A model generated the notes under the pieces. That model did no database searches and was not told the origin of the DNA. It saw only the letters and a list, made by a program, of their open reading frames with translations. A program made the position numbers and the translations under genes. A stretch of DNA of 64,000 nt from Thermoanaerobaculia bacterium (GTDB lineage Bacteria; Acidobacteriota; Thermoanaerobaculia; Multivoradales; UBA5704). Within the stretch, counting starts at the first letter, position 1; the number at the start of each line of letters is the position of its first letter. The DNA lies in assembly GCA_036275055.1 (NCBI GenBank), contig DASUEN010000083.1, forward strand, positions 19,187 to 83,186, read 5' to 3'. Of this stretch, positions 1 through 64,000 are shown piece after piece.

Positions 1-1240
1 GCGTCACTCCCCGCAGGCCGGCCAGAGGGATGGCGAACATCACGAGGTAGGTCAGGGCGTAGAAGACGCCCGAGGCCGTCCAGAGCAACTGGAAGGCCTC
101 CTGCTTGCCCACGCCGATCAGGCCGGCGAGGCCGAGCGCCAGGGTGGCGGCGCCCACGAAGAGGATGGAGTTGACGGGCGTCTTGTAGCGCTCGTGGAGG
201 CGGGTGAACCAGTCCGGCAGGAGGCTGTCCCAACCCGCCACCATGGGCAGGCGGGTGTTGCCCGCGAACATCACGCTCGACTGCGCCACCCGAATCGAAA
301 GCAGCGCCAGGATGGTGGCGGAGGCGATGGGGAGCGCCAGGGCCAGGGACCGGAAGCCCACGGAGAGCACCTGCGGGATGGGCGCGATGAGGTCGATCTG
401 GTCCTGCGGGATGAACGCCAGCACGGAGCTGGTGCCCAGGATGAACATGGCGGCGATGACCGGCGCCGCCACCACCACCGAACGGGTGATGGCCCGCACC
501 GGGTCCCTGCACTCCCCGGCGTGGAGGGCCACGTACTCGAAGCCGCCCAGGGCGCCGAAGCCCATCTTGCCGAAGAGGTTCAGGGTCATCAGCGAAAGGA
601 CGGGGAGCTCGAGCCGCAACGGATGGTACGCCGGCAGGGTGCCGTGCGCCAGGTTCAGCCACAGGAGGATGAGGATGGCGAAGAAGGTGGCGAGCATCAG
701 CGCGCCGCCCACCTTGTGCACCCACTTGCCGACGCCGAAGCCCACGGTGGTCAACAGGACCAGGGCGCCGATCGTGGCCAGGCTGACGACGCCGGTGAAC
801 CACTTGCTGCTGGTGAGCCCTTCGCTCTCCGGCCCCAGGATGTAGCGCAGGTACTGCGTGATCTGGAGGCCGATCTCCGAGGTGTTCAAGATGGCGAAGA
901 GCCACAGGTTCCAGGCCACCAGGAAGCCCAGGAGCTCGTTGAAGCCGAGCTTGGCCCACTGGTAGAGCCCCCCTTCGAGGGGCATGACCCGGTTCAAGTA
1001 GATCACCACCACGGCCGAGGGGACGTAGAAGAAGACCATGGCGAGGAGCCAGAGGACGACGTGGGAGGGTCCCTGCTTGGCGGCGACGCCGATCCAGGGG
1101 AGCCCGACGATGAAGAGGACCTGGGTGAGCGCCAGGTCGGCGAGCCCCAGCTCTTTCTTGAAGACGCGGCTCTTCGCCTCGACGCGCTCTTCCTCGCGCC
1201 GAAGCTCCGCGGTGGCGGTGGTGTCGGGAGTGTCGGTCAT
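1..1240 (-). CDS. APC-superfamily amino acid permease, N-terminal part only (gene runs off the left edge)
   Basis: Absent from the ORF track because the frame stays open to position 1. My hand translation of the minus strand from the ATG at 1240..1238 reads MTDTPDTTATAELRREEERVEAKSRVFKKELGLADLALTQVLFIVGLPWIGVAAKQGPSHVVLWLLAMVFFYVPSAVVVIYLNRVMPLEGGLYQWAKLGFNELLGF... This is a continuous multi-span hydrophobic protein with strong GC3. Plus-strand ORFs 194..1684 and 204..845 are antisense shadows. Confidence 0.7.
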   Translation of the reverse strand, partial: MTDTPDTTATAELRREEERVEAKSRVFKKELGLADLALTQVLFIVGLPWIGVAAKQGPSHVVLWLLAMVFFYVPSAVVVIYLNRVMPLEGGLYQWAKLGFNELLGFLVAWNLWLFAILNTSEIGLQITQYLRYILGPESEGLTSSKWFTGVVSLATIGALVLLTTVGFGVGKWVHKVGGALMLATFFAILILLWLNLAHGTLPAYHPLRLELPVLSLMTLNLFGKMGFGALGGFEYVALHAGECRDPVRAITRSVVVAAPVIAAMFILGTSSVLAFIPQDQIDLIAPIPQVLSVGFRSLALALPIASATILALLSIRVAQSSVMFAGNTRLPMVAGWDSLLPDWFTRLHERYKTPVNSILFVGAATLALGLAGLIGVGKQEAFQLLWTASGVFYALTYLVMFAIPLAGLRGVT

Positions 1241-1331
1241 GGCCTTGGGTCTCGCGGGGCACATCATAGGGCGAATCGATCTGCGTTACCATGGCGTCAT
1301 CCTGTGGACGTCGCGGCCAAGGAGGAATCTC

Positions 1332-2963
1332 GTGCTCAGCACCATGATGGATTTTCCGCTCACCATCCAGCACCTCTTTCGCCACGGCCGCCGGATCTAC
1401 GGCAAAAGCGAGGTCGTCACCTGGACGGGAGCCGAGCCGCGCCGGGTGAGCTACGCGCAGCTCGCGGAGCGCGCCGAGCGCCTCGCCGCCGCCCTGAAGC
1501 GGCTCGGCGTCAGAGAGGGCGATCGCGTCGGCACCTTGCAGTGGAACAACCAGGAGCATTTCGAGGCGTATCTCGCCGTGCCGTGCATGGGCGCGGTGCT
1601 GCACACCCTCAACCTGCGCTTGTTTCCCGATCAGCTCGCCTACATCGTGAACCATGGCGAGGACAAGGTGCTGATCGTCGATAGCTCGCTGATCCCGCTC
1701 CTCGTGCGGGTCAAGGATCACCTAAAAACCGTCGAGCATTTCATCGTCGCCGGCGAAGGGGACGCGTCGGCGCTGGGCGACGGCGCTCTCCGTTACGAGG
1801 AGCTGATCGCCGCGGAAGCGCCCGGCTTCGCGTGGCCCACGCTCGACGAGCGCGCCGCGGCCGCGATGTGCTACACCACGGGCACGACCGGCGATCCGAA
1901 GGGCGTCGTGTACTCGCACCGCTCGATTTTCCTCCACTCCTTCGGCGTCGGGCACGCCGCGGCCGTGCCGTTGACGGAAAAGGACCGCGTGCTGCCGATC
2001 GTCCCCATGTTCCATGCCATGTCGTGGGGGCTCCCCTACGTCGGCTGGTCGTGCGGCACGGGTTTCGTCATGCCCGGCCCGTTCCTCCAGGCGGAGCCGC
2101 TGGCGCAGATGATCGCCGCCGAAAAGGTGACCTATGCGGCGGCCGTGCCCACGATCTGGAACGACCTGCTGCGCTTCATGGATCAGAACCCAACCGATCT
2201 CTCTTCGCTCACCATGATCACCTGCGGCGGCGCCGCCGTGCCCCGCGCGCTGATCGAAAGGTTTCAGGAGAAGACGGGCGTCTGGATCACACAAGGATGG
2301 GGGATGACGGAGACCTCGCCCATCGCGGCGCTCTCCTGGCCGCCTCGGGGCACGCCGGAGGAGGAGCAGGCCGAATGGCGGGCGAAGACGGGGCGGGTGG
2401 TCGCGGGCGTCGAGCTGCGCATCACCGGCGACGACGGCGGCGAGCTGCCATGGGACGGCCAAGCCGTGGGCGAGATCGAGGTGCGCGGCCCGTGGGTCAC
2501 CGCTTCGTACCACCGCAACCCCGCCCCGGAGCGCTTCCACGACGGCTGGCTGCGCACCGGCGACGTGGGATCGGTCGATCCGCACGGCTTCATCCAGATT
2601 TCGGACCGCGCGAAGGACGTCATCAAATCCGGCGGCGAATGGATCTCCTCGGTCGAGGTCGAAAACAAGATCATGGGGCACCCTCACGTGATCGAGGCCG
2701 CGGTGATCGGCGTCCCCGATCCCACCTGGGACGAGCGCCCCCTCGCCTGCGTGGTGCTGAAAGACGGCGCTCCGCGCGACGCCGCGGCCCTCCGCGCCTT
2801 CCTCGACGGAACGGTATCTCCGTGGTGGCTGCCCGAGCGCTGGACGTTCGTACCGGAGATTCCGCGGACCTCGGTGGGGAAATTCGACAAGAAGGTCTTG
2901 CGGACGAGGTACGCTAACGGCGAGCTCGAGATCGTGACGCTGGAGGGGTCGGCGCGGGAGTGA
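1332..2963 (+). CDS. AMP-dependent acyl-CoA synthetase (long-chain fatty acid-CoA ligase type)
   Basis: AMP-binding motifs [61 protein letters not shown] and a C-terminal GKFDKKVLR. Start placed at the in-frame GTG 1332, 7 nt after AGGAGG (1319..1324). ATG 1344 is the alternative. The upstream part of ORF 1038..2963 is not protein-like. Confidence 0.85.
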
Positions 2964-3474
2964 GCAGCGGATACGGGTTTCGCGCCTCGCCGTCCACGTA
3001 GATCCCGTAGTGCAGATGGGTCGGCGTCCCCTGGGCGTTGCCGGAATCTCCCACGTAGCCGAGGACCGTCCCCACCTCCACCCAGTCGCCGACGGCCGGC
3101 GTCTCCCACTCGTCCAGGTGGGCGTAGTAGTGAGACCAGCCGGCGGGGCCGAAGACGGTCACCGTCCTCCCTCCCAGCCGGTTCCAGCGCTTGTGCACCA
3201 CGACGCCCTGCGTGGCGGAGTGAATGGGGGTCCGCCGGGGCGCGAAGATGTCGATCCCCTCGTGCTTGCGCCCCTCGGAGCGGGCGGCGCCCCAGGTGTC
3301 CTCCAGGTCGGACGCCACGACTCCCTCGACGGGGATGGGCAGCGACGACGGCGGCGGCTCGCGCCACAGCTTCACCACGCGCGGCAGGTGGCGCAGATAA
3401 GGATAGAACCAGAGGAAGAGGAAGAGCAGCAACGCCAGTGCCGCCAGCCGGAGGAGGACCCTGCGCCAACTCAC
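2914..3474 (-). CDS. M23 family metallopeptidase, membrane anchored
   Basis: N-terminal hydrophobic anchor LLRLAALALLLFLFLWFY. M23 motifs HEGIDIFAP ... GWSHYYAHL ... GDSGNAQGTPTHLHYGIY. Confidence 0.85.
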   Translation of the reverse strand: MSWRRVLLRLAALALLLFLFLWFYPYLRHLPRVVKLWREPPPSSLPIPVEGVVASDLEDTWGAARSEGRKHEGIDIFAPRRTPIHSATQGVVVHKRWNRLGGRTVTVFGPAGWSHYYAHLDEWETPAVGDWVEVGTVLGYVGDSGNAQGTPTHLHYGIYVDGEARNPYPLLTPAPTPPASRSRARR

Positions 3475-3500
3475 GGGCGTAGCCTATAGAATCCACCCCC

Positions 3501-4085
3501 ATGCTGCACCTGCTCCTCTTGCTTTTCGCCGCTCCCCCCTTCCCGGGCGTCCTCCACCCGACGCCGACGGGTGACGTCTGGGTGGAGATGGTCGCCGCCG
3601 GAGCCGGCAAGCCGCGGGAGGGAATCGGCCGCGGGGTGATCGAGGCGCCGCCGGAGAGGGTATACCGCGCCCTCACGGATTACGCCCACTGGCAGGAGTT
3701 CATTCCCTACTTGCAGCAGTCGGACGCCCGGCCGCAGGCCAACGGCTCGGTGCTGAGCCGGCACGTGATGGTCCTCCCCTCCCCCCTCGGCGAGCGCCGC
3801 TACCGCGTCCGCTTCACCCAGGGCATCGAGACGGGTCCGGACGGAAAGGCTTGGTGGCTCCGCTTGAGCTACGTGCCAGGCTCGGGGAACGTCACCGCCC
3901 TCCAGGGCTCGTGGCGGCTGACGGCTCTGGGGGGAGGGCGCACCTTGGGCGTCTGCCGCCTGCTCATCGACCCCGGCGGCTTCACCCCGCGCTGGGCCGT
4001 GGACAGCGGCACGGAGGGGACGCTCGCCTGGATCTTCCACGGCCTGCGTCAGCACGTGCGCCGTTCCCGATACGACGGCTCCTGA
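3501..4085 (+). CDS. Secreted SRPBCC/START-fold (polyketide cyclase/dehydrase-like) protein
   Basis: Signal-like N-terminus MLHLLLLLFAAPPFPG. The segment ERVYRALTDYAHWQEFIPYL is typical of SRPBCC domain starts. Good GC3 bias. Confidence 0.55.
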   Translation: MLHLLLLLFAAPPFPGVLHPTPTGDVWVEMVAAGAGKPREGIGRGVIEAPPERVYRALTDYAHWQEFIPYLQQSDARPQANGSVLSRHVMVLPSPLGERRYRVRFTQGIETGPDGKAWWLRLSYVPGSGNVTALQGSWRLTALGGGRTLGVCRLLIDPGGFTPRWAVDSGTEGTLAWIFHGLRQHVRRSRYDGS

Positions 4086-4139
4086 ATAGGGTACAATCGG
4101 GGCCGTTTCCCATTTCCGCACTTTTCGCCCCTCAAGGGC

Positions 4140-5342
4140 GTGGCAGGGCTCGCCATGAAACCAGAAGAGAAGCAGAACGTCCTCGCGCTGGAAGCCCATC
4201 TCGGCACCGAGCTGCACCGGCGGTCCACGGAGCTGACCCGCGCCTGGCTCGACCGCCTGATCGCGCGGCTGGACGTCCATCCCCGCCGCATCTTTCCCAC
4301 CGACGCGCTGCTCAACCACATCCCCGAGGTGCTGCGGGCGATCTCCGACTACCTCTGCTCCGACGGCGACCTCGAGCACGAGGAGCTGCTGCGCACCGAG
4401 TTCGGCAAGCTGGCGCGGCTGCGGCGGGAGCAGGGGTACGACATCGACGAGATCCTGGCCGAGTTCGAGATCCTGGGCGAGATCCTCTACGACGCGCTGC
4501 GGGAAGAGGCCCGGCGCTTCGGGCGCAAAGTGCCCCCCGACTACGCCATCGAAGTGGCCGAGCGCCTCTTCCGGTCGCTGACGGCCATCACCACCATCAC
4601 GGCCACCACGTTTCGCGAGGAAGGGTTCCGCGACCGCCGGGACCGGGCGCGGCTCCTGGGCGGCTTCGGCCGCGAGCTGGCGCACGAGCTGCGCAACCGG
4701 CTGAGCACGGCCGAGGCGGCCCTCCACCTGCTGGGCAACGAGAGCCTCGAACCGGCCACGCGGGAGCGGACGCTGCGCACCCTGCGCAACACCCTGCAGC
4801 GGATCAAGGGCGTAGCGGACGACGTGCACTCGCTGGCCATCGCCCAGGGGAGCGAGGAGGGAGCGCAAGGAAGGAGGTTGTCGCTGCGCACCCTGCTCGA
4901 CGAGGTGGTCGAGGAGCTGCGGGGGATCGCGGACGAGAGCGCGGTGCGCATCGTGGTCCGCGAGCCCATCCCCGACGTGCAGGTGGACGCCATCCGGGTG
5001 GAGCTGGCGCTGATCAACCTGGTGGGCAACGCCGTCAAGTACTCCGACCCGCAGGAGGAGGACCGCTGGGTGCGCATTGCCGTCCAGCGGCACGAGGAGG
5101 GCTACTGGCGCCTCTCCGTCTCGGACAACGGCATGGGGATTCCGGACGAGATGCAGGACCGGGTCTTCGAGCAGTTCGTCCGCGCCCACCCCGGAGTCGC
5201 GGACGGCACCGGCCTGGGTCTCTCGATAGCCCGCTCCGCCATCGAGCAGATGGGAGGCCGCATCTGGCTCGAAAGCGAGCCGGGAGTCGGCACCACCTTC
5301 CACTTCACCGTGGTGGACCCGCCGGCGGCGCGGGAGGACTGA
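4140..5342 (+). CDS. Cytoplasmic sensor histidine kinase (no adjacent response regulator)
   Basis: H-box FGRELAHELRNRLST, N-box LINLVGNAVKYS, G-boxes SDNGMGIP and GTGLGLSIARSAIEQMGGRIWLESEPGVGTTFHF. No obvious transmembrane segment. Confidence 0.8.
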   Translation: MAGLAMKPEEKQNVLALEAHLGTELHRRSTELTRAWLDRLIARLDVHPRRIFPTDALLNHIPEVLRAISDYLCSDGDLEHEELLRTEFGKLARLRREQGYDIDEILAEFEILGEILYDALREEARRFGRKVPPDYAIEVAERLFRSLTAITTITATTFREEGFRDRRDRARLLGGFGRELAHELRNRLSTAEAALHLLGNESLEPATRERTLRTLRNTLQRIKGVADDVHSLAIAQGSEEGAQGRRLSLRTLLDEVVEELRGIADESAVRIVVREPIPDVQVDAIRVELALINLVGNAVKYSDPQEEDRWVRIAVQRHEEGYWRLSVSDNGMGIPDEMQDRVFEQFVRAHPGVADGTGLGLSIARSAIEQMGGRIWLESEPGVGTTFHFTVVDPPAARED

Positions 5343-5457
5343 GGTTGAAGCCTGTGGATCGCCGGACAAATCTTGCATGGCTACCCCGTCGGGGGTTGCT
5401 TTCCCCTGCCACTTCGCGCATGGTGGTAGAGGCATCGTCCCACGGGAGGACAAGATC

Positions 5458-5706
5458 ATGAGCGAAGAGCTGAAGACCTTTCTTCAGAGCCTCCGCACGA
5501 AACCTGAGCTGCTGGAGGAGCTGCGATCCTTGATTCGGGACCCGGACGCGGCGGTCCAGTGGGCTCGCGAGCAGGGATGTCACCTGACGCCGGAGGACGT
5601 CGCCGAGCTCCAGGGTGATGATGAGGAGCTCTCGGACGACGAGCTTGACAAGGTGGCTGGCGGCGACGACGGATGGCCGCCACCCCCGCCACCGCCGGGC
5701 CCTTAG
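5458..5706 (+). CDS. Nif11-like leader RiPP precursor, 82 aa, predicted core DDGWPPPPPPPGP
   Basis: ATG 5458 lies 7 nt after GGGAGGA. The N-terminus MSEELKTFLQSLRTKPELLEELRSL...AAVQWAREQGCHLTPEDV matches the Nif11-domain leader pattern. The leader ends ELSDDELDKVAGG (double-glycine site), followed by 13 residues and a stop. Confidence 0.75.
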   Translation: MSEELKTFLQSLRTKPELLEELRSLIRDPDAAVQWAREQGCHLTPEDVAELQGDDEELSDDELDKVAGGDDGWPPPPPPPGP

Positions 5707-5726
5707 GCTTCGTCGCGACGCAGGCA

Positions 5727-6749
5727 ATGGCATCCGTCCCATCCCCCGCCTATGACGACTGGCTGCGGGTGGTCAGACGGCATCTTACTCCGCCGCTTTG
5801 CAGTCTTTGGGCCCTGGATCGCCTGCACACTCTCGCCGCTCATCTCCCGGGAGATTGCCTGGGAGCCCTCGAAGCCCACCTGGGAAAGAGGGGCGGCGAC
5901 GTCGATCTGTCGATCCGTTTCACCGAGCCCGGCCAAGGCCGCCGAATGGCGGAGCAGCCCCTGCCCGCCCACCTGCGCAGCTTCCTCTCCCAATGGTCCC
6001 AGCCGGAAGGTCCGTTCTCCAGCATCCCCTGCATCTGGCTGGAGTTCGACCTGGATCGGCCGGTGGGGGACTTTCCGGTGCCATCGGTCTGCGCCCGGCT
6101 GCCGCGGGACGCCGACCTGGACTGGATCGTCGAGCTCTTGCTGCCGGCCCTGCATGGCGAGCCTCTGGGCGCAGCCCAGACCGGCCTGGTCCGGCGCTGC
6201 CACGGCGAAATCCCCGAGGAGGGCATCCTCCTCTACGTCTTCGGCCTGCTCTCCCGGCCGGGGAATCCGATACGGCTGGAGATCTTCGGGCTGGACCCGG
6301 CCGGCGCGGTTGCCTACCTGCGCCGCGTGGCGCCCCACGCCGCTCCTGCGCTGGCCGAGATCGCGCCGATCTTCGAAGGGATCGACAGGCCCCACCTGTC
6401 CCTCGACATGGGTGCTGAGATCCTGCCACGGGTGGGATTGGAAGGCTCCTTCGCCCGGCAGCGCGAACCCCGCTGGACGGAGCTCCTGGCCCGTCTCGTG
6501 GCCCGGGGCCTCTGTACGCGCGAGGAGATGGACGCCATCCTGGCCTGGCCGGGGTACGACACCCTCTGGACGGCTGCGGCGGACTGGCCCCTGGAGCAGG
6601 CCGGCGTGGGGGGATTCTGCGTGCGCAGCTTGAGCCACGTTAAAGTCGTCGCGCAACCGGGACGGGCGCCGGAGGCGAAGGTCTACTTGCTGGTCTCTTC
6701 TTTGGCCGGAGCCAAGTCGCCGGCAAGGCGGTCGGTCTTCTCGACGTAG
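5727..6749 (+). CDS. Hypothetical protein, candidate maturase of the Nif11 precursor (family not recognised)
   Basis: The ORF 5673..6749 has strong GC3 bias. Start placed at ATG 5727 (MASVPSPAYDDW), 21 nt after the precursor stop. I recognise no catalytic motif. See the finding on its repeated beta-hairpin/helix pattern. Confidence 0.55.
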   Translation: MASVPSPAYDDWLRVVRRHLTPPLCSLWALDRLHTLAAHLPGDCLGALEAHLGKRGGDVDLSIRFTEPGQGRRMAEQPLPAHLRSFLSQWSQPEGPFSSIPCIWLEFDLDRPVGDFPVPSVCARLPRDADLDWIVELLLPALHGEPLGAAQTGLVRRCHGEIPEEGILLYVFGLLSRPGNPIRLEIFGLDPAGAVAYLRRVAPHAAPALAEIAPIFEGIDRPHLSLDMGAEILPRVGLEGSFARQREPRWTELLARLVARGLCTREEMDAILAWPGYDTLWTAAADWPLEQAGVGGFCVRSLSHVKVVAQPGRAPEAKVYLLVSSLAGAKSPARRSVFST

Positions 6750-9700
6750 ACTCGCAGCCCCAGCTCCGCGAACGTCCGGCGAGCCTCGCCAAGTTGCCAC
6801 GCCGCCCCATTGGACCCTGCGCCGGCCGCCAGCGCCAGATCGAGCCGCGTGCGGGCCACCTCGAAGGGGGCCGCGATGGCTTTAAAGCTCTCCACGGCCT
6901 CGCCGAGCCACCTCTCCGCCTCTTCCCGGTCGCCGGCCGCGCGGGCGATGCGGCCCAGGGCGCGCTGGGCCATGCCGCTGCCGTAGCGGAACCGGACCTC
7001 TTCGGTGACGGCGAGCGCCTCGCGGGCGAGCACCCGGGCCTCGTCCGGGCGGTCCGAGAGGAGGCGGGCCTCGGCAAGAAAGGCGGAGAACCAGCCCAGG
7101 AGCTGCTTCATGCCGGCCCGGCGCAGCCGCTCCACGGAACCCTCCAAGGCCTCGGTCGCCTTCGGGAGATCCCCCTTCTCCAGATAGGCGTAGCCGAGGA
7201 AGCCCAGGGCTGCGGCAGTGTTGAGGGGGTCTTGGGCCCGCTCCAGCCCGCCCTTGCACTCCTCGATTCCCCGCTCGTACTCTCCCAGAGAAGCGTGGAA
7301 ATAGCCGGTGCTCCAGGATGGGTCGAGCCGGGGATCCTGGAGGGCGCGCCAGGCGGCCTCGGCCTTCTCCATCCTGCGGAACGCCTCGCCGAACTGTCCC
7401 AGGACGTAGTGATGGAATCCCGCCACCCAGTAGGCCTGCCCCTGCCACCAGCGGTCCGCGCTCCGCTCCAGCAGGTCGACCGCTTGCCGGCCATGCTCGA
7501 TCCCCTCCGAGAACCGGCCCGACCAGAAGGCATCGCGGCAGAGCACGTACCAGGCCCGTCCTTCCGTGATCGCGTCGCCGGAGCGCCGTGCCGCCTCGAT
7601 GGAGAGGCGGGCATTGGCCGCAGCCGCTTCCTGGTCGCCAAGGTAGCTATAGGTGTGGGCGAGCCAGAAGTGATAGCGGCCCGCGAGCGTTGAGTCCTGC
7701 AGACGGTCCAGGAGATCCCGCTCGGCGAGGAAAAGCTCCAGGGTCTCGGGGAAGCGGGCCAGGGGGAAGAGAGATTCGGCCAGGAGCAGGACCAGCTCCA
7801 TGCGCCGCCGGTCCGCCTCCGTCTGCGGCAGGCGCTCGCAGTGCGCCAGAGCCTCCCGCAGGGCCCTTTCCGCTTCAGCGTGGGCGTACCGGCGGGCCGC
7901 CTGAGCGGCGAAAAGGGCCAGATAGGAGACCGCTTTCCCGGCCTCGCCGGCCTCGGAGTAGTGATAGGCCAGAGCGTCGTAGACATCCTCCAGCCGCCCC
8001 GCGAAGAGCGACTCGAAAGCTTGCCCGGCAGCCGTATGCAAAGCCTGCCGCCGGCCCGTCAGCAGAGTTTGATAAACCGCCTCCTGGGTCAGGGCGTGTT
8101 TGAACAGGTACCGGGGCTCTTCCGCCGTCGGCTCCTCATAGAGGAATTCCCAACGCTTGAGGTCCGAGAGCAGAGATGGCAGATTGTCGACCTGCTCCCA
8201 GACCGCCGCCAGCAGGTTCAAGGGGAACTCCCGCCCAAGCACGGACGCCGTCTGAAGGAGCCGCTTGTGGTCGTCCGGCAGCCGGTCGATGCGGGCCATG
8301 ACCACTCCCTGGATCGTGTCGGGAACCGAGACGCCCGGATGCTCCAGTAAAGAACGAGCCAATTCCTCCAGGAAGAAGGGATTCCCCTCCGCTTTGCCGC
8401 GCACCTCGGCTACCAGATTCTCAGGGAGCTCGGCGCGGCGGAGCACGGCGCGGACGACCGCCTCGCTCTCCGCGTCTGTCAGCCGGGCGAGGGAGATCTG
8501 GGTGGCATTCGACTTCTCGATCCAGGGCGGCCGATAGCCGGAGCGGTAGGTGGCGATGAGCAGAACGTGAGCGGCGAACAGCCCTTCCACCAGCAGGGAG
8601 AGGAAATCCTCCGAGGTACGGTCCACCCAGTGGAGGTCCTCGATCTCCAGCACCACCAGCCGGCGGCGCGATTCGTTGAGGATAGCCTGCCGCAACAGCC
8701 GGAAAGTCCGGGTTTGCAAAGCCTGGGGGCTCAGCTCGGCGAGCGCCTCCGTGCCTTCCCGGATGCCGAAGAGATAAAGGACGTAGGGCAGAGCCTCCGC
8801 GACCTCCATCTCAGCCCGTCGCAGGCCGGCCATGACCTTGGCGACAACCGCAGCGGCGTCATCAGCCTCGCCGATCTCCCAGGCGTTGCGGAGCATGTAG
8901 AGGATGGGCAGGTAAGGTACGCCGCTGGTGTAGGAGAGGCACCGCCCCGCCAGGTGGAGGACCGGCCGGTTCCATAACCGCCGCCGGAATTCATAGACCA
9001 GCCGGGACTTTCCGGAGCCTGCTTCCGCCGCAATACCCACCACCTGCCCCTCCCCGGCCGCTGCCCGTTCGCGCAGCTCCTCGAGGATAGCCATCTCCCG
9101 CCGGCGGCCGACGAACGGCGAGCGGGCCGTGCTGCCGAGGACGGCATCCTCGGACTGGAGGAGGAGGCCCACACCCATCAGCCGGAACGCCCGCACCGGC
9201 GTCTCCTTCCCCTTGACCTGAAGCGGCGGTATCGCCTCCAGCCGGGCGGAGCCCTGAAGGAAGCGGCTCGTGTCCTCGCTCACCAGGATGGCCCCAGGCT
9301 CGGCGAGCTGTTGGAGCCGGGCGGCGAGATTGGTCGTATCGCCGATGGCCGTGTAGTCCCGGCGGAGCTGATCGCCGATGCCGCCCACCACCACCCAGCC
9401 GGTGTTGATCCCCATGCGGAACCGGAGCTCCACACCGCCGCGCTCCCCGAGCTCGGCGTGATGCTCCGCGAGCAGCTTCTGGAGGCCGAGAGCGGCGAGA
9501 GCCGCGCGGCGGGCGTGGTCCTCGTGGGCGATGGGAGCCCCGAACAGGGCCATGAAGCCATCCCCCAGGAACTGGTTGATGGTCCCCTCGTAGCGGTGGA
9601 CCTCGGAGAGGGCCAGCTCGAAGAACCGGTTGAGGAGGAGATGCATGGTCTCCGGCCCCAGCCGCTCGGCCAGGGAGGTCGAGCCGACGAGGTCGCAGAA

Positions 9701-10045
9701 GAGGACGGTGACCTGCTTGCGCTCCCCCTCAAGGGCGGATTTGGACTGGAGGACCTGGGCGGCGAGATGGGAGGGCGTATAGCTTTGGACTGGAGAAGCG
9801 AGGCGGGGTGCTTCAGGGGGCGGCGGAGGGGGGAGCGCCTCCGCCTTGGCCGCCCCGAGGGGGGAGCCGCACTCGCCGCAGAACTTGAAGCCGGGGAGGT
9901 TCTCAGTGCCGCACTGCGGGCAGAGGGCGGCCAGCTTCGCGCCGCACTGGCCGCAGAACTTCATGCCGGCGGGGTTGTCGAACTGGCAGTGTGGGCAATG
10001 CATGGGTTGTGGCGGTGGTTCGCAGGCCAGATTACCTTCACCCAC
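6683..10045 (-). CDS. Class III adenylate/guanylate cyclase fused to an AAA/STAND ATPase and TPR-like region, with N-terminal double zinc ribbon
   Basis: Zinc ribbons CPHCQF..CGQCG..CPQCG..CGECG. Cyclase core ERKQVTVLFCDLVGSTSLAE...FLGDGFMALFGAP...GINTGWVVVGG. P-loop AAEAGSGKSRL. Long helical-repeat C-terminus. The start is either GTG 10045 or ATG 10003 and is not resolved. Confidence 0.85.
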   Translation of the reverse strand: MGEGNLACEPPPQPMHCPHCQFDNPAGMKFCGQCGAKLAALCPQCGTENLPGFKFCGECGSPLGAAKAEALPPPPPPEAPRLASPVQSYTPSHLAAQVLQSKSALEGERKQVTVLFCDLVGSTSLAERLGPETMHLLLNRFFELALSEVHRYEGTINQFLGDGFMALFGAPIAHEDHARRAALAALGLQKLLAEHHAELGERGGVELRFRMGINTGWVVVGGIGDQLRRDYTAIGDTTNLAARLQQLAEPGAILVSEDTSRFLQGSARLEAIPPLQVKGKETPVRAFRLMGVGLLLQSEDAVLGSTARSPFVGRRREMAILEELRERAAAGEGQVVGIAAEAGSGKSRLVYEFRRRLWNRPVLHLAGRCLSYTSGVPYLPILYMLRNAWEIGEADDAAAVVAKVMAGLRRAEMEVAEALPYVLYLFGIREGTEALAELSPQALQTRTFRLLRQAILNESRRRLVVLEIEDLHWVDRTSEDFLSLLVEGLFAAHVLLIATYRSGYRPPWIEKSNATQISLARLTDAESEAVVRAVLRRAELPENLVAEVRGKAEGNPFFLEELARSLLEHPGVSVPDTIQGVVMARIDRLPDDHKRLLQTASVLGREFPLNLLAAVWEQVDNLPSLLSDLKRWEFLYEEPTAEEPRYLFKHALTQEAVYQTLLTGRRQALHTAAGQAFESLFAGRLEDVYDALAYHYSEAGEAGKAVSYLALFAAQAARRYAHAEAERALREALAHCERLPQTEADRRRMELVLLLAESLFPLARFPETLELFLAERDLLDRLQDSTLAGRYHFWLAHTYSYLGDQEAAAANARLSIEAARRSGDAITEGRAWYVLCRDAFWSGRFSEGIEHGRQAVDLLERSADRWWQGQAYWVAGFHHYVLGQFGEAFRRMEKAEAAWRALQDPRLDPSWSTGYFHASLGEYERGIEECKGGLERAQDPLNTAAALGFLGYAYLEKGDLPKATEALEGSVERLRRAGMKQLLGWFSAFLAEARLLSDRPDEARVLAREALAVTEEVRFRYGSGMAQRALGRIARAAGDREEAERWLGEAVESFKAIAAPFEVARTRLDLALAAGAGSNGAAWQLGEARRTFAELGLRVYVEKTDRLAGDLAPAKEETSK

Positions 10046-10154
10046 CAGTCGCCGTGCTCTTAGCAGTTAACGCCTAATCCTACACGCCAAAACGAAGCGT
10101 AGGAGAATTATACCCTTGGCCTTGCTCTGGAAGCCACGAATTTAGAACCAAGAA

Positions 10155-10185
10155 GTGGGCATTCGGCTACTCTCCTCATGCCCAC
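10155..10185 (-). terminator. Candidate intrinsic terminator downstream of the island precursor gene
   Basis: On the minus strand: GTGGGCAT, a 15-nt loop, ATGCCCAC, then TTCTTGGTTCT. It starts about 45 nt after the stop at 10231. Confidence 0.4.
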
Positions 10186-10230
10186 TATCTCCCGATGTGT
10201 GCAATAGCACGGCCTAATAACAGACAGTCA

Positions 10231-10443
10231 CTAGGTATCCCTAATGGAGTCAAACGCCTCCGACTGACCAATACCAGTTCTCTCAGGGTGGTCACAGTAC
10301 GTAATCACTCCTCCTCCTCCTCCATCTACTGGTTCCAGTTCCATACCCCCAGAAACGCCCTCAAGCGCCTCATCTGTCAACGGAGCCTGGAACAGTTCGT
10401 CATCAATGTTCTCCATCTTTGGATCCCTTGCCTCTAGCTCCAT
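10231..10443 (-). CDS. Double-glycine leader RiPP precursor (70 aa) of the ATP-grasp/SPASM island
   Basis: ATG at 10443 lies 6 nt after AAGGAG on the minus strand. The leader MELEARDPKMENIDDELFQAPLTDEALEGVSGG is followed by the core MELEPVDGGGGGVITYCDHPERTGIGQSEAFDSIRDT, which is rich in Thr/Ser and Asp/Glu (ATP-grasp cross-link partners) and has one Cys. Confidence 0.65.
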   Translation of the reverse strand: MELEARDPKMENIDDELFQAPLTDEALEGVSGGMELEPVDGGGGGVITYCDHPERTGIGQSEAFDSIRDT

Positions 10444-11046
10444 GAGTAACTCCTTTGCTCTGCGGCAGGTCCAATACCTGCGCACCTCCTACTCTAAGCC
10501 CCAGCGAACTCCCTGTCAATCCTAAAAAAGCGCTAAGGGAGGCGACCCGAGATCAGGACCTGCAAGACAGCGTTAAATATACTCTCATCGGAGATTTTTC
10601 GCCGTACTGGAAAACCTGCCACGAGCGTCGATCAACTCATCGGCCGGCTCGTCAGGAAAGCCGGCCGGAAACGCGTGCAGCACATCGGCGAAGGCCAGGC
10701 CTCCCCACCAAACGAAGCAAGCCAGCATCGCGGGGGAGCATTCCCCTGTCTTCTACTCTCTCTTGCTGCCACCTGAATCAGGACTACGGGGTGGAATTTG
10801 TCGAACTCGCTGAAGCCTCCTGCGGCGGCGAAGAGACTAAGACTGCTCACCAACTACTCCTCCGGTCTAGGGCCAGCATCGCCTCAGACACCAGGGTCGA
10901 CTCCTCGCGAGCCGTCAGGTCTATCGACTACGGGTAGTCTTAAACGCAAAGGGCAGAATGCCCTAGGCCCGCCGAAGCCTTGCCTCACCCCCAGGGGTGC
11001 ACGACTCCACGAGCCGCACGGTGGTGCGGATCACGGCTTTATGCTG

Positions 11047-11075
11047 TTGCCTGTACACGAATGTCCTAGTATGCT
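11047..11075 (+). promoter_or_regulatory. Candidate sigma70-type promoter upstream of the ATP-grasp gene
   Basis: TTGCCT (11047..11052), 17-nt spacer, TATGCT (11070..11075). This would give a 5' UTR of about 165 nt. Sequence match only. Confidence 0.25.
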
Positions 11076-11244
11076 ACGCTTATGTTCCGGAACTCACCGG
11101 CAGCACTGCTCCGGGAAAGTCAGCGTCTCGCTTTAGCACCGGCCACTGACTAGCCCCATGCCGGGTTCGGGATGGATTTACTTTAGCCAAGCAGGGCCGC
11201 TGTGATCGCCCGCAGCGTTCCGGCAAGGTCAATCCTGAGAGGAA

Positions 11245-12291
11245 ATGGCTACTATTATGTCACTGTATAATGCTCAAGAGGGCTCAATCCTAATTCTCAG
11301 CCAAGGTTCAGGAGAAACCACAACAGATATTGTCATGGAGTACCTGTTCCGCATGGGCCTATCGCCATTGCGCCTCAACGGAAGTGACCTTGATAGCCAG
11401 GGTAATTTTAGCATAGTTCTCAAGACGGGCGAAGCGGAGATAGATATCGAGGAATTCAAGGTTAATCTGCATCAGATTCAAGTAGTCTGGTTCCGCCGAT
11501 GGTCGGAGCGGCAGCCATTCCAAGGAATCAATATGCTTTCGGAAAATTCGCCAGAGAGTCACGATGTCTCCCAACGCGCCGCCGAACACCTTTCATCAGA
11601 ATTACGGAGGATCAGCTCTTTCCTTTTTTCCGAACTAAAACATGCAATATGGCTTAGCCACCCAAGCACTGCGAGCCCAGACAAGCTCAGAACATTAAAG
11701 CTTGCAGCAAGCGTCGGACTCTCAACACCCCACACATTAGTGACTACAAGCAGAAAACGGTTGCTACAATTCGCCCATCACCATCCCCTAATCACAAAGG
11801 CGATCGGTGATGTCGATTTTTTCCAGATAGGGTTCACCGCTCATCTAATGTACACCCAGGAACTTTCGGCAGACCTACTCGATGCACTTCCGGAAAAATT
11901 TTTCCCCTCATTATTTCAAGAAAAGCTAGAGAAACGGTATGAGCTAAGAATTTTCTACCTTGCCGGGAATTGCTATACATCAGCAATATTCTCGCAATCG
12001 GACCCCAAAACATCTATCGATTTTAGGAAATATAATCATAAAAAACCCAATAGGGTGGTGCCCTATAAATTAGAAGCTGACATGGAAGACAAAATTAGAC
12101 ACCTAATGGACTTATTAGAACTCGAAACAGGTTCACTCGATCTAATTAAGACAATCGACGGGCGCCTTGTCTTTCTCGAGGTTAACCCAATCGGCCAATT
12201 TGGGATGGTCTCTTCCCCTTGCAATTATCATCTAGAGCATAGGGTCGCCGAGTTCCTCGCGGAGAAAATCAACAATGCAAGACCTAGATAA
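11245..12291 (+). CDS. ATP-grasp ribosomal peptide maturase (grasp-with-spasm type)
   Basis: Matches to MdnC-like RiPP ATP-grasp ligases as I recall them: ILILSQGSGETTTDIVMEYL, DKLRTLKLAASVGLSTPHTLVTTS, FQEKLEKRYELRIFYLAGNCY, IDFRKYNHKKPNRVVPYKL, GSLDLIKTIDGRLVFLEVNPIGQFG. Confidence 0.85.
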   Translation: MATIMSLYNAQEGSILILSQGSGETTTDIVMEYLFRMGLSPLRLNGSDLDSQGNFSIVLKTGEAEIDIEEFKVNLHQIQVVWFRRWSERQPFQGINMLSENSPESHDVSQRAAEHLSSELRRISSFLFSELKHAIWLSHPSTASPDKLRTLKLAASVGLSTPHTLVTTSRKRLLQFAHHHPLITKAIGDVDFFQIGFTAHLMYTQELSADLLDALPEKFFPSLFQEKLEKRYELRIFYLAGNCYTSAIFSQSDPKTSIDFRKYNHKKPNRVVPYKLEADMEDKIRHLMDLLELETGSLDLIKTIDGRLVFLEVNPIGQFGMVSSPCNYHLEHRVAEFLAEKINNARPR

Positions 12292-13558
12292 TTTCCTAAG
12301 TCAACTGAAGGAAGATGCAAGTAATTGGACGCCTGTCTCCTTCCGGACAACGAGCAAATCGGAACTGGAAGCATTACCGCTGTCTCGTTATGCGGAGTCG
12401 ACGCGCTACAGATCGGCACAATACAGATGCTTCAACTTCCACAAGCCTATATCAAGAATTTTTAAAGCTATCCCTCGCATAAAAAGAGGAAGTGAACTCC
12501 CCGAAACAGAGCGCACCCGACCGACGATCAACTCGACAGCCCCAGTTACGGACGAGCAAATTTTTCTCCTCTTTGCGTGTTGTGTGCCTGTAATGGGAGC
12601 TCGCCGAAGCATAATCTGCGATCTTCAACGAGGCGCCTTCCAGTTGATACCTAACGGCTTAGCCGAGATCCTCAAGCAGTATAGAGGAAAGACTCTCGCC
12701 GCGATCAAAGACGCCTACAAGCACCAATACGATGCTCAAATTGAGCGATATTTTGAGTTCTTGATAGAACTTGAGCTTGGTTTCTGGTGCGACGATATCG
12801 ATGCTTTCTCCGAGATCGATTTTAGCTGGGACGAGCCGGAGCGTATAACTAATGCGCTCATTGATGTCGACGAGCGATCTGAGCACGACTTCGGTGTTAT
12901 CCTAAGAGATCTCGACGATCTAGGTTGTAAAGCGCTTCAGGTACGCTTTTATTCTGGCGGGCGAATTCTGCAACTCCGCGAACTACTTACGGCAGCCAAG
13001 GGTACCTGCTTGCGCTCAATTGAGCTAGTCGCACCATTTCACAGTGAAGACACCGATCAAGACTACATCCGGATGTACCTCGACTTTCCGCGCATCAGCC
13101 GCCTAATAATTCATTCCGCTCCCGATGATCGTGAACTCAAAACGGAACGCTCTCATGTACCGCTTATCTATAGAAGAATGATAATTGACTCCTCCTCTTG
13201 CTGCGGGGAGGTGCACCCCTCGTACTTCGTCACGCAGATCTCTACCTTTTCCGAGGCTCAAACCTTTAACACCTGCCTGAACCATAAGATTTCTATCGAT
13301 AGATGTGGAGAGATTAAAAATTGCCCCTCTTTACCGTACTCGTGTGGAAACATCCGGGACACTTCTCTACATAGTGCTTTAGCTCAGAGCGACTTCAAAC
13401 AACTGTGGGCTATAAATAAAGACCAAATCGAGATATGTAAGGATTGTGAGTTTCGGTATATCTGCGTCGATTGCCGGGCATACTTATCACGCCCGGAAGA
13501 TCGCTTCTCAAAGCCTGCGAAGTGTACTTATGATCCGTATTCTGCCCAATGGCGATAA
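12275..13558 (+). CDS. SPASM-domain peptide maturase partner of the ATP-grasp enzyme, lacking a canonical radical-SAM CX3CX2C motif
   Basis: The ATG overlaps the ATP-grasp stop by 17 nt. The C-terminal Cys-rich SPASM pattern is CLNHKISIDRCGEIKNCPSLPYSCGNI ... ICKDCEFRYICVDCRAY ... KCTYDPY. The N-terminal half has only ACCVPVMGARRSIIC. Confidence 0.8.
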   Translation: MQDLDNFLSQLKEDASNWTPVSFRTTSKSELEALPLSRYAESTRYRSAQYRCFNFHKPISRIFKAIPRIKRGSELPETERTRPTINSTAPVTDEQIFLLFACCVPVMGARRSIICDLQRGAFQLIPNGLAEILKQYRGKTLAAIKDAYKHQYDAQIERYFEFLIELELGFWCDDIDAFSEIDFSWDEPERITNALIDVDERSEHDFGVILRDLDDLGCKALQVRFYSGGRILQLRELLTAAKGTCLRSIELVAPFHSEDTDQDYIRMYLDFPRISRLIIHSAPDDRELKTERSHVPLIYRRMIIDSSSCCGEVHPSYFVTQISTFSEAQTFNTCLNHKISIDRCGEIKNCPSLPYSCGNIRDTSLHSALAQSDFKQLWAINKDQIEICKDCEFRYICVDCRAYLSRPEDRFSKPAKCTYDPYSAQWR

Positions 13559-13821
13559 ATGTAAACTCGACCTTCCTCAACGTCGGCGGTGCTTACAACC
13601 AATACAGCCGTTTAAGTAATTTGTAGACAGAGCGGAGCGGCGATCTCGCAGCCACCGAGTGACAGAAACAGAGAGGCTTTTCCAGCCCAAACAGTGCCCG
13701 ATCGATGCAGAGCCAAATGAACCTATCCTCGAGACGATCAAGCTGGGTCAGACCCTGGCACGCAACAATTGCTTGGCCAAACCGCTCGCTGGAAAGCAGT
13801 CTGCGTCCAGCGTCGATGAGG

Positions 13822-14436
13822 CTACGTCACCATAATCTTTTTCACCATTCTGCCGAACCGCTCCCCCGCCAGGTAGACGCCGTCGAACACGTTCGCGTCC
13901 AGCTCATCGGCGTCATATTCCTCCTCCTCACCGTCCACAACCACCCCTGTGCCAAGGTCGCGGTGCAGCTCCCGGACCGTCGCCCTTGGAGAGCGCGAAA
14001 ACCGTCGAGTCCTCCAGGGCTTTGACCGTGGCGGAGGGGGCCCGGGCGTCCACGAAGGACATCTCGTCCACGATCTCGCCGGCGTTGAGGCGGGCGAGCT
14101 CCCTCTCCGGTCCCCGGTGGGGCCGGAGGGAGACGGCCAGCCTTCCTTCCAGCAGGATGAAGACGGAGTCCACCGGCACGCCCTGCTCGATGAGGGCGCC
14201 TCCCGCGGGGACGAACCGCTTCTGGCCAGCGCGGAGCATCCACTCCCCTGCTCGGTGACCCGTCCTCCCTTGATGACGTAGATGCGGTCGGCGTTCTGGA
14301 TGGTGCTCAGGCGGTGGGCGATGACGATGCGTGTAGCCTTCAGGCGCTCCAGTTTGCGGCTGACGATCTCCTGGGTACGGTTGTCGAGGGCGCTCTCGTG
14401 GCCTCGTCGAAGAGAAGGATGCGCGGTCGGTGCACG
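13822..14436 (-). pseudogene. Decayed duplicate of the exporter operon 3' end (cNMP-binding protein plus C-terminus of the second ABC ATPase)
   Basis: Collinear nucleotide similarity to 20085..20895 with two internal deletions. Translated fragments: DGVYLAGERFGRMVKKIMVT, MLRAGQKRFVPAGGALIEQGVPVDSVFILLEGRLAVSLRP...LARLNAGEIVDEMSFVDARAPSATV, and NRTQEIVSRKLERLKATRIVIAHRLSTIQNADRIYVIKGGRVTEQG. The fragments lie in different frames. Confidence 0.75.
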
Positions 14437-14621
14437 CCGCTTAGAGAGGCACCACCCCCGCCAAGCGGAGGACGGGGCGGCCCCACAGCCGGCGCGCCTA
14501 ACAGGCCGTGCTACATGGCCATGTAGTTCCACTCCGGCGAGCCCGGCCCGCACCCCCGAGGAGGGTGTCCGCCCGAATCTGTCGAGGCGAAGAAGTCCCG
14601 ATTTAATTCTTTATGAAAAAT

Positions 14622-14650
14622 TTGCTTTTGGCTTCTCGTTCGTGTAAGGT
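14622..14650 (+). promoter_or_regulatory. Candidate promoter of the LanB-like gene in a short AT-rich patch
   Basis: TTGCTT (14622..14627), 17-nt spacer, TAAGGT (14645..14650). GAGGG (14658..14662) precedes ATG 14668. Sequence match only. Confidence 0.3.
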
Positions 14651-14667
14651 GCAAATCGAGGGTCGAA

Positions 14668-17487
14668 ATGACGATGGGTTTTTCTTTGATTACACGCTCC
14701 GACGACGCACTGGGCGAAGGCTTCCGGGAAGACTCGGCCTCTCCTGCGGGCCTGTCCGCCCCCCCGGTGGTCGTACGGATCGCGGGCCTCCCTGCACAGG
14801 CTCTCGAGCCCCTCACGAGCCCCTCCTGCGTCGCGCTGCTGCAAGCCCGCGAGCCTCTCAAGGAGGAGATCGGAGACGCCAGGCGATCGATGGCCGAGGC
14901 GATCGGCAACGCCCTTCCGAGGTTCGACGCTACGATCCGCGGCTTTTTGCTCACGATAAAAAGGAACTGCTTCAACGGTCGTGCCATCGAGCCGCTCCGC
15001 AGGAAAGCGGAGTGGGCCGAGCTTCTCCAGGTCTCGCCGGACCTGGCGGAGCGCATCGTGGCCCTCGAAGAGCAGCTCGACGAGAACGACCGTGCGCTCG
15101 CCACCCTTTACGAGAGCGAGCTCACTCGCGAACGGCGCCACGTCCTGACGCTGGCGGAGGATCGCCGTTTTCTCCGTGGCATTGCCCTGGGAAGACCCGG
15201 CCTGGTGGAGAAAATCCGCGCTCGGGCCCCTTCTCTCGCCGCTTCGGGATCTCTGAGAAGTCCGGAGAAGTGGGAACAGAGCCTCCTGCGTTTCGTGACC
15301 CGGGCCGCGGCGAAGCTGTCCGCCAACTCGACGCTCACCGCCTACGGTCTGGGGAGCATTCAAGACTCCCCGTCCCCGGTGGGCTTACGGTTCGCCGGCT
15401 CTCCTCAACGGGAGGTTTCCCTGGTGCGCGTCAACCGCCCGGAGCTCGAGCAGCTCCAGGCGCTCCTGCTGCGGCACCCGGCGGTGCGAGAGCGCGCTCT
15501 CGTCGCCTGGAACGACAGCCTCGAGGAGCTCGAGCCCGGCCAATATCGTTTCCTGCGCGATGGCCACTGGAAGCTCGAGCCCGGAGCGGAAGAATTTCAC
15601 TTCGTTCTGCCCGCGAGGGTCAAGGTGACGCTTTCCAACGCGGTGCTGGGCACTGCCCGAGAGGCCCTGCGAGTGTGTACGCTCCGCTACGACGCCCTCT
15701 TGGCGCTGCTGGAAGACCGGCACGGGATTTCGGCCGGCGAAACGACCGCTCCGCCGATTCGGAGTGCCCTCGACCAACTCGTCGATCTCGGGCTCCTCAT
15801 CCTCATGCCGCCCTGGCCGACTCACGAAGCTCGGTTGGAGCAGCGGATCGGACGGTTCCTTCGCGCCCTGCCCGGCGAGCCTACCCTGCGCGCGACGGCA
15901 GACGCCCTGGACGAGCTTCTGGCACTCGAAGCGGGCTTCGCTTCGGCTCCTCGGCCCGAGAGCTCGGTCGCCGCCATGGAAGACGCCTTCTCGCGGCTTC
16001 TCAACACGGTCGTCCATCTGGCCGGGCACGAGGGTCCTCTCGCCACCCGGGCACACTTCTTCGAAGACGTGCTCCTGGAAGCAGCAGTCAGCTCCGGCGA
16101 CGATCGGGGAATCTTCCAAATCGCGTCACAGATGGCTCAGGAGATCCTTCAGACCGCACGGCTGGTCTCGCGCTTTGCCGGCCTGTTCAACGTTCGCCAC
16201 GACGTCCTGCACACCCTGGCCGCTTGGTGGCGGGAGCATGAGCCGAGGCGGCGAGAGGTCCCTTTCACCGAGATTGCTCGCGGGTTCGCCCCTCTTTGGA
16301 AGCAGTTCTTTCAATTCCACAAGACCGCGAACGAGGATGCCCTCAATACCTTCGACCCCCTGCACACGGACTCGCTCGAAAGGCTGCGGGAGAGGCGGGC
16401 AACGCTTCTCGCCGAATCCCGGGAGTTGCTGAGCACCTCGCCAACGAAGGACTTCCTGTCGTCGCGACAGCTCGCGGAGATGGTGGAGCCTCTACCCCGC
16501 CGCTATGCCCCCCAACTGGGCACGTGCGTCTTCATCCAACCCGTGGATGCCGAGGGTAACTCTTGGGTGCTCAACCGCCTACACGAAGGCACGGGGCGGT
16601 ATCTGAGCCGCGTCACTCCGATCCTGGAAGGGCCTCGGCAGCAGCGCTTCCTCAACCACCTCATCGCGAGATCGGTGGTCGAGTTGGAGGGAGAGGAAGC
16701 GGATCTCCTCGAGGTCAAGTATCCGTGGAGCCACCTGGTGAGAGCTCACCCGCCTCAGGCGGCAAAGGTCTTGGACCTCCGGGGACTGCACCTCGGCCTG
16801 CCGCCAGAGCGGAGGGTCGGCCTCGGCGATCTCACGATCCAGGCGGATCTCGATTCCGAAACCTTCCGATTGATCGACCCTTCGGGGCGCCGCGTGCTTC
16901 CTGTCAGCCTGAGCACCTTGTCCGACGCCGGGCTCCCGAACCTCCTGCGCTTTCTTCTGGCGTTCGGACCGGGCGAGACCCGTGCCGTCTTTCCGCTCAA
17001 CTCCTGGGAGGGCGAGGAGGATTTCAGATCCTTCCACCGCTTGACCTGCGGCACGCTGGTCCTGCGCCGCCATCGTTGGACGATCGGTATCGAGAAGCTC
17101 CGCGGTGACCTGGAAGCTCTTTCCGGCTTGCGAGCTTACGTTGCCATCCACGATTGGCGCCATCGGCTGGGCCTGCCGGCGGTGGGCTTCTACTACGAGC
17201 TCTCGTACCAGGGGATTCTCAAGCCGCAGTACGTCGATTTCCGCTCGCCGTCGCTGTGCCGGCTTTTCGTCGCCAGCCTGCAAAAGATGGCAACCGGGCA
17301 CCTGACCCTCGAGGAAGCCCTGCCGTCGCCCGCCGACTTCCCCTTCGACGCTTCGATGAACCGCCGAGGCTTCGAGCTTTTGATCGATAGTTTGGCGATC
17401 CGTACCGTGAACGGAAATTGCTCCGCCTGGGTACCGGACCGCAACCGAGAGAGTCTCTCTCTCAGAAGGGAAGTACAACATGTCTAA
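14668..17487 (+). CDS. Lantibiotic dehydratase, N-terminal (glutamylation) part only: split LanB, 939 aa
   Basis: N-terminal PPVVVRIAGLPAQALEPL and C-terminal FYYELSYQGILKPQYVDFRSPSLCRLF resemble Lant_dehydr_N family proteins. The size matches thiopeptide-type split dehydratases. There is no elimination domain at the C-terminus. Confidence 0.7.
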   Translation: MTMGFSLITRSDDALGEGFREDSASPAGLSAPPVVVRIAGLPAQALEPLTSPSCVALLQAREPLKEEIGDARRSMAEAIGNALPRFDATIRGFLLTIKRNCFNGRAIEPLRRKAEWAELLQVSPDLAERIVALEEQLDENDRALATLYESELTRERRHVLTLAEDRRFLRGIALGRPGLVEKIRARAPSLAASGSLRSPEKWEQSLLRFVTRAAAKLSANSTLTAYGLGSIQDSPSPVGLRFAGSPQREVSLVRVNRPELEQLQALLLRHPAVRERALVAWNDSLEELEPGQYRFLRDGHWKLEPGAEEFHFVLPARVKVTLSNAVLGTAREALRVCTLRYDALLALLEDRHGISAGETTAPPIRSALDQLVDLGLLILMPPWPTHEARLEQRIGRFLRALPGEPTLRATADALDELLALEAGFASAPRPESSVAAMEDAFSRLLNTVVHLAGHEGPLATRAHFFEDVLLEAAVSSGDDRGIFQIASQMAQEILQTARLVSRFAGLFNVRHDVLHTLAAWWREHEPRRREVPFTEIARGFAPLWKQFFQFHKTANEDALNTFDPLHTDSLERLRERRATLLAESRELLSTSPTKDFLSSRQLAEMVEPLPRRYAPQLGTCVFIQPVDAEGNSWVLNRLHEGTGRYLSRVTPILEGPRQQRFLNHLIARSVVELEGEEADLLEVKYPWSHLVRAHPPQAAKVLDLRGLHLGLPPERRVGLGDLTIQADLDSETFRLIDPSGRRVLPVSLSTLSDAGLPNLLRFLLAFGPGETRAVFPLNSWEGEEDFRSFHRLTCGTLVLRRHRWTIGIEKLRGDLEALSGLRAYVAIHDWRHRLGLPAVGFYYELSYQGILKPQYVDFRSPSLCRLFVASLQKMATGHLTLEEALPSPADFPFDASMNRRGFELLIDSLAIRTVNGNCSAWVPDRNRESLSLRREVQHV

Positions 17488-17701
17488 GCCCAAGGATGCG
17501 AACCTGGAGATCGAGGCCCTTTCCGACGACGAGCTCGAGTCAGTCAGCGGAGGCAATACCACCACCAACTCGGGCGGCACCTGCACCACCAACGCGGGCG
17601 GCGTCTGCAGCACCGCTATCAACGGCGGCTGCACCACCAACACGGGTGGCACCTGCACCAACCTCCCAGCCCAACCCGCACAACAACTGAACGCCGACTG
17701 A
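17480..17701 (+). CDS. RiPP precursor, 73 aa, double-glycine leader plus Thr/Cys/Asn/Gly-rich core
   Basis: Leader MSKPKDANLEIEALSDDELESVSGG, then core NTTTNSGGTCTTNAGGVCSTAINGGCTTNTGGTCTNLPAQPAQQLNAD. The ATG overlaps the LanB-like stop by 8 nt. Confidence 0.75.
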   Translation: MSKPKDANLEIEALSDDELESVSGGNTTTNSGGTCTTNAGGVCSTAINGGCTTNTGGTCTNLPAQPAQQLNAD

Positions 17702-17715
17702 TGAATTGACCAGCC

Positions 17716-17733
17716 TGCCCTCGATCGTGAGGG
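17716..17733 (+). terminator. Weak hairpin just after the precursor gene (possible attenuator or RNA-stabilising structure)
   Basis: GCCCTC, loop GATCGT, GAGGGC, 15 nt after the stop. There is no U-tract, so this is not a strong terminator. Confidence 0.25.
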
Positions 17734-17766
17734 CGGGTTGGTCCCGTCCGCTAGAGAGGTTACGCG

Positions 17767-19011
17767 ATGAAGCATGACGTGAAGACTTTTGGCGATTTGA
17801 TTGCCCCTTTGTCTGCCGGCGACTTTTTCGCCAGCTACTGGGAGAAGGGGTTTTTGCATCTACAGAACGAGCCCGACCGGTTCTCCGGCTATTTTTCGCT
17901 GCGAGACGTCGATGGCTGGTTGACGTCGACACGGGGCAGACTCTGCATCACCGCCCCCGAGGGCGACGAAGCGCGCACCGATTGGTATCAACCCCAGGAA
18001 ATCAGCATGAGTATCGCCTATGCAGCCTTTGCAAGAGGCTGCTCGCTGGTATTGGATCGCATGGAGGACCGGCCCTCCCTCCAGGGTCTCGCCAAGGCCC
18101 TGGGAAGGGATTTCCATGCCGACGTCGGCATGGAGGCATTTTTGACCCCCCAGGGGGCGAAAACGTTTCCGACCCACGCCGCCGGACACGACCTTCTCAT
18201 CCTGCAGTTGGAAGGAGAGAAGATCTGGCAGCTTCATGAGTTCTCCCTGCTGCAGCTCAACCCCTCGGAGAAGACGAACTTCAAGTTCCCCCTGGAATGG
18301 TACGGACGCACCAAGACACCGGTCATTGCCGAAGTCTGCCTCAAGCCTGGCGACGTGCTCTACATTCCGCGCGGGATGCCCTACCAGGCCGTCGCCCAAA
18401 ACGGGGCTTGCCTTCACCTGTACGTCACCATCACTCCCTTGTTCTGGATGGATTTCTTGAAGGTCGCCGCCGAGTGCGCCGCCCTCCATTCCCAGGACGT
18501 GCGGAGAGCGCTGCCGCCTGGCTTCGTCGAGAGCCAAGAGATCTGTGAGCAGATGCGGAGCACCTTTCAGGACGTGATGAAGGTGTTTCAGGAAGTGACT
18601 TCCTTCGACGAGGTTCTCGCCGCGGTCAAGCGCAACCGTGTAAAGCGCCAAGACTTCCCACAGGATGGCCACTTCACCCAACTCCTGGAGCCCGCAGGGC
18701 TCACCGTCGATTCCGAGGTCGAGCGACGCCGAAACGTCCTCTGTTTCGTCGAAGAGATCGTCGACGTCGATCGGAACACCAAGAGCGCCATCTTCTTCGG
18801 CAAAGAACGGGTCACCGGCCCGCGGCATCTGCGCCGGGCGCTGGAGTTCATTCGGGATCAAGCCCGGTTCCGGGTGTCCGAGGTCCCCGGGCTCGACGAG
18901 AAGAGCCAGTTGACCCTGGTGCGCCGCCTGATCACCGAAGGACTGCTGCGGCGGGCCCTCGCGGCGGAGAGGATCGCTCAGCCGACGCCGGCGGTGCCGG
19001 TTTCAAGCTGA
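17767..19011 (+). CDS. Cupin-4 / JmjC ribosomal-oxygenase (ROX, YcfD/NO66-like) family protein with atypical metal-site residues
   Basis: ROX hallmarks FFASYWEKGFLHL, FLTPQGAKTFPTHAAGHDLLILQLEGEKIWQL, LKPGDVLYIPRGMPYQAVA, and a C-terminal winged-helix-like tail. The expected HxD...H positions read H-A-A ... Y. Confidence 0.75.
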   Translation: MKHDVKTFGDLIAPLSAGDFFASYWEKGFLHLQNEPDRFSGYFSLRDVDGWLTSTRGRLCITAPEGDEARTDWYQPQEISMSIAYAAFARGCSLVLDRMEDRPSLQGLAKALGRDFHADVGMEAFLTPQGAKTFPTHAAGHDLLILQLEGEKIWQLHEFSLLQLNPSEKTNFKFPLEWYGRTKTPVIAEVCLKPGDVLYIPRGMPYQAVAQNGACLHLYVTITPLFWMDFLKVAAECAALHSQDVRRALPPGFVESQEICEQMRSTFQDVMKVFQEVTSFDEVLAAVKRNRVKRQDFPQDGHFTQLLEPAGLTVDSEVERRRNVLCFVEEIVDVDRNTKSAIFFGKERVTGPRHLRRALEFIRDQARFRVSEVPGLDEKSQLTLVRRLITEGLLRRALAAERIAQPTPAVPVSS

Positions 19012-20088
19012 TGGCGCCTCACCTCTCTTCGGCGGCAACTCGACGAACGCGGAGAGCGCCGGTGGAAGCAGGGCGCGGAGGGCCTCTGCCGGTTCCTCGG
19101 AAAACCCTCGCGGCCCCCTTTCCCCGATCCAGGAGAGGTCTTCCTCGCCGCGGCTCAGCACCTCCTGGAGGGTCACTGTCAGGAGGCGGCTCAGGTAGAG
19201 CTCTTCCGCGTTGCTGAGCCCGAGACGGCTTGCCGTCATATGGAGGTGGCTCCCCCCCGTCCTCGCACGGGCGACGCGGTCGCCGGTTCCTTTCGCTTCC
19301 GAGAGACGGCCAGAGCCCGCCGCGAGGAGCTCCGCCGCGGACGCTGGAGGCTCGTTCTCCGCCTGCACGGAACGTACCCTGGCCAAACTTTCGCGGAAGA
19401 GCCGCAGGAAAAGCTCCCTTTGGGATACTGCGACCCGGTCGGCCTTCTCCACGACTTTCGACGCCCCTTCGCTCCACGAATCTACGCCATACCTCAGCAG
19501 ATCGAGTAATTCGGCTTCGTCAGCCGCGAAACCGAGGGCTTGCTGGAGCAAAAGGAGGAACGCTTGCGCGAGTAGAACCGAACGCGACGCGTCCCCATGC
19601 TTCGCCAGAAGCTCGATGGCCGCCACGCTCGATAGCGTGAAGACATCGAGAGAAGAGCGAAACAGGCCCGGGCCTCCGTAGCGTTCGACCTCGGGGCGAA
19701 ACGGTACCACCTGCAACGAGTTGTCCGGATAGATTGAGGTGTCGATCTCGTGGGGGTCGCCCGCCAGGATGTACTCGTTCGATCGCTGGATCACCTCTTC
19801 AGCCAGCGACTTTGTCGAAGGGGTCAGGTCGAAAAAGTCTCGTGCCAATCGTTGAACCTCTGCGAGCACGTGGTCTCTGAAGCCAGGACGAGCTCTCAGC
19901 CGCAGACGGACGTGAGGCCCACCCAGTGCATAGCGCACGAAGAAGAAAGCCTCGATCTGATCAGCCTTTACGAGAGAGATCACCACCGGATGGACAACGC
20001 CTCTCACGACGCGATCCGGGTCCTCGTGATAGTAGAGATGGCAGGAGATCCAGCGCTCCTGGACCTCGTCGAAGGGCTGGTCGGTCAC
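19003..20088 (-). CDS. LanB C-terminal (SpaB_C, thiopeptide-type) glutamate-elimination domain protein
   Basis: WISCHLYYHED...IEAFFFVRYALGGPHVRLRLRARPG is the signature opening of SpaB_C/thiopeptide-type bacteriocin biosynthesis domains. The GTG start overlaps the upstream stop (GTGA). Confidence 0.75.
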   Translation of the reverse strand: MTDQPFDEVQERWISCHLYYHEDPDRVVRGVVHPVVISLVKADQIEAFFFVRYALGGPHVRLRLRARPGFRDHVLAEVQRLARDFFDLTPSTKSLAEEVIQRSNEYILAGDPHEIDTSIYPDNSLQVVPFRPEVERYGGPGLFRSSLDVFTLSSVAAIELLAKHGDASRSVLLAQAFLLLLQQALGFAADEAELLDLLRYGVDSWSEGASKVVEKADRVAVSQRELFLRLFRESLARVRSVQAENEPPASAAELLAAGSGRLSEAKGTGDRVARARTGGSHLHMTASRLGLSNAEELYLSRLLTVTLQEVLSRGEEDLSWIGERGPRGFSEEPAEALRALLPPALSAFVELPPKRGEAPSA

Positions 20089-20627
20089 GTCACCATCACC
20101 CGCTTCACCATCCGGTCGAACCGCTCCCCTGCCAGGTAGACGCCGTCGAGCACGTTCGAGTCCAGCTCGTCGTCGTCCTCCTCGTCCTCACCCATGGCCG
20201 CCCCGGTGCCAAGGTCGCGGTGACGCTCGCGGACGGTGGTGGAGAGGTAGATCGCCAAAGCCCGGTAGAACCGCGCCGCGAAGCCCTGGTCCGCCGCCAG
20301 CTTGGCGTTGAGGGTGGCCTTGGCGAGGGCGAAGACAGTGGAGTCCTCGGCGGCGCGGACGGTGGCGGAGGGGGGCCGGGCGTCGACGAAGGACATTTCG
20401 CCTACGATCTCGCCGGCGTTGAGGCGGGCGAGCTCCCTTTCCGCTCCCCGCCGGGGGCGGAGGGAGACGGCGAGCCTTCCTTCCAGCAGGATGAAGACGG
20501 AGTCGACCGGCACCCCCTGCTCAATGAGGATGCCGCCGGCCGGGACGAACCGCTTCTGGCCGGCGCGGAGCATCCACTCGACGTCATCGTCGTTGAGCTG
20601 GCCGAAGAGGAAGAGGACTTTGCGCAT
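20085..20627 (-). CDS. Stand-alone cyclic nucleotide-binding domain protein
   Basis: cNMP-binding beta-barrel pattern GGILIEQGVPVDSVFILLEGRLAV...AGEIVGEMSFVDARPPSATVRA. Acidic linker, then a short C-terminal tail. Confidence 0.8.
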   Translation of the reverse strand: MRKVLFLFGQLNDDDVEWMLRAGQKRFVPAGGILIEQGVPVDSVFILLEGRLAVSLRPRRGAERELARLNAGEIVGEMSFVDARPPSATVRAAEDSTVFALAKATLNAKLAADQGFAARFYRALAIYLSTTVRERHRDLGTGAAMGEDEEDDDELDSNVLDGVYLAGERFDRMVKRVMVT

Positions 20628-20637
20628 GTTTGACTCC

Positions 20638-23532
20638 TCAGGCGATCTGCCTTTCGGCGAGACGGGCGAAGGGACCGTTGCTCCGCAGCAGCTCCTGGAA
20701 GGTGCCCTGCTCAGCGACCCTGCCGCCTTCGATGACGTAGATGCGGTCGGCGTTCTGGATGGTGCTCAGGCGGTGGGCGATGACGATCCGCGTCGCTTTC
20801 AGGCTCTCCAGGCTGTGGCTGACGATCTCCTGGGTGCGGTTGTCGAGGGCGCTGGTGGCCTCGTCGAAGAGGAGGATGCGCGGCCGGTGGACGATGGCGC
20901 GGGCGATCAGGATGCGCTGCTTCTGGCCGCCGGAGAAAGTCTCGGCCCCCTCGCTCACCACGGTGTGCATCCCCATGGGCATGGCCTTGACGTCATCCTC
21001 CAGCCCGGCGGCCCGCGCCGCCTCCCAGGCGTCGTCGATCCCCAAGTTGGCGCTCCCTACGATATTGGAGAAGATGCTCCCCGCCATAGGGCGGCCGCTT
21101 TGGAGGACGACACCGATCTGCCGCCGCACGGACTGCACGGCGAGCCCCGCCAGGTCCTGGCCGTCGAAGTAGATGGAGCCCGCAGTCGGCTTCTCGAAGC
21201 CGAGGATGAGGCGCAGGCAGGTGGACTTGCCCGCGCCCGAGGGCCCCACCAGGGCGATGAACTCGCCGGGGCCGGCGCGGAAGGAAACGTCGTCCAGCAC
21301 TAGGGGCGTCTCCTCGTGATAGCGGAAGGAGACGTGGCTGAACTCGATCTCCCCTGAAAGCTCGCCCGGCTCGGACTTCGACTCGTCCACCTCGGGCACG
21401 GTCTCCAGGATCGGTCGCAGGCGCTCATAGACTGGCACCGCGGCGAGCACGCTCGAGAAGACCGAGACCACAGACAGCGCCGCCGACAGGAACTGGCCGA
21501 AAGCGGCGTTGAAGGCCAGAAACTCGCCCAGGGGAAGGGACTCGTTCGAAACGAAACCCACCATGGCGAAGACGCCGAGCGAGGTGAGGACGCCGTAGAC
21601 CGCGTTGAACGCCGTCTGCGCGTTGGCGGCCCGCTGAGCCGCGAGGGTGCGGCGGCGCTGCTCGGCGAAACGCTCGGCCCAGCGGGCATAGGCCCGGGAC
21701 TCGGCGCCCGCCACCCGCAGCTTGGCGATGCCGTGAATGAGGCCGAAGAGGAGGCTCGCGATGCGCCCTTGGACCTCCAGGATGGCCCGCTGATGGCGGA
21801 GTTGGAGCCAGACGAGGACGGCCGTCACCACCACCAGGATCAACACCATGCCGGTGGCGAGAAGAGCGAGCCGCCAACTGTAGTAATAGAGCAGCGCGAA
21901 GCTGAAAACCGAGAAGACCGTCGCCAGGGCGAGGGAGAGGACATTGCCCGTGAGCAGGTCGCGGATGGTGTCGATCCCCAGTGCGCGGTTGGCCAGGTCG
22001 CCCACGGTGAAGCGCCGGAAGAAAGTGACGGGCAGGGCCAGCAGCCGGTCCCACACCGCGGACTGGACGGCGCCGTCCACCTTTCCCCCGAGGCGCAGGA
22101 CGGCGAGGCTGCGGATCACCTGGAAGATCGCTCCCGCCACCGAGGTGACGATCAGGGCCAGGGTGATCTGGAGCAGTTGGCTGCGGTCCGCCCCGGGGAT
22201 GACGCTGCCGAAGACCTGCCCCGTGAGGACCGGCACCAGGAGCCCCAGGAGCCCGCCGGCCAGCCCCATGAGAACGATCGTGGCAAGGTCGCGGCGGCGG
22301 CCCGCGAAGGCCATGCGCGCGAGGTCGCCCATTCCCACCGGCCGCGCCGGTAGGGGCGGATAGAGCATGTGGGCGTCGCCGCTCAAGGTCTCGGAGACGG
22401 CTTCGTCGACGCTCACCCGCGTCCCCGCCGCCGGATCGGCCAGCACGTAGCTCTGGGGCGAGGTAGGGAGGAGGGCGACGGGGCGGCGGGCCTTAGGGTC
22501 GTCCGGCGGGATCTGGAAGGCGACCAGAGGACCGTTGTCGCGGCGCCACCAGTCGTCGCGCAAGATCACCCGGCGGGAGCGGATCCGCGACGCGTTGCAA
22601 ATCTGCACCAGGAGGTCGCCCTGCTTGCCGGCGGGTTGCCCCTCCGGCCGGTCGCGGATCTCGATCCCCTGGGCCTCCCCCACCAGCCGGACGGCGGCGA
22701 GGATGGGAGAGGACTCCGCCGCCAGGGCGGCACCGGCCCGCGAAGACGCTTCGAGGACGGAGGCGAGCCGGGCGTAGGCACCGCGCAGCACGGAGCGGTC
22801 GAGGTCCCGCCTGCGCCCCAGGCGCTCACGTTCGAGCCCCTCCCCTTTCTCGCGGTCATAGGCAACGGCTTCGAGGCAGAGCTCGTGAAAGCGGGCGATC
22901 CCTGCCCAGAGCGCCCCATCCCGCAGCGCCTCGGCCGTACCGCAGGAGGTGAGCCGGGCCTCGCCGGCCGCCACCAGCCAGACGTCCTCGGGCACGGGAA
23001 AGAGCTCGCCCCCCTCGATCCCCAGCCGCTCGTCTCCCAGCAGGTACGTGCGCCCCTCCAGGTGCCGTACCCAGACGACGCCATCCCGGCTCCGGGCCAG
23101 CCGCCCCGGCTCCAGGCGGGTCTCCTCACCGGGGCGCAAACTCTCGAAGTTGCGCGGGAACGCGGGCCGTACCAGGCCGCCGCCGAGCCCCGCGAGCCAG
23201 GCGTCGAACTGGCCGGCCAGGCCGGGGATGTCAGCCGCCAGCAGCCGGCGCAGGCGCGTGCCGGGCGCTCCTACGGCGAGGAGCCCCAGGCCGTGGCCGC
23301 TTGCCGCCGCGGGCTCGAAGCCGCAAAGGATGCCGTCGGCGGAGACCGTGGAGAGATGGATGCGGGGGCCGGTTTCGCCTTGGGGAACGGCGAATACCTC
23401 GGCCATCCCCTCTTCGACGAGCCAGATCTCGCCGCCGGCGTCGAGGGGCAAGGGCGCGTTGCTGGCAATGGGAATGTCTGCGGGGGCGGGCTCTCCCGCC
23501 AGGACCGGCTGCGGCTCGGATGGGCTCGCCAT
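20638..23532 (-). CDS. NHLP/Nif11-type bacteriocin export ABC transporter, permease/ATPase subunit with N-terminal cNMP-binding-like domains (no peptidase)
   Basis: Walker A GPSGAGKST, signature FSGGQKQR, Walker B ILLFDEATSALD. Six-helix TMD. An N-terminal region of about 300 aa has beta-barrel-like repeats (IWLVEEGMAEVFAV...). Start taken at ATG 23532 (MASPSEPQP), 4 nt after the upstream stop. Confidence 0.85.
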   Translation of the reverse strand: MASPSEPQPVLAGEPAPADIPIASNAPLPLDAGGEIWLVEEGMAEVFAVPQGETGPRIHLSTVSADGILCGFEPAAASGHGLGLLAVGAPGTRLRRLLAADIPGLAGQFDAWLAGLGGGLVRPAFPRNFESLRPGEETRLEPGRLARSRDGVVWVRHLEGRTYLLGDERLGIEGGELFPVPEDVWLVAAGEARLTSCGTAEALRDGALWAGIARFHELCLEAVAYDREKGEGLERERLGRRRDLDRSVLRGAYARLASVLEASSRAGAALAAESSPILAAVRLVGEAQGIEIRDRPEGQPAGKQGDLLVQICNASRIRSRRVILRDDWWRRDNGPLVAFQIPPDDPKARRPVALLPTSPQSYVLADPAAGTRVSVDEAVSETLSGDAHMLYPPLPARPVGMGDLARMAFAGRRRDLATIVLMGLAGGLLGLLVPVLTGQVFGSVIPGADRSQLLQITLALIVTSVAGAIFQVIRSLAVLRLGGKVDGAVQSAVWDRLLALPVTFFRRFTVGDLANRALGIDTIRDLLTGNVLSLALATVFSVFSFALLYYYSWRLALLATGMVLILVVVTAVLVWLQLRHQRAILEVQGRIASLLFGLIHGIAKLRVAGAESRAYARWAERFAEQRRRTLAAQRAANAQTAFNAVYGVLTSLGVFAMVGFVSNESLPLGEFLAFNAAFGQFLSAALSVVSVFSSVLAAVPVYERLRPILETVPEVDESKSEPGELSGEIEFSHVSFRYHEETPLVLDDVSFRAGPGEFIALVGPSGAGKSTCLRLILGFEKPTAGSIYFDGQDLAGLAVQSVRRQIGVVLQSGRPMAGSIFSNIVGSANLGIDDAWEAARAAGLEDDVKAMPMGMHTVVSEGAETFSGGQKQRILIARAIVHRPRILLFDEATSALDNRTQEIVSHSLESLKATRIVIAHRLSTIQNADRIYVIEGGRVAEQGTFQELLRSNGPFARLAERQIA

Positions 23533-23536
23533 GGCC

Positions 23537-25753
23537 TCATTCAGTGCTGATAAGCCGGGAGTAGGGGCCTTCGACGACCCGAAGCTGGTCGTGGGTGCCG
23601 CGCTGCACCACCTTGCCGTGGTCGAGGACGAGGATCTCGTCCGCATCGCGAATGGTGCTCAGGCGGTGGGCGATGAGGAGGCAGGTGCAGCCGCGGCGGC
23701 GCAGGCGCTCGTCGATCTGGCTCTCGGTGGAGGGGTCGAGGGCGCTCGTCGCCTCGTCGAGGACGAGGATCGAGGGCCTCCCTACCAGGGCGCGGGCGAT
23801 CTCCAGGCGCTGGCGCTGGCCGCCGCTCCAGTTGGCCCCTCCCTCCTCGACCGGGCTGTCGTAGCCCCCCGGGCGGGCCGCCACGTCCTCGTGGATGGAA
23901 GCGTCCTTGGCCGCGGCCACCACTTCGGGCAGGGGAACGGTGGAGTCCCAGAGGGTCAGGTTCTCCCGCACGGTCCCCTCGAAGAGGAAGACGTTCTGAT
24001 CGACCGTGGCGAGCGAGCTCGCCAGCACCGCGGGCGGGATCGCCGAGCGCGGCTGGCCGTCGAAAAGGATCTCCCCCTCCCACGGCTGGTAGAGGCCGGT
24101 GACCAGGCGGGCGAGCGTCGACTTGCCGCTTCCCGAGCCCCCCACCAGGGCGACGCGGGAGCCGGGCTTGAGCGTCAGGCAAAGCCCCTCGACGAGCGGC
24201 GGATCGAGCCGGCTGTAACCGAAGGAGACTTGGCGCAGCTCCAGGCTGCCGGCGAGCTTGACGGCCTCTCCCTCCGCCGGCATCTCGTCGTCGAGCCCGG
24301 CCGCGGCGCCGGGGTCGATGCGGTAGCGCAGGACGTCGTCCAGCCGGTTCATGTCCCCCTCGACCGTTTGCAGCTTGCCGCCGAGGCTCACCAGCCGGGT
24401 GACCGGAGCGATGAAGGCGGCCATCAGGAGCTGGTAGGCCACCAGGCCGCCCACGGAGAGCGAACCGCTCATCACCCGCACACCGCCGATCCCCAGGATC
24501 AGCGCCGAGTTGATCGCCGACAGCAGGCCCGGCCCGGCGTCGAGAAGTTGGGTGTAGCGTTCGAGCTCCTGCCGGCCGTTGACCACCTTGGCCTGGTAGC
24601 CGGCCCAACGGGAGAAGAGGTCGGACTCACCGCCCGTGGCCTTCAAGGTCTCGATGGTCTGCAAGCCGCCGATGGCCGTGCCCAGCAGCTTCCCCTGGTC
24701 CTGCACGAGGCGGCGGTTGCCGTCCACCCGCCGGCGCGAGACGTACTTCAAAGCCGCCACGTTGAGCGACACCACGGCGATTCCCACCAGGGTCAGCACC
24801 ACGTCGTACTGGAAGAGGAGCACGGCGAAGAAGGCGATCATCACGGCGCCCAAGGCGTTGGTCGCCAGATCGCGTGACAGGAGCTGGGCCACGCGGTCGT
24901 TGATCGCCACCCGCGAGCTGACGTCCCCCGCGAAGCGCTGGCTGAAGAACTCCGAGGGAAGGCGCAGCACGTGCCAGAGGAACCGGGACGAGCCCCCTAC
25001 CGCCATACGGGTCTCCAGACGCAGGAGATAGCTCTGCTGCAACCAGGTGAGGGCCCCCAGCAGCACGGCGGCGGCGCCCATGGCGAGGAGCAGCGGCGGC
25101 AGCCACTCGCGATGCCCTTCCAAGAGGACGCTATCGAGGAAGACCTTGGAGAAGACCGGCACCACCATCCCCGGAATGGCGAGCGCCAGGCCGGCGAGCA
25201 CCACGAAGACCAGGGCAGCCTTGGTGCCGGCCAGGCGGCTCTTCAACGCCGGGACGAGGCTCGGCGGGTCGCCCCGCTTCGCGAACTCGGGACCAGGCGA
25301 AAACGTCAGCACGACACCGGTGAAGGCCTGGTCCAGCTCTTCCTCGGTGACCGTCCGCGGCCCGGTGCCGGGGTCGTTGAGATAGACCCGCCCTTTGCGG
25401 ATACCCTCCAATACTACGAAGTGGTTGAAGTTCCAGTGCAGGATCATGGGGGGATGGACGGCACGCAGCGACTGGGGCTCCCGCTTGTAGCCCTTGGCTT
25501 CGAGGCCGTAGGTGCGGGCGGCCTTGACCATGTTGCTCGCCTTGCTGCCGTCGCGCGAGACGCCGCAGGCCACCCGCAGCTCTTCGAGCGGCACCCAGCG
25601 GCCATAGTGGGCGAGGACGATGGCGAGCGCCGCCGCGCCGCACTCGACGGCCTCCATCTGCAGGACGGTGGGGGTCCGCACCCGCGCCTTGGGCCGCTCT
25701 GCCGGCGGGCGCTGCCGGCGGAATTTCTCCTGGAGGCTGGCCAGGAACGGCAT
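23537..25753 (-). CDS. NHLP/Nif11-type bacteriocin export ABC transporter with N-terminal C39 peptidase domain
   Basis: C39 catalytic-Cys region VLQMEAVECGAAALAIVLAHYG plus HWNFNHFVVLEG. Walker A GGSGSGKST, signature WSGGQRQR, Walker B ILVLDEATSALD. Confidence 0.9.
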   Translation of the reverse strand: MPFLASLQEKFRRQRPPAERPKARVRTPTVLQMEAVECGAAALAIVLAHYGRWVPLEELRVACGVSRDGSKASNMVKAARTYGLEAKGYKREPQSLRAVHPPMILHWNFNHFVVLEGIRKGRVYLNDPGTGPRTVTEEELDQAFTGVVLTFSPGPEFAKRGDPPSLVPALKSRLAGTKAALVFVVLAGLALAIPGMVVPVFSKVFLDSVLLEGHREWLPPLLLAMGAAAVLLGALTWLQQSYLLRLETRMAVGGSSRFLWHVLRLPSEFFSQRFAGDVSSRVAINDRVAQLLSRDLATNALGAVMIAFFAVLLFQYDVVLTLVGIAVVSLNVAALKYVSRRRVDGNRRLVQDQGKLLGTAIGGLQTIETLKATGGESDLFSRWAGYQAKVVNGRQELERYTQLLDAGPGLLSAINSALILGIGGVRVMSGSLSVGGLVAYQLLMAAFIAPVTRLVSLGGKLQTVEGDMNRLDDVLRYRIDPGAAAGLDDEMPAEGEAVKLAGSLELRQVSFGYSRLDPPLVEGLCLTLKPGSRVALVGGSGSGKSTLARLVTGLYQPWEGEILFDGQPRSAIPPAVLASSLATVDQNVFLFEGTVRENLTLWDSTVPLPEVVAAAKDASIHEDVAARPGGYDSPVEEGGANWSGGQRQRLEIARALVGRPSILVLDEATSALDPSTESQIDERLRRRGCTCLLIAHRLSTIRDADEILVLDHGKVVQRGTHDQLRVVEGPYSRLISTE

Positions 25754-27036
25754 CAGATCCCCAGCTTCTCCCGCAGCGTGGGGATGACGAGGGCGATAGG
25801 GCGGTCCTGCTTCACCACCACGTCGCCCGCCGCCAGGGTGCCGCTGCTGATCTTGAGGCTCGGCCCCCGCGAGGAGGACCAGCGGTATCCCGTGGGGGTT
25901 TTGACGTCGCGGCGCAAGGCGACGTTGATCTGGATGGGCGGCCCCTCGGTCATCAGCTTGGTGACCAACGCCTCGTTGCCCAGCAGGCGCGTCATACCGC
26001 GGGCCGAGGAAGGGAACTCCGCCACCCAGACCACCCGTCCCAGGATGGAGCCGAACTCCTCCCGTTTGACGGTGCTGGGCGTCACCTGCACCGCCATCCC
26101 CGGCTGTACCTGCTTCCCCGCCGAGGCCGGGACGAAGAGCACGGCCATCAGGTCCTCGGAGAGCACCTCGACGGAGAGCACCGGGGAGCCGGGCGTCACC
26201 ACGTTGCCGCGGTTGGCCAGGACCTCCAGCACGCGCCCGGCGAAGGGGGAGAGGACGTTGACGTTCTCTCCGAGCTGGGCACTGAGCTCACGGGTCTGGA
26301 GGTCCAGGTCGCGCAGCGTGGTCTGCCGCGCCTCGAGCTGCTGGTCGAGCGCTTGGTCGGCCTCCAGGCGCTTGAGCTCCAGGCCGCTCAGGTCGAGCTT
26401 CTGCTGGGCGAGCTGGTCGCGCTTGGCGTTCAGGTCCTGCTGGGTGGTGAGGTAGGTCTGCTTGGTGATCAGGCCGTCGTCGAGCAGGCTCTTGCCGGCG
26501 GCCACCCGCTCCTGGAGGAGGGCCACGTCCTTCTGCAGGGCGTCGATGCTCCGCTCGAGATTGGCCCGCTGCAGGGCGAGGTCCCGGGCCCGCAGCCGCT
26601 TCTGCTCGTCCGAGGAACGTTGGAGAGACAGGTACTCCGATTGCAGGGCCGTCTGCTTGGCTTTGTTGTCCCGGATCTGGCGGATCAGCGAGTCCTGGCG
26701 GATCCTCGCCACGGGCTGCCCCTTGGCGATGACGTCCCCGACGCTCACCAGCACCTCCGCCACTTGGCCGCTGGCAGGGGAGACGAGGTCGGAAACTCCC
26801 CCCTGGCGCAGCAGGATCCCCTCGCCGTGCGCCTGGGTGGGGATCGTCCCCCAGATCCCCCAGGCGAGGGCGGCCAGGAGCAGGGCGCCGAGGCCGCTCA
26901 GCGAAAGCCAGCCACGCGGATCGGTAACCTGCACCAGTTGATCGAGCTGCTCGGGAGAGGAGAGCCTCTCCAGTGCCACTTTGCGGAAGATCACGGCCTG
27001 CGCTCCTCCACGACGGGGGGCAGGGTGATGAGCCAC
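25753..27036 (-). CDS. HlyD-family periplasmic adaptor of the bacteriocin exporter
   Basis: FRKVALERLSSPEQLDQL opening, single TM, long coiled-coil (QSEYLSLQRSSDEQKRL...), beta-barrel C-terminus. One-base TGATG junction with the ABC gene. Confidence 0.85.
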   Translation of the reverse strand: MAHHPAPRRGGAQAVIFRKVALERLSSPEQLDQLVQVTDPRGWLSLSGLGALLLAALAWGIWGTIPTQAHGEGILLRQGGVSDLVSPASGQVAEVLVSVGDVIAKGQPVARIRQDSLIRQIRDNKAKQTALQSEYLSLQRSSDEQKRLRARDLALQRANLERSIDALQKDVALLQERVAAGKSLLDDGLITKQTYLTTQQDLNAKRDQLAQQKLDLSGLELKRLEADQALDQQLEARQTTLRDLDLQTRELSAQLGENVNVLSPFAGRVLEVLANRGNVVTPGSPVLSVEVLSEDLMAVLFVPASAGKQVQPGMAVQVTPSTVKREEFGSILGRVVWVAEFPSSARGMTRLLGNEALVTKLMTEGPPIQINVALRRDVKTPTGYRWSSSRGPSLKISSGTLAAGDVVVKQDRPIALVIPTLREKLGI

Positions 27037-28538
27037 GAGACCTCGACGGCGCCCACCTCTCCATTGTCCCCGACGAGGGTGCCCGTCTCAAAGCGAAGCT
27101 GCAAAAGGGCGATCGCGAGCGCGAGTTGGGCCGAGACCTCGGTCTGCCGCGCGGCGGTCAGGCGGTCGCGCTGGTTGATGACGTCGAGGAGGGTCGAGGT
27201 GCCCCCGCGCAGCTTCTTCTCCTCGTTGACCACCGCCCGCTCGAAGAGGCGCTCGGCCTCCCGCGCCTTCTGGAGCTGCCGCGCGTCCCGCCCCACGGCG
27301 TCCAGAGCCGACGGCACGTCGGCGCCGATCCCCTTGGCGATGAGGTCTACGGCCAGGGCGTTCTGCCGCAGGGCGGCGTCCGCCTGCAACAGCTCTCCCT
27401 TCGCCCGGCGGTTCCCCACCGGCAAGGTCAGGTTGAGGGCGAGCGTGGCGCTCGCGCCCGGGACGTTGCGGTAGAGTGGGGAAAAGAAGCTCCCGGGGTC
27501 GGACCCCACCGTGAGCCCCGAGTAGCCGGGAGTGAAGAGAAGGTCGAGCTGCGGCTCCAGGGCGTTCTCGGCGGCACGGCGAAGGATCTCGGCCGACGCC
27601 TGGCGCTCCCGGGCCGCCCGCAGGTCCGCTCTGCCGCGCAGAGCGGCGGCGACGAACGGCCCGGCCGCTTCGGCCGGCGGCACCGCTTCCGGCAAAAGGG
27701 CCGGGAAGGGATCGGCAGGCAGCGGCAGCCGGTCGATCTCCGCGCTGTCCAGGCCGATCTCCCGCCCCAGGTCGCGCCGCGCGGTGAAGAGCTGGCGCTC
27801 GCCGCCGATCCGCGCCGACTCCTGGGCCGCCAGGTTGGCTTCGAGCTGCACCACCTCGGCCGCCGGCACCTGGTCGGCCGCGATCAGCTTGCGGGTGTTC
27901 TCCAGCAGCTCGCGCGAGCCGGCCTCGCTCGCCGCGAGCACCTCGAGGTTGTGCACCGCGGCTGCGACCGTCCAGTATTGGGAGACCACGGTGACGAGCC
28001 GTTGCGAGACGAGGTGACGCACGTCGAGCCCGGCCGCCGCGAGCTCCCGTTGCGCCGCGAGCTCGCCGGCCGCCGTGGCCGCCCGGCCGCGCCCGCGCAA
28101 CAACGGCTGGCGGATGAGGAAGGTGACGGTCCCCGCATTGGCGGCACTGGAGCCGGCGGTCACGTCCTCGGTGCGCACGACGCCGGCTTGCGGCTCGATG
28201 GACAGCCCGGTACGGAACTGCTGGGTCAACCCCACCGAGCTCTGGAGCGTCCGCGTCTCCTGGCGGGAGCCGGGCGCCACGAGCGTCCGGTCGTCCACCT
28301 CGCTCAGCCCGGAGGTAACGACCGGATCGAACTGGCTGGAGGCGATGGCGAGCGATCCCCGCGCGCTGTCGAGCCGCGCCTGCTGCACGGCGAGGTTGGG
28401 ATCGCGCGCGAGCATCGTCTGCACGGCTTCCAGCAGCTTGAGGCCGGGGCCGGAGGTGGATTCCTCAGCCCCGGTGCCCTGCGGGATCGCCAGCAGGACG
28501 ATGGCGAGGTAAAACCGGACGCTGCGCATTAGAATCAA
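26991..28538 (-). CDS. TolC-family outer membrane efflux protein
   Basis: Signal peptide, then two tandem OEP-type helical repeats (LLEAVQTMLARDPNL..., LEVLAASEAGSRELLENTRKL...). First gene of the exporter operon. Confidence 0.8.
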   Translation of the reverse strand: MILMRSVRFYLAIVLLAIPQGTGAEESTSGPGLKLLEAVQTMLARDPNLAVQQARLDSARGSLAIASSQFDPVVTSGLSEVDDRTLVAPGSRQETRTLQSSVGLTQQFRTGLSIEPQAGVVRTEDVTAGSSAANAGTVTFLIRQPLLRGRGRAATAAGELAAQRELAAAGLDVRHLVSQRLVTVVSQYWTVAAAVHNLEVLAASEAGSRELLENTRKLIAADQVPAAEVVQLEANLAAQESARIGGERQLFTARRDLGREIGLDSAEIDRLPLPADPFPALLPEAVPPAEAAGPFVAAALRGRADLRAARERQASAEILRRAAENALEPQLDLLFTPGYSGLTVGSDPGSFFSPLYRNVPGASATLALNLTLPVGNRRAKGELLQADAALRQNALAVDLIAKGIGADVPSALDAVGRDARQLQKAREAERLFERAVVNEEKKLRGGTSTLLDVINQRDRLTAARQTEVSAQLALAIALLQLRFETGTLVGDNGEVGAVEVSWLITLPPVVEERRP

Positions 28539-28554
28539 ACCCGGTCAGCCTAGC

Positions 28555-29712
28555 ATGAACAGAGACCTACAAGATTCGGTGCTGGCAAGCCTGGGGGCTG
28601 CGCCCGCGGAGGTGGCGGAGCTCGCGGAGTACAACCGGAACGTCTTCGACGTCTCCGGCGTTGCGGACTCGGGCACCCTGCGCTTCCCCCTCGCCGACGA
28701 GCCGTTCGTGGCGTTCTGGGAAACGGTGGCCGCCGAGAGCCAGTCGCGAGGCGCCTTCGCCGTCCTCCAGGAGCACCTACCGCAGCTCGCCTTCCCCATC
28801 CGCGAGGGGATCAGCCGGACGGAGGCTTATCGCGCCGCCACCCTGCGGGGGGTGCCGCCCGCGTCGCTCCCCGAGGCCACGGGCCTCGCGCTCGAGCACC
28901 CCGAAGCCATCGAGGTGGTGCTCTACGGCAGCCCGGCCGGCCGCATCCCCCTCCTCATCGCCCGCCGGCGGCCGGAATTCGAGGCGCTCATCCGGGCGCT
29001 GACCAAGAGGAACGAGCCCGAGCCCGTCCCCCCCGCCCAGGGAGCCCTGATGGTGGCCGGCTACAACAACTGGAACCGCATCCGCGAATTGCGCCGGCAG
29101 TGGGAGGCCCTGGAGCCGTCCGCCCGGGAAACGGCGACCTGGAACGAGGAATTCAAGCGCTTGACGCCGCGGAAGGAGCTGTATCAGGATCGCTTCATCC
29201 TCCTTTCCGACGGCCCCTACAGCGCCGTGCCGGCCGGTGACGTGGGGCTGGACGAGGCCGAGTGGCGCGAGCTGTCGCTGCTGATCCGCCGCGACCACGA
29301 GTGTGCCCACTACCTCACCCGCCGGCTTTTCGGCTCGATGCGCAACAACCTCCTGGACGAGCTGATGGCCGACTACGCCGGCCTGGTAGGGGCGGTGGGG
29401 CGGTTCCGCGCCGGCTGGTTCCTCCGCTTCCTGGGGCTGGAGGACTTCCCCCGCTATCGCGCCGGCGCCCGGCTGGACCTCTACCGCGGCAAGCCCCCCC
29501 TTTCGGACGGTGCCTTCGCCGTGCTCCACCGGCTGATTCGCGAGGCCGCCTCGAGCCTGGAGCGGTTCGACGCCGGCCGGCCGGCGGAATCCCGCACTCC
29601 GGCTGGGACCGCCCTCACCCTCACCGCCCTCGCCTCGCTCCGCCTCGAAGACCTGGCGGCGCCCGGCGCCGAGGAGCGGCTCGGCCGGGCGGTCGAGCTC
29701 CTGCGGCCATGA
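28555..29712 (+). CDS. Hypothetical protein with an HEXXH motif (HECAH), divergent from the exporter operon
   Basis: Good GC3 bias. Single RRDHECAHYLTRRLFG motif followed by NNLLDELMADY. Family not recognised. Confidence 0.5.
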   Translation: MNRDLQDSVLASLGAAPAEVAELAEYNRNVFDVSGVADSGTLRFPLADEPFVAFWETVAAESQSRGAFAVLQEHLPQLAFPIREGISRTEAYRAATLRGVPPASLPEATGLALEHPEAIEVVLYGSPAGRIPLLIARRRPEFEALIRALTKRNEPEPVPPAQGALMVAGYNNWNRIRELRRQWEALEPSARETATWNEEFKRLTPRKELYQDRFILLSDGPYSAVPAGDVGLDEAEWRELSLLIRRDHECAHYLTRRLFGSMRNNLLDELMADYAGLVGAVGRFRAGWFLRFLGLEDFPRYRAGARLDLYRGKPPLSDGAFAVLHRLIREAASSLERFDAGRPAESRTPAGTALTLTALASLRLEDLAAPGAEERLGRAVELLRP

Positions 29713-29791
29713 TCCCCCCGTGCTATCATTTCCTCCCGCGGTCTGCCCGGCCGCCCCAAAATCCGCCCGCAAGTTTGAAGGAGGACATTCC

Positions 29792-31048
29792 TTGAGCCGC
29801 TTTCCTGGCGTTGATCTGCTGGAGTTGGACGCGCTTCTCACGGAGGAGGAGCGCCTGGTGCGCGATACGGTTCGCGCTTTCGTCGACGACAAGGTCAAGC
29901 CGATCATCGAAGAGTGCCACCGCGAGGGGCGCACCCCTCTCGAATTGGTTCCGGACATGGGTGCCCTCAACCTGTTCGGCGCCAGCATTTCCGACTACGG
30001 TCTTCCCGGCCTGGGCGGCGTCGCCTACGGCCTGATCATGCAGGAGCTGGAGCGGGGAGACTCGGGGCTGCGCAGCTTCGTCTCGGTGCAGAGCTCGCTC
30101 GTCATGTATCCCATCTACACCTTCGGCTCCCAGGAGCAGAAGGACCGCTGGATCCCCCGCTTGGCGACCGGCGAGGCCATCGGCTGCTTCGGCCTGACCG
30201 AGCCCGACTTCGGCTCCAATCCCGGCGGCATGCGCACCCACGCCCGGAAGGTGGGGAGCGACTGGGTGCTCAACGGCTCCAAGCAATGGATCACCAATGG
30301 CACCCTGGCCGACGTCGCGGTGGTGTGGGCCAAGACGGACGACGGCGTGCGCGGCTTCCTGGTCGAGAAGGGGACCCCCGGCTTCACCTCCTCGGACCAG
30401 CACGGCAAGTTCTCGCTGCGCGCCTCGACCACCTCGGAGCTCGGCTTCCACGACTGCCGTATCCCGGGCGACGCCATCCTCCCCGGAACCACCGGCCTCA
30501 AGAACGCCCTCATGTGCCTGAACCAGGCGCGCTACGGCATCGCCTGGGGAGGGATCGGCAGCGCCATGGAGTGCTACCACACGGCGCTGGAGTACGCGAA
30601 GGAGCGCATCCAGTTCAACGGCCAGCCCATCGCCTGCCACCAGATGGTGCAGGAGAAGCTGGTGTGGATGGCGATGGAGATCAGCAAGGGGCAGCTCCTC
30701 TGCCTGCAGATCGGCCGCCTCAAGGATTCCGGCCGGCTCAAGCACTGGCACGTCTCCATGGGCAAGCGCAACAACGTCTGGGTGGCGCGCGAGAGCGCCA
30801 AGCTCGCCCGTGAGATCCTGGGCGCCAACGGCATCGTGGATGACTACCCGGTGATCCGCCACATGCTCAACATCGAGTCGGTCTTCACCTACGAGGGGAC
30901 GCACGACATCCACGCCCTCATCATCGGCGAGGCGATCACCGGCATCCCGGCCTTCAACGCCCCGGAGCGCCCCGCCGAGAAACCCGCGAAAGCCCCGGCA
31001 ACCGCCGCCGTTCCTGCCGAGACCGCCGGCGTGGGGAGCGCCCGCTGA
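29792..31048 (+). CDS. gcdH: Glutaryl-CoA dehydrogenase (acyl-CoA dehydrogenase family)
   Basis: [111 protein letters not shown] start 29792 lies 7 nt after GAAGGAGG. Confidence 0.8.
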
Positions 31049-32031
31049 TGGCGCTCGACCACCTGCTGGAGCAATCGTTCATCCGCGTCACCGAGCAGGC
31101 GGCCATCGCCGCCGCCAAGACCATGGGGTTCGGCGACCGCCGCTACTCCGATCACGTGGCCGTCGAAGCCATGCGGCGGGAGATGGACAGCCTCGAAATG
31201 GACGGCCGGGTGGTGATCGGCGAGGGCGAGCGGGACAAGGCGCCCCTGCTCTACACCGGCGAAGAGGTGGGAGCGCGGCGCGGACAGGCCGGCGCCGTGC
31301 AGGTCGACATCGCCGTCGATCCCTTGGAGGGGACGAATCTCTGCGCCACCGGCTCGCCGGACGCCATCACCGTGCTCGCCGCCTCCGAGCGTGGCGGCCT
31401 GCTCTACGCTCCCGACGTCTACATGGAGAAGCTGGTGGTGGGCCCCACCGCCCGCGGCTCGATCCACCTCGACGCGCCGGTGGCCGAGAACCTGCGCAAC
31501 ATCGCCGCCGCCTTCGAGCGCAAAGTGAGCGACCTGACGGTGGTGGTGCTCGACCGCCCGCGCCACGAGCAACTCATCGCCGACATCCGCTCCGCCGGCG
31601 CCCGCATCCGTCTGATCGGTGACGGCGACCTGTCGGCGGGCATCTCGGCCGCGGTGCGCGGCACCGGCGTCCATGCCGTCATGGGCACGGGCGGCGCTCC
31701 CGAGGGGGTCATCACCGCCGCGGCCATGCGTTGCCTGGGCGGCGAGATCCAGGCCCGCCTGCGGGCCACCAACGAGGAGCAGCAGGAGCGGGTCAAGTCG
31801 CTGGGCTTCCACGACCTTACCAAGATCTACAAGACCGAGGAGCTGGCGCCCGGCAACGAGATCCTCTTCAGTTGCACCGGGGTCACCGACGGCGAGCTGC
31901 TGCGGGGCGTCCGTTTCTTCGGCGGCGGCTCGCGCACCTCCACCCTCTTCATGTCGCTGTCGCGCAAGATCATCCGCTTCGTGGACACCATCGACCGCGA
32001 GCAGGTGACGACGCCGGTCCGCTTCCTTTAG
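31048..32031 (+). CDS. glpX: Class II fructose-1,6-bisphosphatase
   Basis: [65 protein letters not shown]. Confidence 0.9.
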
Positions 32032-32043
32032 ACGAGACCGGCG

Positions 32044-32532
32044 ATGATCAAACCGGACCGCTGGATCCGCGAATGGGGGCGGAGCGGGGGGGTCACCCCT
32101 TTCGAGGAGAACCAGGTCAATGCCGCGAGCTACGACGTCCGCGTCTCGGACCACTGGATCTGTCCCACCCGCGATCCCGAGGAATTCCGCGCCCCCCACA
32201 TCAAGCTCTTCCCGGGCGAGGTGGTCCTCGCCTCGACCCTGGAGTACGTGCGCATTCCGCGCGACGTGGCCTGCGACCTCAAGCTCAAGTCCACCCTCGG
32301 CCGGCTGTGGATCAACCACTCCCTCGCCGGCTGGTGCGACCCCGGTTTCGAGGGGGAGATCACCCTGGAGCTGCAGAACCTCGGGCCGCAGCCGTTCGTG
32401 CTGGAGGCGGGCAGGCGAATTGCACAGCTCATTTTCATTGCCATGGAGTCCGAGCCGGAGGTGGCCTACGGCGACCCCGGCTCGTCGAGCCACTATCAGG
32501 GGCAGAGAGGAACGACTCCGGCACGAAGATGA
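32044..32532 (+). CDS. dcd: dCTP deaminase family protein (short form)
   Basis: MIKPDRWI opening, NAASYDVRV, GWCDPGFEGEITLELQN, RIAQLIF. Confidence 0.75.
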   Translation: MIKPDRWIREWGRSGGVTPFEENQVNAASYDVRVSDHWICPTRDPEEFRAPHIKLFPGEVVLASTLEYVRIPRDVACDLKLKSTLGRLWINHSLAGWCDPGFEGEITLELQNLGPQPFVLEAGRRIAQLIFIAMESEPEVAYGDPGSSSHYQGQRGTTPARR

Positions 32533-32610
32533 GGTGTTTCGATGCGGAGCGCGCTGGCGGCCTGGTCCATCTCCCAGTATTCGCATAGGACTATAATCGG
32601 CCCGGTCATC

Positions 32611-33774
32611 ATGGGCATCGTCGGTAATCTCAGAACGATGCAGCTCGAGGAGCTGCTCCAGTGGCTCTCCCAGAGCAAGAAGAATGGGACTCTGGAGATC
32701 GTCCACGGCAAGACGGAGAAGAAGGTCTTCTTCAAGGACGGGCTGATCCTCTCCTCCGCCTCGAACAAGCCGGAGGAGTACCTGGGGCACTTCCTGGTGA
32801 GCCACGGCCACATCACCGAGGCGCAGCTCAACCGCGCCGTCGAGCTTCAGGAGACGAGCCGCACGCTGCTCGGCATGATCCTGGTCAAGAACGGCGCCAT
32901 CGCCGAGCGCGACCTCGCCCGCATGCTCCGCCTGAAGGCCGAGGAGAGTATCTACGACATCTTCTCCTGGTCCGAGGGCGATTTCCGCTTCCTGGACGAC
33001 GAGCTCCCCGCGAGCGCCATGGTGCCCATGAAGCTGGACGTCACCGCCATCGTCATGGAGGGGGTGCAGCGGGTCGACGAGTGGCGGCGCATCCGCCAGG
33101 TGATCCCGGACGAGCAGATGATCCCCGTGGGAATCGTCGACCTCTCGACCGTCCCCGGCCTCGGTGCAGGGGAACGGCGGATCCTCGACATGGTGGACGA
33201 TCAGCTCTCCATCGAGGAGATCCACCAGCACACCCACGCCACCGAGTTCCAGGTCTGCAAGCTGTTCTTCGACCAATACCAGGCCGGGCACGTCAAGCTG
33301 GTGAAGCTGCGAGGCGGCGGGGGCGGCGGGGGGACCGCGGCCGGCGCGCCCACGGCGGCGGCCCTCATCGACGCCGGGCGCGCCTACATGAAGGACGGGG
33401 ATTTCGACGCCTCGCTGCGCCACCTGCGGGCGGCCAAGGCCCTGGAGCCGGACAACCAGGACGCCGGCCAAGTGCTGACGCTCGCCGAGAAGCGGGTGCG
33501 CGAGTACATCGAAAAGGCCGGCGTCTCCTTGGGCTCGATCCCCCAAGTGACGGCCACCATGGAGCAGCTCACCTCCTCGAAGCTCTCCCCCCAGGAGGGG
33601 TTCATGCTCACCCGCATCAACGGCACCTACGACATCCAGTCGATCCTGAAGATCACTCCCATGCCGCAGCTCGACGCCCTGATGCTCTTCTGGAAGCTCG
33701 CCCAGGCTGGCTACATCCGCCTGCTGCCGCCGCGCAATCCCTCGGGAACTCGGGGGACGCAGCCGATTCGGTAG
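32611..33774 (+). CDS. DUF4388 (PatA-N-like) domain protein with GspE-N-like segment
   Basis: GNLRTMQLEELLQWLSQSKKNGTLEIVHGKTEKKVFFKDGLILSSASN is a typical DUF4388 start, followed by GHFLVSHGHITEAQLNRAVELQ. Start uncertain (32542 or 32611). Confidence 0.65.
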   Translation: MGIVGNLRTMQLEELLQWLSQSKKNGTLEIVHGKTEKKVFFKDGLILSSASNKPEEYLGHFLVSHGHITEAQLNRAVELQETSRTLLGMILVKNGAIAERDLARMLRLKAEESIYDIFSWSEGDFRFLDDELPASAMVPMKLDVTAIVMEGVQRVDEWRRIRQVIPDEQMIPVGIVDLSTVPGLGAGERRILDMVDDQLSIEEIHQHTHATEFQVCKLFFDQYQAGHVKLVKLRGGGGGGGTAAGAPTAAALIDAGRAYMKDGDFDASLRHLRAAKALEPDNQDAGQVLTLAEKRVREYIEKAGVSLGSIPQVTATMEQLTSSKLSPQEGFMLTRINGTYDIQSILKITPMPQLDALMLFWKLAQAGYIRLLPPRNPSGTRGTQPIR

Positions 33775-33858
33775 GGGTTTTCAGGGACGAACACGGACTT
33801 TCACGGACGAACACTTTCCTGGTCCTTGAGGGTCCTTGATCGTCCGTGCTTGCCCTAC
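33771..33858. repeat. GGAC/GTCC imperfect palindrome filling a convergent intergenic gap (divergent member of the repeat family)
   Basis: GTAGGGG..AGGGACGAACACGGAC..CACGGACGA on the left. GGTCCTTGAGGGTCCTTGATCGTCCGTG..CCCTAC on the right. It spans exactly from one stop codon to the other. Confidence 0.6.
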
Positions 33859-34472
33859 CCCGGCCGCGGCCGGGACACGCTCCCCTCCCCCCGCACCGAA
33901 AACCGCAACGGCCAGGCCGCCGCTTCGCCCGCGTAGTCGACCCCGATCCGCGGGCTGGCTACGATCCGTCCCTCCTCCACCGGCTCGCCCTTGGCGATGT
34001 AGAGCGGCGGCCCGTTCAGCAGGACCCCGTCGAGCTCGCGGCCGATCGCCAGCGCCTGACAGAGCTTGCCTGGCCCGCCGGCCAGGTCCCCAGGGCGGAC
34101 CTTCTTCAACCAACCCCGGTTCTGCGCCATCCTCTCCTCCCCTGCGACGGGCGCGCCCGCCCGCAGGAGCACGGCGCTCCCCACTCCCGCCTCGCCGGTG
34201 ACGGCGTTCAAGCAGAAGTGCATGCCATAGATGAAGTAGACGTAGGCGTGCCCCCCAGGCAGGTACAGGCTCTCGTTGCGCGGCGTGCGGCGGCCTCCCC
34301 AGGCGTGGCTCGCCCGGTCCGGCGCGCCCAGGTAGGCCTCGGTCTCCACCAGACGCAGCACCAGGCGCTCCCCTTCCAGCTCGCGCACCAGGTAGCGGCC
34401 GAGCAGGTCCTGGGCCACGGTTTCCGCCGGCCGGCGATAGAAGGACGAAGGAAGAGGACGGAAACGGCTCAT
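33855..34472 (-). CDS. mpg: DNA-3-methyladenine glycosylase (AAG/Mpg family)
   Basis: FYRRPAETVAQDLLGRYLV, IVETEAYLG-like LVETEAYLGAPDRASHA, GHAYVYFIYGMHFCLNAV. Confidence 0.85.
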   Translation of the reverse strand: MSRFRPLPSSFYRRPAETVAQDLLGRYLVRELEGERLVLRLVETEAYLGAPDRASHAWGGRRTPRNESLYLPGGHAYVYFIYGMHFCLNAVTGEAGVGSAVLLRAGAPVAGEERMAQNRGWLKKVRPGDLAGGPGKLCQALAIGRELDGVLLNGPPLYIAKGEPVEEGRIVASPRIGVDYAGEAAAWPLRFSVRGEGSVSRPRPG

Positions 34473-34501
34473 TCGACCCGAGGAACGGTATCATCCCCCG
34501 G

Positions 34502-35200
34502 ATGCGCTCACTGCAGATCGTGCTCCCCACCCTCTTCGCCGACCTGCCTGCCGCCTTTGCCGGCCGTTTCGACGCGGACGCCCCCTGGGCCCTGTTGGGC
34601 AACGCCCTGGACGAGGTCCTCGCCGGCCTGCCGTCGAGCGACCTGCAGAGCGGCCTGTCACCGGACGTCCACCTCGCGGGGGACCGGATCGTCATCGGCC
34701 CCGGCGCCCGCATCCATCCCACGGTGGTGATCGAAGGGCCGGTCTTCATCGGCCGCGAGGTGGAGATCCGCCCCGGTGCCTACGTCCGCGGCGGCTGCTG
34801 GATCGGCGACGGCTGCGTCGTGGGGGCGAACACGGAGCTCAAGCGCGCCATCCTCCTCCCCCACGCCAAGGCCCCGCACCTCAACTACGTGGGCGACTCG
34901 ATCCTGGGAGCCGGCGTCAACCTCGGGGCCGGCACCATCCTCTCCAATTTCCGCCACGACGGCGGCACCATCCAGATCCCGCTCTCCCTCGCCAGCGGCC
35001 GCCTCGACAGCGGCCGGCGCAAGCTCGGCGCCATCCTGGGCGACGGCGTCCTCACCGGCTGCAACTGCGTCCTCCATCCCGGCACCGTGGTGGGTCAAGG
35101 GACGCAGATCTACCCCGGCGTGCAGCTCCGCACTGGAATCTATCCTGCGAAGAGCATCGTGAAGCTGCGGCAGGATCTCGACGTCGTTCCGCAGCGATGA
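34502..35200 (+). CDS. Left-handed beta-helix (hexapeptide repeat) transferase, GlmU C-terminal-like
   Basis: Consecutive hexapeptide repeats IHPTVVIEGPVFIGREVEIRPGAYVRGGCWIGDGCVVGANTELKRAIL...NYVGDSILGAGVNLGAGT. Confidence 0.65.
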   Translation: MRSLQIVLPTLFADLPAAFAGRFDADAPWALLGNALDEVLAGLPSSDLQSGLSPDVHLAGDRIVIGPGARIHPTVVIEGPVFIGREVEIRPGAYVRGGCWIGDGCVVGANTELKRAILLPHAKAPHLNYVGDSILGAGVNLGAGTILSNFRHDGGTIQIPLSLASGRLDSGRRKLGAILGDGVLTGCNCVLHPGTVVGQGTQIYPGVQLRTGIYPAKSIVKLRQDLDVVPQR

Positions 35201-35381
35201 GGAAATTTCTGGGGTGGCTGAATCTCCTTCTCCCTTCAGCCTCAAAAGATTTCACTCTTCTTAGTCAGTGCCCCTCTCCGGCTCCAAAAAACTACTGGCG
35301 AGCACCTATACAGATAGCCATTGGTGCTGTTCCCGGCCGCGGCAAGGCCGCCGCGGCCGTCTCGTCAGGAGGTCTCAGGAG

Positions 35382-36821
35382 ATGAGCCGTAAGCTTGCTT
35401 GGCTGATGATGCTGTTCGCCTTCGGCGGCACGGCGGCCCACGGCGCCGTTCCCACCGCCGCCAGTTACACCGTGCTCGACGTCAACCGCCTGGACACCGT
35501 CCTTCCCGAGAAGCTCGACCTCTTGAAGGCCGGGGAAGAGGACGTGACGCGGGAGCGGCTGGGGCTGCCGCCGCGCTTCGCCATTCCGGAGCGGGTGTCC
35601 ATCACCCCCGCCAAACGGGGCACCTGGGAGGACCTGGGCGACGGCCAGATGCTCTGGCGGCTGCGCGTCCTCGGACGGGAGGGCACGACTTCCCTGAATC
35701 TCGGCTTCACCCGCTTCAAGATGTCGCAGAACGGCCGCCTGCTGCTCTACTCCACGGACGGCCGGCAGGTGGTGCGCCCCTTCACCGCCGCGGACAACGC
35801 GGCTCATGGCCAGCTCTGGACGCCGGTCGTCCCCACCGACGACCTCATCGTGGAGCTCACGGTGCCGAAGAAAGAGGCGAAAGCGGTCGACCTCAAGCTC
35901 GGCTGGATCAACCAGGGGTATCGCGGCTTCGGCACCCTCTCCGCCGATTCCTACAACAAGTCCGGAAGCTGCAACCTGGACGTCGAGTGCCTGAACCCCG
36001 GCGATTCATGGCGCCAGGAGATGCGGGCGGTGGCCGTGATCTCGACCGGCGGCTCCACCTTCTGCACCGGCTCGCTGCTCAACGACACCGCCGGCGACCG
36101 CAAGATGTACTTCATCACCGCCAACCACTGCGGCATCACGTCGGGGAACGCGGCCTCGCTGGTGGCCTATTGGAACTATCAGAACTCCTTCTGCCGCGCT
36201 CCCGGGAGCGTACCGAGCGGGCAGCCTGGCGACGGCCAGCTCACGCAGTTCCACACCGGCTCGTTCTTCCGCGCTTCCAGCGCCGCCTCGGACTTCACGC
36301 TGGTGGAGCTCGACGATCCGCCGGTGGCGGCGTTCAACCACTTCTGGGCTGGCTGGGACCGCTCGACCGGCAACTTCGCCTGCAGCACCTCGACGCCCTG
36401 TGCCGGCATCCACCATCCGAACACCGACGAGAAGCGGATCACCTACGTCATCACCACCACGGCGACGACGAGCTACAACAACCCGGCCTCGCCGGGGGAC
36501 GGCACCCACATCTGGGCCCACTGGGCGACCGATCCGCCCGGCCCCTTCACCGTGCCGGGGGTGACCGAGCCCGGCTCCTCCGGCTCGCCGCTCTACAGCC
36601 AGGCGGGGCGCTTCATCGGCCAGTTGCACGGCGGCCCCTCGTCCTGCGGCGCCACGGGTGACAACCTCTCGGACTACTACGGCCGCTTCAGCGTCTCCTG
36701 GACCGGCGGCGGCACCAACAGTACCCGGACCAGGCGTCCTGGAAGAACACGGGCGCCTCAGCGATCAACGTCTACGTCCGCGTCCTGCGCTTCTCCTCGA
36801 CGCGCACGACCTATCAACTGA
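35382..36821 (+). CDS. Secreted S1-family (lysyl-endopeptidase-like) serine protease, C-terminus apparently damaged
   Basis: Signal peptide MSRKLAWLMMLFAFGGTAAHG. FCTGSLLNDTAGDRKMYFITANHC (His), TEPGSSGSPLY (Ser). See the finding on the 3' frame switch. Confidence 0.75.
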   Translation: MSRKLAWLMMLFAFGGTAAHGAVPTAASYTVLDVNRLDTVLPEKLDLLKAGEEDVTRERLGLPPRFAIPERVSITPAKRGTWEDLGDGQMLWRLRVLGREGTTSLNLGFTRFKMSQNGRLLLYSTDGRQVVRPFTAADNAAHGQLWTPVVPTDDLIVELTVPKKEAKAVDLKLGWINQGYRGFGTLSADSYNKSGSCNLDVECLNPGDSWRQEMRAVAVISTGGSTFCTGSLLNDTAGDRKMYFITANHCGITSGNAASLVAYWNYQNSFCRAPGSVPSGQPGDGQLTQFHTGSFFRASSAASDFTLVELDDPPVAAFNHFWAGWDRSTGNFACSTSTPCAGIHHPNTDEKRITYVITTTATTSYNNPASPGDGTHIWAHWATDPPGPFTVPGVTEPGSSGSPLYSQAGRFIGQLHGGPSSCGATGDNLSDYYGRFSVSWTGGGTNSTRTRRPGRTRAPQRSTSTSASCASPRRARPIN

Positions 36822-36840
36822 AGGTCAGTTACTGAGAAGA

Positions 36841-36923
36841 AAGGGACAGCAGGGACTTCAGAGACGGCAGGGACTTTTTCGCCCCTGTCGTTCCTGTCGT
36901 CCCTGAGGTCCCGGAAGTCCCTT
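36841..36923. repeat. 9-bp-periodic GGGAC hairpin repeat (four forward units facing about five GTCCC units)
   Basis: AAGGGACAGCAGGGACTTCAGAGACGGCAGGGAC, then TTTTTCGCCC, then CTGTCGTTCCTGTCGTCCCTGAGGTCCCGGAAGTCCCTT. Confidence 0.7.
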
Positions 36924-36980
36924 GCCGCTCACCCAAACGCGATATCATCGCCGGGCGGGTCGCTTCGGGGGATTCTCACT

Positions 36981-39008
<2,028 letters not shown>

Positions 39009-39021
39009 GCGTTCCCCCGCC

Positions 39022-39318
39022 CTACTTCACCCCATCCGCCTCCGCCGCCAACTCGAAGTCCTTGGGGGAGAGCCCGCCGATCGAGTGGGTCCAGAGGGTG
39101 ACCTTCACCTTCCCCCAGGCCAGGAAGACGTCCGGATGGTGCCCCTCCCGCTCGGCCACCTCGCCGAGACGGTTGACGTAGGCGAGGGCCTCGCGGAAGT
39201 CCGGGAATCGGTACTCCTTCTCCAGATGGTGCTCGTCGACCAGGGTCCATCCCTGGAGCTTGGCGTAGTGCTTCTTCAGCTCCTCGCCTTGGAGCGCCGC
39301 AGCGCCGGGCTCGCTCAT
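39022..39318 (-). CDS. phhB: Pterin-4-alpha-carbinolamine dehydratase
   Basis: GWTLVDEHHLEKEYRFPDFREALAYVNRLGEVAEREGHHPDVFLAWGKVKVTLWTHSIGGLS. Confidence 0.85.
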   Translation of the reverse strand: MSEPGAAALQGEELKKHYAKLQGWTLVDEHHLEKEYRFPDFREALAYVNRLGEVAEREGHHPDVFLAWGKVKVTLWTHSIGGLSPKDFELAAEADGVK

Positions 39319-39486
39319 GCCGCCACCTCCCTTTCGCCTTCGTTGAACCGCTCGCCCATCCTATCCCCGCTTCACCTCGGGACTGCAACCCCTGTGCCGT
39401 GAACGCGTGGCACATGCCTTGCCTTACCTGCCGGGCAGCGGCCGAGCCCCTGGGAGCGCCAACGTGAGGGCCGCGGGAGATCCGAC

Positions 39487-42138
39487 ATGCAACCCTTTGC
39501 CTACGTGGCCCCCGACGCGACCGAAGACGAAGGCTTCCTCCCCGAGATGAGCCCGACCCGCCGGCGGCTGGTGATCGCCGGCCTGATCACGGCGGGTCTC
39601 CTCTTCCTCGGCGGCTTCGTCCTCTCCGGCTACGTCTGGAGCCTCTCGCGGCGCTTCCCCTCCGCCCCCTTCGCGCAGCCGTCGCGGCTCTATGGCACGG
39701 CCACGCCGCTGGCAACCGGCGAGGCCCTCTCCGCCGCCGAGATGGTGGCGGAGCTGGACGCGGCCGGTTATCGCGAGACCGACGATGCCGAGGCGGCCAA
39801 TCCCCTCCCCCTGGGCTCCTGGCGGCGCACGGGCGACCGCGTGGCCGTTCACCTGCGGCGGTTCCCCACGCCGGAGGGGCAGGCCGGCGGCCGGATCGTG
39901 GAGGTGGACTTCCGGGGGGACCGCATCGCCGCCGTGCGCGAGGCCGGCGCGCCCGTCCGCTCCACCACGCTGGAGCCCCCGCTCCTCGCCTCCTACTACG
40001 GCCGCAAGGTGGAGGAACGGCGGCCGGTCTCACTGAAAGAGCTGCCGCAGACGGTGGTCAAGGCTGTGCTGGCGGCGGAGGACTCGGGCTTCTACCTTCA
40101 CCCCGGCGTCTCCCCCACCGGCATCGCCCGCGCGCTGTGGAAAGACGTCAAGGGGGGCGAGGTCGAGCAGGGAGGGAGCACGATCACCCAGCAGCTCGTC
40201 AAGAACGTCTATCTCTCCAACCGCCGGACGCTCTCCCGCAAGGCCAAGGAGGCGTTCCTCGCCATGGCCGTGGAGCTGCGCTACGGCAAGCGGGCCATCC
40301 TGGAGGCGTACCTGAACGAGATCTACCTCGGGCAGAGCGGGCCGGCCAACGTCATCGGCCTCGGCGCCGCCGCCCGTGCCTGGTTCGGCAAGGACGCGGC
40401 GGAGCTGACCCTCGCCGAAGCCGCCACGCTGGCGGGGATGATCCAGGGACCGGGCGACACTTCACCCGTCGAGCATCCCGATCGCGCCCGCGAGCGCCGC
40501 GACTGGGTGCTGCACCGCATGGGCGAGCTGCGCTGGATCAGCAAAGAGCAGTTGGCGCAGGCCCTTGCCGAACCCCTGGCGCCGCATCCCGAGACCGTCA
40601 AGGCGCGCCCCCTGGCGCCCTACTTCGCTGATGCCGCCGAGGCCGAAGCCAAGGAACGGTTCGGCCTCCAGGCGCTGGGGAGCCGAGGCTATCTCCTCTT
40701 CTCCACGGTGAGCTGGCGCGACCAGGTCCAAGCCGAGGCGGCCGTGGACCAGGGGCTCCAGAAGCTGGAAGCGGGCTGGGAGAAGAGCCGGCGGCGCGGC
40801 AAGGCCCTCCAGGCCGCCCTCATCTCGGTCGATCCGCGAGACGGCGCCATTCGCGCCTGGGTGGGCGGGCGCGATTACGGGGCCAGCCAGTTCGACCGCG
40901 TGTCGCAGGCGCGGCGGCAGGCGGGGAGCGCCTTCAAGCCGGTGGTCTACGCCGCCGCCTTCGCCGGCGGAGTCGCGATGCCGGCGACGGTGTTCAGCGA
41001 TTCGCCGATCACCGTCCGCATGGGCACCGCGAGCTGGAGCCCGCAGAACTACGACCACGGCTTCCGCGGCTGGGTGACGGCGCGCATGGCCCTGGAGCAG
41101 AGCCTCAACGTCCCCACCGTGCGCATCGCCCTCCAGGTGGGGATGGACCACGTGGCCGAGCTGGCCCGCAGCCTCGGCATCGCCGGCCACCTCGATCCGG
41201 TGCCGGCGGCAGCGCTGGGGACCTTCGAGGTGAGCCCCTTGGAGATGGCGACGGTGTATTCGACCTTCGCCGACGCCGGCATGAGGCCGCCGGTCCACGC
41301 CCTCGCCGCCGTGCTCGATCCCCAAGGCGAGCCCGTCAATGGCGACGAGCTGCCGGCGCCCCTACGGGTGATGCCCGCCGACGCCGCCTACCTGGTGACC
41401 AATATCCTCCAGGGCGTGATCGACCATGGCACGGCCGCCGCCGCCCGCAGCCTGGGAGTCACGGGACCGCTCGCCGGCAAGACGGGGACGACCAACGACC
41501 AGCGGGACTCCTGGTTCGCCGGCTACTCGCCGGAGCGCGCCACCGTCGTCTGGGTGGGGTACGACGACAACTCGTCCAGCCATCTCACCGGGGCGCGGGC
41601 GGCCCTCCCCATCTGGGGGCGCTTCACCGCCGCCGTGCGGCCGGCCGGGGGTTACACCGACTTCCCCATGCCGGCCGGGATGGTGCGGGCGACGGTGGAC
41701 CCGGTGACGGGGCAGCTCGCCACCCCCTACTGCCCCACCCAGGTGACCGATCTCTTCCCGGAGTGGAAGGCGCCGACCGTCTCCTGCGAGCGCCACACGC
41801 CGGGCTACAACGGCGATGCCCTGGCGGACGTGACCCTGAGCCAGCCCTCCGGGGACCCGGCCGCTTCCGAGGAGCTCGGGACGAGCGTGACGACGACCGC
41901 GGACGGCCTGGAGATCGTGCGGCCGGTCGCCGCCGTCGCCGCCGCCACCCCAGGCGGCGGCACGATCGTGATCCGGCCCAGCCAGCCGCGACCGAACCTA
42001 CCGGTCGCCGGCGCCACAGGCGGTCCGGCGGGGATGGCGCCCGTGGCCAGCGTGGTGCCGCCAGGGAGCGGCCCCATCGGCGCCAAGACCGCTCCGCCCC
42101 CACCTCCCGAGCCGGCGGACGAAGCTCCGCCGCCGTAG
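39487..42138 (+). CDS. Bifunctional class A penicillin-binding protein (glycosyltransferase plus transpeptidase)
   Basis: GT51 motifs EDSGFYLHPGVSP, GGSTITQQLVKN, RKAKEAFLAMAVE. Transpeptidase motifs SAFKP, SLN, KTGTT. Pro/Ala-rich C-terminal tail. Confidence 0.9.
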   Translation: MQPFAYVAPDATEDEGFLPEMSPTRRRLVIAGLITAGLLFLGGFVLSGYVWSLSRRFPSAPFAQPSRLYGTATPLATGEALSAAEMVAELDAAGYRETDDAEAANPLPLGSWRRTGDRVAVHLRRFPTPEGQAGGRIVEVDFRGDRIAAVREAGAPVRSTTLEPPLLASYYGRKVEERRPVSLKELPQTVVKAVLAAEDSGFYLHPGVSPTGIARALWKDVKGGEVEQGGSTITQQLVKNVYLSNRRTLSRKAKEAFLAMAVELRYGKRAILEAYLNEIYLGQSGPANVIGLGAAARAWFGKDAAELTLAEAATLAGMIQGPGDTSPVEHPDRARERRDWVLHRMGELRWISKEQLAQALAEPLAPHPETVKARPLAPYFADAAEAEAKERFGLQALGSRGYLLFSTVSWRDQVQAEAAVDQGLQKLEAGWEKSRRRGKALQAALISVDPRDGAIRAWVGGRDYGASQFDRVSQARRQAGSAFKPVVYAAAFAGGVAMPATVFSDSPITVRMGTASWSPQNYDHGFRGWVTARMALEQSLNVPTVRIALQVGMDHVAELARSLGIAGHLDPVPAAALGTFEVSPLEMATVYSTFADAGMRPPVHALAAVLDPQGEPVNGDELPAPLRVMPADAAYLVTNILQGVIDHGTAAAARSLGVTGPLAGKTGTTNDQRDSWFAGYSPERATVVWVGYDDNSSSHLTGARAALPIWGRFTAAVRPAGGYTDFPMPAGMVRATVDPVTGQLATPYCPTQVTDLFPEWKAPTVSCERHTPGYNGDALADVTLSQPSGDPAASEELGTSVTTTADGLEIVRPVAAVAAATPGGGTIVIRPSQPRPNLPVAGATGGPAGMAPVASVVPPGSGPIGAKTAPPPPPEPADEAPPP

Positions 42139-42232
42139 AAAGACCATGGCATGCGGTTTGTATAGAGAAGTTGTTGGGCCGGCGGTGCGAGGTTGACTGC
42201 TCGGAGCTCTCTCTGGACGCCACCGGCCCGAT

Positions 42233-42315
42233 CTCTTCTTTCCCCTTGCTGTTTCCCTCGCCCTGTTGTCCCTACTTGTCCTTGATGTCCCTTTTTGGCT
42301 GTTCTTCCTCTTCCC
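42233..42315. repeat. Copy (reverse orientation) of the conserved roughly 80-nt GGGAC-array module
   Basis: The reverse complement reads GGGAAGAGGAAGAACAGCCAAAAAGGGACATCAAGGACAAGTAGGGACAACAGGGCGAGGGAAACAGCAAGGGG. It is collinear with 51164..51243 and 52939..53012. Confidence 0.75.
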
Positions 42316-42323
42316 AATGCAAA

Positions 42324-42353
42324 GACGCCCCACGGGTTTCCCCGTAGGGCGTC
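42324..42353 (-). terminator. Intrinsic terminator of the PEGA-domain gene
   Basis: On the minus strand: GACGCCCTACGGG, loop GAAA, CCCGTGGGGCGTC, followed by TTTGCATT. It begins 30 nt after the stop at 42384. Confidence 0.6.
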
Positions 42354-42383
42354 CTTACAACAGGAAAACGCGAAGACCGGGCT

Positions 42384-43514
42384 TCAGCGACCGGGGCCGG
42401 CTTCGTCGAGCGAAACGTCGAGCTTGACGTCCTCGCCGGCCTTGACGGTGAACGTCTTCTCCTGCGCCCGGCGCCCGGGACGGACGACGGCGAGCTTGTG
42501 GTCGCCGGCCGCCAAGGGGAGGCCGGAGTGCATCATGGAGAGGTCGGTGCCGGTGCCGACGAAGCGGCCGTCGACGTAGACCGAGGCGTCCTCGGGCTCG
42601 ACGCCGAGCACCAGGCGGCCGCGGGCGGAATCGTCAGCCGCCGGGGGACGGCCCCGGTAGTCGCCATCCTGGCCGCGGCGGGCGCTGCGGTCACGGCGCA
42701 CCCGGTCGTGCCACCCCTCGTCCTCGCCATCGCTGTCGTCGCTGTACCGCCGGCTGTGCTCGTCGCGCAGCCGCTGGTCCCGGCGCTCATGGGTCTTGGT
42801 GGCGAGGTCCTCGGGGCGGGTGGACGGCCCCTCTTCCATCCGGTCGTCGATGTCGAGGACGTTGCCGGGGTAGACGGTGATCTGCCGGGCGATGGTCTTG
42901 TAGCCGTCGAGGTAGAAGACCACGTCGTAGGTCCCCTTGGGGAGCCACAGGTAGTCCGGCCAGCCGTCGAAGCTGTCGACGACGCCCAGGCGCTCGCCGT
43001 TGACCCACACTTCCGTCCGCCCGGGGCTGACGTCGAGGTCCAGGGCCCCCATCTCGTCGCGGTCACGGTCGTAGTACTCGCGGGGCCGGGCATTGTAGTA
43101 CGGGTCGTAGTCGGGACCCCACCAACCGCCCCAGTAGCCGTACGGGTAATAGAAGTTGTAGAAGAAGGGGTCGTAGAAGAAGCCGCTGCCGATGATGACG
43201 CGGGGGCCGTGACCGAAGTGGCCATGGCCGCGGCCGCGATCGAAATTCGGCTGCCGCCCGGCTCCTGGAGTCTGGGGAACGGGATGAGCCGTGCGCGGCG
43301 TGCTCGCCGAGCCGTGGCTCTGACTGCGGCTGGGGCTGGACGATCCGCGCGAGCCGCCGGTCGCATGGGCCGAGTGGCCACCGCCGGAATGGCCGCCGCC
43401 GGAGTGGCCGCCGCCGCGGGCTTCGGCCGGCAGGCTCACGGCCAGCAACGCCGCGAGCGCGAGGGGAACCGCCTCAGCCAGGAACCGTCTGCCGGTTGGT
43501 CTGGGGGTGATCAT
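42384..43514 (-). CDS. Secreted PEGA-domain protein with GGGHS repeats and an aromatic-rich low-complexity segment
   Basis: Start at ATG 43514 after AAGGAG (MITPRPTGRRFLAEAVPLALAALLAVSLPAEA signal). Two PEGA-like modules (LDLDVSPGRTEVWVNGERLG; LVLGVEPEDASVYVDGRFVG). Confidence 0.65.
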   Translation of the reverse strand: MITPRPTGRRFLAEAVPLALAALLAVSLPAEARGGGHSGGGHSGGGHSAHATGGSRGSSSPSRSQSHGSASTPRTAHPVPQTPGAGRQPNFDRGRGHGHFGHGPRVIIGSGFFYDPFFYNFYYPYGYWGGWWGPDYDPYYNARPREYYDRDRDEMGALDLDVSPGRTEVWVNGERLGVVDSFDGWPDYLWLPKGTYDVVFYLDGYKTIARQITVYPGNVLDIDDRMEEGPSTRPEDLATKTHERRDQRLRDEHSRRYSDDSDGEDEGWHDRVRRDRSARRGQDGDYRGRPPAADDSARGRLVLGVEPEDASVYVDGRFVGTGTDLSMMHSGLPLAAGDHKLAVVRPGRRAQEKTFTVKAGEDVKLDVSLDEAGPGR

Positions 43515-44451
43515 GGGTGCTCTCCTTTTCCTGCTCCGCGCCCATTTGGGACCAGGCGCGGTGAAGACCTTGTATGTAGTGGTACCTGAGGACATTCTCC
43601 CATAGTTTTGGCGTCCCGAGAGGCCAATTTTGCAAAGCGCGGACCAGGCGTTCGCGCCGCTTCTGCGGTCCCGCGGGAGGCAGCGGCGGCGGTCCCTCCG
43701 GCCCGATCCCCAGGAAGGAGCCGAGCTCCGGGTGGAGGCGGTAGAAGACCACGGCACAATAGCCGGCCTTCTCCTGCCGCACCGCGAAACGGGCGATGTC
43801 CGTGGGATGGTCGTGGGCCACCGTGGCCGCCGGCTCGTAGGCAAGACGCATGCCCCGCTTCTTGAGCCGGTAGCCGAGCTCGATGTCCTCCCACGCCGCA
43901 TAGGGGAACCGCAGGTCGAAGGGCTCCGCCAGCAGCAGGTCGCGAGGCATCGAGAGGTTGGAGGTGTACAGGAAATTGAACGGCACGTCTTCTTTTCTAT
44001 CCTCGATCAGCGCATAGCCGAACTGGAGACCGTGCTCGTTGACGTAGCGCAGGAACGGGTTGAGGCGGATCCGGCGGTGCCAGCCGGTGTAGCCGATCAC
44101 CGCCTGGCGAGGGTCGTCCCCGCGCTGCCGGTGGGCCTCGCGATGCACCGCCAGCCATCCTGGAGAGGGGACGGTGTCGTCCCCCAGAAAGGCCACCAGC
44201 CGGCCCGAGGCGGCGGCCACGCCGGTGTTGCGCGCCGCCGCCGGACCATGGTTCTCTTGCAGCAGGACACGCAGCGGAATGCGGAAGGACCGGCTGCGCA
44301 ACCAGTCGCCGGTGCCGTCGGCCGAGCCGTCGTCCACGACGACGACCTCGAACGAGGGAGCCCCCTGCTGGAATTCGAGCGCCTGGAGGACCTCGGCGAG
44401 GACCTCCAGGCGGTTGTGAGTGGGAATGACGACCGAAACTTCTGGCCCCAT
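43474..44451 (-). CDS. Family 2 glycosyltransferase
   Basis: VSVVIPTHNRLEVLAEVLQAL...EVVVVDDGSADGT and DDT motif region FLGDDTVP. Confidence 0.8.
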   Translation of the reverse strand: MGPEVSVVIPTHNRLEVLAEVLQALEFQQGAPSFEVVVVDDGSADGTGDWLRSRSFRIPLRVLLQENHGPAAARNTGVAAASGRLVAFLGDDTVPSPGWLAVHREAHRQRGDDPRQAVIGYTGWHRRIRLNPFLRYVNEHGLQFGYALIEDRKEDVPFNFLYTSNLSMPRDLLLAEPFDLRFPYAAWEDIELGYRLKKRGMRLAYEPAATVAHDHPTDIARFAVRQEKAGYCAVVFYRLHPELGSFLGIGPEGPPPLPPAGPQKRRERLVRALQNWPLGTPKLWENVLRYHYIQGLHRAWSQMGAEQEKESTHDHPQTNRQTVPG

Positions 44452-44522
44452 ACCCTACAGAGTACTCCAGACCGGGCGGGAAGGGCGCCCTCGAGAGGCA
44501 CCCCTTCCCGGGCTGCGACGGC

Positions 44523-45329
44523 TTACGACGGCCCGTGCCCGTTGCGGTTGCGCACCACGAGATAGTTGGCGGGCACCCGCCCCTCGTCACCGTGATGGAG
44601 GACGACGGTGTTGATGGTGACGTCGTCCCCTTCGGCCAGCACCTGGAACCGGCTCTCCGGGTAGAGGGTGAACCTCTCCTGGGGATCGAAGCCCACCGAG
44701 GTGGCGCCGGTCTTGATGACGTTGTGGACGTGTGACGGCAGCCCGGAGGGGCTGTTGCCCGGGAGCGTCCGGAAGTAGTCGAGGGCGCAGAGCGACAACT
44801 CGATCTGATAGAGAGTCCCCCGCTTGCCCAGCAGGGTCGAGAGAGTCTCCACGAACTTCGGCCGGTCCGGCTTCTGCACCACGTGCATCACCGTCCGCAT
44901 ATAGATGTTGACGTCGCCGAACTCGTCGTGGAAGGCTTTCGCCTGGTCCGGCTTCAGGGCGTCGAGGACGCGGTAGTCGATCTTCAGCTCCGCCGGCGTC
45001 TCCTCACGCGCCTTGGCGACGGCGGTCGGCGAGACATCCGTGGCGAGCACGCGGTCGAAGTGCCTGGCCAGGTACCGCGACTGCCGGCCGTTGCCGCAGC
45101 CGAAGTCCAAGAGCGGCAGCGAGAGGTCCATGTGCGGCTTGAAGCGCGGCATGTCCTCCGCCGAGGCACGCTCGGGCTCGTTGTCCCACAGCACCTCGCC
45201 GCCCCGGCCGGTCTTCCGGATGGTGCGCCAGTAGTTCTCCCAGTGACGGTCAACCTCCCCGGGATGGCCATACTTGAGTCGGAAGAAGAGAACGTTGGAC
45301 AACAGACGAACGGATTTCAACAGCTCCAT
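44523..45329 (-). CDS. Class I SAM-dependent methyltransferase
   Basis: Motif I LLDFGCGNGRQSRYLA, followed by RVLATDVSPTAVAKA. Confidence 0.75.
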   Translation of the reverse strand: MELLKSVRLLSNVLFFRLKYGHPGEVDRHWENYWRTIRKTGRGGEVLWDNEPERASAEDMPRFKPHMDLSLPLLDFGCGNGRQSRYLARHFDRVLATDVSPTAVAKAREETPAELKIDYRVLDALKPDQAKAFHDEFGDVNIYMRTVMHVVQKPDRPKFVETLSTLLGKRGTLYQIELSLCALDYFRTLPGNSPSGLPSHVHNVIKTGATSVGFDPQERFTLYPESRFQVLAEGDDVTINTVVLHHGDEGRVPANYLVVRNRNGHGPS

Positions 45330-45587
45330 CGCGGGATCCTCCTATCGGTTCAAACCGATCAAAACGCCCTCCTTGGAGGGGAGCCACACCCGGGCTCACT
45401 CCAAAACTACATGGAACACTATGTCCAATATGCTCTAAGTTTAATGCTCTAGCAGGGAGGTGCAGTACCCGGGCGAGACCGGGACACCGGACGGAGAAAT
45501 CTCTCAAAAAGGCGGCGCTGGCACGCCCGCGCCGTTTGGGAGACAATCCCCACCCGGACCGTTTTCCTTCTCCCACGAGGTGCACCC

Positions 45588-46967
45588 ATGCCGCGCACGC
45601 CCATCGCCCTCTGCCTGACGCTCGCCCTCGGCGCCCTGCCCCTGGCCGCGACGGCCGCCGCTCCGCCGTCCGCCGGGGCTGGGGACCGGCTGGGGGCCGA
45701 AATCGACCGCCTGGCCGCGCAGGCCGAGCCGGACGTCATCGCCTGCCGGCGCCAGATCCATGAGCACCCGGAGCTTTCCAACCGCGAGGTGGAGACGGCG
45801 AAGCTGGTGGCCGAACGCCTCGGCAAGCTCGGCCTGGAAGTGAAGACCGGGGTGGCCCACACCGGCGTGGTGGCCATGCTCAAGGGGGGGAAGCCCGGGC
45901 CGCTCGTGGCCCTGCGGGCAGACATGGACGCCCTCCCCGTCACCGAGGAGGTCGACGTCCCCTTCGCCTCCAAGGTGCGCACCACCTACGACGGCAAGGA
46001 GGTGGGGGTGATGCACGCCTGTGGGCACGACGCCCATACCGCCATCCTGCTCGGCGTGGCCGGGGTGCTCGCGAAGCTGAAGGCCGACCTCCCCGGCAAC
46101 GTGGAATTCCTCTTCCAGCCCGCCGAGGAGGGGGCGCCCGCGGGCGAGGAGGGCGGCGCCAAGCTGATGCTCAAGGAAGGGATCTTCCAGGGTGTTTTCC
46201 AAGAAAAGCGGCCCGCCGCCGTCTTCGGCCTGCACGTGACCCCGATGTTCGACACCGGCCAGATCGGCTGGCGCACCGGGGGGATGCTGGCCGGCGCGGA
46301 CGGCCTGCGCATCACCGTCCACGGCCGCCAGACCCATGCCGCCTATCCCTGGAAGGGCGTGGACCCCATCGTCGTCGCCGCGCAGATCGTGCTCGGCCTG
46401 CAGACCATCGCCAGCCGCCAGATCGACATCACGGACGCCCCGGCCCTCATCACCATCGGCAAGATCGACGGCGGCGTGCGCGAGAACATCATTCCCGACG
46501 ACGTGGTGATGCAGGGGACCATCCGCTACCTCGGGCCGGAGATGCGCAAGGACATTCACGACCGCATCCGCCGCACCGCCATGAGCATCGCCGAATCCGC
46601 GGGAGCCAAGGCCGAGGTGACCATTGAGGAGCGGGTGGCCCTCACCTTCAACGATCCGGCGCTGACCGCGAAGATGCTCCCCAGCCTGCGGCGCACGGCG
46701 GGCGACGCCAACGTCCGCGAGGCGCCGCCGTCTTTGGGCGGCGAGGATTTTTCCTACTACCAGCGGGAGGTGCCCGGCCTCTTCATCTGGCTGGGGATCA
46801 AGACGCCGGGGGCGGACCCTGCGCTCTTCGCCACCAACCACTCGCCGCGTTTCCGCATCGACGAGTCGGGCTTGAAGCTCGGGGTGCGCGCCCTCGCCCG
46901 GCTGGCGGTGGACTACATGCAGGCGCCAGCTCAGGCGGCCGCCCAGGGAGCGAAGCCGGCGCGGTAG
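45588..46967 (+). CDS. Secreted M20D-family amidohydrolase (hippurate hydrolase-like)
   Basis: Signal peptide. IHEHPELSNREVETAKLV, ALRADMDALPV, MHACGHDAHTAILLG, GGEDFSYY. Confidence 0.85.
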   Translation: MPRTPIALCLTLALGALPLAATAAAPPSAGAGDRLGAEIDRLAAQAEPDVIACRRQIHEHPELSNREVETAKLVAERLGKLGLEVKTGVAHTGVVAMLKGGKPGPLVALRADMDALPVTEEVDVPFASKVRTTYDGKEVGVMHACGHDAHTAILLGVAGVLAKLKADLPGNVEFLFQPAEEGAPAGEEGGAKLMLKEGIFQGVFQEKRPAAVFGLHVTPMFDTGQIGWRTGGMLAGADGLRITVHGRQTHAAYPWKGVDPIVVAAQIVLGLQTIASRQIDITDAPALITIGKIDGGVRENIIPDDVVMQGTIRYLGPEMRKDIHDRIRRTAMSIAESAGAKAEVTIEERVALTFNDPALTAKMLPSLRRTAGDANVREAPPSLGGEDFSYYQREVPGLFIWLGIKTPGADPALFATNHSPRFRIDESGLKLGVRALARLAVDYMQAPAQAAAQGAKPAR

Positions 46968-46977
46968 CCGCCCCGAG

Positions 46978-48579
46978 ATGACGGCTCCCGCCGACTCCCG
47001 GGAGCGCAAGGCCCTGTTGGCGCTCGCCTTTGCCGCCTTCGCCTTCCGCTTCGCCCTTCTCCTGCTCCCCCGGGTGATCCGCTGGGACGAGCCGGTCTAC
47101 CTGCTGCTGGGAAGAAACCTCTGGAGCGGCCTGGGCTTCACCTTCAGCGGCCATCCCGAGCTCCATCACTCGCCGCTCTATCCCCTGCTGGCCGGCGCCA
47201 CCCTGAAGCTGACCGGCCGGCCGGAGGCGGCGAGCGACGTCTGGTACGTCCTTTTCGGATCGCTGCTGACGCTCCCCGTCTACGCCCTGGCGCGCCGCCT
47301 CACCACGCACGGCGGCGCCCTGCTGGCGGCGGCGCTGGTGGCCTTCTTCCCCGCCCTCACCGTCGCCGTCCTCTATTGGGGGACGATGACGGAGCCGCTG
47401 TTCCTGCTCCTCACCTGCGCGGCCGCCTGGCTCGTCGCCAAGGGCCTGGAGGGGGAGAGCGCCGCGGCCTTCGCCGCCGCCGGCTTGCTCACCGGGCTCG
47501 CCTACCTGGCGCGGCCGGAGGGGCTCCTCTGGATGGTCTCCCTGGAGGGGGCGGCGCTGGCGGTCTTCGCCTTGCGGCGGCGCCTGGGAGGGAGGAAACC
47601 CCTCTCCGCTCTCCTCGCGCTCCCCCTCGTCTTCCTGGCCGTGGCGGCACCGCAGCTCCTCTTCATTCATCGCCACACCGGGAGGTGGATGATCTCCGGC
47701 AAGCTCGGTATCACCTACGAGATCGGCCGCGCCGTGGAGAGCGGGGACCCGGTGCTCTACGACGAGATCGTCAACACCTTGGAAGCCGACGGCGAGATCC
47801 GCGCCGCTTCGGCGGCCCGCTACCAGCGGGGCGAGGCCGGCACGGCGGCGGTGAAAACGGCGGAGGCCTCCGGCCGCTTCCTGCACAACCTCGGGCACGT
47901 GCTCAAGAGCAGCCTCACCTCGGAGATCTTCTCCGCCCTGCTCCTGCTGCCCGCGGCCTGGTGGCTGCTGGCGGCACCGTGGAGCCGGCGGCGGCTGGAG
48001 GCGGAGCTCCTCGTCGCGGCCACCGTCGCGCCCGTGGCCTCGTTCCTCGCCTTCCACGTTCAGCAGCGGTTCTTCGCTCCCGCCTTCCCCGGCCTGCTGA
48101 TCTGGACGGCGGCGGGGCTCGCCGACTTCTTCCGCCGCCTGCCTCCCGGGGGCGGCCGGCGGCTGGCCGCGGCACTCGCGGCCTTGGCGCTCGCCGGCTA
48201 CTTCGCCTGGGCCGACGTGGCGATTGCACGCCACGGCATCGCCACCTCGGACTTCGGCCACGAGGCCGCGGGGCTATGGATCGCGGCCCACAGCGCACCG
48301 GAGGCGCGGATCATGACGCAGGACACGGCCATCGCCGTCTATGCCGGCCGCGGCTCCGTCTTCTCCCCGCGGGCGCCGCTCGAGCCCTTCCTGGCCTACG
48401 GCCGGCGCCACGGCGCCACCTACCTGGTGGTGGACGAAGAGGAAGTGACCGCCGTCCGCCCCTTCCTCCGCACGCTCCTGGGGGCGCCCCCTCCCGGCCT
48501 CGTGCCGTTGTGGACCGGCCGCGACGGCCACGTGGGGCGCACACTAGTCTTTGCGATCGGTCCAACGGAAATCCGATAA
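46978..48579 (+). CDS. Membrane glycosyltransferase of the ArnT/PMT (GT39/GT83-like) type
   Basis: RWDEPVYLLLGRNLWSGLGF and HHSPLYPLL near the N-terminus. Many TM helices, then a soluble C-terminal domain. Confidence 0.7.
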   Translation: MTAPADSRERKALLALAFAAFAFRFALLLLPRVIRWDEPVYLLLGRNLWSGLGFTFSGHPELHHSPLYPLLAGATLKLTGRPEAASDVWYVLFGSLLTLPVYALARRLTTHGGALLAAALVAFFPALTVAVLYWGTMTEPLFLLLTCAAAWLVAKGLEGESAAAFAAAGLLTGLAYLARPEGLLWMVSLEGAALAVFALRRRLGGRKPLSALLALPLVFLAVAAPQLLFIHRHTGRWMISGKLGITYEIGRAVESGDPVLYDEIVNTLEADGEIRAASAARYQRGEAGTAAVKTAEASGRFLHNLGHVLKSSLTSEIFSALLLLPAAWWLLAAPWSRRRLEAELLVAATVAPVASFLAFHVQQRFFAPAFPGLLIWTAAGLADFFRRLPPGGGRRLAAALAALALAGYFAWADVAIARHGIATSDFGHEAAGLWIAAHSAPEARIMTQDTAIAVYAGRGSVFSPRAPLEPFLAYGRRHGATYLVVDEEEVTAVRPFLRTLLGAPPPGLVPLWTGRDGHVGRTLVFAIGPTEIR

Positions 48580-48596
48580 TCCGCACTCCGGATACT

Positions 48597-48624
48597 TGCA
48601 GGGAGCACGAACTCGTGTAGAATG
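48597..48624 (+). promoter_or_regulatory. Candidate sigma70-type promoter of the 48693 gene
   Basis: TTGCAG (48597..48602), 16-nt spacer, TAGAAT (48619..48624). About 65 nt upstream of the ATG. Confidence 0.35.
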
Positions 48625-48692
48625 GCGCCAAAGCTTGTTCGTCGTAAGTGTGTGCGTGCGTTTAACCGTCCGTCTGTTTTAGGGGTCTCAGC

Positions 48693-50015
48693 ATGAGAAA
48701 GGTTTTGCTCAGCGTCAGCGTCCTGGCCTTGGGAGTGGTGACCGCGGCCGGAGCGGGAACGGTATACGTCCCCGTCGTCCAGCCGTCCGCGACGGACGGC
48801 CACCGTCTCCCCACCCATCTCTGGATCTCGAACCTCGGGACCTCAGAGGCCTCCTATCGCAGCTCCTTCCTGCCCGTGGGCGTGGACGGCACCGCCTTCA
48901 AGAGCATCGCCGAGTCCGCGCCGCAGAAAGTGGCCGTGGACCGCGTCCTCGCCCTCGACGACGCGGCCGAGAGCGGCCGGACCGGGCTCCTCGCCATCGA
49001 GGCCGACTCCGACCTCCAGGTGGACGCCTGGATCGAAACCCGCCACGGCCGGCAGACCCACATGGGCGGCGTTCCGGTCATCTCCGAGGCGAACCGCTTC
49101 GAGCCCGGCAGCGAGGCGTTCCTGAACGGCGTCACCCGGGTGCACACGGCCCAGCTCGCGCTGGTGAACCTCGGCGCCGATTCGACCGCCTGCGCGGTGG
49201 ACTTCGTGCGTGCCGACGGCACCCTGGCGGGCGGCAATGCCCAGGTGATGGTACCGGCCGTGTCGCTCGCCCTCTATGACGACGCCCTGGGGCTGCGGCA
49301 GATGAAGGAGGACGTGAGCGTCCGCGCCACCTGCGACCAGCCGTTCTTCGCCTTCGCCGTCGAGAACAACGCCAACAATTCCCGCGTCACCTTCATCTCG
49401 CCCGCCAACGCCGCAGGGCTGGGGGCGCTGCCCGCCGACGCCTCGGCGCCCATCGTCTTCGAGCGCCCCGGCCAGGTTCACACCGCCACGACCACCACCC
49501 CGAAGCTCAAGCTGGCGGTGCCCGTCACCGGCAAGCTCAACCTCGACCGGCTCGTGTGGGAGCTGGACATCACCGCCGGCCCGTGGAATGCGCGCCACCC
49601 CGAGTGTGCTCACAACATCGCCTTCTTCCATCGCGGAAAATTCCGCAGCAATTGCTTCAGCAATCTCAACGCCTTTGGCCCGAAGCGCTATTGGCTGAAG
49701 AACAACCAGAACATCGACCAACCGGCCGGCGCCAACACCAATGCCCGCATCGGCTTCAAGTTCGAGCAGGGGACGACCTACCACATCAGCTACGCCTTCG
49801 ATGCCATCAACAAGATGGTCCACATCATCGTCCAAGAGGGCGGCCACGACGTGGGGCACATCGACATGAAGGCCACGGCACAGAACCACATCCTCACCGT
49901 CCCCTCGACCGGCCTGGTGCTGGAGATGGGCAACCTCCTCAACCAAGTGGGATGCGAGGTCCCGAGCCTCGGCTGGACGTGGTCCAACCTCCGCCTGACG
50001 ATGTTCCCCCACTGA
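48693..50015 (+). CDS. Secreted hypothetical protein
   Basis: Signal peptide MRKVLLSVSVLALGVVTAAGAG. Coding-like GC3. No family recognised. Confidence 0.6.
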   Translation: MRKVLLSVSVLALGVVTAAGAGTVYVPVVQPSATDGHRLPTHLWISNLGTSEASYRSSFLPVGVDGTAFKSIAESAPQKVAVDRVLALDDAAESGRTGLLAIEADSDLQVDAWIETRHGRQTHMGGVPVISEANRFEPGSEAFLNGVTRVHTAQLALVNLGADSTACAVDFVRADGTLAGGNAQVMVPAVSLALYDDALGLRQMKEDVSVRATCDQPFFAFAVENNANNSRVTFISPANAAGLGALPADASAPIVFERPGQVHTATTTTPKLKLAVPVTGKLNLDRLVWELDITAGPWNARHPECAHNIAFFHRGKFRSNCFSNLNAFGPKRYWLKNNQNIDQPAGANTNARIGFKFEQGTTYHISYAFDAINKMVHIIVQEGGHDVGHIDMKATAQNHILTVPSTGLVLEMGNLLNQVGCEVPSLGWTWSNLRLTMFPH

Positions 50016-50044
50016 GCCCGCCTTCCCGCGGCTGAGGTGAGACC

Positions 50045-50069
50045 AACGGGCCGGCATTGCCGGCCCGTT
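50045..50069. terminator. Bidirectional hairpin between convergent genes
   Basis: AACGGGCCGGC, ATT, GCCGGCCCGTT (11-bp stem) between the stop at 50015 and the arcC stop at 50085. No clear U-tract. Confidence 0.45.
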
Positions 50070-50084
50070 GCCGTTGGGGGCGGG

Positions 50085-51035
50085 TCACGAATCGCCGTAC
50101 AGCTCGACGCCTGCCACTTCCGAGGTCACCAGCGTCCCGGCCTCGCCGCGGGTGATGCGGACGATGTCGGCCAGGGCACCGATGGCGGCGGTCTTGCCCG
50201 TGCGGGTGGCGAACTCGGTCGCCGCTTCCACCTTCGGCCCCATCGAGCCTTCGGCGAAGCCATAGCCGGCCAGCGCCGCGGGCGACACGCGGCGGATGGC
50301 GCGCTGCGTGGGTTTGCCCCAGTCGAGGTAGACGGCGTCCGCGTCCGTCGCCAGGATGAGGAGGTCCGCCGCCAGCTCCCGAGCCAGCAGGGCGCTCGCC
50401 CGGTCCTTGTCCACCACGCACTCGGCGCCATGGAGGGTGCGGTGCGGGCCGCGCGCCGGCTCGTACATGGTGGGGATACCGCCGCCGCCGGCGCAGATGA
50501 CGATGCACCCCTTCTCCAGCAGCCACTTCACGGGCCGGATCTGAAAGATCCGCTGCGGCAGCGGCGAGGCCACCACGCGGCGGAACCCGTTGCCGTCCGG
50601 CGCCATGGTCCACCCCTTCTCCGCCGCCAGGCGCTTGGCGTCCTCTTCGTCGTAGACGGGGCCGATGGGCTTGGTGGGATGCTGGAACGCCGGATCGGCA
50701 GGATCGACCTCCACCATCGAGAGGACGGTGGCGAAAGGTTGCTCGAACGGCAGGATGTTCCCCAGCTCCTGCTCGATCATGTAGCCGATCATCCCCTCCG
50801 TCTGCGCCCCCAGCACGTCCAGCGGATACGGCCCCACCTCTTCATAGGCCGCGCCCTGCAAGGCGAGGAGCCCCACCTGAGGGCCGTTGCCGTGGGAGAT
50901 CACGAGCTCGTGCTCGCGGCCCAAGGGCGCCAGGGCCTCCGCGGCGATGCGCACGTTGCGCCGCTGGTTTTCGGCCGTCATCTCCTCGTCCCGGCGCAAC
51001 AGGGCGTTGCCGCCCAGGGCTACCACGATTCGCAT
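50085..51035 (-). CDS. arcC: Carbamate kinase
   Basis: [33 protein letters not shown], and the typical C-terminus. Confidence 0.9.
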
Positions 51036-51102
51036 AGCGATCCTCGTCCCGGGGGAGCCCGGGGAAAACGCGAAGTGTAGCGCGGGTTCGCCTCCGAGCG
51101 CC

Positions 51103-51325
51103 CCCGCCCAAGACCCTCATCACCCCGGCCCTCTTCTCCCGCCCCCTCGCCACCCCCCTCACCGGGAGAAGAGGGAGAACAGCCAAAGAAAGGACATCAA
51201 GGACGGCAAGGACAACAAGGACGAGGGAGAAAAGCAAGAACGGTTCGGCCGGGACCCCTTCTCCCGGTGAGGGGGGTGGCGAGGGGGCGGGAGAAGGGGC
51301 AGGGGATGAGGGTCTTGGGCGGGGG
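51103..51325. repeat. Composite palindromic element: two inverted arms of about 68 bp around a GGAC 9-mer array
   Basis: Left arm CCCCCGCCCAAGACCCTCATCACCCCGGCCCTCTTCTCCCGCCCCCTCGCCACCCCCCTCACCGGGAGAAG (51103..51171) is nearly the exact reverse complement of 51256..51325. The centre holds AAGGACATC AAGGACGGC AAGGACAAC AAGGACGAG. Confidence 0.85.
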
Positions 51326-51362
51326 AGCTCCCAGCAAAGCTAGCGTCTATGGCGCAGCGCGC

Positions 51363-51998
51363 TCACTCCGGATCGCTCAGATTGAACGTCACGGTCAGCG
51401 TGTAGTAAACCGCCACGATACGGCCGTTCAGGGTGGCGGGCTGGAAAGTCCAGCTCTGGACCGCGTGGAGGGAGGCCTGGTCGAGCCCCAGCGGCAGGCC
51501 CTTCAAGACCCTCGGCTGGCGCGCACACCCCTCCTGATCGATGACGGCTTCGATGATCACGGTGCCCTGTAGCCTGGCCCTGCGCGCCACGGCGGTGTAG
51601 GGGTGACTGGGCTTGCCGATCAGCTCGGGGCGCTGGACGCCCCCACCCACCCGGAGCGCATTCTCGATCCCCGGCAGCTCCTCGCCCGGAAAGAAAGCGC
51701 GGGAGAGACAGAGGACCTGCCGGGCGGCATCCCGTTCCGCAGCCGGATGCTTTTCGGCGAGGAACCTGCGCGTGGTCCCGATGGCCCGGCGCAGGACCTT
51801 CTCCTTCAATCCAGAGTTTCTCAGGGAAGGTCCCGTCTGCACCACGACCCGCTGGAGATTCGCGGCGGCCGCCGCGAATCGGCCACGGGCGAGCGCCTGA
51901 TAGATGCGGTCGAGATCGGCCGGCCCCGGCGCGGCGGGGGCCGGTGTCGCGAAGAGGCACAACCCGGAGCAGAGCGCGAAAAGGATCCGTTCGATCAC
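51363..51998 (-). CDS. TonB C-terminal domain protein
   Basis: N-terminal signal/lipobox-like LFALCSGLCLFA. C-terminal YTAVARRARLQGTVIIEAVIDQEGC...LDQASLHAVQSWTFQPATLNGRIVAVYYTLTVTF. Confidence 0.7.
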   Translation of the reverse strand: MIERILFALCSGLCLFATPAPAAPGPADLDRIYQALARGRFAAAAANLQRVVVQTGPSLRNSGLKEKVLRRAIGTTRRFLAEKHPAAERDAARQVLCLSRAFFPGEELPGIENALRVGGGVQRPELIGKPSHPYTAVARRARLQGTVIIEAVIDQEGCARQPRVLKGLPLGLDQASLHAVQSWTFQPATLNGRIVAVYYTLTVTFNLSDPE

Positions 51999-52002
51999 GT
52001 TC

Positions 52003-52680
52003 CTACCCCCGCTCCCGCTCCAGGAAGTAATCCATCAGCTCCGAAGACGAGCTCTCCATCTCCACCCCCAGGTGCTGAACGCGCTGGCTGATGAAGTTGA
52101 ACATCCACGCCGCAGGCACCGCCACCACGAGGCCCAGGGCCGTGGTCAAGAGCGCCTCGGCGATCCCCTGGGAAATGGTGGCGAAGCCGCCCTGGCCGCC
52201 GGTGGCGGCGATGTCCTTGAAAGCGTGGACGATGCCGACGACGGTGCCGAAGAGGCCGATGAAGGGCGCGGTGGTGGCGATCGTTGCCAGGCTCCCCACG
52301 CCGCGGTTGAGCTCGGCCGTGGTCTGGAGGGCCGTGCGCGCCAGGGCGCGGGCCGTGGCTTCGATCACCTCGGCGGCGGTCAATCCCCGGGAGCTCTTTT
52401 GCTGAAAGGTCGAGAGCCCCGCGGCCACCACCCGGGCGACGTGACTGTGGGGAAAGCGGCGGGCGGCTTCGATGGCCGTCTGCGCCCGGCCGCCTTCGGC
52501 GAGGTGGGGAGAGACGGCCCGCGCGAAGGCGATCGACTGCCGGCGCGCCCGGGCCAGCACGAACAGCCGTTCCATGGAAACGCCGAGCGACCAGACGGAG
52601 AGAAGGACCAGGATGGCGATCACCACGAAACCGGTGACGCTGATTTTCCCGGCGAGGTCGAGGACTGCGGAACCGTTCAC
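52003..52680 (-). CDS. MotA/TolQ/ExbB proton-channel protein
   Basis: Only the last 225 codons of ORF 52003..54171 are accepted. The GTG start at 52680 lies 9 nt after AAAGGAG. LATIATTAPFIGLFGTVVGIVHAF and GIAEALLTTALGLVVAVPA are ExbB/TolQ signatures. Confidence 0.8.
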   Translation of the reverse strand: MNGSAVLDLAGKISVTGFVVIAILVLLSVWSLGVSMERLFVLARARRQSIAFARAVSPHLAEGGRAQTAIEAARRFPHSHVARVVAAGLSTFQQKSSRGLTAAEVIEATARALARTALQTTAELNRGVGSLATIATTAPFIGLFGTVVGIVHAFKDIAATGGQGGFATISQGIAEALLTTALGLVVAVPAAWMFNFISQRVQHLGVEMESSSSELMDYFLERERG

Positions 52681-52938
52681 GAGACTGCGCTCCTTTCCCG
52701 CCCCGAGGGGGCACGAAATCCAAACGAGGATCTCGAACCGGGCCCGCCGGCACCGGCTCGGGCCCTGCGTACTGGGTTGGGAGCGCTCCCCAACAGGATT
52801 AGAGGGAGGGAGGGGGGATTTGGTTCCTGCCGGCGACGCTCGGCTCGCCTGTTTCTCCGGATGGCTCGCGGCGAAGCCGGTGCCCCCGCCGGCATAGCCG
52901 CCGGTGGTTCCCACGAAGGCGTAGTGCTCTACTGGGGC

Positions 52939-53180
52939 GGGAGAAGAGGGAGAACAGCCAAGGAGGGACGACAGGGACAGTAGGGACAACAGGGACGAGG
53001 GAGAAAGGCAAAGCCGCCTCAGCCGGCTAACCCTCTCCCCGGCGAGGGGAATAGCGGGGGTCGGGAGAGGGGCAGGGGTGAGGTCTTGGAAGGGGCGCCC
53101 CAGATACAGGCCTCTTGCTTGTTCTCCTCGTCCCTGCTGTCCCTGTCGTCCCTGTCGTCCCTTCCTGGCTGTTCTCCCGG
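52939..53180. repeat. Composite element: forward GGGAC-array module, GGGAGAGGG hairpin module, reverse GGGAC-array module
   Basis: 52939..53012 reads GGGAGAAGAGGGAGAACAGCCAAGGAGGGACGACAGGGACAGTAGGGACAACAGGGACGAGGGAGAAAGGCAAAG. 53031..53089 reads CCCTCTCCCCGGCGAGGGG...GGGAGAGGGGCAGGGGTGAGGTCTTGG, related to the arms at 51256..51325. 53111..53180 is the reverse complement of the array module. Confidence 0.85.
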
Positions 53181-53216
53181 TCGGGGGGAGTAATGAGGGC
53201 TGGAGAGGCCATGACC

Positions 53217-54143
53217 TCACCGCGACCGGTGCTGAACGAACACCGCCAGCTCGCGAAGGGGGTCGGCTTTCCTGCCCAGCGGCGCCAGGGAATCCACGGC
53301 GAAACCCAGCAGCTCGGCGGCGAGGGATTGGGCGCCGTCGACGCCGAGGAGGCGGACGAAGGTGACCTTCCCTTCGTCTTTCCCCGTGTCTTTGCCCGTG
53401 GCCTCCGGCGTGCTGAGGACGTCCAGCAGGTCGTCCGCGATCTGAAAGGCCAGCCCCAGGTTCTTGGCGTAGCGCGCGATCACTTCGAGGTCCCGCCGTT
53501 TTGCGTCCGCGGCCATGGCCCCCAGCTCGCCGGCGGCCATGAACAGGGCGCCCGTCTTGTGGCTGTGGATGTACTCCAGCACGTCGAGATCCATCTCTTC
53601 CGGCTTCGCGAGGAGATCCAGAGCCTGGCCGCCGATCAGGCCGTCGCTGCCGATGGCCGCCGCCAGGTGATGGACTACGTCCTCGGTGGTGTAGCGGCGG
53701 AGCGAGAGACGATGGGCGGCCTCGGCCACCAGGGCGTAGGCGCGGTTGAGCAGGCCGAGGGCGGCGAGCAGGGCCACGCTCTCGCCGAACGCCCGGTGGA
53801 CCGTGGGGCGCCCCCGGCGCAAGGCCGCGTCGTCCATCGCCGGGAGGTCGTCCAGCACCAGCGAGCAGGCGTGGACCATCTCGACGGCGCAGGCGAGGTC
53901 CAGCACGGGCTCGGAGCGGACGCCGAAGAGGTCGGCCACGGCGAGGGTGAGCACCGGGCGCACCCGCTTGCCCGCGCCGGTCAGGGCGTAGTGCATGGCC
54001 CTGTGCACGGGCTCGGGCCGCGCGGCGGGGGGTGGCAGGAGGTCGGGAAGGCGGCGATGGACCCGCTCGGCCCAGGCCGCCAGCCGGCCGCCCAAGGCCG
54101 CCGGCGCCGCTGCAGGAGGAGATGGGAGCGGACCGGCGCTCAT
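53217..54143 (-). CDS. Polyprenyl diphosphate synthase (FPP/GGPP synthase type)
   Basis: First DDxxD region LVLDDLPAMDDAALRRGRP, second FQIADDLLD. Confidence 0.85.
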   Translation of the reverse strand: MSAGPLPSPPAAAPAALGGRLAAWAERVHRRLPDLLPPPAARPEPVHRAMHYALTGAGKRVRPVLTLAVADLFGVRSEPVLDLACAVEMVHACSLVLDDLPAMDDAALRRGRPTVHRAFGESVALLAALGLLNRAYALVAEAAHRLSLRRYTTEDVVHHLAAAIGSDGLIGGQALDLLAKPEEMDLDVLEYIHSHKTGALFMAAGELGAMAADAKRRDLEVIARYAKNLGLAFQIADDLLDVLSTPEATGKDTGKDEGKVTFVRLLGVDGAQSLAAELLGFAVDSLAPLGRKADPLRELAVFVQHRSR

Positions 54144-54167
54144 ACGGCCCGGTCCAGGTCTCCGGCC

Positions 54168-54506
54168 TCAACTGAAGGAAGCGATACCCTCGGTTTCGCT
54201 GTCATAGACGTCGAACACGGTGATGAGCTGGGTGATGGTGAGGATGTCCGCCACCTTGGGCGGCAGGTTGATGAGCTTCAGCTTGGCTCCCCGGTTGCTC
54301 GCCGTGGTGTAGGCGCTCACCAGCTCGCCGATGCCGGACGAGTCGATGGTGGAGACGCCGCTCATGTTGATGAGGACCTTGGTGGCCCCGCCGTTGATCA
54401 CTTCCTGCACCGAGTTGCGCAACTGTACGTCACCCGAGCCGATGGTGATCTTGCCCTTGAGGTCCAGGATGGTCACGTCGCCGACCTGCCGCTTGCTCAC
54501 GTCCAT
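54168..54506 (-). CDS. STAS-domain anti-sigma-factor antagonist
   Basis: ILDLKGKITIGSGDVQLRNSV...VLINMSGVSTIDSSGIGELV...LKLINL. Confidence 0.85.
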   Translation of the reverse strand: MDVSKRQVGDVTILDLKGKITIGSGDVQLRNSVQEVINGGATKVLINMSGVSTIDSSGIGELVSAYTTASNRGAKLKLINLPPKVADILTITQLITVFDVYDSETEGIASFS

Positions 54507-54531
54507 GCTTCAGTTCCCTCCTCGAGTATCT

Positions 54532-55035
54532 TTAATCGCCGGGTTCCGTCTTCGGCCCGGTGTACCGCTTGCGCAGCGTCACCATGGTGCCCCCGCCGGG
54601 GCCGGAGCCGTAGAGGACGTCGTCCATGAAGCTGCGCATGTAAAAGATGCCGCGGCCATTGGGGCGCAGCAGGTTCTCCGGAGCCAACGGGTCGCCGAGC
54701 AGCGAAGGGTCGAACCCCACGCCCTCGTCCTCGACCCGGATCACCAGGTCGTCGCCCTCGACCGCAAGCTCGACCTGCACCTGCTTTTCGGGATCCTGCA
54801 GGTTGCCGTGCTTGATGGCGTTGGCCAGGGCCTCGCGCACCGCCACATCCACCCAATGCTGGGCATCGTCGTCCATGCCGATCCGCTGCAGGCAGTCCTT
54901 CAGCACCACCTGCACCAGCTCGATGTTCTCGAAGCGACTGCCGACGGCGAGATGGAAGCGATAGTCCACGGGCTCGACCCTCGGGGCCGAGTCTAGCAGA
55001 TCACCGGAGCCTTCCAGAGCGGATCCGTCGTTCAT
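54532..55035 (-). CDS. Anti-sigma regulatory factor, RsbW/SpoIIAB-type Ser kinase (HATPase_c)
   Basis: Start at ATG 55035 (MNDGSALEG). VREALANAIKHGN, LVIRVEDEGVGFD, GRGIFYMRSFMD. The rest of ORF 54532..55980 is antisense to the CPBP gene. Confidence 0.8.
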   Translation of the reverse strand: MNDGSALEGSGDLLDSAPRVEPVDYRFHLAVGSRFENIELVQVVLKDCLQRIGMDDDAQHWVDVAVREALANAIKHGNLQDPEKQVQVELAVEGDDLVIRVEDEGVGFDPSLLGDPLAPENLLRPNGRGIFYMRSFMDDVLYGSGPGGGTMVTLRKRYTGPKTEPGD

Positions 55036-56048
55036 AGGCAGCTCAGGAAAGCCGCCGCCTTGCCCGAGACCCCCTGGGTCAGCTTGAGGACGGCCGGCAC
55101 CACCACCAGGAGCTGGATGCCGTCGAACAGGGCGTGGGCGGTCATGGCGGCCCACAGGCTCTGCCGCCAGCGGACGAGGAAGGCGTAGATGAGCGACAGC
55201 AGGGTGACGCCCACCAGCAGGAACGGCTGGCCATACGAAAGATGGGCCAGGGCGAAGCAGGCGGTCGACAAGCCGATACCGACGCGCGGTTGCAGGAAAC
55301 CGCGAAAGAAGCTCTCCTCCACGATGCCGGCCGACAAGCTGATGGCGAGCCGCACCGCAAAAGGCAGGGCGGCGATGAGGGGGATGAGGGCCGGCGGCTG
55401 ATGGGGCACGGCGTCCTGGCCGCCGACGGCGATCAGGATGCCGGCGACGGCGAGGACCGCCGCGAGCACCGCCAGCCAGGCGCCGAGCCCGAGGGTGAGG
55501 CCGAGGCCGACCTCCTTCGGCACGTCCGGCGCCACGAACCCGAACTGGATCAGGAACTGCCGCCCCAGGGAGACCCGGGGCGGGGGCGGAGGAGGAGGTG
55601 CGGGCGGCTCCGGGAGGGGCTGAGCCGCCATCTCCTCCGCGCCTTCCGTACTTGCCGCGGGAATCTCCATTCCCTCCAGGGGGATGGGCACGGGCTCGAT
55701 CGGCGGCACCGGCTCCGCGGGCGCCTCCCGCGGTTTGGGCAGGCCGGCAAAGCCCAGCAGGAACCAGGACCCCATCACCGCCACCATGATCAGGTGGAGC
55801 TCGAAGAGCTGGAAGGTCTCGATCTTCGACAGGTTCGGCGGCTCGATCTTCAATCCCGCGAGCGCCGCGGCCAGGGGGAGGAACACCCCGGCGGCGAGGA
55901 AGCCGGCCACGATCGATCCTGCCAGCACCCGGCGCCATAGCTGGCGGAAGCCGGGCGGCAGCAGGCCGCGCACGGCGCACAGTCGGTCGAGGGCGAAGGC
56001 GGCGGCGAGCCCCAGGGCGGCGGCGATGGGTCCGGCCAGGTGGGCCAT
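55032..56048 (-). CDS. CPBP (CAAX/Abi) family intramembrane metalloprotease
   Basis: GIVEESFFRGFLQ (EExxxR), FALAHL, HALFDG. Multiple TM helices and a Pro-rich internal loop. Confidence 0.8.
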   Translation of the reverse strand: MAHLAGPIAAALGLAAAFALDRLCAVRGLLPPGFRQLWRRVLAGSIVAGFLAAGVFLPLAAALAGLKIEPPNLSKIETFQLFELHLIMVAVMGSWFLLGFAGLPKPREAPAEPVPPIEPVPIPLEGMEIPAASTEGAEEMAAQPLPEPPAPPPPPPPRVSLGRQFLIQFGFVAPDVPKEVGLGLTLGLGAWLAVLAAVLAVAGILIAVGGQDAVPHQPPALIPLIAALPFAVRLAISLSAGIVEESFFRGFLQPRVGIGLSTACFALAHLSYGQPFLLVGVTLLSLIYAFLVRWRQSLWAAMTAHALFDGIQLLVVVPAVLKLTQGVSGKAAAFLSCL

Positions 56049-56314
56049 CAGACCTTCTGCCTCTGCCGGTAGCTGCGCAGCATCTGGAGGGCGCTGTTGA
56101 GCCGCTGCATCCGCCGCTGGCGAAGCTGGACGGCCGGCAGGTCGTCGATGGCGGGCTGATCTCCCCGCAGCTCGCGCAAATGGCGGTCGAACTCGAAGGC
56201 GAGCTGGTCGAGGTCGCCGCGGGTCAGGGTCTTGAAGGTCCGCTCGGTCAACAGCAAGTACCCCTCCGCCACGTCCCGTGTCATTGCGTACGCGCTGCCC
56301 CCAGGGAACGGCAT
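56048..56314 (-). CDS. Small hypothetical protein, first gene of the CPBP/RsbW/STAS operon
   Basis: Its stop overlaps the CPBP start (TGATG junction). Helical, charged sequence. Start uncertain (56314 or 56284). Confidence 0.4.
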   Translation of the reverse strand: MPFPGGSAYAMTRDVAEGYLLLTERTFKTLTRGDLDQLAFEFDRHLRELRGDQPAIDDLPAVQLRQRRMQRLNSALQMLRSYRQRQKV

Positions 56315-56407
56315 AGGCCGGGGATGATACCCCGTGGGCGGGAAGATGACCAGGATGGGCCCAGCGGCGACCGGGATGACATAGCTAAATTCCTATTCGC
56401 TACTACG

Positions 56408-56437
56408 TTGACCCTCTTTCCCGCCGGCTGGTAGACT
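56408..56437 (+). promoter_or_regulatory. Candidate sigma70-type promoter of pilB
   Basis: TTGACC (56408..56413), 18-nt spacer, TAGACT (56432..56437). About 80 nt upstream of the ATG at 56520. Confidence 0.35.
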
Positions 56438-56519
56438 GCGCTACGGCTTCGCACAGGTTCGAGGGATATTTCTCCCGTTTTGCCGTAAGGGCCCCAAGCG
56501 GGCGCGAGAAGGGTAGCGC

Positions 56520-58283
56520 ATGGCACAGCCGGAAACCGTACGCCGGCCGCAAGCAGTTCCGCAGGTCCCCGACAAGCTCGGGGAGCTGTTGATGCGGACC
56601 GGCAAGATCGACCAGACGCAGCTCAACGAGGCCCTCGTCCTGCAGAAGGAGCAGGGAGGGCGGCTGGGCACCAACCTCGTCAAGCTCGGGTATTTGACCG
56701 AGAAACAGCTCGTCGACTCGCTGGCGCAGCACTTCAAGGTCCCCGCGGTCGACTTGACCGGCATGGAGATCGAAGAGGCGGTGATCAAGATCATCCCCGC
56801 CGACATCGCCCGCAAGTACACCATCCTCCCCGTCTCCAAGTCCGGCGCCACGGTGACGGTGGCGATGATCGATCCCACCAACGTCTTCGCCATGGACGAC
56901 GTGAAGTTCATGACCGGCTACCGGGTGGAGCCGGTGGTGGCTTCGGAGACGGCCATCCGGGTCTCGATCGACCGGTACTACGGCTCGACCCACGCCATCG
57001 AGCTGAAGAAGGTGATGTCGGACCTCTCCGAGGAGGGGGGCAGCACCGACCTCGAGGTCCTGGACGAAGAGCAGGACCTCGACCTCGCGACGCTCGAAGA
57101 GGAATCCGAGCAGGCGCCGGTCGTCAAGCTGGTGAACCTGGTGCTGACCGACGCCATCAAGCGCGGCGCCTCGGACATCCACATCGAGCCCTACGAGAAG
57201 GAATACCGAGTCCGCTACCGGATCGACGGCATCCTCTACGAGATGATGCATCCGCCGCTCAAGCTCAAGGAGGCCATCACCAGCCGCTGCAAGATCATGG
57301 CGCGGCTCGACATCGCCGAGAAGCGGCTGCCGCAGGACGGGCGCATCAAGATCAAGACCAAGATCTCCGGCCGCAACAAGGACCTCGACTACCGCGTCTC
57401 CGTACTCCCCACGCTGTTTGGCGAGAAGATCGTCATGCGCTTGCTCGACAAGGACAAGCTCATGCTCGACATGTCGCGCCTGGGCTTCGAGCCGGAATCG
57501 CTGCGCAAGTTCGAGACGGCGATCCTCAAGCCCTACGGCATGGTGCTGGTCACCGGCCCCACCGGCTCGGGGAAGACGAACACCCTCTACTCGGCCTTGC
57601 AGCGCATCAACACCCCGGAGGTCAACATCATGACCGCCGAGGACCCGGTGGAGTTCAACCTCTCGGGCATCAACCAGGTGCAGACGCGCGAGCAGATCGG
57701 CCTCAACTTCGCCGCCGCCCTGCGCTCCTTCCTGCGGCAGGACCCGAACATCATCCTGGTGGGCGAGATCCGCGACTTCGAAACCGCCGAGGTGGCGATC
57801 AAGGCCGCCATGACCGGGCACCTGGTGCTCTCGACGCTCCACACCAACGATGCGCCGTCGTCGATCAGCCGCCTGATGAACATGGGCATCGAGCCCTTCC
57901 TGGTCGCCACCTCGGTGCACATGATCGTGGCGCAGCGGCTGGTGCGCCGCATCTGCTCCTTCTGCAAGGAGCCGCTCGAAGTGCCACCGGCGGCGCTGGT
58001 GCAGGCCGGCTTCTCGGAGCACGAGTCGCGCACGCTCAAGCTGTTCAAGGGGCGCGGCTGCGAGCGGTGCAGCAACACCGGCTACAAGGGGCGCGTCGGC
58101 CTCTACGAGGTGCTGGAGGTCGAGGACGAGATGAAGGAGATGATCCTCTCCGGCGCCAGCGCCTTCGAGCTGCGCCAGAAGGCCGTCCAGAACGGCATGA
58201 TGACCCTGCGCGGCAGCGGTCTGCAGAAGATCCGCGACGGCATGACGACGCTCGACGAGGTGGTGCGCGAGACGGTGCTGTAA
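56520..58283 (+). CDS. pilB: Type IV pilus assembly ATPase (GspE/PilB family)
   Basis: T2SSE_N repeat LGELLMRTGKIDQTQLNEAL, Walker A VTGPTGSGKTNT, Asp/His boxes. Tetracysteine CSFCKE...CERCSNTGYKGR. Confidence 0.9.
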   Translation: MAQPETVRRPQAVPQVPDKLGELLMRTGKIDQTQLNEALVLQKEQGGRLGTNLVKLGYLTEKQLVDSLAQHFKVPAVDLTGMEIEEAVIKIIPADIARKYTILPVSKSGATVTVAMIDPTNVFAMDDVKFMTGYRVEPVVASETAIRVSIDRYYGSTHAIELKKVMSDLSEEGGSTDLEVLDEEQDLDLATLEEESEQAPVVKLVNLVLTDAIKRGASDIHIEPYEKEYRVRYRIDGILYEMMHPPLKLKEAITSRCKIMARLDIAEKRLPQDGRIKIKTKISGRNKDLDYRVSVLPTLFGEKIVMRLLDKDKLMLDMSRLGFEPESLRKFETAILKPYGMVLVTGPTGSGKTNTLYSALQRINTPEVNIMTAEDPVEFNLSGINQVQTREQIGLNFAAALRSFLRQDPNIILVGEIRDFETAEVAIKAAMTGHLVLSTLHTNDAPSSISRLMNMGIEPFLVATSVHMIVAQRLVRRICSFCKEPLEVPPAALVQAGFSEHESRTLKLFKGRGCERCSNTGYKGRVGLYEVLEVEDEMKEMILSGASAFELRQKAVQNGMMTLRGSGLQKIRDGMTTLDEVVRETVL

Positions 58284-58305
58284 ACTCGGTCGCGACGCCC
58301 ATCCC

Positions 58306-58429
58306 CGCCCGGGCATAAATGCCAGGGCTAGGTAACGACGCCGGATGAATCCGGCTTGCGAAGTCCCCTTCTCGGGGAAAGTCCCCTTCAGGGGGCGCTG
58401 TTCATAGCCCCGGCATTTATGCCCGGGCG
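58306..58429. repeat. 124-nt element bounded by 25-nt terminal inverted repeats with internal hairpins
   Basis: CGCCCGGGCATAAATGCCAGGGCTA (58306..58330) against TAGCCCCGGCATTTATGCCCGGGCG (58405..58429), 24/25 complementary. Internal CCGGATGAATCCGG and two CCCCTTC-GGGG hairpins. Confidence 0.75.
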
Positions 58430-58646
58430 AAGGTGGGCGTTGCGACTTTCCAGGAGATCGTAGGGAGACTTCGATGCCGAAAACTGAGGGTACAGGCGAC
58501 TCTCGGGCGCTTCGCGAAAAGGCGTTCGCGCGCATGCGGAAGGGCCTCCCCCTGGGCGGCGCTCCCTACCCCAAGCGAGAGGATCTCTACGATCGGAACC
58601 AGGAGTTACTTCGTCCGGTTCATGCCCCCTTTCTCCCCTGAGCCCC

Positions 58647-59411
58647 GTGGACCTCCCCGTCCTCATCTCCGCCGACGGCCCCGTCCGTATCTTCCGGCTG
58701 AACCGGCCGGCGGCGCGCAATGCGGTCGATGCGCGGACGGCGCGCCTGCTGCGCGAGGTGTGGCTCGCGTTCGATGCGGATCCGGGGGCGCGGGTGGGCG
58801 TCCTCACCGGGGGTGACCAGGTCTTCTGCGCCGGGGCCGACCTCAAGGACCTCGAAGCTCTCGCCGACGAGGTAGCCGGCGAGAACGGCCCCCTCGGCTT
58901 CACCCGCCTCGCCGTCTCCAAGCCCACGATCGCTGCTGTTTCCGGCTACTGCGTGGCCGGCGGGCTGGAGCTCGCCTGTTGGTGCGACCTGCGGATCGCC
59001 GATGAAACCGCCGTCTTCGGCTGCTTCGAGCGGCGCTTCGGCGTCCCCCTGGTCGACGGCGGCACGCAGCGCCTCCCCCGCATCGTCGGCCTCGGGCGTG
59101 CCCTGGAGATGATCCTCACCGGCCGCTCCGTCCGTGCTCACGAGGCCCGCTCCATGGGACTGGTCAACGAGGTGGTGCCGGAAGGTCAGGCTCTGCGCCG
59201 CGCCACGGAGCTCGCCCACGCCATGGCCGCCTTCCCGCAGGCGGCGCTGCGCAACGACCGCCTCGCCGTCTACGAAGGGCTGGGGCTCCCCTTGGCCGAA
59301 GGGCTCAAGGCCGAGGCACGGCTCGGAGCCGAGACGCTCGCGAGCGGCGAAGCTGCGGCAGGCGCCCGCTCGTTCGAGCTCGGCAAGGGAAGGGGCGGGA
59401 CCTTCGAGTAG
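58647..59411 (+). CDS. Enoyl-CoA hydratase/isomerase (crotonase) family protein
   Basis: RLNRPAARNAVD, FCAGADLKDL, AAVSGYCVAGGLELACWCDLRIA, GGTQRLPRIVG. Confidence 0.85.
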   Translation: MDLPVLISADGPVRIFRLNRPAARNAVDARTARLLREVWLAFDADPGARVGVLTGGDQVFCAGADLKDLEALADEVAGENGPLGFTRLAVSKPTIAAVSGYCVAGGLELACWCDLRIADETAVFGCFERRFGVPLVDGGTQRLPRIVGLGRALEMILTGRSVRAHEARSMGLVNEVVPEGQALRRATELAHAMAAFPQAALRNDRLAVYEGLGLPLAEGLKAEARLGAETLASGEAAAGARSFELGKGRGGTFE

Positions 59412-60307
59412 GCGGCGGCCAGCACTGTCGCGCCCAGCAGCAGGAACACGATCCACAGCAGGTCCGCCAACAGCAGGTGGACGACCTGCAGCCACACCGG
59501 GGCCAGCAGCCCGACGTTCAGCAGACCCGCCAGGATTTGGAGAAAGACGAGCCCGCAGGTCCACCGGGCGAGACGGACCGCCACGGGCGAGCCGGAGTCG
59601 CGCATCCGCAGGGCGAGGACGAAGGCGAGAAGCCCCACGGCGACGGCAATGCCGGGATGGAACAGCCGGAGCCGGATGAGCAGGTGACCCGTGGGCGACA
59701 GGTCCGCCGCCAGGGCTTTGGTGAGCGAGGCCGCCGGGAAGAGCGTATCCCCCAGGGCCGCCACGGCGCCGCTGACGCTGGAGGCCAGGATGCCGAGCAG
59801 GGTGAGGACGATCCCGACCCCCAAAGCGCCTTGGCCGCGGACGCGGAATGGTGCCCCGCCGCCGGCGAAGTGGGCGGTGAGCGTCATGGCGCCCAGGAGC
59901 AGGAAGGTGTTGACGAGGTGGGTCGCCATGAACATCGCCCGCGCCATCGATTCGTTGTCGGCCACCAGCTTGAACAGGACCAGGCCGGCCCCGACCGCAG
60001 CCTCGCTGAGCATGAACCCCAGGGAGAACAACGCTGCCTTCCGCGCCCCGTGGCCTCGGGGCCGGGCCCGGAAAGCCCATACGGCGAGGCCCACCACCAG
60101 CACCAGCGCGATGCCGCTCGTCGCGCGGTGAGAGAGCTCGATGATCGTTTCGATCTTCGGCGCCCGCGGCACCATCACCCCGTTGCACAGCGGCCAGTGA
60201 GCGCCGCACCCCGCCCCCGAGCCCGTGGCCCGCACGATCGCGCCCCAGAGGATGACGGCGACGTTGTAGGAAAGGGTGAGCCAAGCGTAACGGGCGAAGC
60301 GGTCCAT
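59270..60307 (-). CDS. ctaA: Heme A synthase (COX15/CtaA family)
   Basis: Start at ATG 60307 (MDRFARYAWLTLSYNVAVILWGAIVRATGSGAGCGAHWPLCNG). Repeated His-containing TM helices (ELSHRATS, ATHLVN, VVHLLLA). Confidence 0.8.
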   Translation of the reverse strand: MDRFARYAWLTLSYNVAVILWGAIVRATGSGAGCGAHWPLCNGVMVPRAPKIETIIELSHRATSGIALVLVVGLAVWAFRARPRGHGARKAALFSLGFMLSEAAVGAGLVLFKLVADNESMARAMFMATHLVNTFLLLGAMTLTAHFAGGGAPFRVRGQGALGVGIVLTLLGILASSVSGAVAALGDTLFPAASLTKALAADLSPTGHLLIRLRLFHPGIAVAVGLLAFVLALRMRDSGSPVAVRLARWTCGLVFLQILAGLLNVGLLAPVWLQVVHLLLADLLWIVFLLLGATVLAAAYSKVPPLPLPSSNERAPAAASPLASVSAPSRASALSPSAKGSPSPS

Positions 60308-60351
60308 GGGGCGATGATATCCCGTTAGAAGGAGGGACAGGGCCGAGCCCT

Positions 60352-61035
60352 CTACGCCTTCCCTCCCCGCCGCCGCAACGCCAAATTCCGCCTTCTCTCC
60401 TCCTCCTTCCGCTTCTTCGACGCCGCCCAGGAGCAGATCGGGCACGCTTCGAGATCGTGGAAGAGGGCCGGGCAGTACTGGCGGCCGAAGTAGATGATCT
60501 GGAGGTGGACCTTCCCCCAGGTTTCTTCCGGAAAGAGCTTCTTGAGGTCGCGCTCCGTCTGCTCCACGTTCCTGCCACTCGAAAGCCCCCAACGGGCGGC
60601 GAGCCGGTGGATGTGGGTGTCCACGGCGAAGGTGGGGTGACCGAACGCCTGATTGAGCACCACCGAGGCCGTCTTGTGCCCCACGCCCGGCAGGGCCTTC
60701 AGAGATTCGAGATCCTGGGGCACCTCTCCTCCGTGCTCGGCCACTAGGATCTCGGAGAGGCGCTTCAGGTTCTTCGCCTTCCCCTCGGTGAGGCCGATGC
60801 GGCGGATCAGGCTCTTGATCTCCGCGACGGGGAGCGCGGCCAGGGCCGCGGGCGTCGCGGCGCGGGCGAAGAGGGCTGGGGTCACCTCGTTGACCAGCTT
60901 GTCCGTGGTCTGCGCCGAGAGCACCACGGCCACCAGGAGGGTGAAGGGATCGTGATGGCGCAGAGGGATGTCCACGGCCGGAAAGAGCCGGTCGAGGATC
61001 TCGGCGATGCGGTGGGCTTTCTCTTTCTTCGTCAT
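60352..61035 (-). CDS. nth: Endonuclease III
   Basis: FTLLVAVVLSAQTTD, HhH-GPD LPGVGHKTASVVL, VDTHIHR. 4Fe-4S Cys cluster region C..ALFHDLEACPIC. Confidence 0.9.
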   Translation of the reverse strand: MTKKEKAHRIAEILDRLFPAVDIPLRHHDPFTLLVAVVLSAQTTDKLVNEVTPALFARAATPAALAALPVAEIKSLIRRIGLTEGKAKNLKRLSEILVAEHGGEVPQDLESLKALPGVGHKTASVVLNQAFGHPTFAVDTHIHRLAARWGLSSGRNVEQTERDLKKLFPEETWGKVHLQIIYFGRQYCPALFHDLEACPICSWAASKKRKEEERRRNLALRRRGGKA

Positions 61036-61171
61036 GATTTTTCGCCTGGCGGATCTTATCCCGTCCGGGCTCCCGCCAGGTCACGATCCGGCAACGGCTT
61101 GCAATTCAGAGCGGATGGCGCATACTTCCCTCAGCGAACCCGGTTTTCCGTTTTACCAGGGAAGGTCCACG

Positions 61172-63124
61172 ATGAAGGTCTGTCCGGACTGCAGCACGAC
61201 GTATCCCGACGATTTCCTCTTCTGTCCGCTGGACGCGAAGGCGCTCCTCCAATTCCAGACCGCGGCCCGGGAGGCCACCGCCGAGCCCCGGGAGCTGACG
61301 GCGGGAGCCCATGCCCGGCAGGCGCTGCCGAGCCCCGCCACCACCGTCTCTTCCCCTCCGTCTGAGCCGGAGCCCGCGCCGGGCTCTGCGCTGCGGGTGG
61401 GGACCACGATCCTCGGCCGCTATGGGCTGGAGCGGCGGCTGGGCGGCGGTCCTCTCGGCGAGGTCTTCGAGGCGGTCGACCTCGAAGGGCAGGGGCGCTG
61501 GGCGCTCAAGGTCCTGCGCCGCGACCGCTGGGAGGGAGGCCTGCCGCCGGGACGCTTCACCCGTCTGGCGGAGCCCCTCACGGCCCTGCGGCATCCCGGG
61601 CTCGCGGCCGTGTACGAGGTGGGCGAGACGGAGGACGGCTCGCCGTTCCTGCTCCTGGAGCTGGTCCGCGGCTCGGGTCCCTTCGAGCTGCCCCACCCTC
61701 TCCCTCTCGACGTGGTGTGCTGGCTCGGCCGGGAAGTGGCGGAGGCCCTCGCGGCCCTGCACGCCTTCGGCATGATCCATGGCGACCTCAAGCCGCGGCA
61801 CGTCGTCCTCACTCCCGAGGGGTGCTGGAAGCTGCTGGATGCCGGCCTGATACCGATCCTGGAGGCGCTGGCCCCGGAGGGCTCGGTGGCCGGTACGCCG
61901 GGATACCTGGCCCCCGAGAGGGCCCGCCGCGAATCCTGCGAGCCGTGGGCCGATCCCCGCTCGGACCTCTACTCCCTGGGAGCGGTGCTCTACGAGCTGC
62001 TCGCCGGCAGGCTGCCGGCGGCGGAGAGGCCGGCCGTCCCCGTCCTGCGCGCCGGGCCGCGGATTCCCGAGAGCCTCCAGCGGCTCGTCCTCGCGCTCCT
62101 GGATCCCGAGCCGCAAGCGCGGCCCGGGAGCGCCCTGGAGGTGGCGGCGACCCTGGCTGCGGCGCAGGCGGAAATCGCGAATCGGCCGGCCGTGGCCCTT
62201 CCCAGCCCGGAGAGGCCCCATCCGCGGCGATCCATCCCTTGGCCGGCGGTGAGCCTGAGCAGACGGCGGCTGGCGCTGCCGGGGAAAACCGCCGGCTGCG
62301 TGGCGTTCTCGCCCGACGGCCTGGTGCTGGCCGCGGCTGGCGACGACGGCGCGGTGCGCCTCTGGGGGGCGGAGGGCGATCCGCCGCTGGCGGAGCTCGC
62401 CGGGCACGACGGAGCCGTCCATGCCGTGGCCTTCTCTCCCGCGGCTCCGCTGCTGGCGAGCGGCGGCCGGGACGGTACCGTGCGCCTGTGGGATCCGCGG
62501 ACGAGCCGCCTCCTCGCGACCCTCGCCGGCCACACCGGCGCGGTGGGAACGGTGGCCTTCTCCCGCGACGGGCGCACCCTGGTGACGAGCGGCTGGGGAG
62601 AGGAGATCTGGATCTGGGACGCCGCCACCGGCAGGCCGCGGCGGACGATCGGCTGCCCCGAGCCGGTGACCGCCGCCGCCCTCTCTCCCGGAGGAAGGGA
62701 GGTGGTCTACGGCACCGGAAACGGAGCGTTGGAGATCGTCGACCTCGAGACCCTGCGCACCCGCATCAGCTTCCGGGCTCACCGCGAGACGGTGACGGCC
62801 TTGGCCTTCTCGCCGGACGGCACTCTGGTGGCGAGCGCCAGCGTCGACCGCACGCTGCGCATCTGGAGCACCGAGACCGGCGAGCGCGCCGCCGTCCTCA
62901 CCGGGCACCCGCACGCCATCTCCTCCCTCGCCTTCCATCCCAAAGGGGAGCTGTTGGCGAGCGGCGGGCTGGAAGACGCGGTCCGCCTGTGGGATGCGGC
63001 CACCGGCAAGCTGCGGGAGCGCCTGCCGGTTGCGGCCTCCTGCGTCACCTCCGTGGCCTTCTCCCCCACGGGGGATGCCCTGGCAGCGGGGACGAACGGG
63101 CCGTCGGTCGAGGTTTGGGGGTAG
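61172..63124 (+). CDS. Ser/Thr protein kinase with N-terminal zinc-ribbon-like motif and C-terminal WD40 repeats
   Basis: Start at ATG 61172 (MKVCPDCSTTYPDDFLFCPLD). Kinase motifs LGGGPLGEVF, ALKVL, HGDLKPRHVVL, GTPGYLAPE. About seven repeats of AFSPDG...G.D..VRLWD. Confidence 0.85.
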   Translation: MKVCPDCSTTYPDDFLFCPLDAKALLQFQTAAREATAEPRELTAGAHARQALPSPATTVSSPPSEPEPAPGSALRVGTTILGRYGLERRLGGGPLGEVFEAVDLEGQGRWALKVLRRDRWEGGLPPGRFTRLAEPLTALRHPGLAAVYEVGETEDGSPFLLLELVRGSGPFELPHPLPLDVVCWLGREVAEALAALHAFGMIHGDLKPRHVVLTPEGCWKLLDAGLIPILEALAPEGSVAGTPGYLAPERARRESCEPWADPRSDLYSLGAVLYELLAGRLPAAERPAVPVLRAGPRIPESLQRLVLALLDPEPQARPGSALEVAATLAAAQAEIANRPAVALPSPERPHPRRSIPWPAVSLSRRRLALPGKTAGCVAFSPDGLVLAAAGDDGAVRLWGAEGDPPLAELAGHDGAVHAVAFSPAAPLLASGGRDGTVRLWDPRTSRLLATLAGHTGAVGTVAFSRDGRTLVTSGWGEEIWIWDAATGRPRRTIGCPEPVTAAALSPGGREVVYGTGNGALEIVDLETLRTRISFRAHRETVTALAFSPDGTLVASASVDRTLRIWSTETGERAAVLTGHPHAISSLAFHPKGELLASGGLEDAVRLWDAATGKLRERLPVAASCVTSVAFSPTGDALAAGTNGPSVEVWG

Positions 63125-63128
63125 ATCG

Positions 63129-63155
63129 GGCTGGGCGATCACAGACCGCCCAGCC
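63129..63155. terminator. Bidirectional intrinsic terminator between convergent genes
   Basis: GGCTGGGCG, 9-nt loop, CGCCCAGCC, then TTGAAAACTTTT. It lies between the stops at 63124 and 63169. Confidence 0.55.
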
Positions 63156-63168
63156 TTGAAAACTTTTC

Positions 63169-63363
63169 CTAGACCCTCGGGGGGACACCCGGCCCGGGCC
63201 GGCTCTGGGTCTTCTTGACTGCGCTCAGGATGCCGAGTCCCACCAGGCAGATCACGCCGACGCCGATCCACAGGGACGGCGCTCCCATCAGGTGGGCTCC
63301 GAGAGCGAGGCCGATGATCAGGATGATGAAGCCGATCAGGTAGATACCGAACGAGGAAGACAT
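63169..63363 (-). CDS. Small two-helix membrane protein
   Basis: ATG lies 8 nt after AAGGAGG. FGIYLIGFIILIIGLALGA and LWIGVGVICLVGLGIL are hydrophobic helices. Confidence 0.5.
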   Translation of the reverse strand: MSSSFGIYLIGFIILIIGLALGAHLMGAPSLWIGVGVICLVGLGILSAVKKTQSRPGPGVPPRV

Positions 63364-63432
63364 AGTCTCGTTTCCTCCTTTGGCTCCGGGTGTGATTCAA
63401 AACCCGAGCCAACCTCGGAAAGGAGGAACCGC

Positions 63433-63996
63433 TCAGGCCCGGGAGTTCCAGAGGACGTCCGGCTCGCCGCGTCTCCGGTTCTCGTAGCGCGCCATGACGA
63501 AGAGGGCATCCGAAAGCCGGTTGAGGTAGCGCACCACCCACGGTCCCACGGGCTCTTGCCGGGAGAGTTGGATTACCTCCCTCTCGGCCCGCCGGCAGAC
63601 GGTGCGGGCCACGTGGAGCTGAGCCGCCCCCGGCGTTCCCCCTGGGAGGATGAAGTTCTCGAGCGGAGTCAGCTCCTCCTGCAGCTCGTCCATCAGCCGC
63701 TCCAAGGCCTCCACGTGCCGCTCCTCCACCACCGGCACGGGCATCGCGGCCTTGTCCTCCTCCAGGATGCAGAGGTCGGAGCCGACGTTGAACAGCTCGT
63801 TCTGAACGCGGGCCAGGGCGCCGGCCAGCTTGCCGTCGAGCCCCAAGGCCACGGCGACGCCGATCGCCGAGCTCAGCTCGTCCACTGTGCCGTAGGCCGC
63901 GATCCGCGCCGAGTCCTTGGGCACCCGCTGCCCGCCGCCGAGGCCCGTCGTTCCGTCGTCTCCGGTGCGGGTGTAGACCCGGGTGATGCGTGGCAT
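63433..63996 (-). CDS. PduO-type ATP:cob(I)alamin adenosyltransferase
   Basis: [42 protein letters not shown]. Confidence 0.85.
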
Positions 63997-64000
63997 GGCT

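Follow-up and report, generated by a model that had tools for sequence, protein, structure and literature searches.

A putative RiPP super-locus in a Thermoanaerobaculia bacterium, with three precursors and one NHLP/Nif11-type export cassette

The stretch of Thermoanaerobaculia DNA analysed here (64 kb, hereafter the window) appears to carry a RiPP super-locus, in which three precursors, each with its own enzymes, would be served by one cleave-and-export cassette of the NHLP/Nif11 type (Table 1). We give this reading a probability of roughly 0.65. The core of the cassette is made up of a TolC protein, a HlyD protein (TIGR03794), an ABC transporter with a C39 peptidase domain (ABC1, TIGR03796) and a second ABC transporter (ABC2, TIGR03797); alongside it come a regulator of the cyclase/AAA/TPR kind and a cNMP-binding protein. 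For precursor A, which has a short Trp/Pro-rich core, the modifying enzyme would be an ABBA-fold, prenyltransferase-like protein, with the Trp predicted to be prenylated. Precursor B would be of the graspetide type, with an ATP-grasp ligase and a SPASM-domain protein as its enzymes, and the Thr/Cys-rich precursor C would receive its modifications from a split LanB dehydratase together with a JmjC/cupin oxygenase. The chemistries named here are those we infer for the enzymes of each module. In the most likely mechanism, the C39 domain of ABC1 binds the double-glycine block at the leader end and cuts after GG, and the cores are exported through the ABC1/ABC2–HlyD–TolC machine. On sequence grounds, processing of all three precursors by one exporter is plausible. 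A single hub had been proposed in a preliminary description of this DNA, as a system not described before. The fit of the leaders, the operon and gene order in relatives speak for the hub; the novelty does not stand, as the cassette, the leader motif and the 'mix-and-match' maturases are all in Haft et al. 2010 (PMC2887384).

Table 1. Features of the putative super-locus, in the coordinates of the window
Feature	Position	Strand	Evidence and remarks
Precursor A	5458..5706	+	Nif11-type leader, 69 aa, ending in ELSDDELDKVAGG; then core DDGWPPPPPPPGP
Module A enzyme, 340 aa, predicted ABBA-fold aromatic prenyltransferase-like	5727..6749	+	Structure model; start codon verified
Zn-ribbon / adenylate-guanylate cyclase / AAA_16 / TPR regulator	6683..10045	-	Pfam
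Precursor B, 61 aa from internal Met	10231..10416	-	ORF reaches 10443 or 10485; leader MENIDDELFQAPLTDEALEGVSGG, core end ...TGIGQSEAFDSIRDT
Spacer within island, ~0.8 kb	10444..11244	.	No recognisable gene
Grasp-with-spasm ATP-grasp peptide maturase	11257..12291	+	TIGR04192 268 bits (cutoff 230); GC3 0.48
Grasp-with-spasm SPASM-domain maturase	12275..13558	+	TIGR04193 320 bits (cutoff 175); GC3 0.51
cNMP' pseudogene fragment, second-cassette remnant	13824..14245	-	75-80% aa and 81-88% nt identity to intact cNMP gene
ABC2' 3'-end fragment, second-cassette remnant	14246..14448	-	~Residues 919-975 of 1002-aa ABC2 ORF
Divergent LanB N-terminal (glutamylation-type) dehydratase domain protein, about 933-939 aa	14686..17487	+	Start verified against P0241
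Precursor C	17480..17701	+	25-aa leader MSKPKDANLEIEALSDDELESVSGG; Thr/Cys/Gly/Asn-rich core, repeated T-x-x-x-G-G-x-C units
JmjC/cupin-type oxygenase	17767..19011	+	PF08007 JmjC_2 E 1.6e-19
LanB C-terminal (elimination-type) domain protein	19003..20088	-	PF14028 E 2.3e-35; TIGR03891
cNMP-binding 'bacteriocin-type transport-associated' protein	20085..20627	-	PF00027; TIGR03896 160.5 bits (cutoff 161.05)
ABC2, permease/ATPase without peptidase domain, 964 aa	20638..23532	-	TIGR03797 938 bits (cutoff 709)
ABC1, C39 peptidase / permease / ATPase	23537..25753	-	TIGR03796 1107 bits (cutoff 853); PF03412 E 6.9e-36
NHLM HlyD-type membrane fusion protein	25753..27036	-	TIGR03794 369 bits (cutoff 156)
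TolC-family outer membrane protein	26991..28538	-	PF02321 OEP E 2.9e-26; TIGR01844 below cutoff
DUF7005 protein, divergent exporter neighbour	28555..29712	+	PF22541 E 5e-143

The three small ORFs, which all translate as previously claimed, have in common the leader-end block L-(S/T)-D-(D/E)-(E/A)-L-x-x-V-(A/S)-G-G. Their final 13 leader residues are E L S D D E L D K V A G G (precursor A), P L T D E A L E G V S G G (B) and A L S D D E L E S V S G G (C). Searched in all six frames of the 64-kb window, the pattern [DE][DEA][LA][DE].[IV][SA]GG matches three times, at these precursors only, and it has no match in 200 random sequences (Markov-1, window composition). All three leaders carry the canonical double-glycine block (L-12, S/T-11, D-10, L-7, V-4, G-2, G-1). 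The closest solved homologue of the ABC1 C39 domain is LahT150 (6mpz; 55.6% identity, E 1.6e-50), and comparison of the two finds the catalytic Cys, His and Asp kept. LahT150 cleaves diverse GG leaders (Nif11, NHLP, short lanthipeptide or glycocin; Bobeica et al. 2019, PMC6363468), a tolerance measured on a 56%-identical homologue and not on the ABC1 of the window. It needs only the final 13 leader residues, of which L-12, L-7 and a hydrophobic residue at -4 are critical (PMC6363468); these determinants and the GG are present in 3/3 window leaders. The leader logo of Haft et al. 2010 (acidic at 1, 4 and 6; Leu at 2 and 7; S/T at 3; V/L at 10; GG at 12-13; PMC2887384) equals the leader end of precursor A, and its conservation was argued there to reflect handling by the transporter, with 'mix-and-match' maturases.

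The TolC-HlyD-ABC-ABC operon of the NHLP/Nif11 type is borne out by three NHLM export models above their curated cutoffs and by the TolC-family protein. The start of ABC2 was corrected to 23532, 4 nt after the ABC1 stop; its N-terminal extension of ~275 aa gave no match in family searches. The TIGR03896 match of the cNMP-binding protein covers the C-terminal half of the model only. The DUF7005 protein adjoins the cassette across phyla (Thermoanaerobaculia, Gemmatimonadota, Vicinamibacterales and Pelotomaculum loci); a search for literature and PDB relatives of DUF7005 returned none. The earlier count of exactly one intact exporter stands insofar as tblastn finds no other full-length copy, and has to be amended for the dead fragment of a second cassette at 13824-14448. 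It is valid for 64 kb of an 89.9-kb MAG contig, and further PCAT exporters may be present elsewhere in the genome.

Precursor A matches TIGR03798 (51.4 bits, cutoff 32.3) and Pfam Nif11. Its orthologues lie beside homologous enzymes in loci L003, L012, L016, L084, L085 and L086 of relatives, all with a Trp and a Pro run in the core, so that 7/7 partner cores of the enzyme family have both. The enzyme, previously listed as an unassigned 341-aa protein, is one residue shorter, and its predicted structure now gives it a fold. Sequence searches of Pfam, NCBIfam and the PDB returned no match, and at least 340 homologues are found, mostly in Thermoanaerobaculia. The AF2 model has a pLDDT of 92 and a pTM of 0.89, and all 50 of the 50 matches listed by Foldseek against the PDB are ABBA prenyltransferases (best E 4.5e-7, TM 0.26-0.56). 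The enzyme is therefore predicted to be ABBA prenyltransferase-like, at the level of the fold only, with a TM of about 0.5. The adjoining cyclase regulator has a partial match, below cutoff, to the TOMM kinase/cyclase model TIGR03903. It is kept beside the exporter in relatives, directly after the cNMP gene in L003, L012 and L015 and directly after ABC2 in L016 and L022, and also occurs in L084-L086.

Module C was correctly described as a split LanB and a cupin beside a precursor, with Lant_dehydr_C and JmjC_2 (cupin) both matched. The LanB N-terminal protein has no Pfam match of its own; it matches PDB 9jhq (goadsporin LanB-like protein) at E 7.7e-5, and its homologues carry PF04738 or bear the name lantibiotic dehydratase. 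The LanB_C gene is the final gene of the exporter operon, its start abutting the cNMP stop. Orthologues of precursor C with near-identical leaders are found in L073, L084, L085 and L086, and the oxygenase is kept in L007, L011, L084 and L085. The window encodes no LanC cyclase for this module.

Module B lies on a low-GC island (GC 0.45-0.52, GC3 0.48-0.51, compared with GC3 0.73-0.92 in adjacent genes), as noted before, and its ATP-grasp and SPASM pair holds up, both models scoring above cutoff. The two ORFs are full length against the models (1-318 of 318 and 2-332 of 342). The ATP-grasp maturase matches NCBI protein P0001 (Thermoanaerobaculia MAG) at 100%, the next best match being 62%; for the SPASM-domain maturase Pfam gives the SPASM domain only, with no Radical_SAM match. 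For precursor B the most likely start is the internal Met at 10416. It matches no NCBIfam family and has the composition of the island (GC3 0.50). Its L087 orthologue, which neighbours the closest grasp homologue, reads ...ELFEAPLADKELEEAAGG up to the GG site and LVATYCHNEEATGIGQSEAFDSIRDS after it, and relatives occur in L083, L081 and L088. With this orthologue, precursor B is a true grasp-with-spasm precursor. The spacer next to it contains a 160-aa ORF without a Pfam match and has no tblastn match to neighbours of homologous loci and no Rfam or tRNA match. A single sigma-70-like site lies upstream of precursor B (10519-10491, minus strand), with site counts at chance level, and the island might be silent.

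Together with the dead second-cassette fragment, the island makes up an insert of ~4.6 kb. In the fragment, cNMP' has a frameshift and an internal loss, a still detectable cNMP_binding domain and high GC. ABC2' is 74-93% identical to its intact counterpart by tblastn and 88.5% identical to 20705-20893 by blastn; the rest of the gene is absent upstream, and a 125-nt stretch over the ABC2 stop / cNMP start junction is gone. Loci L084 and L073 lack this insert and are otherwise collinear with the window.

Gene order in relatives agrees with the proposal in that the module types repeatedly adjoin the same cassette, and so does the lack of an exporter on the window island where the homologous grasp-with-spasm locus L081 has a C39-ABC of its own; A-type and C-type precursors both lie beside one cassette in L016, L084 and L086. 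At least two GG-leader peptides occur within 10 kb at 15/54 exporter loci, and none at 24/54. As these 24 loci lack a GG peptide, and as modules A and C occur in L085 with ~1.2 kb beyond LanB_C free of any exporter, adjacency is neither necessary for partnership nor proof of it.

The L085 case also lends weight to the view that the modules lie together merely because integration or recombination is frequent at a hot spot beside the cassette, that the leader end reflects a very widespread double-glycine convention, and that at least precursor B is processed by another exporter or protease encoded elsewhere in the genome, or never. Homologous grasp-with-spasm loci need not sit with this cassette: L081 and L082 pair with a different C39-ABC + MacB + HlyD/GAF set, and no exporter lies within 8-10 kb in L083, L088 or a JGI contig. 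A GG leader with L-12 and L-7 is already present in the precursor of the donor-lineage locus L087, which makes adaptation to the host unnecessary, and the visible sequence is part of a genome. We nevertheless consider this view unlikely, as no second intact exporter was found within 64 kb, precursor B has every LahT-type determinant, including V-4 (Ala in L087), and the remnant shows the island to have been linked with the end of an NHLM-type cassette already before its arrival or in the course of it. Should the island instead be decaying cargo, with module B non-functional, the hub would serve only A and C. The inversion of precursor B relative to L087, the contentless 0.8-kb spacer, the clearly dead cassette fragment and a promoter signal not above chance would all fit; the full-length, above-cutoff grasp and SPASM ORFs, the intact precursor ORF with a core strongly conserved with L087 (TGIGQSEAFDSIRD) and an unameliorated composition, which points to recent arrival rather than long decay, make it improbable.

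That the maturases are what mainly conserves the leader end, through L(X)4L recognition, is very improbable, even though contacts of RiPP enzymes, the MppC prenyltransferase among them, with this motif of Nif11/NHLP leaders are reported (PMC12715784). The same 12-residue block would not be expected for unrelated ABBA-fold, ATP-grasp/SPASM and LanB/JmjC sets, in phylogenetic profiling the motif goes with the transport cassette more strongly than with any maturase (Haft 2010, PMC2887384), and the structure and mutagenesis of LahT150 place the same residues in the protease groove (PMC6363468).

The NHLP/N11P cassette of Haft, Basu & Mitchell 2010 (PMC2887384) has the same three families, the same logo and adjacent Nif11-type precursors. 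The window differs in its Thermoanaerobaculia host lineage, the TolC gene inside the operon, its ABBA-fold, grasp-with-spasm and split LanB + JmjC sets (TOMM or LanM in Haft's), precursors B and C outside the NHLP/N11P families, and the dead second cassette end. In the lah cluster of Lachnospiraceae C6A11, the source of the closest solved C39 homologue with the same recognition determinants, a single transporter handles nine precursors, diverse in their cores (PMC6363468). LahA1-9 share one leader type (Nif11), whereas the three window leaders are unrelated beyond their final ~13 residues, each with maturases of its own. The prochlorosins of Prochlorococcus MIT9313 likewise combine many double-Gly Nif11-leader precursors with one presumed C39 transporter (PMC6363468, PMC2887384), but with one promiscuous maturase (ProcM) and one chemistry instead of three. 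Module B resembles the grasp-with-spasm graspetide loci ('branch 5', Makarova et al. 2022, PMC8939145) in its above-cutoff TIGR04192/TIGR04193 and in a precursor with a GG leader and a Thr/Ser/Asp/Glu-containing core; there, the C39 peptidase is usually encoded outside the ATP-grasp locus. Branch 5 was called Bacteroides-specific, whereas the window has such a system in Acidobacteriota, where it sits on an island of foreign composition and has an inverted precursor. Module A recalls the leader-dependent lanthipeptide prenylation of MppC/MppE (PMC12715784), with a Nif11-type leader and a core Trp prenylated by a dedicated prenyltransferase (predicted in the window). The MppE core is first cyclised by LanM, whereas module A has no lanthionine enzyme, its core is linear (Trp/Pro, 9-17 residues) and its enzyme is assigned by fold only, with no detectable sequence family.

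Since the arrangement was already described in principle in 2010, the real interest of the locus lies in its side details. The order module A – cyclase – module C – exporter is a conserved arrangement of the lineage, and module B would be a recent foreign insertion that arrived together with a fragment of a related cassette (the ABC2 3' end and cNMP). Such an arrival suggests that module B had earlier stood next to a different exporter of this type, and with the second-cassette fragment adjoining the island, exporter sharing would be in part a derived state.

The last 13 leader residues of the three precursors (ELSDDELDKVAGG in precursor A, PLTDEALEGVSGG in B and ALSDDELESVSGG in C), each of which is encoded together with enzymes of its own (modules A, B and C), have L-12, S/T-11, D-10, L-7, V-4, G-2 and G-1 in common. 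The translations of the three open reading frames agree with those of the preliminary description, and a strict pattern of the common block matches only the three precursor sites in a six-frame translation of the whole 64-kb window and gives 0 matches in 200 composition-matched Markov-1 random sequences. A looser pattern, L-x4-L-x2-[IVL]-x-G-[GAS], is not by itself above chance (7 sites observed, 3.1 ± 1.8 expected). Beyond the terminal block, the leaders are unrelated. That of precursor A is 69 residues long and of the Nif11 type (TIGR03798, 51.4 bits, cutoff 32.3), and the export cassette therefore co-occurs with a precursor of the NHLP/N11P class that has a GG cleavage motif. Precursors B and C match neither TIGR03798 nor TIGR03793 at E <= 0.1; family model searches assign no family to their short leaders, and precursor C displays only weak, generic bacteriocin_sig matches.

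The exporter operon (TolC-HlyD-ABC1-ABC2 followed by a cNMP-binding protein, here cNMP) is on the minus strand. As anticipated, its HlyD, ABC1 and ABC2 proteins all score above the cutoffs of the NHLM export families. The true start of ABC2 is at 23532, 4 nt past the ABC1 stop, and its N-terminal ~275 aa (22700-23532, minus strand) have no match in Pfam or NCBIfam. The idea that this extension is a cNMP-binding domain found no support in Pfam, NCBIfam or a BLASTP comparison with the cNMP-binding protein. The C39 domain of ABC1 is 55.6% identical to LahT150 (PDB id: 6mpz) over 142 residues (E 1.6e-50), and the alignment with 6mpz and 4ry2 shows its catalytic Cys, His and Asp to be intact (...QMEAVECGAAALA..., ...NFNHFVVL... 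and ...LNDP...). An exact look-up of the ABC1 sequence matched no record. In agreement with the claim that exactly one intact exporter is present, tblastn finds no other full-length paralogue within the window, the 30-64 kb part of which is made up of housekeeping genes. The GC content of the window is 69%; a myxobacterial or actinobacterial origin, which this value could suggest, was rejected, since related loci and an exact protein match point to Thermoanaerobaculia. GC3 is 0.73-0.83 in modules A and C versus 0.90-0.92 in the exporter genes; the lower values may stem from weaker expression or from greater mobility in the past.

Features of the locus with their positions in the window
Feature	Position	Strand	Remarks
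Left flank of module A	2914-5342		Conserved in L085 (6914-9715)
Module A enzyme	5727-6749	+	340 aa, formerly 'hypothetical'
Zn-ribbon/cyclase/AAA_16/TPR protein	6683-10045	-	
Low-GC island	~10.05-13.8 kb		Precursor B, 0.8-kb spacer, ATP-grasp gene, SPASM gene
Precursor B	10231-10416	-	
Dead cassette remnant	13824-14448	-	High GC; 3' end of an ABC2 paralogue and cNMP gene; directly beside island
933-aa protein (LanB_N)	starts 14686		
Exporter operon	28538-19003	-	
TolC-family protein		-	First gene of operon
NHLM HlyD-type fusion protein		-	Second in operon; TIGR03794, 369 bits, cutoff 156
ABC1 with N-terminal C39 peptidase		-	Third in operon; TIGR03796, 1107, cutoff 853; PF03412, E 6.9e-36
ABC2 without peptidase		-	Fourth in operon; TIGR03797, 938, cutoff 709; no C39 match
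cNMP-binding 'bacteriocin-type transport-associated' protein	20085-20627	-	Fifth in operon; TIGR03896, 160.5, cutoff 161.05
LanB C-terminal domain protein		-	Sixth in operon; directly abuts cNMP stop
DUF7005 protein	28555-29712	+	Divergent beside exporter
Polyprenyl synthetase	53217-54143	-	~47 kb from module A

Haft et al. (2010), who used the phylogenetic profiles of NHLP and Nif11 precursors, defined the same three-gene cassette. In their leader-end logo, Leu occupies positions 2 and 7, Ser/Thr position 3, Val/Leu position 10 and Gly-Gly positions 12-13, and positions 1, 4 and 6 are acidic (PMC2887384). LahT150 cuts leaders of the Nif11, NHLP, short lanthipeptide and glycocin types. It needs no more than their final 13 residues, of which L-12, L-7 and a hydrophobic residue at -4 are critical (Bobeica et al. 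2019, PMC6363468). The best-supported reading of the locus, which draws on homology, motif fit and synteny and to which we assign a probability of about 0.65, is that a single LahT-like C39 exporter would serve all three precursors. Given the work of Haft et al. and that on LahT150, the mechanism put forward in the preliminary description is reasonable, but, in view of these studies and of Makarova et al., it is conceptually not new. The statement that such an arrangement had not been described as a system has to be withdrawn, because the 2010 study already contains both the cassette and the leader-end logo.

Synteny was compared in a sample of 80 loci encoding ABC1 relatives (comparison loci from other genomes carry L numbers). 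The TolC-HlyD-ABC1-ABC2-cNMP core, with a DUF7005 gene on the opposite, minus strand, is conserved across Thermoanaerobaculia loci. L084 (a JGI contig of 158,632 bp) has the gene order of the window minus the island: Nif11 precursor, module A enzyme, cyclase (minus), LanB_N, precursor, JmjC, LanB_C (minus), cNMP (minus) and ABC2 (minus). In L073, which also has no island, the stretch that runs from ABC2 across module C and reaches into the cyclase gene is collinear with that of the window (68-84% nucleotide identity). In L003 and L012, the cyclase gene comes immediately after cNMP, and module A comes next; in L016, the cyclase gene comes directly after ABC2 and is followed by both an A-type and a C-type precursor. 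Precursors of both types are found beside one cassette in L016, L084 and L086. L085 carries modules A and C and shares the left flank of the window (an M23 peptidase, a polyketide-cyclase-like protein and an RsbRD_N histidine kinase); no exporter is found past its LanB_C within the ~1.2 kb of flank that the locus covers. Of the 54 exporter loci that span 15 kb or more, 24 have no GG-leader peptide fitting the leader pattern used within 10 kb of the exporter, 15 have a single one, and the other 15 have two or more. Several precursors per exporter are thus common in these data, and many exporters are without a pattern-matching precursor nearby.

The L084 super-locus also contains, at 3523-9509, a LanC, a LanM (DUF4135 and LANC_like) and two further small ORFs, one of which has a ...LDDRDLDSVSGG leader and would represent further chemistry beside the same cassette. 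The DUF7005 gene stays by NHLM cassettes in Thermoanaerobaculia, Gemmatimonadota, Vicinamibacterales and Pelotomaculum (L001-L036). Neither publications nor PDB relatives were found for the protein, and its single-sequence AlphaFold2 model (pLDDT 38) is unusable. In relatives, too, the cassette is accompanied by the Zn-ribbon/cyclase/AAA_16/TPR protein and the cNMP-binding protein, and this conservation suggests that export may be under cyclic-nucleotide control.

Module C (14686-20088) probably encodes a split LanB. The 933-aa protein has no Pfam match at E <= 0.01, PF04738 included. It matches the goadsporin LanB-type protein (PDB id: 9jhq) with an E of 7.7e-5; its homologues, including those as distant as 31% identity, carry PF04738 or bear the name lantibiotic dehydratase. 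Since the LanB elimination domain PF14028 is found on the opposite strand (E 2.3e-35, 123.5 bits, cutoff 24.4), the two proteins are putatively assigned as parts of one LanB; a JmjC_2 (cupin) protein sits between them. LanB enzymes glutamylate Ser/Thr in a glutamyl-tRNA-dependent reaction and then eliminate the glutamate. By analogy with this established mechanism, we infer that precursor C would be dehydrated, and thioether formation with its Cys residues is possible. The cores of the window, L073, L084, L085 and L086 are rich in Ser/Thr and Cys and contain repeated T-x-x-x-G-G-x-C units. Unlike L084 and L085, which have LANC_like genes near module C, the window contains no LANC_like protein among the scanned ORFs and no tblastn match to the L084 LanC or LanM in its 64 kb, and thus offers no candidate cyclase for precursor C.

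Module B belongs to the grasp-with-spasm class (TIGR04192, 268 bits, cutoff 230, for the ATP-grasp gene and TIGR04193, 320, cutoff 175, for the SPASM gene), and its two enzyme genes are adjacent and overlap at 12275-12291. The nearest homologue of the grasp protein (62% identity) is in L087, a contig with a GC content of 0.57, where the grasp gene is preceded, on its own strand, by the gene of a precursor, MGRDEKKSPMEQIDSELFEAPLADKELEEAAGG|LVATYCHNEEATGIGQSEAFDSIRDS (733-912, plus strand). Comparison of this sequence with window precursor B, MENIDDELFQAPLTDEALEGVSGG|...ITYCDHPERTGIGQSEAFDSIRDT, shows the two to be plainly orthologous; the window gene is inverted relative to its L087 counterpart. 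Translation of window precursor B probably begins at the internal Met (10416). In L083, L088 and L081, related precursors immediately precede the grasp gene or follow the SPASM gene, which upholds the earlier pairing of precursor B with the grasp/SPASM genes. The cyclase/TPR gene, which lies on the same strand as precursor B, was considered as its partner and rejected, because the orthologues adjoin grasp genes (L087, L083, L088) and because precursor B has the composition of the island. A second precursor after the SPASM gene, as in L081 and L082, is absent from the window. Window precursor B has an extra MELEPVDGGGGG segment with a second possible GG site, including V-4 and L-7. The core contains Thr/Ser, Asp/Glu and one Cys; side-chain ester or amide bonds and SPASM-dependent cross-links are expected of the class and are putative here.

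In L081 and L082, the module is accompanied by C39-ABC, MacB and HlyD/GAF genes of its own. The window island has no such set, which makes the resident ABC1 the obvious candidate for processing precursor B. Position -4 is Ala in L087 and Val, the type of residue that LahT150 prefers, in window precursor B, a single comparison that proves nothing.

Compared to L073 and L084, the window contains ~4.6 kb of extra DNA between the start of the cyclase gene (10045) and that of LanB_N; homology with the relatives ends at ~10,000 and resumes at ~14,750. This insert has two parts. The low-GC island noted in the preliminary description is evident, with a GC3 of 0.48-0.51 versus 0.73-0.92 in neighbouring genes, and it directly adjoins a dead remnant of a second NHLM cassette. 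This fragment is 81-88% identical in nucleotide sequence to the end of the intact cassette (20087-20893), has lost 125 nt across the ABC2/cNMP junction, carries a frameshift and retains nothing upstream. Neither the island nor the remnant occurs in L073 and L084, the collinear relatives, and a single entry of both is therefore the simplest history. The island would formerly have been located downstream of cNMP in another, related cassette and would then have moved into the window locus along with part of its former neighbour, possibly in a recombination event for which the conserved flanks served as anchor. The insert ends have no integrase, tRNA or flanking direct or inverted repeats, and the whole window contains no Rfam families and no tRNAs. 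The exact breakpoints cannot be placed, as the intergenic sequence shows no conservation in L084, L085, L086 or L073. Promoter-like sites occur at chance level. The 0.8-kb spacer gave no matches as a decayed adh_short, sulfotransferase or response-regulator gene, the neighbours found in L081 and L083.

The module A enzyme has no match in Pfam, NCBIfam, PDB phmmer or PDB profile searches. Its relatives number at least 340, most of them from Thermoanaerobaculia. Its AlphaFold2 model (32 sequences) has a pLDDT of 92 and a pTM of 0.89 and consists of repeated alpha-beta-beta-alpha units. In a Foldseek search of the PDB, all 50 matches listed are ABBA aromatic prenyltransferases (best E 4.5e-7; probability 1.00 in 49 of the 50; TM 0.26-0.56, mostly 0.4-0.55), including IptA, AmbP1/3, NphB/Orf2, CdpNPT, PriB, CymD, LimF, PagF, PatF and DciF. 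The enzyme is thus predicted, at the level of the fold, to be a candidate ABBA prenyltransferase. The invariant residues of the family, among them several Arg, Lys, Tyr and His, are located on predicted strands in an i/i+2 pattern, which would fit the interior of a diphosphate-binding barrel. The partner cores of the window, L003, L012, L016, L084, L085 and L086 (DDGWPPPPPPPGP; DDAWGGNPPPPKP; EDAWPPPGGG; DTAWPPPPTPPTEGG; DNAWTPPPH; WTGDPPPPTS; AWNDPPPPSSSGGGTGG) all contain a Trp and a Pro run (7/7). From the ABBA fold and the Trp in every partner core, we predict that the enzyme prenylates the core Trp in a leader-dependent manner. MppC offers a precedent in kind: this enzyme adds a geranyl group to a Trp in a lanthipeptide with a Nif11 leader (PMC12715784). 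The MppC substrate is LanM-cyclised, unlike the linear cores of module A, and the same report never calls MppC an ABBA enzyme. A polyprenyl synthetase gene is found elsewhere in the window; it is probably a housekeeping gene, yet it could supply the prenyl donor.

A joint reading, which we offer tentatively and hold to be somewhat short of even odds, is that the module A enzyme founds an unannotated, Thermoanaerobaculia-wide family of ABBA-fold peptide prenyltransferases that are leader-dependent and act on Nif11-leader precursors with linear cores of 9-17 residues, in which a Pro run comes after the Trp. These enzymes would give rise to a small prenylated-Trp peptide, possibly a signal and not an antibiotic, exported via the shared NHLM cassette. 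ComX-type pheromones provide an analogy for a prenylated-Trp peptide as a signal. In both the window and L085, module A adjoins the conserved histidine kinase; a sensor kinase beside the gene of a small prenyl-Trp peptide could point to signalling. Irrespective of this joint reading, a 'hypothetical protein' has become a prenyltransferase candidate with a defined peptide substrate family.

Overall, the observation as first framed re-derives the 2010 idea that the double-glycine leader end is a plug for a promiscuous C39 exporter, around which maturases can be swapped. Proteases of the LahT150 type could probably remove all three leaders, which would make heterologous production straightforward. 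New elements are the conserved two-module super-locus of Thermoanaerobaculia, in an uncultured soil lineage, the assignment of the module A enzyme at the fold level, and a third, foreign module that was captured recently along with the dead end of a cassette. The locus is a natural, datable case of a foreign RiPP module, its composition not yet ameliorated, beside such an exporter, and its arrival with such a remnant of a like cassette is a hint that modules may be exchanged at the cassette end, which would itself act as the landing pad.

Follow-up and report, generated by a model that had tools for sequence, protein, structure and literature searches.

Leader-dependent prenylation of Nif11-type peptides has been described only in 2024–2025, and for macrocyclic lanthipeptides only. 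MppC, an alpha-beta-beta-alpha (ABBA) prenyltransferase of a lanthipeptide cluster of Moorena producens, geranylates C5 of a Trp in the precursor MppE (leader ...ELSDSELEAVAGG, core ACWRWSG; Wakeel, McShan and Agarwal, JACS 2025, PMC12715784). The enzyme requires the whole Nif11 leader, including its L(X)4L motif, and prefers a core that has been cyclized by LanM (PMC12715784). MppC-like sequences separate from the cyanobactin enzymes and are often found beside Nif11 precursors, and the dominant phyla of the published MppC network are Cyanobacteriota, Myxococcota and Pseudomonadota (PMC12715784). As summarized in PMC13290415 and PMC13647313, NctPC ("steromaze"; Hubrich et al., Chem 2024) is a second ABBA-barrel enzyme that alkylates the Trp of a ribosomal peptide. 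In these summaries, NctPC is a prenyltransferase-cyclase fusion that geranylgeranylates the peptide Trp and then cyclizes the chain (PMC13290415); it has low similarity to the cyanobactin enzymes, uses GGPP and gives a product with a polycyclic isoprenoid (PMC13290415, PMC13647313).

Here, we analyze a 64,000-nucleotide stretch of DNA from a Thermoanaerobaculia bacterium of the phylum Acidobacteriota (the whole stretch is referred to as the window). We consider it probable that positions 5458..6749 of the window constitute a two-gene RiPP cassette, the precursor of which is prenylated on Trp, cleaved by a C39 peptidase, exported, and regulated by a cyclic nucleotide. A literature search, with incomplete coverage, returned no account of linear Nif11 cores with Trp only that are paired with such enzymes, or of any system of this type in Acidobacteriota.

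Results

A Nif11-leader precursor with a short core

Read from the sequence, the precursor ORF (5458..5706, + strand) runs from an ATG at 5458 to a TAG at 5704–5706 and encodes an 82-residue product (Table 1). Its leader has a structured N-terminal part, followed by an acidic stretch with the motif L58(X)4L63 and then by the double-glycine motif VAGG. The leader ends in ...EELSDDELDKVAGG, with an Asp as the first residue beyond the predicted cut; the C terminus of the precursor as a whole reads ...ELSDDELDKVAGG up to this cut and DDGWPPPPPPPGP after it. The initial annotation had taken the ORF for a Nif11-leader precursor with a tiny, 13-residue core and had proposed a search with Nif11-leader HMMs as a check, and this reading is borne out: in an NCBIfam scan, TIGR03798 (leader_Nif11) scores 51.4 bits against a cutoff of 32.3, and Pfam Nif11 (PF07862) scores 29.4 bits against a cutoff of 23.8. 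The seven consecutive Pro codons, which had been described as mixed, do indeed read CCG CCA CCC CCG CCA CCG CCG (5677–5697).

A protein search identified 31 homologues of the precursor. In an alignment of the 32 sequences, L63, A67, G68, G69, D70 and W73 are invariant and L58 is kept in at least 90%, such that the double-glycine site on which the first reading turned is present in all orthologues aligned; in the nearest relatives, PPP(P) follows the Trp, with PPPP nearly invariant in the same alignment. Among seven close relatives, substitutions at codon positions 1, 2 and 3 number 329, 302 and 700, respectively, a pattern indicating that the precursor frame is translated. Judged by these comparisons, the precursor is a real Nif11-leader RiPP gene rather than an ORF that arose by chance in a GC-rich genome; a spurious ORF or a slippage artefact is ruled out by the homologue alignment together with the codon-position pattern. 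A scan of the 3.3–10.3 kb region for promoters and terminators gave nothing beyond shuffled expectation, and thus no promoter can be assigned to the 115-nt spacer that separates the precursor from the kinase gene upstream of it.

Table 1. Coordinates of the features discussed, in window numbering
Feature	Position	Strand	Basis
Soluble histidine kinase (RsbRD_N, HisKA, HATPase_c)	4140..5342	+	Pfam domains; system membership doubtful
Shine-Dalgarno-like GGAGG	5445..5449	+	Read from sequence; 8 nt before precursor ATG
Nif11-type leader, 69 aa	5458..5664	+	TIGR03798 and Pfam Nif11 matches
Core DDGWPPPPPPPGP with stop codon	5665..5706	+	Predicted prenylation site is the Trp codon, 5674–5676
ABBA-fold prenyltransferase homologue (MppC/NctP-like), 340 aa	5727..6749	+	Predicted fold and family homology
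Double zinc ribbon, class III nucleotidyl cyclase, AAA_16 (STAND) and TPR protein, 1120 aa	6683..10045	-	Pfam domains
Candidate "bacteriocin-type transport-associated" protein with cyclic-nucleotide-binding region, 180 aa	20085..20627	-	Indirect, via a near-identical degenerate copy
NHLP/Nif11 bacteriocin export ABC transporter subunit 2 (ABC2)	20638..23646	-	TIGR03797, 938 bits (cutoff 709)
NHLP/Nif11 export ABC transporter with N-terminal C39 peptidase (ABC1)	23537..25753	-	TIGR03796, 1107 bits (cutoff 853)
HlyD-type adaptor of NHLP export	25753..27036	-	TIGR03794, 369 bits (cutoff 156)

Trp is the conserved residue of a drifting core

The core of the window precursor consists of eight Pro, two Asp, two Gly and one Trp, and it contains no Cys, Ser or Thr. 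A wider set of ~90 precursor homologues, nearly all from MAGs of Thermoanaerobaculia or other Acidobacteriota, provided 75 distinct cores (out of 90 precursors) for comparison. In 74 of these 75, a Trp is located at core position 1–4, counted after the Gly-Gly, and no other core residue is conserved. The residues ahead of the Trp are mainly Asp, Ala, Thr and Gly; the tail beyond it is 1–23 residues long and is made up of Pro (40%), Gly (32%) and Thr (14%), as exemplified by DTAWPPPPTPPTEGG, DWGDGTGT... and WDGNGGGGG. The initial annotation had pointed to the Trp as the obvious modifiable residue, and the Trp does emerge as the functionally important residue of the core. As to the proposed conservation of a Trp followed by a Pro run, the Trp and the PPP(P) of the nearest relatives hold, whereas the Pro run is lost family-wide, with Gly/Thr-rich tails in its place or only 2–3 residues remaining (AWPPP, DGWPPA). 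Because the run is not kept across the family, the hepta-proline stretch, which had been singled out in the initial annotation, is one variant of a drifting, low-complexity Pro/Gly/Thr tail. What selection retains is the Trp and its short fixed spacing from the leader, consistent with an enzyme that binds the leader and acts on an indole close to it.

The downstream gene encodes a predicted ABBA prenyltransferase

The next ORF begins 20 nt past the precursor stop, and the two genes are presumably co-transcribed. Its product has no match in Pfam or NCBIfam, for Pfam even at E values up to 10. A profile run against PDB sequences picked up nothing but a chance match (E 0.47), with no prenyltransferase, and the 279 homologues identified in a protein search are all unnamed or "hypothetical." By length, the contigs of these homologues correspond one-to-one to the contigs of the precursor homologues. 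An AlphaFold2 model built from 60 homologues (pLDDT 93.7, pTM 0.91) has ten strands arranged in alpha-beta-beta-alpha repeats. When the PDB was searched with this model using Foldseek, the best 50 matches were all ABBA aromatic prenyltransferases, including the indole-specific enzymes AmbP1, AmbP3, FamD1, IptA, PriB, CymD and DMATS, the cyanobactin peptide prenyltransferases LimF, PatF and PagF, and NphB/Orf2. E values reach down to 5.6e-8 at a probability of 1.00, with moderate TM scores of 0.42–0.55, rmsd values of 7–10 Å and sequence identities of 9–16%. On the strength of this model, the product of 5727..6749 is assigned an ABBA barrel fold. What identified the family, after the sequence scans had given nothing, was the predicted structure together with a bridge provided by the literature.

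An exhaustive profile search showed that the family is large, with 3,359 representatives of 50%-identity clusters at E values up to 1e-3, and that some of its members are fused to squalene-hopene-cyclase-like or CMAS-like methyltransferase domains. The fused members carry only "hypothetical protein" names, and one of them is from Acidobacteriota. The fusions to terpene-cyclase-like domains parallel NctPC as summarized in the sources cited above and thus suggest an isoprenoid context for the transferase family.

The bridge was examined at a Moorena producens locus, that of an MppE homologue with 87% identity in a strain other than the published one. The genes of this locus appear in the order LanM, two arginase-like genes, precursor, a 375-residue Pfam-less gene, a terpene-synthase-like gene and a Trp halogenase, which is the order of the published mpp cluster. 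The HMM of the window family scores 138 bits on the 375-residue product at the mppC position, an orthologue by position rather than the published sequence, and in a BLASTP alignment of this product with the window transferase (263 residues, E 6e-27), 29% of the residues are identical. Both proteins contain the motifs WLEFD, HxKVV and KxYL. The published W336/F340 has no counterpart in the form of a W...F pair in the 375-residue protein of the strain used, and the identification of this Moorena gene as MppC therefore rests on gene order and the description of the BGC. In a second Moorena locus (L061 in our numbering of loci), the copy of the gene at the mppC position is disrupted. By predicted fold, sequence homology and gene arrangement taken together, we place the window enzyme in the MppC/NctP-like family.

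Precursor and transferase genes are linked across acidobacterial genomes

With the transferase profile, 59 genome loci were retrieved, 57 of them from MAGs of Thermoanaerobaculia, Holophagales or other Acidobacteriota. In essentially all 57 acidobacterial loci, a Nif11-leader precursor with a Trp core is found near the transferase homologue; in most, the precursor ends ~10–50 nt upstream of the transferase, and in L012, L019 and L033, it lies downstream. This recurrent pairing is a further reason to take the precursor ORF for a real gene.

That the two genes are strictly linked in the 57 loci while the core drifts speaks against a reading in which the precursor yields a double-glycine bacteriocin-like peptide that is unmodified, or modified other than by prenylation, and the ABBA protein is a small-molecule enzyme, an immunity protein or a chaperone. 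Such a reading could appeal to the moderate fold match, to the lack of curated annotation for the family and to the fact that no isoprenoid supply gene is seen nearby (a scan of ~30 window ORFs gave no prenyl-diphosphate synthase). We nevertheless judge it very unlikely, since the Moorena gene homologous to the transferase occupies the position of a characterized peptide Trp prenyltransferase, since members of its family are fused to terpene-cyclase-like domains, and since an unlipidated 13-mer of the composition given above has no obvious activity. Prenylation, which the initial annotation mentioned only as an example of a mass shift, is the modification best supported by the downstream homologue of the MppC family with its predicted ABBA fold.

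The upstream kinase is confined to one subclade

The kinase gene is on the same strand as the cassette and, in the initial annotation, had called to mind ComX-type pheromone loci, a link that was termed weak because the kinase looked cytoplasmic. Both assessments hold up: no hydrophobic segment is seen in the kinase sequence, the enzyme of the cassette is not ComQ-like, and among the loci fetched, the kinase accompanies the cassette in 21 only, all from a single subclade with WPP cores. Kinase identity is 74%–89% in 20 of these 21 loci, above that of the transferase, and 43% in L004. Being confined to one subclade and more conserved than the cassette, the kinase looks like a case of inherited synteny rather than a receptor gene, and we rejected it as a dedicated receptor on account of this confined linkage. 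No response regulator gene is adjacent to the cassette. A ComX/ComQ-type system proper is excluded by the ABBA fold of the enzyme, the soluble kinase and the absent adjacent response regulator.

A cyclase gene and an NHLP/Nif11 exporter accompany the cassette

The cyclase-AAA-TPR gene converges on the transferase gene, with the 3' ends overlapping by 67 nt, and is found downstream of the transferase in ~50–52 of the 59 loci. The best NCBIfam match of its product is TIGR03903 (TOMM_kin_cyc; 296 bits), which is below the cutoff and lacks the kinase part. Cyclase and transferase diverge in step (r = 0.72), a correlation that shared species phylogeny alone could explain.

In the window, the exporter operon is located at 20.1–28.5 kb, 13 kb from the cassette; it also includes an OEP gene and is shared with two further GG-leader precursors. 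The ABC1 product matches Pfam Peptidase_C39 with 123.5 bits and is, from these profile matches, predicted to be a double-glycine leader protease and exporter common to the window's other GG-leader precursors. The last gene of the operon encodes the candidate cNMP-binding protein; its degenerate copy (13928–14239) scores 56.9 bits with TIGR03896 (cyc_nuc_ocin), below the curated cutoff of 161, and is part of a degenerate duplication at 13.8–14.4 kb that covers the cNMP-binding gene together with the 3' end of ABC2. In L007, L016, L042 and L045, the strand order is ABC2, cNMP-binding-like gene and cyclase gene (with ABC1 visible upstream in L007), and in L012, L019 and L054, ABC2 adjoins the cyclase gene (with ABC1 upstream in L054). 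Judged by this contiguity, the NHLP/Nif11 exporter operon ends with the cyclase gene. The window's operon is parted from its cyclase gene by two insertions, one a low-GC island with a grasp-with-spasm system and the other a LanB-like/JmjC module with a Thr/Cys-rich GG precursor of its own at about 17480–17701. The cyclase-AAA-TPR protein is a probable regulator of the locus or of the exporter. The genes consistently linked at these loci, i.e., those for the transferase, the cyclase-AAA-TPR protein and the NHLP/Nif11 exporter, all went unmentioned in the initial annotation.

The same genes could also be read as parts of a pheromone circuit resembling that of ComX, in which the prenylated Trp peptide is sensed by the adjacent kinase or, after re-import, by the TPR domain of the cyclase, and the cyclic nucleotide output feeds back on the cNMP-binding, exporter-associated protein. 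Such a circuit is compatible with the proposed chemistry and differs from the proposed cassette in biological role only. A short peptide with a single Trp and an otherwise unconserved core would suit it, as in ComX pherotypes, likewise, only the modified Trp is conserved. The cassette is, moreover, flanked by signaling genes (the kinase on one side and, in ~50 of the 59 loci, the cyclase-AAA-TPR gene on the other), and the candidate cNMP-binding protein sits between exporter and cyclase in several loci. However, besides the traits of kinase and enzyme described above, the curated model closest to the cyclase, TIGR03903, takes its name from a system for TOMMs (thiazole/oxazole-modified RiPPs). 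Such cyclase-STAND proteins are a general mark of bacteriocin-type RiPP loci, so finding one is in itself no evidence for the peptide as its ligand. We regard the pheromone circuit as rather unlikely. A specific form of it, i.e., a convergent ComX-like lipopeptide signal of Acidobacteria in which a linear, Trp-prenylated peptide is the ligand of a TPR-STAND adenylate cyclase and the cyclic nucleotide gates the NHLP exporter via its cNMP-binding partner, strikes us as distinctly unlikely.

Lanthipeptide-type cores occur in the same enzyme clade

Four loci (L042, L044, L045 and L050) have cores of the type WCG[DN]xxTTG. In L044, a LanM is encoded directly upstream (677 bits), and L042, L045 and L050 have a large LanC-like gene in the equivalent position; lanthipeptide-type and linear substrates thus coexist in one enzyme clade. 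These loci bear on a further reading, according to which the precursor is part of the LanB-like/JmjC/elimination-domain module (14.7–20.1 kb) or of a lanthipeptide pathway and prenylation is one of several modifications. LanB-like and JmjC genes do recur near the cassette (in 12–13 loci, and on the same strand directly behind the transferase in L011 and L015), and the characterized relatives of the enzyme modify lanthipeptides. Yet LanM or large LanC-like genes are found upstream of the precursor only where the cores hold Cys and Thr, the window core offers no Ser, Thr or Cys for dehydration or cyclization, and the window's module comes with its own precursor, as noted. We therefore rejected the LanB-like module as acting on 5458..5706, and we consider the reading as a whole highly improbable. 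Hydroxylation of Pro, Asp or Trp by the JmjC protein may occur.

Discussion

In the mechanism that we favor, the transferase would probably bind the precursor through the Nif11 leader, and a prenyl diphosphate would donate an isoprenyl group to the indole of Trp73, four residues past the Gly-Gly; we infer this transfer, and with it any donor length, indole position and dependence on the leader. The C39-peptidase ABC transporter of the NHLP/Nif11 type would then cut after VAGG and export the product, a predicted linear lipopeptide with an acidic head and a proline tail, DDG-W(prenyl)-PPPPPPPGP. The cyclase-AAA-TPR protein and the candidate cNMP-binding protein probably regulate production or export via a cyclic nucleotide. 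We think it most likely that the cassette yields a linear 13-mer, prenylated on its Trp, released at the GG site and exported, which might serve as a signal or be membrane-active. The unmodified core has a calculated mass of 1324.609 Da ([M+2H]2+ 663.312), which a C5, C10, C15 or C20 prenyl group would raise to 1392.671, 1460.734, 1528.797 or 1596.859 Da, respectively.

If the proposed chemistry is correct, the cassette is a minimal form of leader-dependent prenylation, with one leader, one Trp and one enzyme, and the transferase may be a compact, leader-guided biocatalyst for lipidating linear peptides. Small prenylated peptides would then be in the repertoire of at least about 57 MAGs of Thermoanaerobaculia/Holophagales, a soil lineage that is for the most part uncultured, and a Pfam-less protein family of ~3,400 50%-identity cluster representatives would be given a testable function. 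The constant pairing of the cassette with a cyclase-STAND protein and a cNMP-linked exporter also offers a handle on the regulation of RiPP export or on peptide signaling. We know of no peptide signaling in the phylum Acidobacteria, and if the pheromone circuit were real, it would represent an undescribed peptide-to-cAMP quorum-sensing circuit.

Among known systems, ComX/ComQ of Bacillus (and PalQ of Paenibacillus) share with the window locus a short, exported ribosomal peptide, a single conserved Trp (prenylated in ComX) and adjoining signaling genes. However, ComQ and PalQ are trans-isoprenyl-diphosphate-synthase-like, whereas the window enzyme is predicted to have an ABBA fold, and no polyprenyl-synthase Pfam match to it was found at E values up to 10; the leader of ComX is not of the Nif11 type, as that of the window precursor is, and ComX is received by a membrane kinase, ComP, in contrast to the soluble and only loosely linked kinase of the window. 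The likeness to ComX is in outcome only.

The cyanobactin F family (PagF, KgpF, AcyF, LimF and PatF) consists of enzymes that likewise have the ABBA fold and modify side chains of ribosomal peptides, including Trp. Its members are leader independent, however, and act after proteolysis and macrocyclization; cyanobactin clusters include the PatA/PatG proteases, whereas the window cassette is without subtilisin-like protease genes. Membership in the PatF/PagF family found no support in Pfam, at E values up to 10, or in matches to prenyltransferases among PDB sequences. The cyanobactin prenyltransferases and the window enzyme have only the fold in common.

The family of the window enzyme does include prenyltransferase-cyclase fusions with the architecture described for NctPC. 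NctPC, in the published summaries, is fused to a class II terpene cyclase domain, whereas the window enzyme is a stand-alone protein of 340 residues; the comparison is by published description.

MppE and MppC share the most with the window locus: both precursors have a leader with ELSDxEL...AGG, and thus an L(X)4L motif and a GG site, both have a short Trp core, and in both, the prenyltransferase gene is directly downstream of the precursor. The differences lie in the substrate and its surroundings. The Trp is at core position 4 in the window and at position 5 in MppE; the arginases, halogenase and terpene synthase of the mpp cluster have no counterpart at the window locus; and the window host, an acidobacterium, is outside the dominant phyla of the published network. 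Above all, MppC acts on a LanM-cyclized core, whereas the window has no LanM at the cassette and a core without Cys, Ser or Thr, and the substrate in the window must therefore be linear. Given the preference of MppC for a lanthionine-cyclized core, the substrate rules of the two enzymes must differ as well. A lanthionine-cyclized substrate with its LanM is thus a feature that the window cassette lacks, LanM being confirmed only in L044, and for this reason we class the window locus as a LanM-less variant rather than as a plain member of the MppC/NctP type. The conserved cassette is, in short, a LanM-less form of a recently described kind of RiPP locus, with Trp prenylation as its predicted chemistry.

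Variation among loci of the putative prenyltransferase family

At its 3' end the gene for the prenyltransferase homologue shares 67 nt with the cyclase-AAA-TPR gene that converges on it (window 6683-6749), and a comparable overlap, tens of nucleotides long, is seen again in many of the related loci retrieved with the transferase profile (L001, L002, L003 and others). The cyclase gene is absent from the region downstream of the transferase match in L011 and L015; here the transferase is followed on the same strand by a JmjC gene (L011, after a gap of about 70 nt) or a LanB-like gene (L015). The JmjC oxygenase could act as a second enzyme in the tailoring of some Trp-core peptides.

Upstream of the match (at ~8001 where the locus is full length), sister cassettes were located in L042, L044, L045 and L050, with the cores WCGDETTTG, WCGNELTTG, WCGDATTTG and WCGNETTIG. 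The L044 cassette is directly preceded by a LanM gene (see table), the place of which is taken in L042, L045 and L050 by a large LanC-like gene, and the products of these loci are probably prenylated class II lanthipeptides of Acidobacteria. Representatives of the transferase family from the large profile search (P0251, P0283 and P0288; P0265, P0280 and P0286) are fused to squalene-hopene-cyclase-like or CMAS-like SAM methyltransferase domains, P0283 coming from an Acidobacteriota MAG; these fusions imply that prenyl groups on peptides may be cyclised or methylated.

RiPP genes between the cyclase gene and the exporter

A low-GC island (window 10100-13800; GC 0.44-0.59 versus ~0.68 in the flanks) holds a grasp-with-spasm RiPP system, and appears to be an insertion that separates the cyclase gene from the exporter-side genes. 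Beyond it, window 13824-14394 is a degenerate partial direct copy of 20087-20853 (76-89% identical, with indels), a segment containing the cNMP-binding gene together with the 3'-terminal part of the ABC2 exporter gene. Because these two copies bracket a LanB-like/JmjC module on both sides, we suggest that the module arrived by duplicative rearrangement. Between its LanB-like protein, for which no family match was obtained, and its JmjC protein sits a second GG precursor with a short leader and a repetitive core rich in Thr and Cys.

Coordinates of features in the window and in L044
Feature	Location	Strand	Match or sequence
GG-leader ORF, low-GC island	10231-10485	-	reads ...LTDEALEGVSGG/MELEPVDGGGGGVITYCDHPERTGIGQSEAFDSIRDT
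ATP-grasp	11245-12291		TIGR04192, 268 bits
SPASM maturase	12275-13558		TIGR04193, 320 bits
LanB-like protein, 939 aa	14668-17487		
Second GG precursor	~17480-17701	+	MSKPKDANLEIEALSDDELESVSGG/NTTTNSGGTCTTNAGGVCSTAINGGCTTNTGGTCTNLPAQPAQQLNAD
JmjC protein	17767-19011		
Lant_dehydr_C/thiopeptide-type protein	19003-20088	-	
DUF7005 protein	28555-29712	+	477 bits
LanM	L044 4525-7686		TIGR03897, 677 bits

Surroundings of the exporter

With longest-ORF bounds (20638-23646, minus strand), the ABC2 subunit extends ~310 residues N-terminal to its TIGR03797 match; this stretch is without any family match. Either translation really begins further inside the ORF, or the extra residues form a domain that lacks annotation. 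The exporter operon is adjoined by the DUF7005 gene. The mpp-type cluster of Moorena producens (L060) likewise has a DUF7005 gene (18364-19533), and DUF7005 may be a recurrent, uncharacterised component of Nif11/NHLP loci.

Follow-up and report, generated by a model that had tools for sequence, protein, structure and literature searches.

Our analysis indicates that the open reading frame at positions 5727–6749 (+ strand) of the window, the 64,000-nucleotide stretch of Acidobacteriota DNA analyzed here, very probably encodes a soluble ABBA-fold (PT-barrel) peptide prenyltransferase of the MppC/NctPC-P family that acts on a Trp of the precursor peptide encoded upstream of it. Lipidation of the single Trp of this proline-rich peptide is, judged from the sequence, the most likely activity of the enzyme, because of the predicted ABBA barrel and the relationship to MppC. 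Both the fold and the Trp prenylation that an earlier note on this DNA had put forward are supported by the data described below. The 340-aa protein is an uncharacterized Acidobacteriota variant of a recently described kind of enzyme.

Homologues of the open reading frame are numerous, which identifies it as a real gene. A word-indexed search with 8000 candidates scored yielded 279 proteins at E ≤ 0.001, and 1,794 representatives of the family at 50% identity match at E ≤ 1e-3. Using a 44-sequence alignment as input, AlphaFold2 (AF2) produced a model of the 340-aa protein with a mean pLDDT of 93.2 and a pTM of 0.90. Its ten main strands form five pairs (residues 45–51/59–65, 102–107/120–124, 167–173/182–187, 223–228/232–240, and 297–309/316–326), with two helices between successive hairpins and an extra short strand (276–278) plus extra helices before the last hairpin. 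The resulting order of secondary-structure elements, (α-α-β-β)×5, fits the ABBA superfamily. The earlier note had picked out five strand-turn-strand segments by eye (residues 46–65, 102–125, 167–189, 223–242, and 300–323), separated by helices, and had proposed a ten-stranded ABBA layout; the AF2 model reproduces this layout and places all five segments on its main strands. Because the predicted strand pairs match the segments, each of these corresponds to a β-hairpin to within 1–3 residues.

When the model was compared with the PDB using Foldseek, the best 50 matches listed were all ABBA prenyltransferases (E 4e-8 to 2e-4, probability 1.00), including AmbP3, AmbP1, FamD1, IptA, NphB/Orf2, LimF, CymD, DMATS1, PriB, PagF, PatF, and EpzP. 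The TM scores are only 0.38–0.55, with rmsd values of 7–9 Å and 9–16% identity, and this counts against the assignment. Together, these structural predictions lead us to assign the barrel fold of aromatic prenyltransferases to the 340-aa protein with high confidence. Searches of Pfam, NCBIfam, and PDB sequences with the protein alone and with two family profiles gave no match, neither to a solved ABBA structure in the PDB nor, with confidence, to any unrelated family. The curated ABBA models of Pfam and NCBIfam (PTase_Orf2, Trp_DMAT, and cyanobactin PatF/LynF) likewise matched neither the protein nor 56 family members. The initial impression that the protein bears no family signature is correct insofar as no Pfam or NCBIfam model covers it, but a characterized family, of the MppC/NctPC type, does exist, as the homology to MppC reveals. 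As this large family has no such model, all of its members carry the annotation “hypothetical protein.” A promoter/terminator scan of positions 5300–6900 found nothing.

MppC was reached through the MppE sequence (SI of PMC12715784), which led to the Moorena mpp cluster and to the protein encoded after mppE. This 375-aa protein aligned with our family profile at an hhalign probability of 100% (E 1.6e-54, 315 columns), and BLASTP against the 340-aa protein gave 29% identity over 263 aa (E 6e-27). A protein of the Moorena producens PAL strain (WP_158516919.1, 390 aa), aligned with the family at 99.8% probability (E 2.4e-27), carries W336 and F340, in exact agreement with the published MppC; these two residues and the gene order were used to check the identity of MppC. 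Proteins of 354 and 289 aa from mpp-like clusters were rejected as MppC candidates (hhalign probability <1%). By these comparisons with MppC and its ortholog, the 340-aa protein is homologous to MppC over ∼310 residues, with 26–29% identity. MppC is an α-β-β-α prenyltransferase that geranylates, in vitro, a Trp of a precursor with a Nif11 leader (Wakeel, McShan & Agarwal, JACS 2025, PMC12715784). The M. producens enzyme depends on the leader and attaches the geranyl group to indole C5 of Trp82; it does not accept free L-Trp and prefers a lanthionine-cyclized core (PMC12715784).

The family also includes prenyltransferase-cyclase (P-C) fusions, which carry a C-terminal class II terpene cyclase similar to MstE (PDB entry 6sbg, E 1e-65); BLASTP of the 340-aa protein against the P domain of such a fusion gave 31% identity (E 1e-32). 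Two fusions, P0267 and P0206, share the architecture of NctPC, with an N-terminal domain like the 340-aa protein followed by the MstE-like cyclase. As summarized in a review (PMC13290415), NctPC is a fusion that geranylgeranylates Trp and then cyclizes the chain (Hubrich et al., Chem 2024). The fusions connect the family with isoprenoid chemistry on Trp, the tie to NctPC being one of architecture. Our protein differs from NctPC as a stand-alone P domain, and no terpene cyclase adjoins its gene.

The gene that ends 20 nt upstream of the prenyltransferase gene encodes a Nif11-type RiPP precursor (5458–5706, + strand, 82 aa plus stop), which matched NCBIfam TIGR03798 leader_Nif11 (E 2.2e-13) and Pfam Nif11 (E 2.2e-6). 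Its start is M28 of a 109-aa open reading frame (5377–5706); homologous precursors begin at the same Met, and a Shine-Dalgarno-like GGGAGG (5444–5449, + strand) lies 8 nt 5′ of the start codon. The last residues of the 69-aa leader, ELSDDELDKVAGG, hold an L(X)4L motif as well as the Gly-Gly cleavage site and are followed by the 13-aa core DDGWPPPPPPPGP (DDG-W-PPPPPPPGP; 5665–5703, + strand). The single Trp of this proline-rich peptide, pointed out in the earlier note, can be read directly from the sequence (codon 5674–5676) and is the predicted prenyl acceptor.

We surveyed the locus in 45 sources, comprising 44 loci and the window. A Nif11 precursor was present in 43 of them, directly upstream of the prenyltransferase gene except in L003 and L030, with a gap that ranged from 4 nt to a short overlap. 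The 43 precursors represent 41 distinct leader-end/core sequences. Every leader contains the Gly-Gly site, L(X)4L occurs in 41/41, and exactly one Trp is found at core position 1–4 in 41/41, with no other core residue conserved; this constancy backs the idea of a Trp-prenylated proline-rich peptide. Some cores begin with W or AW, the acidic residues that precede the Trp being variable or absent, and the shortest cores of the clade have only 5–6 residues (AWPPP, DGWPPA). Cys occurs in only 2 of the 41 distinct cores. Distant family members also adjoin Nif11, NHLP, or lanthipeptide precursors.

The MppC system shares with ours the ABBA barrel (predicted here), a gene position directly after a Nif11-leader precursor with L(X)4L and Gly-Gly, and an acceptor Trp (again predicted here) within the first five core residues; neither enzyme matches the cyanobactin prenyltransferase models. 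The substrate of MppC is a LanM-cyclized heptapeptide, ACWRWSG, whereas the core found here is linear, Cys-free, and Pro-rich and has no paired macrocyclase. Because DDGWPPPPPPPGP contains no Cys, Ser, or Thr, lanthionine cyclization is impossible, and the substrate rules therefore differ from those of MppC. No lanthionine synthetase is dedicated to the 5458–5706 precursor; a LanB set does occur in the window, together with a Trp-free precursor of its own. MppC comes from Cyanobacteriota, where its cluster also encodes a halogenase, arginases, and a terpene synthase, whereas the 340-aa protein comes from Acidobacteriota and has a conserved cyclase-STAND-TPR partner. The leader-binding helix of MppC, with W336 and F340, lies in or beside an 8-residue gap relative to the 340-aa protein, so leader binding may differ here. 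In MppC, F340 is the Phe that inserts into the structured nucleus of the leader. The conserved F297 was aligned with MppC F340 by hhalign; BLASTP placed it one residue off, at that 8-residue gap.

The cyanobactin prenyltransferases (PagF, LynF, KgpF, LimF, and PatF) share the ABBA fold with our protein (Foldseek E 1e-5 to 2e-4) and have ribosomal peptides as substrates, with no sequence similarity between them and our protein detectable in Pfam, NCBIfam, and profile searches. They act leader-free, on peptides that have already been excised or cyclized. Unlike these enzymes, the 340-aa protein appears to be leader-dependent, as the features of the precursor leader and the homology to MppC point to such action. 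No PatA/PatG-like protease/macrocyclase was found among the window genes scanned. The predicted product, a secreted peptide that is short and linear and bears a single prenylated Trp, would be chemically similar to the ComX pheromone of Bacillus. The fold of the enzymes ComQ and PalQ, which are all-α and resemble trans-isoprenyl-diphosphate synthases (PMC13290415), differs from the α/β barrel modeled here, and Pfam polyprenyl_synt gave no match to the 340-aa protein. We also considered the srp proteusin/brominase system, which has a Nif11 leader and a C-terminal Trp, and rejected it because its cores (LCCCW) and enzymes are unrelated.

In the alignment of close homologues (A1), R183, K318, and Y320 are invariant, and R64 is at least 90% conserved in close homologues. 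A family-wide alignment (A2), which reaches down to 27% identity, retains E49, D60, R177, R183, and Y320 as invariant and E106, D108, D227, E239, R300, H304, K306, and K318 as near-invariant residues, and these are matched in the alignment with MppC. The Arg, Lys, and Tyr residues on strands to which the earlier note had drawn attention proved to be conserved, R183 and Y320 being invariant and K318 nearly so in A2. Six basic or aromatic residues (R183, R300, H304, K306, K318, and Y320) and six acids (E49, D60, E106, D108, D227, and E239) occupy alternating strand positions. On this i, i+2 spacing, the only basis for their orientation, the conserved residues would face the barrel lumen.

We propose that the 82-aa precursor would be bound via its leader, through a structured nucleus and the acidic L(X)4L stretch, as suggested by MppC, and that this binding would put the only Trp of the core at the open end of the ten-stranded barrel. 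The prenyl diphosphate would lie in the lumen, held by the six basic or aromatic residues named above, with Mg2+ on the six conserved acids probably helping to hold it. According to the general ABBA mechanism, loss of diphosphate would generate an allylic cation that alkylates the indole. The Gly-Gly leader would then be removed and the lipidated linear proline-rich peptide exported, probably by a C39-peptidase ABC/HlyD/OEP set encoded on the − strand. Within this set, the Peptidase-C39 ABC transporter (PCAT; 23537–25753; Pfam Peptidase_C39 E 6.9e-36, ABC_membrane, and ABC_tran) is a candidate for both leader removal and export. The gene run is headed by a cNMP-binding protein (20085–20627; Pfam cNMP_binding E 1.8e-19) and includes an ABC gene (20638–23646), an HlyD gene (25753–27036), and an OEP gene (26991–28538). 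The proposed exporter lies 17 kb downstream of the prenyltransferase gene, past inserted gene sets.

It is improbable, in our estimation, that the protein, although genuinely belonging to the family, carries out something other than Trp C-prenylation of the adjacent precursor. In such a case, the alkylated atom could be indole N1, C3 (giving a pyrroloindoline), an Asp carboxylate, or the new N terminus; alternatively, the donor could be non-canonical or the substrate another peptide of the region. The known targets of ABBA peptide prenyltransferases include Ser, Thr, Tyr, His, Arg, and Trp, with both forward and reverse prenylation (PMC12715784, PMC13290415). The identity to MppC of only 26–29%, the linear cores, unlike the substrates of MppC, and the presence of two further RiPP precursors in the window would also allow for it. 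However, the Trp is the sole invariant core residue, whereas the acidic residues preceding it vary or are missing, and both characterized relatives modify Trp (PMC12715784 for MppC and, for NctPC, as summarized in PMC13290415). The two remaining precursors, of a class I lanthipeptide (17480–17701) and of a graspetide-like peptide (10231–10485), are Trp-free and have their own enzymes, and were rejected as substrates.

Less credible still is a catalytically dead PT-barrel whose only function would be to bind the leader, as a chaperone or scaffold, or to connect to the neighboring STAND protein as an adaptor. ABBA-fold proteins of RiPP clusters can be dead, as is the case for PatF, which is inactive in the patellamide pathway and is among the Foldseek matches listed; moreover, no dedicated prenyl diphosphate synthase adjoins the gene, the nearest one being encoded at 53217–54143. 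DMAPP, GPP, and FPP are, however, ordinary cell metabolites, so a dedicated synthase is unnecessary. Down to 27% identity, about 13 charged or aromatic strand residues show no or almost no variation, and they are common to the active MppC; this shared pattern leads us to expect an active site rather than a scaffold. We give the least credence of all to a small-molecule aromatic prenyltransferase, of the NphB/CloQ or the indole-alkaloid type, unconnected with the upstream peptide. Although the best Foldseek matches (AmbP3, AmbP1, FamD1, and NphB) are small-molecule enzymes, the precursor accompanies the prenyltransferase gene in nearly all sources surveyed and lies directly upstream in all but two, distant family members likewise sit beside RiPP precursors, and the sequence homology is to MppC, which rejects free L-Trp (PMC12715784).

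The favored reading, prenylation of the upstream precursor's Trp, extends an enzyme type that was described only in 2024–2025 and only for cyclized cyanobacterial lanthipeptides. Our locus and ∼40 relatives define an Acidobacteriota clade (Thermoanaerobaculia/Holophagales) with minimal linear Trp cores, down to five residues; a literature search found no paper on this prenyltransferase clade. Enzymes for peptide lipidation are sought as biocatalysts. If active, the protein would provide a tool for leader-guided lipidation of Trp without a preceding macrocyclization step, as well as an unusual natural-product lead from a phylum about whose chemistry little is known.

Finally, the prenyltransferase gene is overlapped by 67 nt by the 3′ end of a convergent gene (6683–10045, − strand), which encodes a 1120-aa protein with a double zinc ribbon, a class III adenylate/guanylate cyclase, an AAA_16 (STAND ATPase) domain, and TPRs, according to its Pfam domains. 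As read from its sequence, the cyclase retains the metal-binding and transition-state motifs. Homologues of this protein occur in 40 of the 45 sources; in about 33, the gene is on the opposite strand less than ∼100 nt from the end of the prenyltransferase gene, and in one (L030), it is on the same strand. In L050, a convergent, overlapping homologue (29% identity over 643 aa, E 6e-30) stands beside a prenyltransferase that is 34% identical to ours. The precursor, prenyltransferase, and cyclase-STAND genes have been kept together through rearrangements and in this 34%-identical lineage. Divergence of the TPRs tracks the core class (partial Mantel r 0.25–0.48, phylogeny not fully controlled), a signal that is only suggestive because it is confounded by phylogeny and rate differences. 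We infer a role in sensing or regulation for the 1120-aa protein, and its conserved link to the prenyltransferase is a lead to the biological role of the peptide.

A signaling role for the peptide is speculation. We consider it doubtful, if conceivable, that the product serves as a diffusible signal like ComX and not as an antibiotic, with the convergent zinc-ribbon/cyclase/STAND/TPR protein as its receptor. In that case, maturation would yield a linear peptide of very few residues that carries a single prenylated Trp and has a tail of polyproline or Gly/Thr, and its binding to the TPR sensor would lead to synthesis of cAMP or cGMP, acting on the cNMP-binding protein and the ABC/PCAT exporter. 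If true, an ABBA prenyltransferase would here underlie a peptide-to-cyclic-nucleotide signaling circuit of Acidobacteriota. The joint retention of the three genes, the cyclase motifs, and the suggestive TPR-core signal are compatible with this reading. The cNMP-binding protein at 20085–20627 is a possible receiver of the cyclase output; its homologues were seen in 10 of the 45 sources, a count limited by the flanks, and in L002 and L010, the cNMP and ABC genes come immediately after the one for the cyclase.

The ORF at 5727–6749 (+ strand) is a real, conserved gene that encodes the 340-aa candidate prenyltransferase. A start at ATG 5673 would lengthen the frame but bring it into overlap with the precursor gene before it. 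In many related loci, the enzyme frame opens just 4 nt past the precursor stop, and the start there must therefore be downstream of the precursor; analogy with them makes 5727 the likely start codon in the window. Homology searching returned 279 proteins at E ≤ 0.001 among 8000 candidates scored, and an exhaustive search yielded 1,794 representatives (50% identity) at E ≤ 1e-3, 838 of them below 1e-10. The nearest relatives come from Thermoanaerobaculia/Acidobacteriota metagenome-assembled genomes, and relatives are annotated throughout as "hypothetical protein."

The protein has no match among Pfam models, NCBIfam models, or PDB sequences, and family profiles searched against PDB and Pfam still gave no relative by sequence. 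We constructed an AlphaFold2 model based on 44 homologues (mean pLDDT 93.2, pTM 0.90). The earlier note had picked out by eye five strand-turn-strand segments (46–65, 102–125, 167–189, 223–242, and 300–323) and guessed at a PT-barrel. All five are hairpins in the model (strands 45–51/59–65, 102–107/120–124, 167–173/182–187, 223–228/232–240, and 297–309/316–326), and the helix pairs between them complete the (alpha-alpha-beta-beta)x5 layout. Foldseek supported the guess: searching the PDB at E ≤ 0.001 gave 60 matches, the best 50 of which are all ABBA aromatic prenyltransferases (best E 4e-8, probability 1.00). Among these best 50 are AmbP3, AmbP1, FamD1, IptA, NphB/Orf2, LimF, CymD, DMATS1, PriB, AtaPT, PagF, NotF, PatF, and EpzP. 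The TM-scores are modest (0.38–0.55) and the identities low (9–16%), indicating likeness to the solved ABBA enzymes at the level of the fold only.

Closer relatives were found among RiPP prenyltransferases. MppC from Moorena producens, which does not group with the cyanobactin prenyltransferases in a similarity network, geranylates MppE, a Nif11-leader precursor, at the indole C5 of its Trp82 and requires the entire leader, including its L(X)4L motif (PMC12715784). Using the MppE sequence from the supplement of that paper as the query, we fetched the encoding contig and found an mpp-type cluster. Its order (LanM, two arginases, precursor, a 375-aa unannotated protein, a 716-aa amine-oxidase/SHC-like protein, and a Trp halogenase) agrees with the published mppM, A, B, E, C, D, I. 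The 375-aa protein aligned to our family profile with an hhalign probability of 100% (E 1.6e-54, 315 columns) and to the window protein by BLASTP with 29% identity over 263 aa (E 6e-27). Neither of two further unannotated proteins in the cluster, also considered as MppC candidates, matched the family. The 90%-identity cluster of the 375-aa protein includes WP_158516919.1 (390 aa) from the PAL strain, which has Trp at position 336 and Phe at position 340, the same residues mutated in the MppC paper; this protein is therefore MppC. A close-homologue alignment matched it with an hhalign probability of 99.8% (E 2.4e-27).

Fusion proteins connect the family to NctPC, which geranylgeranylates Trp before the chain is cyclized (review PMC13290415). 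In two members, P0267 and P0206, the N-terminal domain shares 31% identity with the window protein (E 1e-32), and the C-terminal domain has a match to MstE, a class II terpene cyclase (PDB entry 6sbg, E 1e-65), giving the prenyltransferase-cyclase architecture reported for NctPC (PMC13290415). Others (P0224, P0258, and P0266) carry a C-terminal CMAS-like SAM methyltransferase; the cyclase and methyltransferase fusions alike are indicative of isoprenoid chemistry. One CMAS-like fusion gene (L047, 6001–7911) comes after a 109-aa Nif11-like peptide ending ...KCSW, with a C-terminal Trp. Judged from these sequence relationships, the window enzyme is assigned to the MppC/NctPC kind.

Down to 27% identity, Glu-49, Asp-60, Arg-177, Arg-183, Trp-250, and Tyr-320 are invariant, and Trp-90, Trp-104, Glu-106, Asp-108, Asp-227, Glu-239, Arg-300, His-304, Lys-306, and Lys-318 nearly so. 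Most of these lie at positions i and i+2 on the model strands and are matched in the MppC alignments. Such a pattern is to be expected of a diphosphate/Mg2+ site in a PT-barrel, with the side chains predicted from their spacing to point inward. The leader-binding Phe-340 of MppC pairs with the conserved Phe-297 by hhalign; BLASTP shifts the pairing by one residue, beside an 8-residue gap.

The ORF preceding the enzyme gene encodes a Nif11-type RiPP precursor (TIGR03798, E 2.2e-13). It starts at ATG 5458, preceded by a GGGAGG motif and in agreement with homologues, and its stop lies 20 nt from the enzyme gene. The 69-aa leader ends ...EELSDDELDKVAGG, followed by the core peptide DDGWPPPPPPPGP (5665–5703, + strand). 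We collected 42 genome loci and three by exact look-up, two of the latter duplicating genome loci, and ran an HMM made from four precursors on 45 sources (44 loci plus the window). The HMM detected a Nif11 precursor in 43 of these sources, immediately ahead of the enzyme gene except in L003 and L030. Each of 41 distinct leader-end/core sequences contains exactly one Trp, at core position 1–4 (position 4 in 22), and L(X)4L occurs in every one of the 41 leaders. The cores, such as AWPPP, DGWPPA, DTAWPPPPTPPTEGG, and DWGTGTGTTTGGGGG, span 5–27 residues and consist almost only of Gly, Pro, Thr, Asp, and Trp. As the sole conserved core residue, the Trp is the obvious acceptor candidate. In L040 (7719–8219), the precursor and prenyltransferase frames are continuous and lack the Gly-Gly/core region, owing to a frameshift, decay of the copy, or an error in the assembly.

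RiPP precursors also adjoin distant family members: a Nif11 precursor with LanM and the core ...FLDNWGCVAE in L048, an NHLP precursor in L049, and, in L050, L052, and L053, lanthipeptide precursors with a short leader and a "WCC" motif, accompanied by LanB and JmjC genes. The "WCC" precursors of L052 (2345–2521) and L053 (6180–6338) share a cluster with prenyltransferase homologues, JmjC_2, and LanB genes; in L009 (2419–2793), ~5 kb separate the precursor from the prenyltransferase gene, and a LanB-like ORF is close by. Their cores include GSGWCCDAAQ, ...STWCCSDG..., and CSVWCCTNVAAV. These lanthipeptide-type precursors are a second substrate class of the family.

The prenyltransferase gene overlaps tail-to-tail by 67 nt with a partner gene (6683–10045, − strand) encoding 1120 aa with a double zinc ribbon, a class III nucleotide cyclase, an AAA_16 STAND ATPase, and TPR repeats. 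The cyclase domain, as read from the sequence, retains FCDLVGST, GDG, and GDTTNLAARL, which we take to be class III cyclase motifs. Partner homologues occur in 40 of the 45 sources; a distance of at most about 100 nt to the end of the prenyltransferase gene is seen in ~33 with the two genes on opposite strands and in one (L030) with both on one strand. The pairing is kept while genes on the other side differ between loci; in the rearranged L003 and L030, the partner is still nearby, and in L050, a homologue (29% identity, 643 aa, E 6e-30) is convergent and overlapping with a 34%-identical prenyltransferase. Directly upstream of the precursor lies a histidine kinase gene with an RsbRD_N sensor domain (4140–5342, +), near genes for a 194-aa (3501–4085, +) and a 186-aa protein (2914–3474, −); all three co-occur with the prenyltransferase in roughly 17–21 of 45 sources.

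Exporter genes lie farther along: a cNMP-binding protein (20085–20627, −), an ABC transporter (20638–23646, −), a Peptidase_C39 ABC transporter (23537–25753, −), HlyD (25753–27036, −), and an outer-membrane efflux protein (26991–28538, −). In L002 and L010, the cNMP and ABC genes come directly after the cyclase gene, whereas ~10 kb of other RiPP genes intervene in the window. That adjacency, together with a truncated cNMP-gene copy at the edge of a low-GC island described below (13928–14239, −; 91% identity over 85 aa to 20085–20627), suggests that these RiPP genes were inserted. We infer that the C39 transporter, as the natural candidate, would cut at Gly-Gly and export the peptide.

The analysis establishes the fold, homology, gene pairing, and conserved Trp; the catalytic steps, donor length, and regiochemistry are extrapolated from what MppC, NctPC, and ABBA enzymes in general do. 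The leader would dock on the enzyme and the core Trp move into the barrel mouth. The conserved Arg, Lys, Tyr, and His with Mg2+ would hold the prenyl diphosphate; upon its ionization, the resulting cation would alkylate the indole. The C39 transporter would then remove the leader and export a linear lipopeptide.

The MppC/NctPC kind has already been described, and neither the fold nor Trp prenylation on a Nif11 precursor is new. MppC prefers a cyclized core (PMC12715784), whereas the cores of the Acidobacteriota clade are linear, Cys-free (Cys in only 2 of 41), and have no paired macrocyclase. The conserved cyclase-STAND-TPR partner further sets this clade apart, as does its phylum, the published network being mostly Cyanobacteriota, Myxococcota, and Pseudomonadota. 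Our literature search found no paper on the Acidobacteriota clade. That the short prenyl-Trp peptide is a signal like ComX, with the TPR-STAND-cyclase protein as its sensor, is an improbable reading, with which partial Mantel tests (r 0.25–0.48, phylogeny incompletely controlled) are compatible.

The window, with a G+C content of about 0.68–0.70, holds other RiPP gene sets. A low-GC island (10100–13800; GC 0.49–0.53 versus ~0.68 around it) contains a precursor-like ORF with ...EGVSGG and a Gly-rich core (10231–10485, −), an MvdD-type ATP-grasp ligase (11245–12291), and a SPASM-domain protein, possibly a radical SAM enzyme (12275–13558); it looks like a horizontally acquired graspetide-like cassette. 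A separate class I lanthipeptide set (14668–20088) comprises a LanB-like dehydratase without a Pfam match itself, whose homologues have Lant_dehydr_N (14668–17487), a precursor (17480–17701; MSKPKD...ELESVSGG, then a Thr/Cys-rich core without Trp), a JmjC_2 oxygenase (17767–19011), and a Lant_dehydr_C-like protein assigned by similarity to homologues (19003–20088, −). After the exporter genes comes a DUF7005 protein (28555–29712, E 5e-143), a family also found in L051 (18364–19533) flanking the Moorena mpp cluster that encodes MppC; it may be a recurring accessory gene of prenylated-RiPP clusters. Genes for a polyprenyl diphosphate synthase (53217–54143, −) and an Rce1-like CAAX-type intramembrane protease (55032–56048, −), ~47 kb from the prenyltransferase, were the sole isoprenoid-related ones observed in the window and are probably housekeeping or unrelated.
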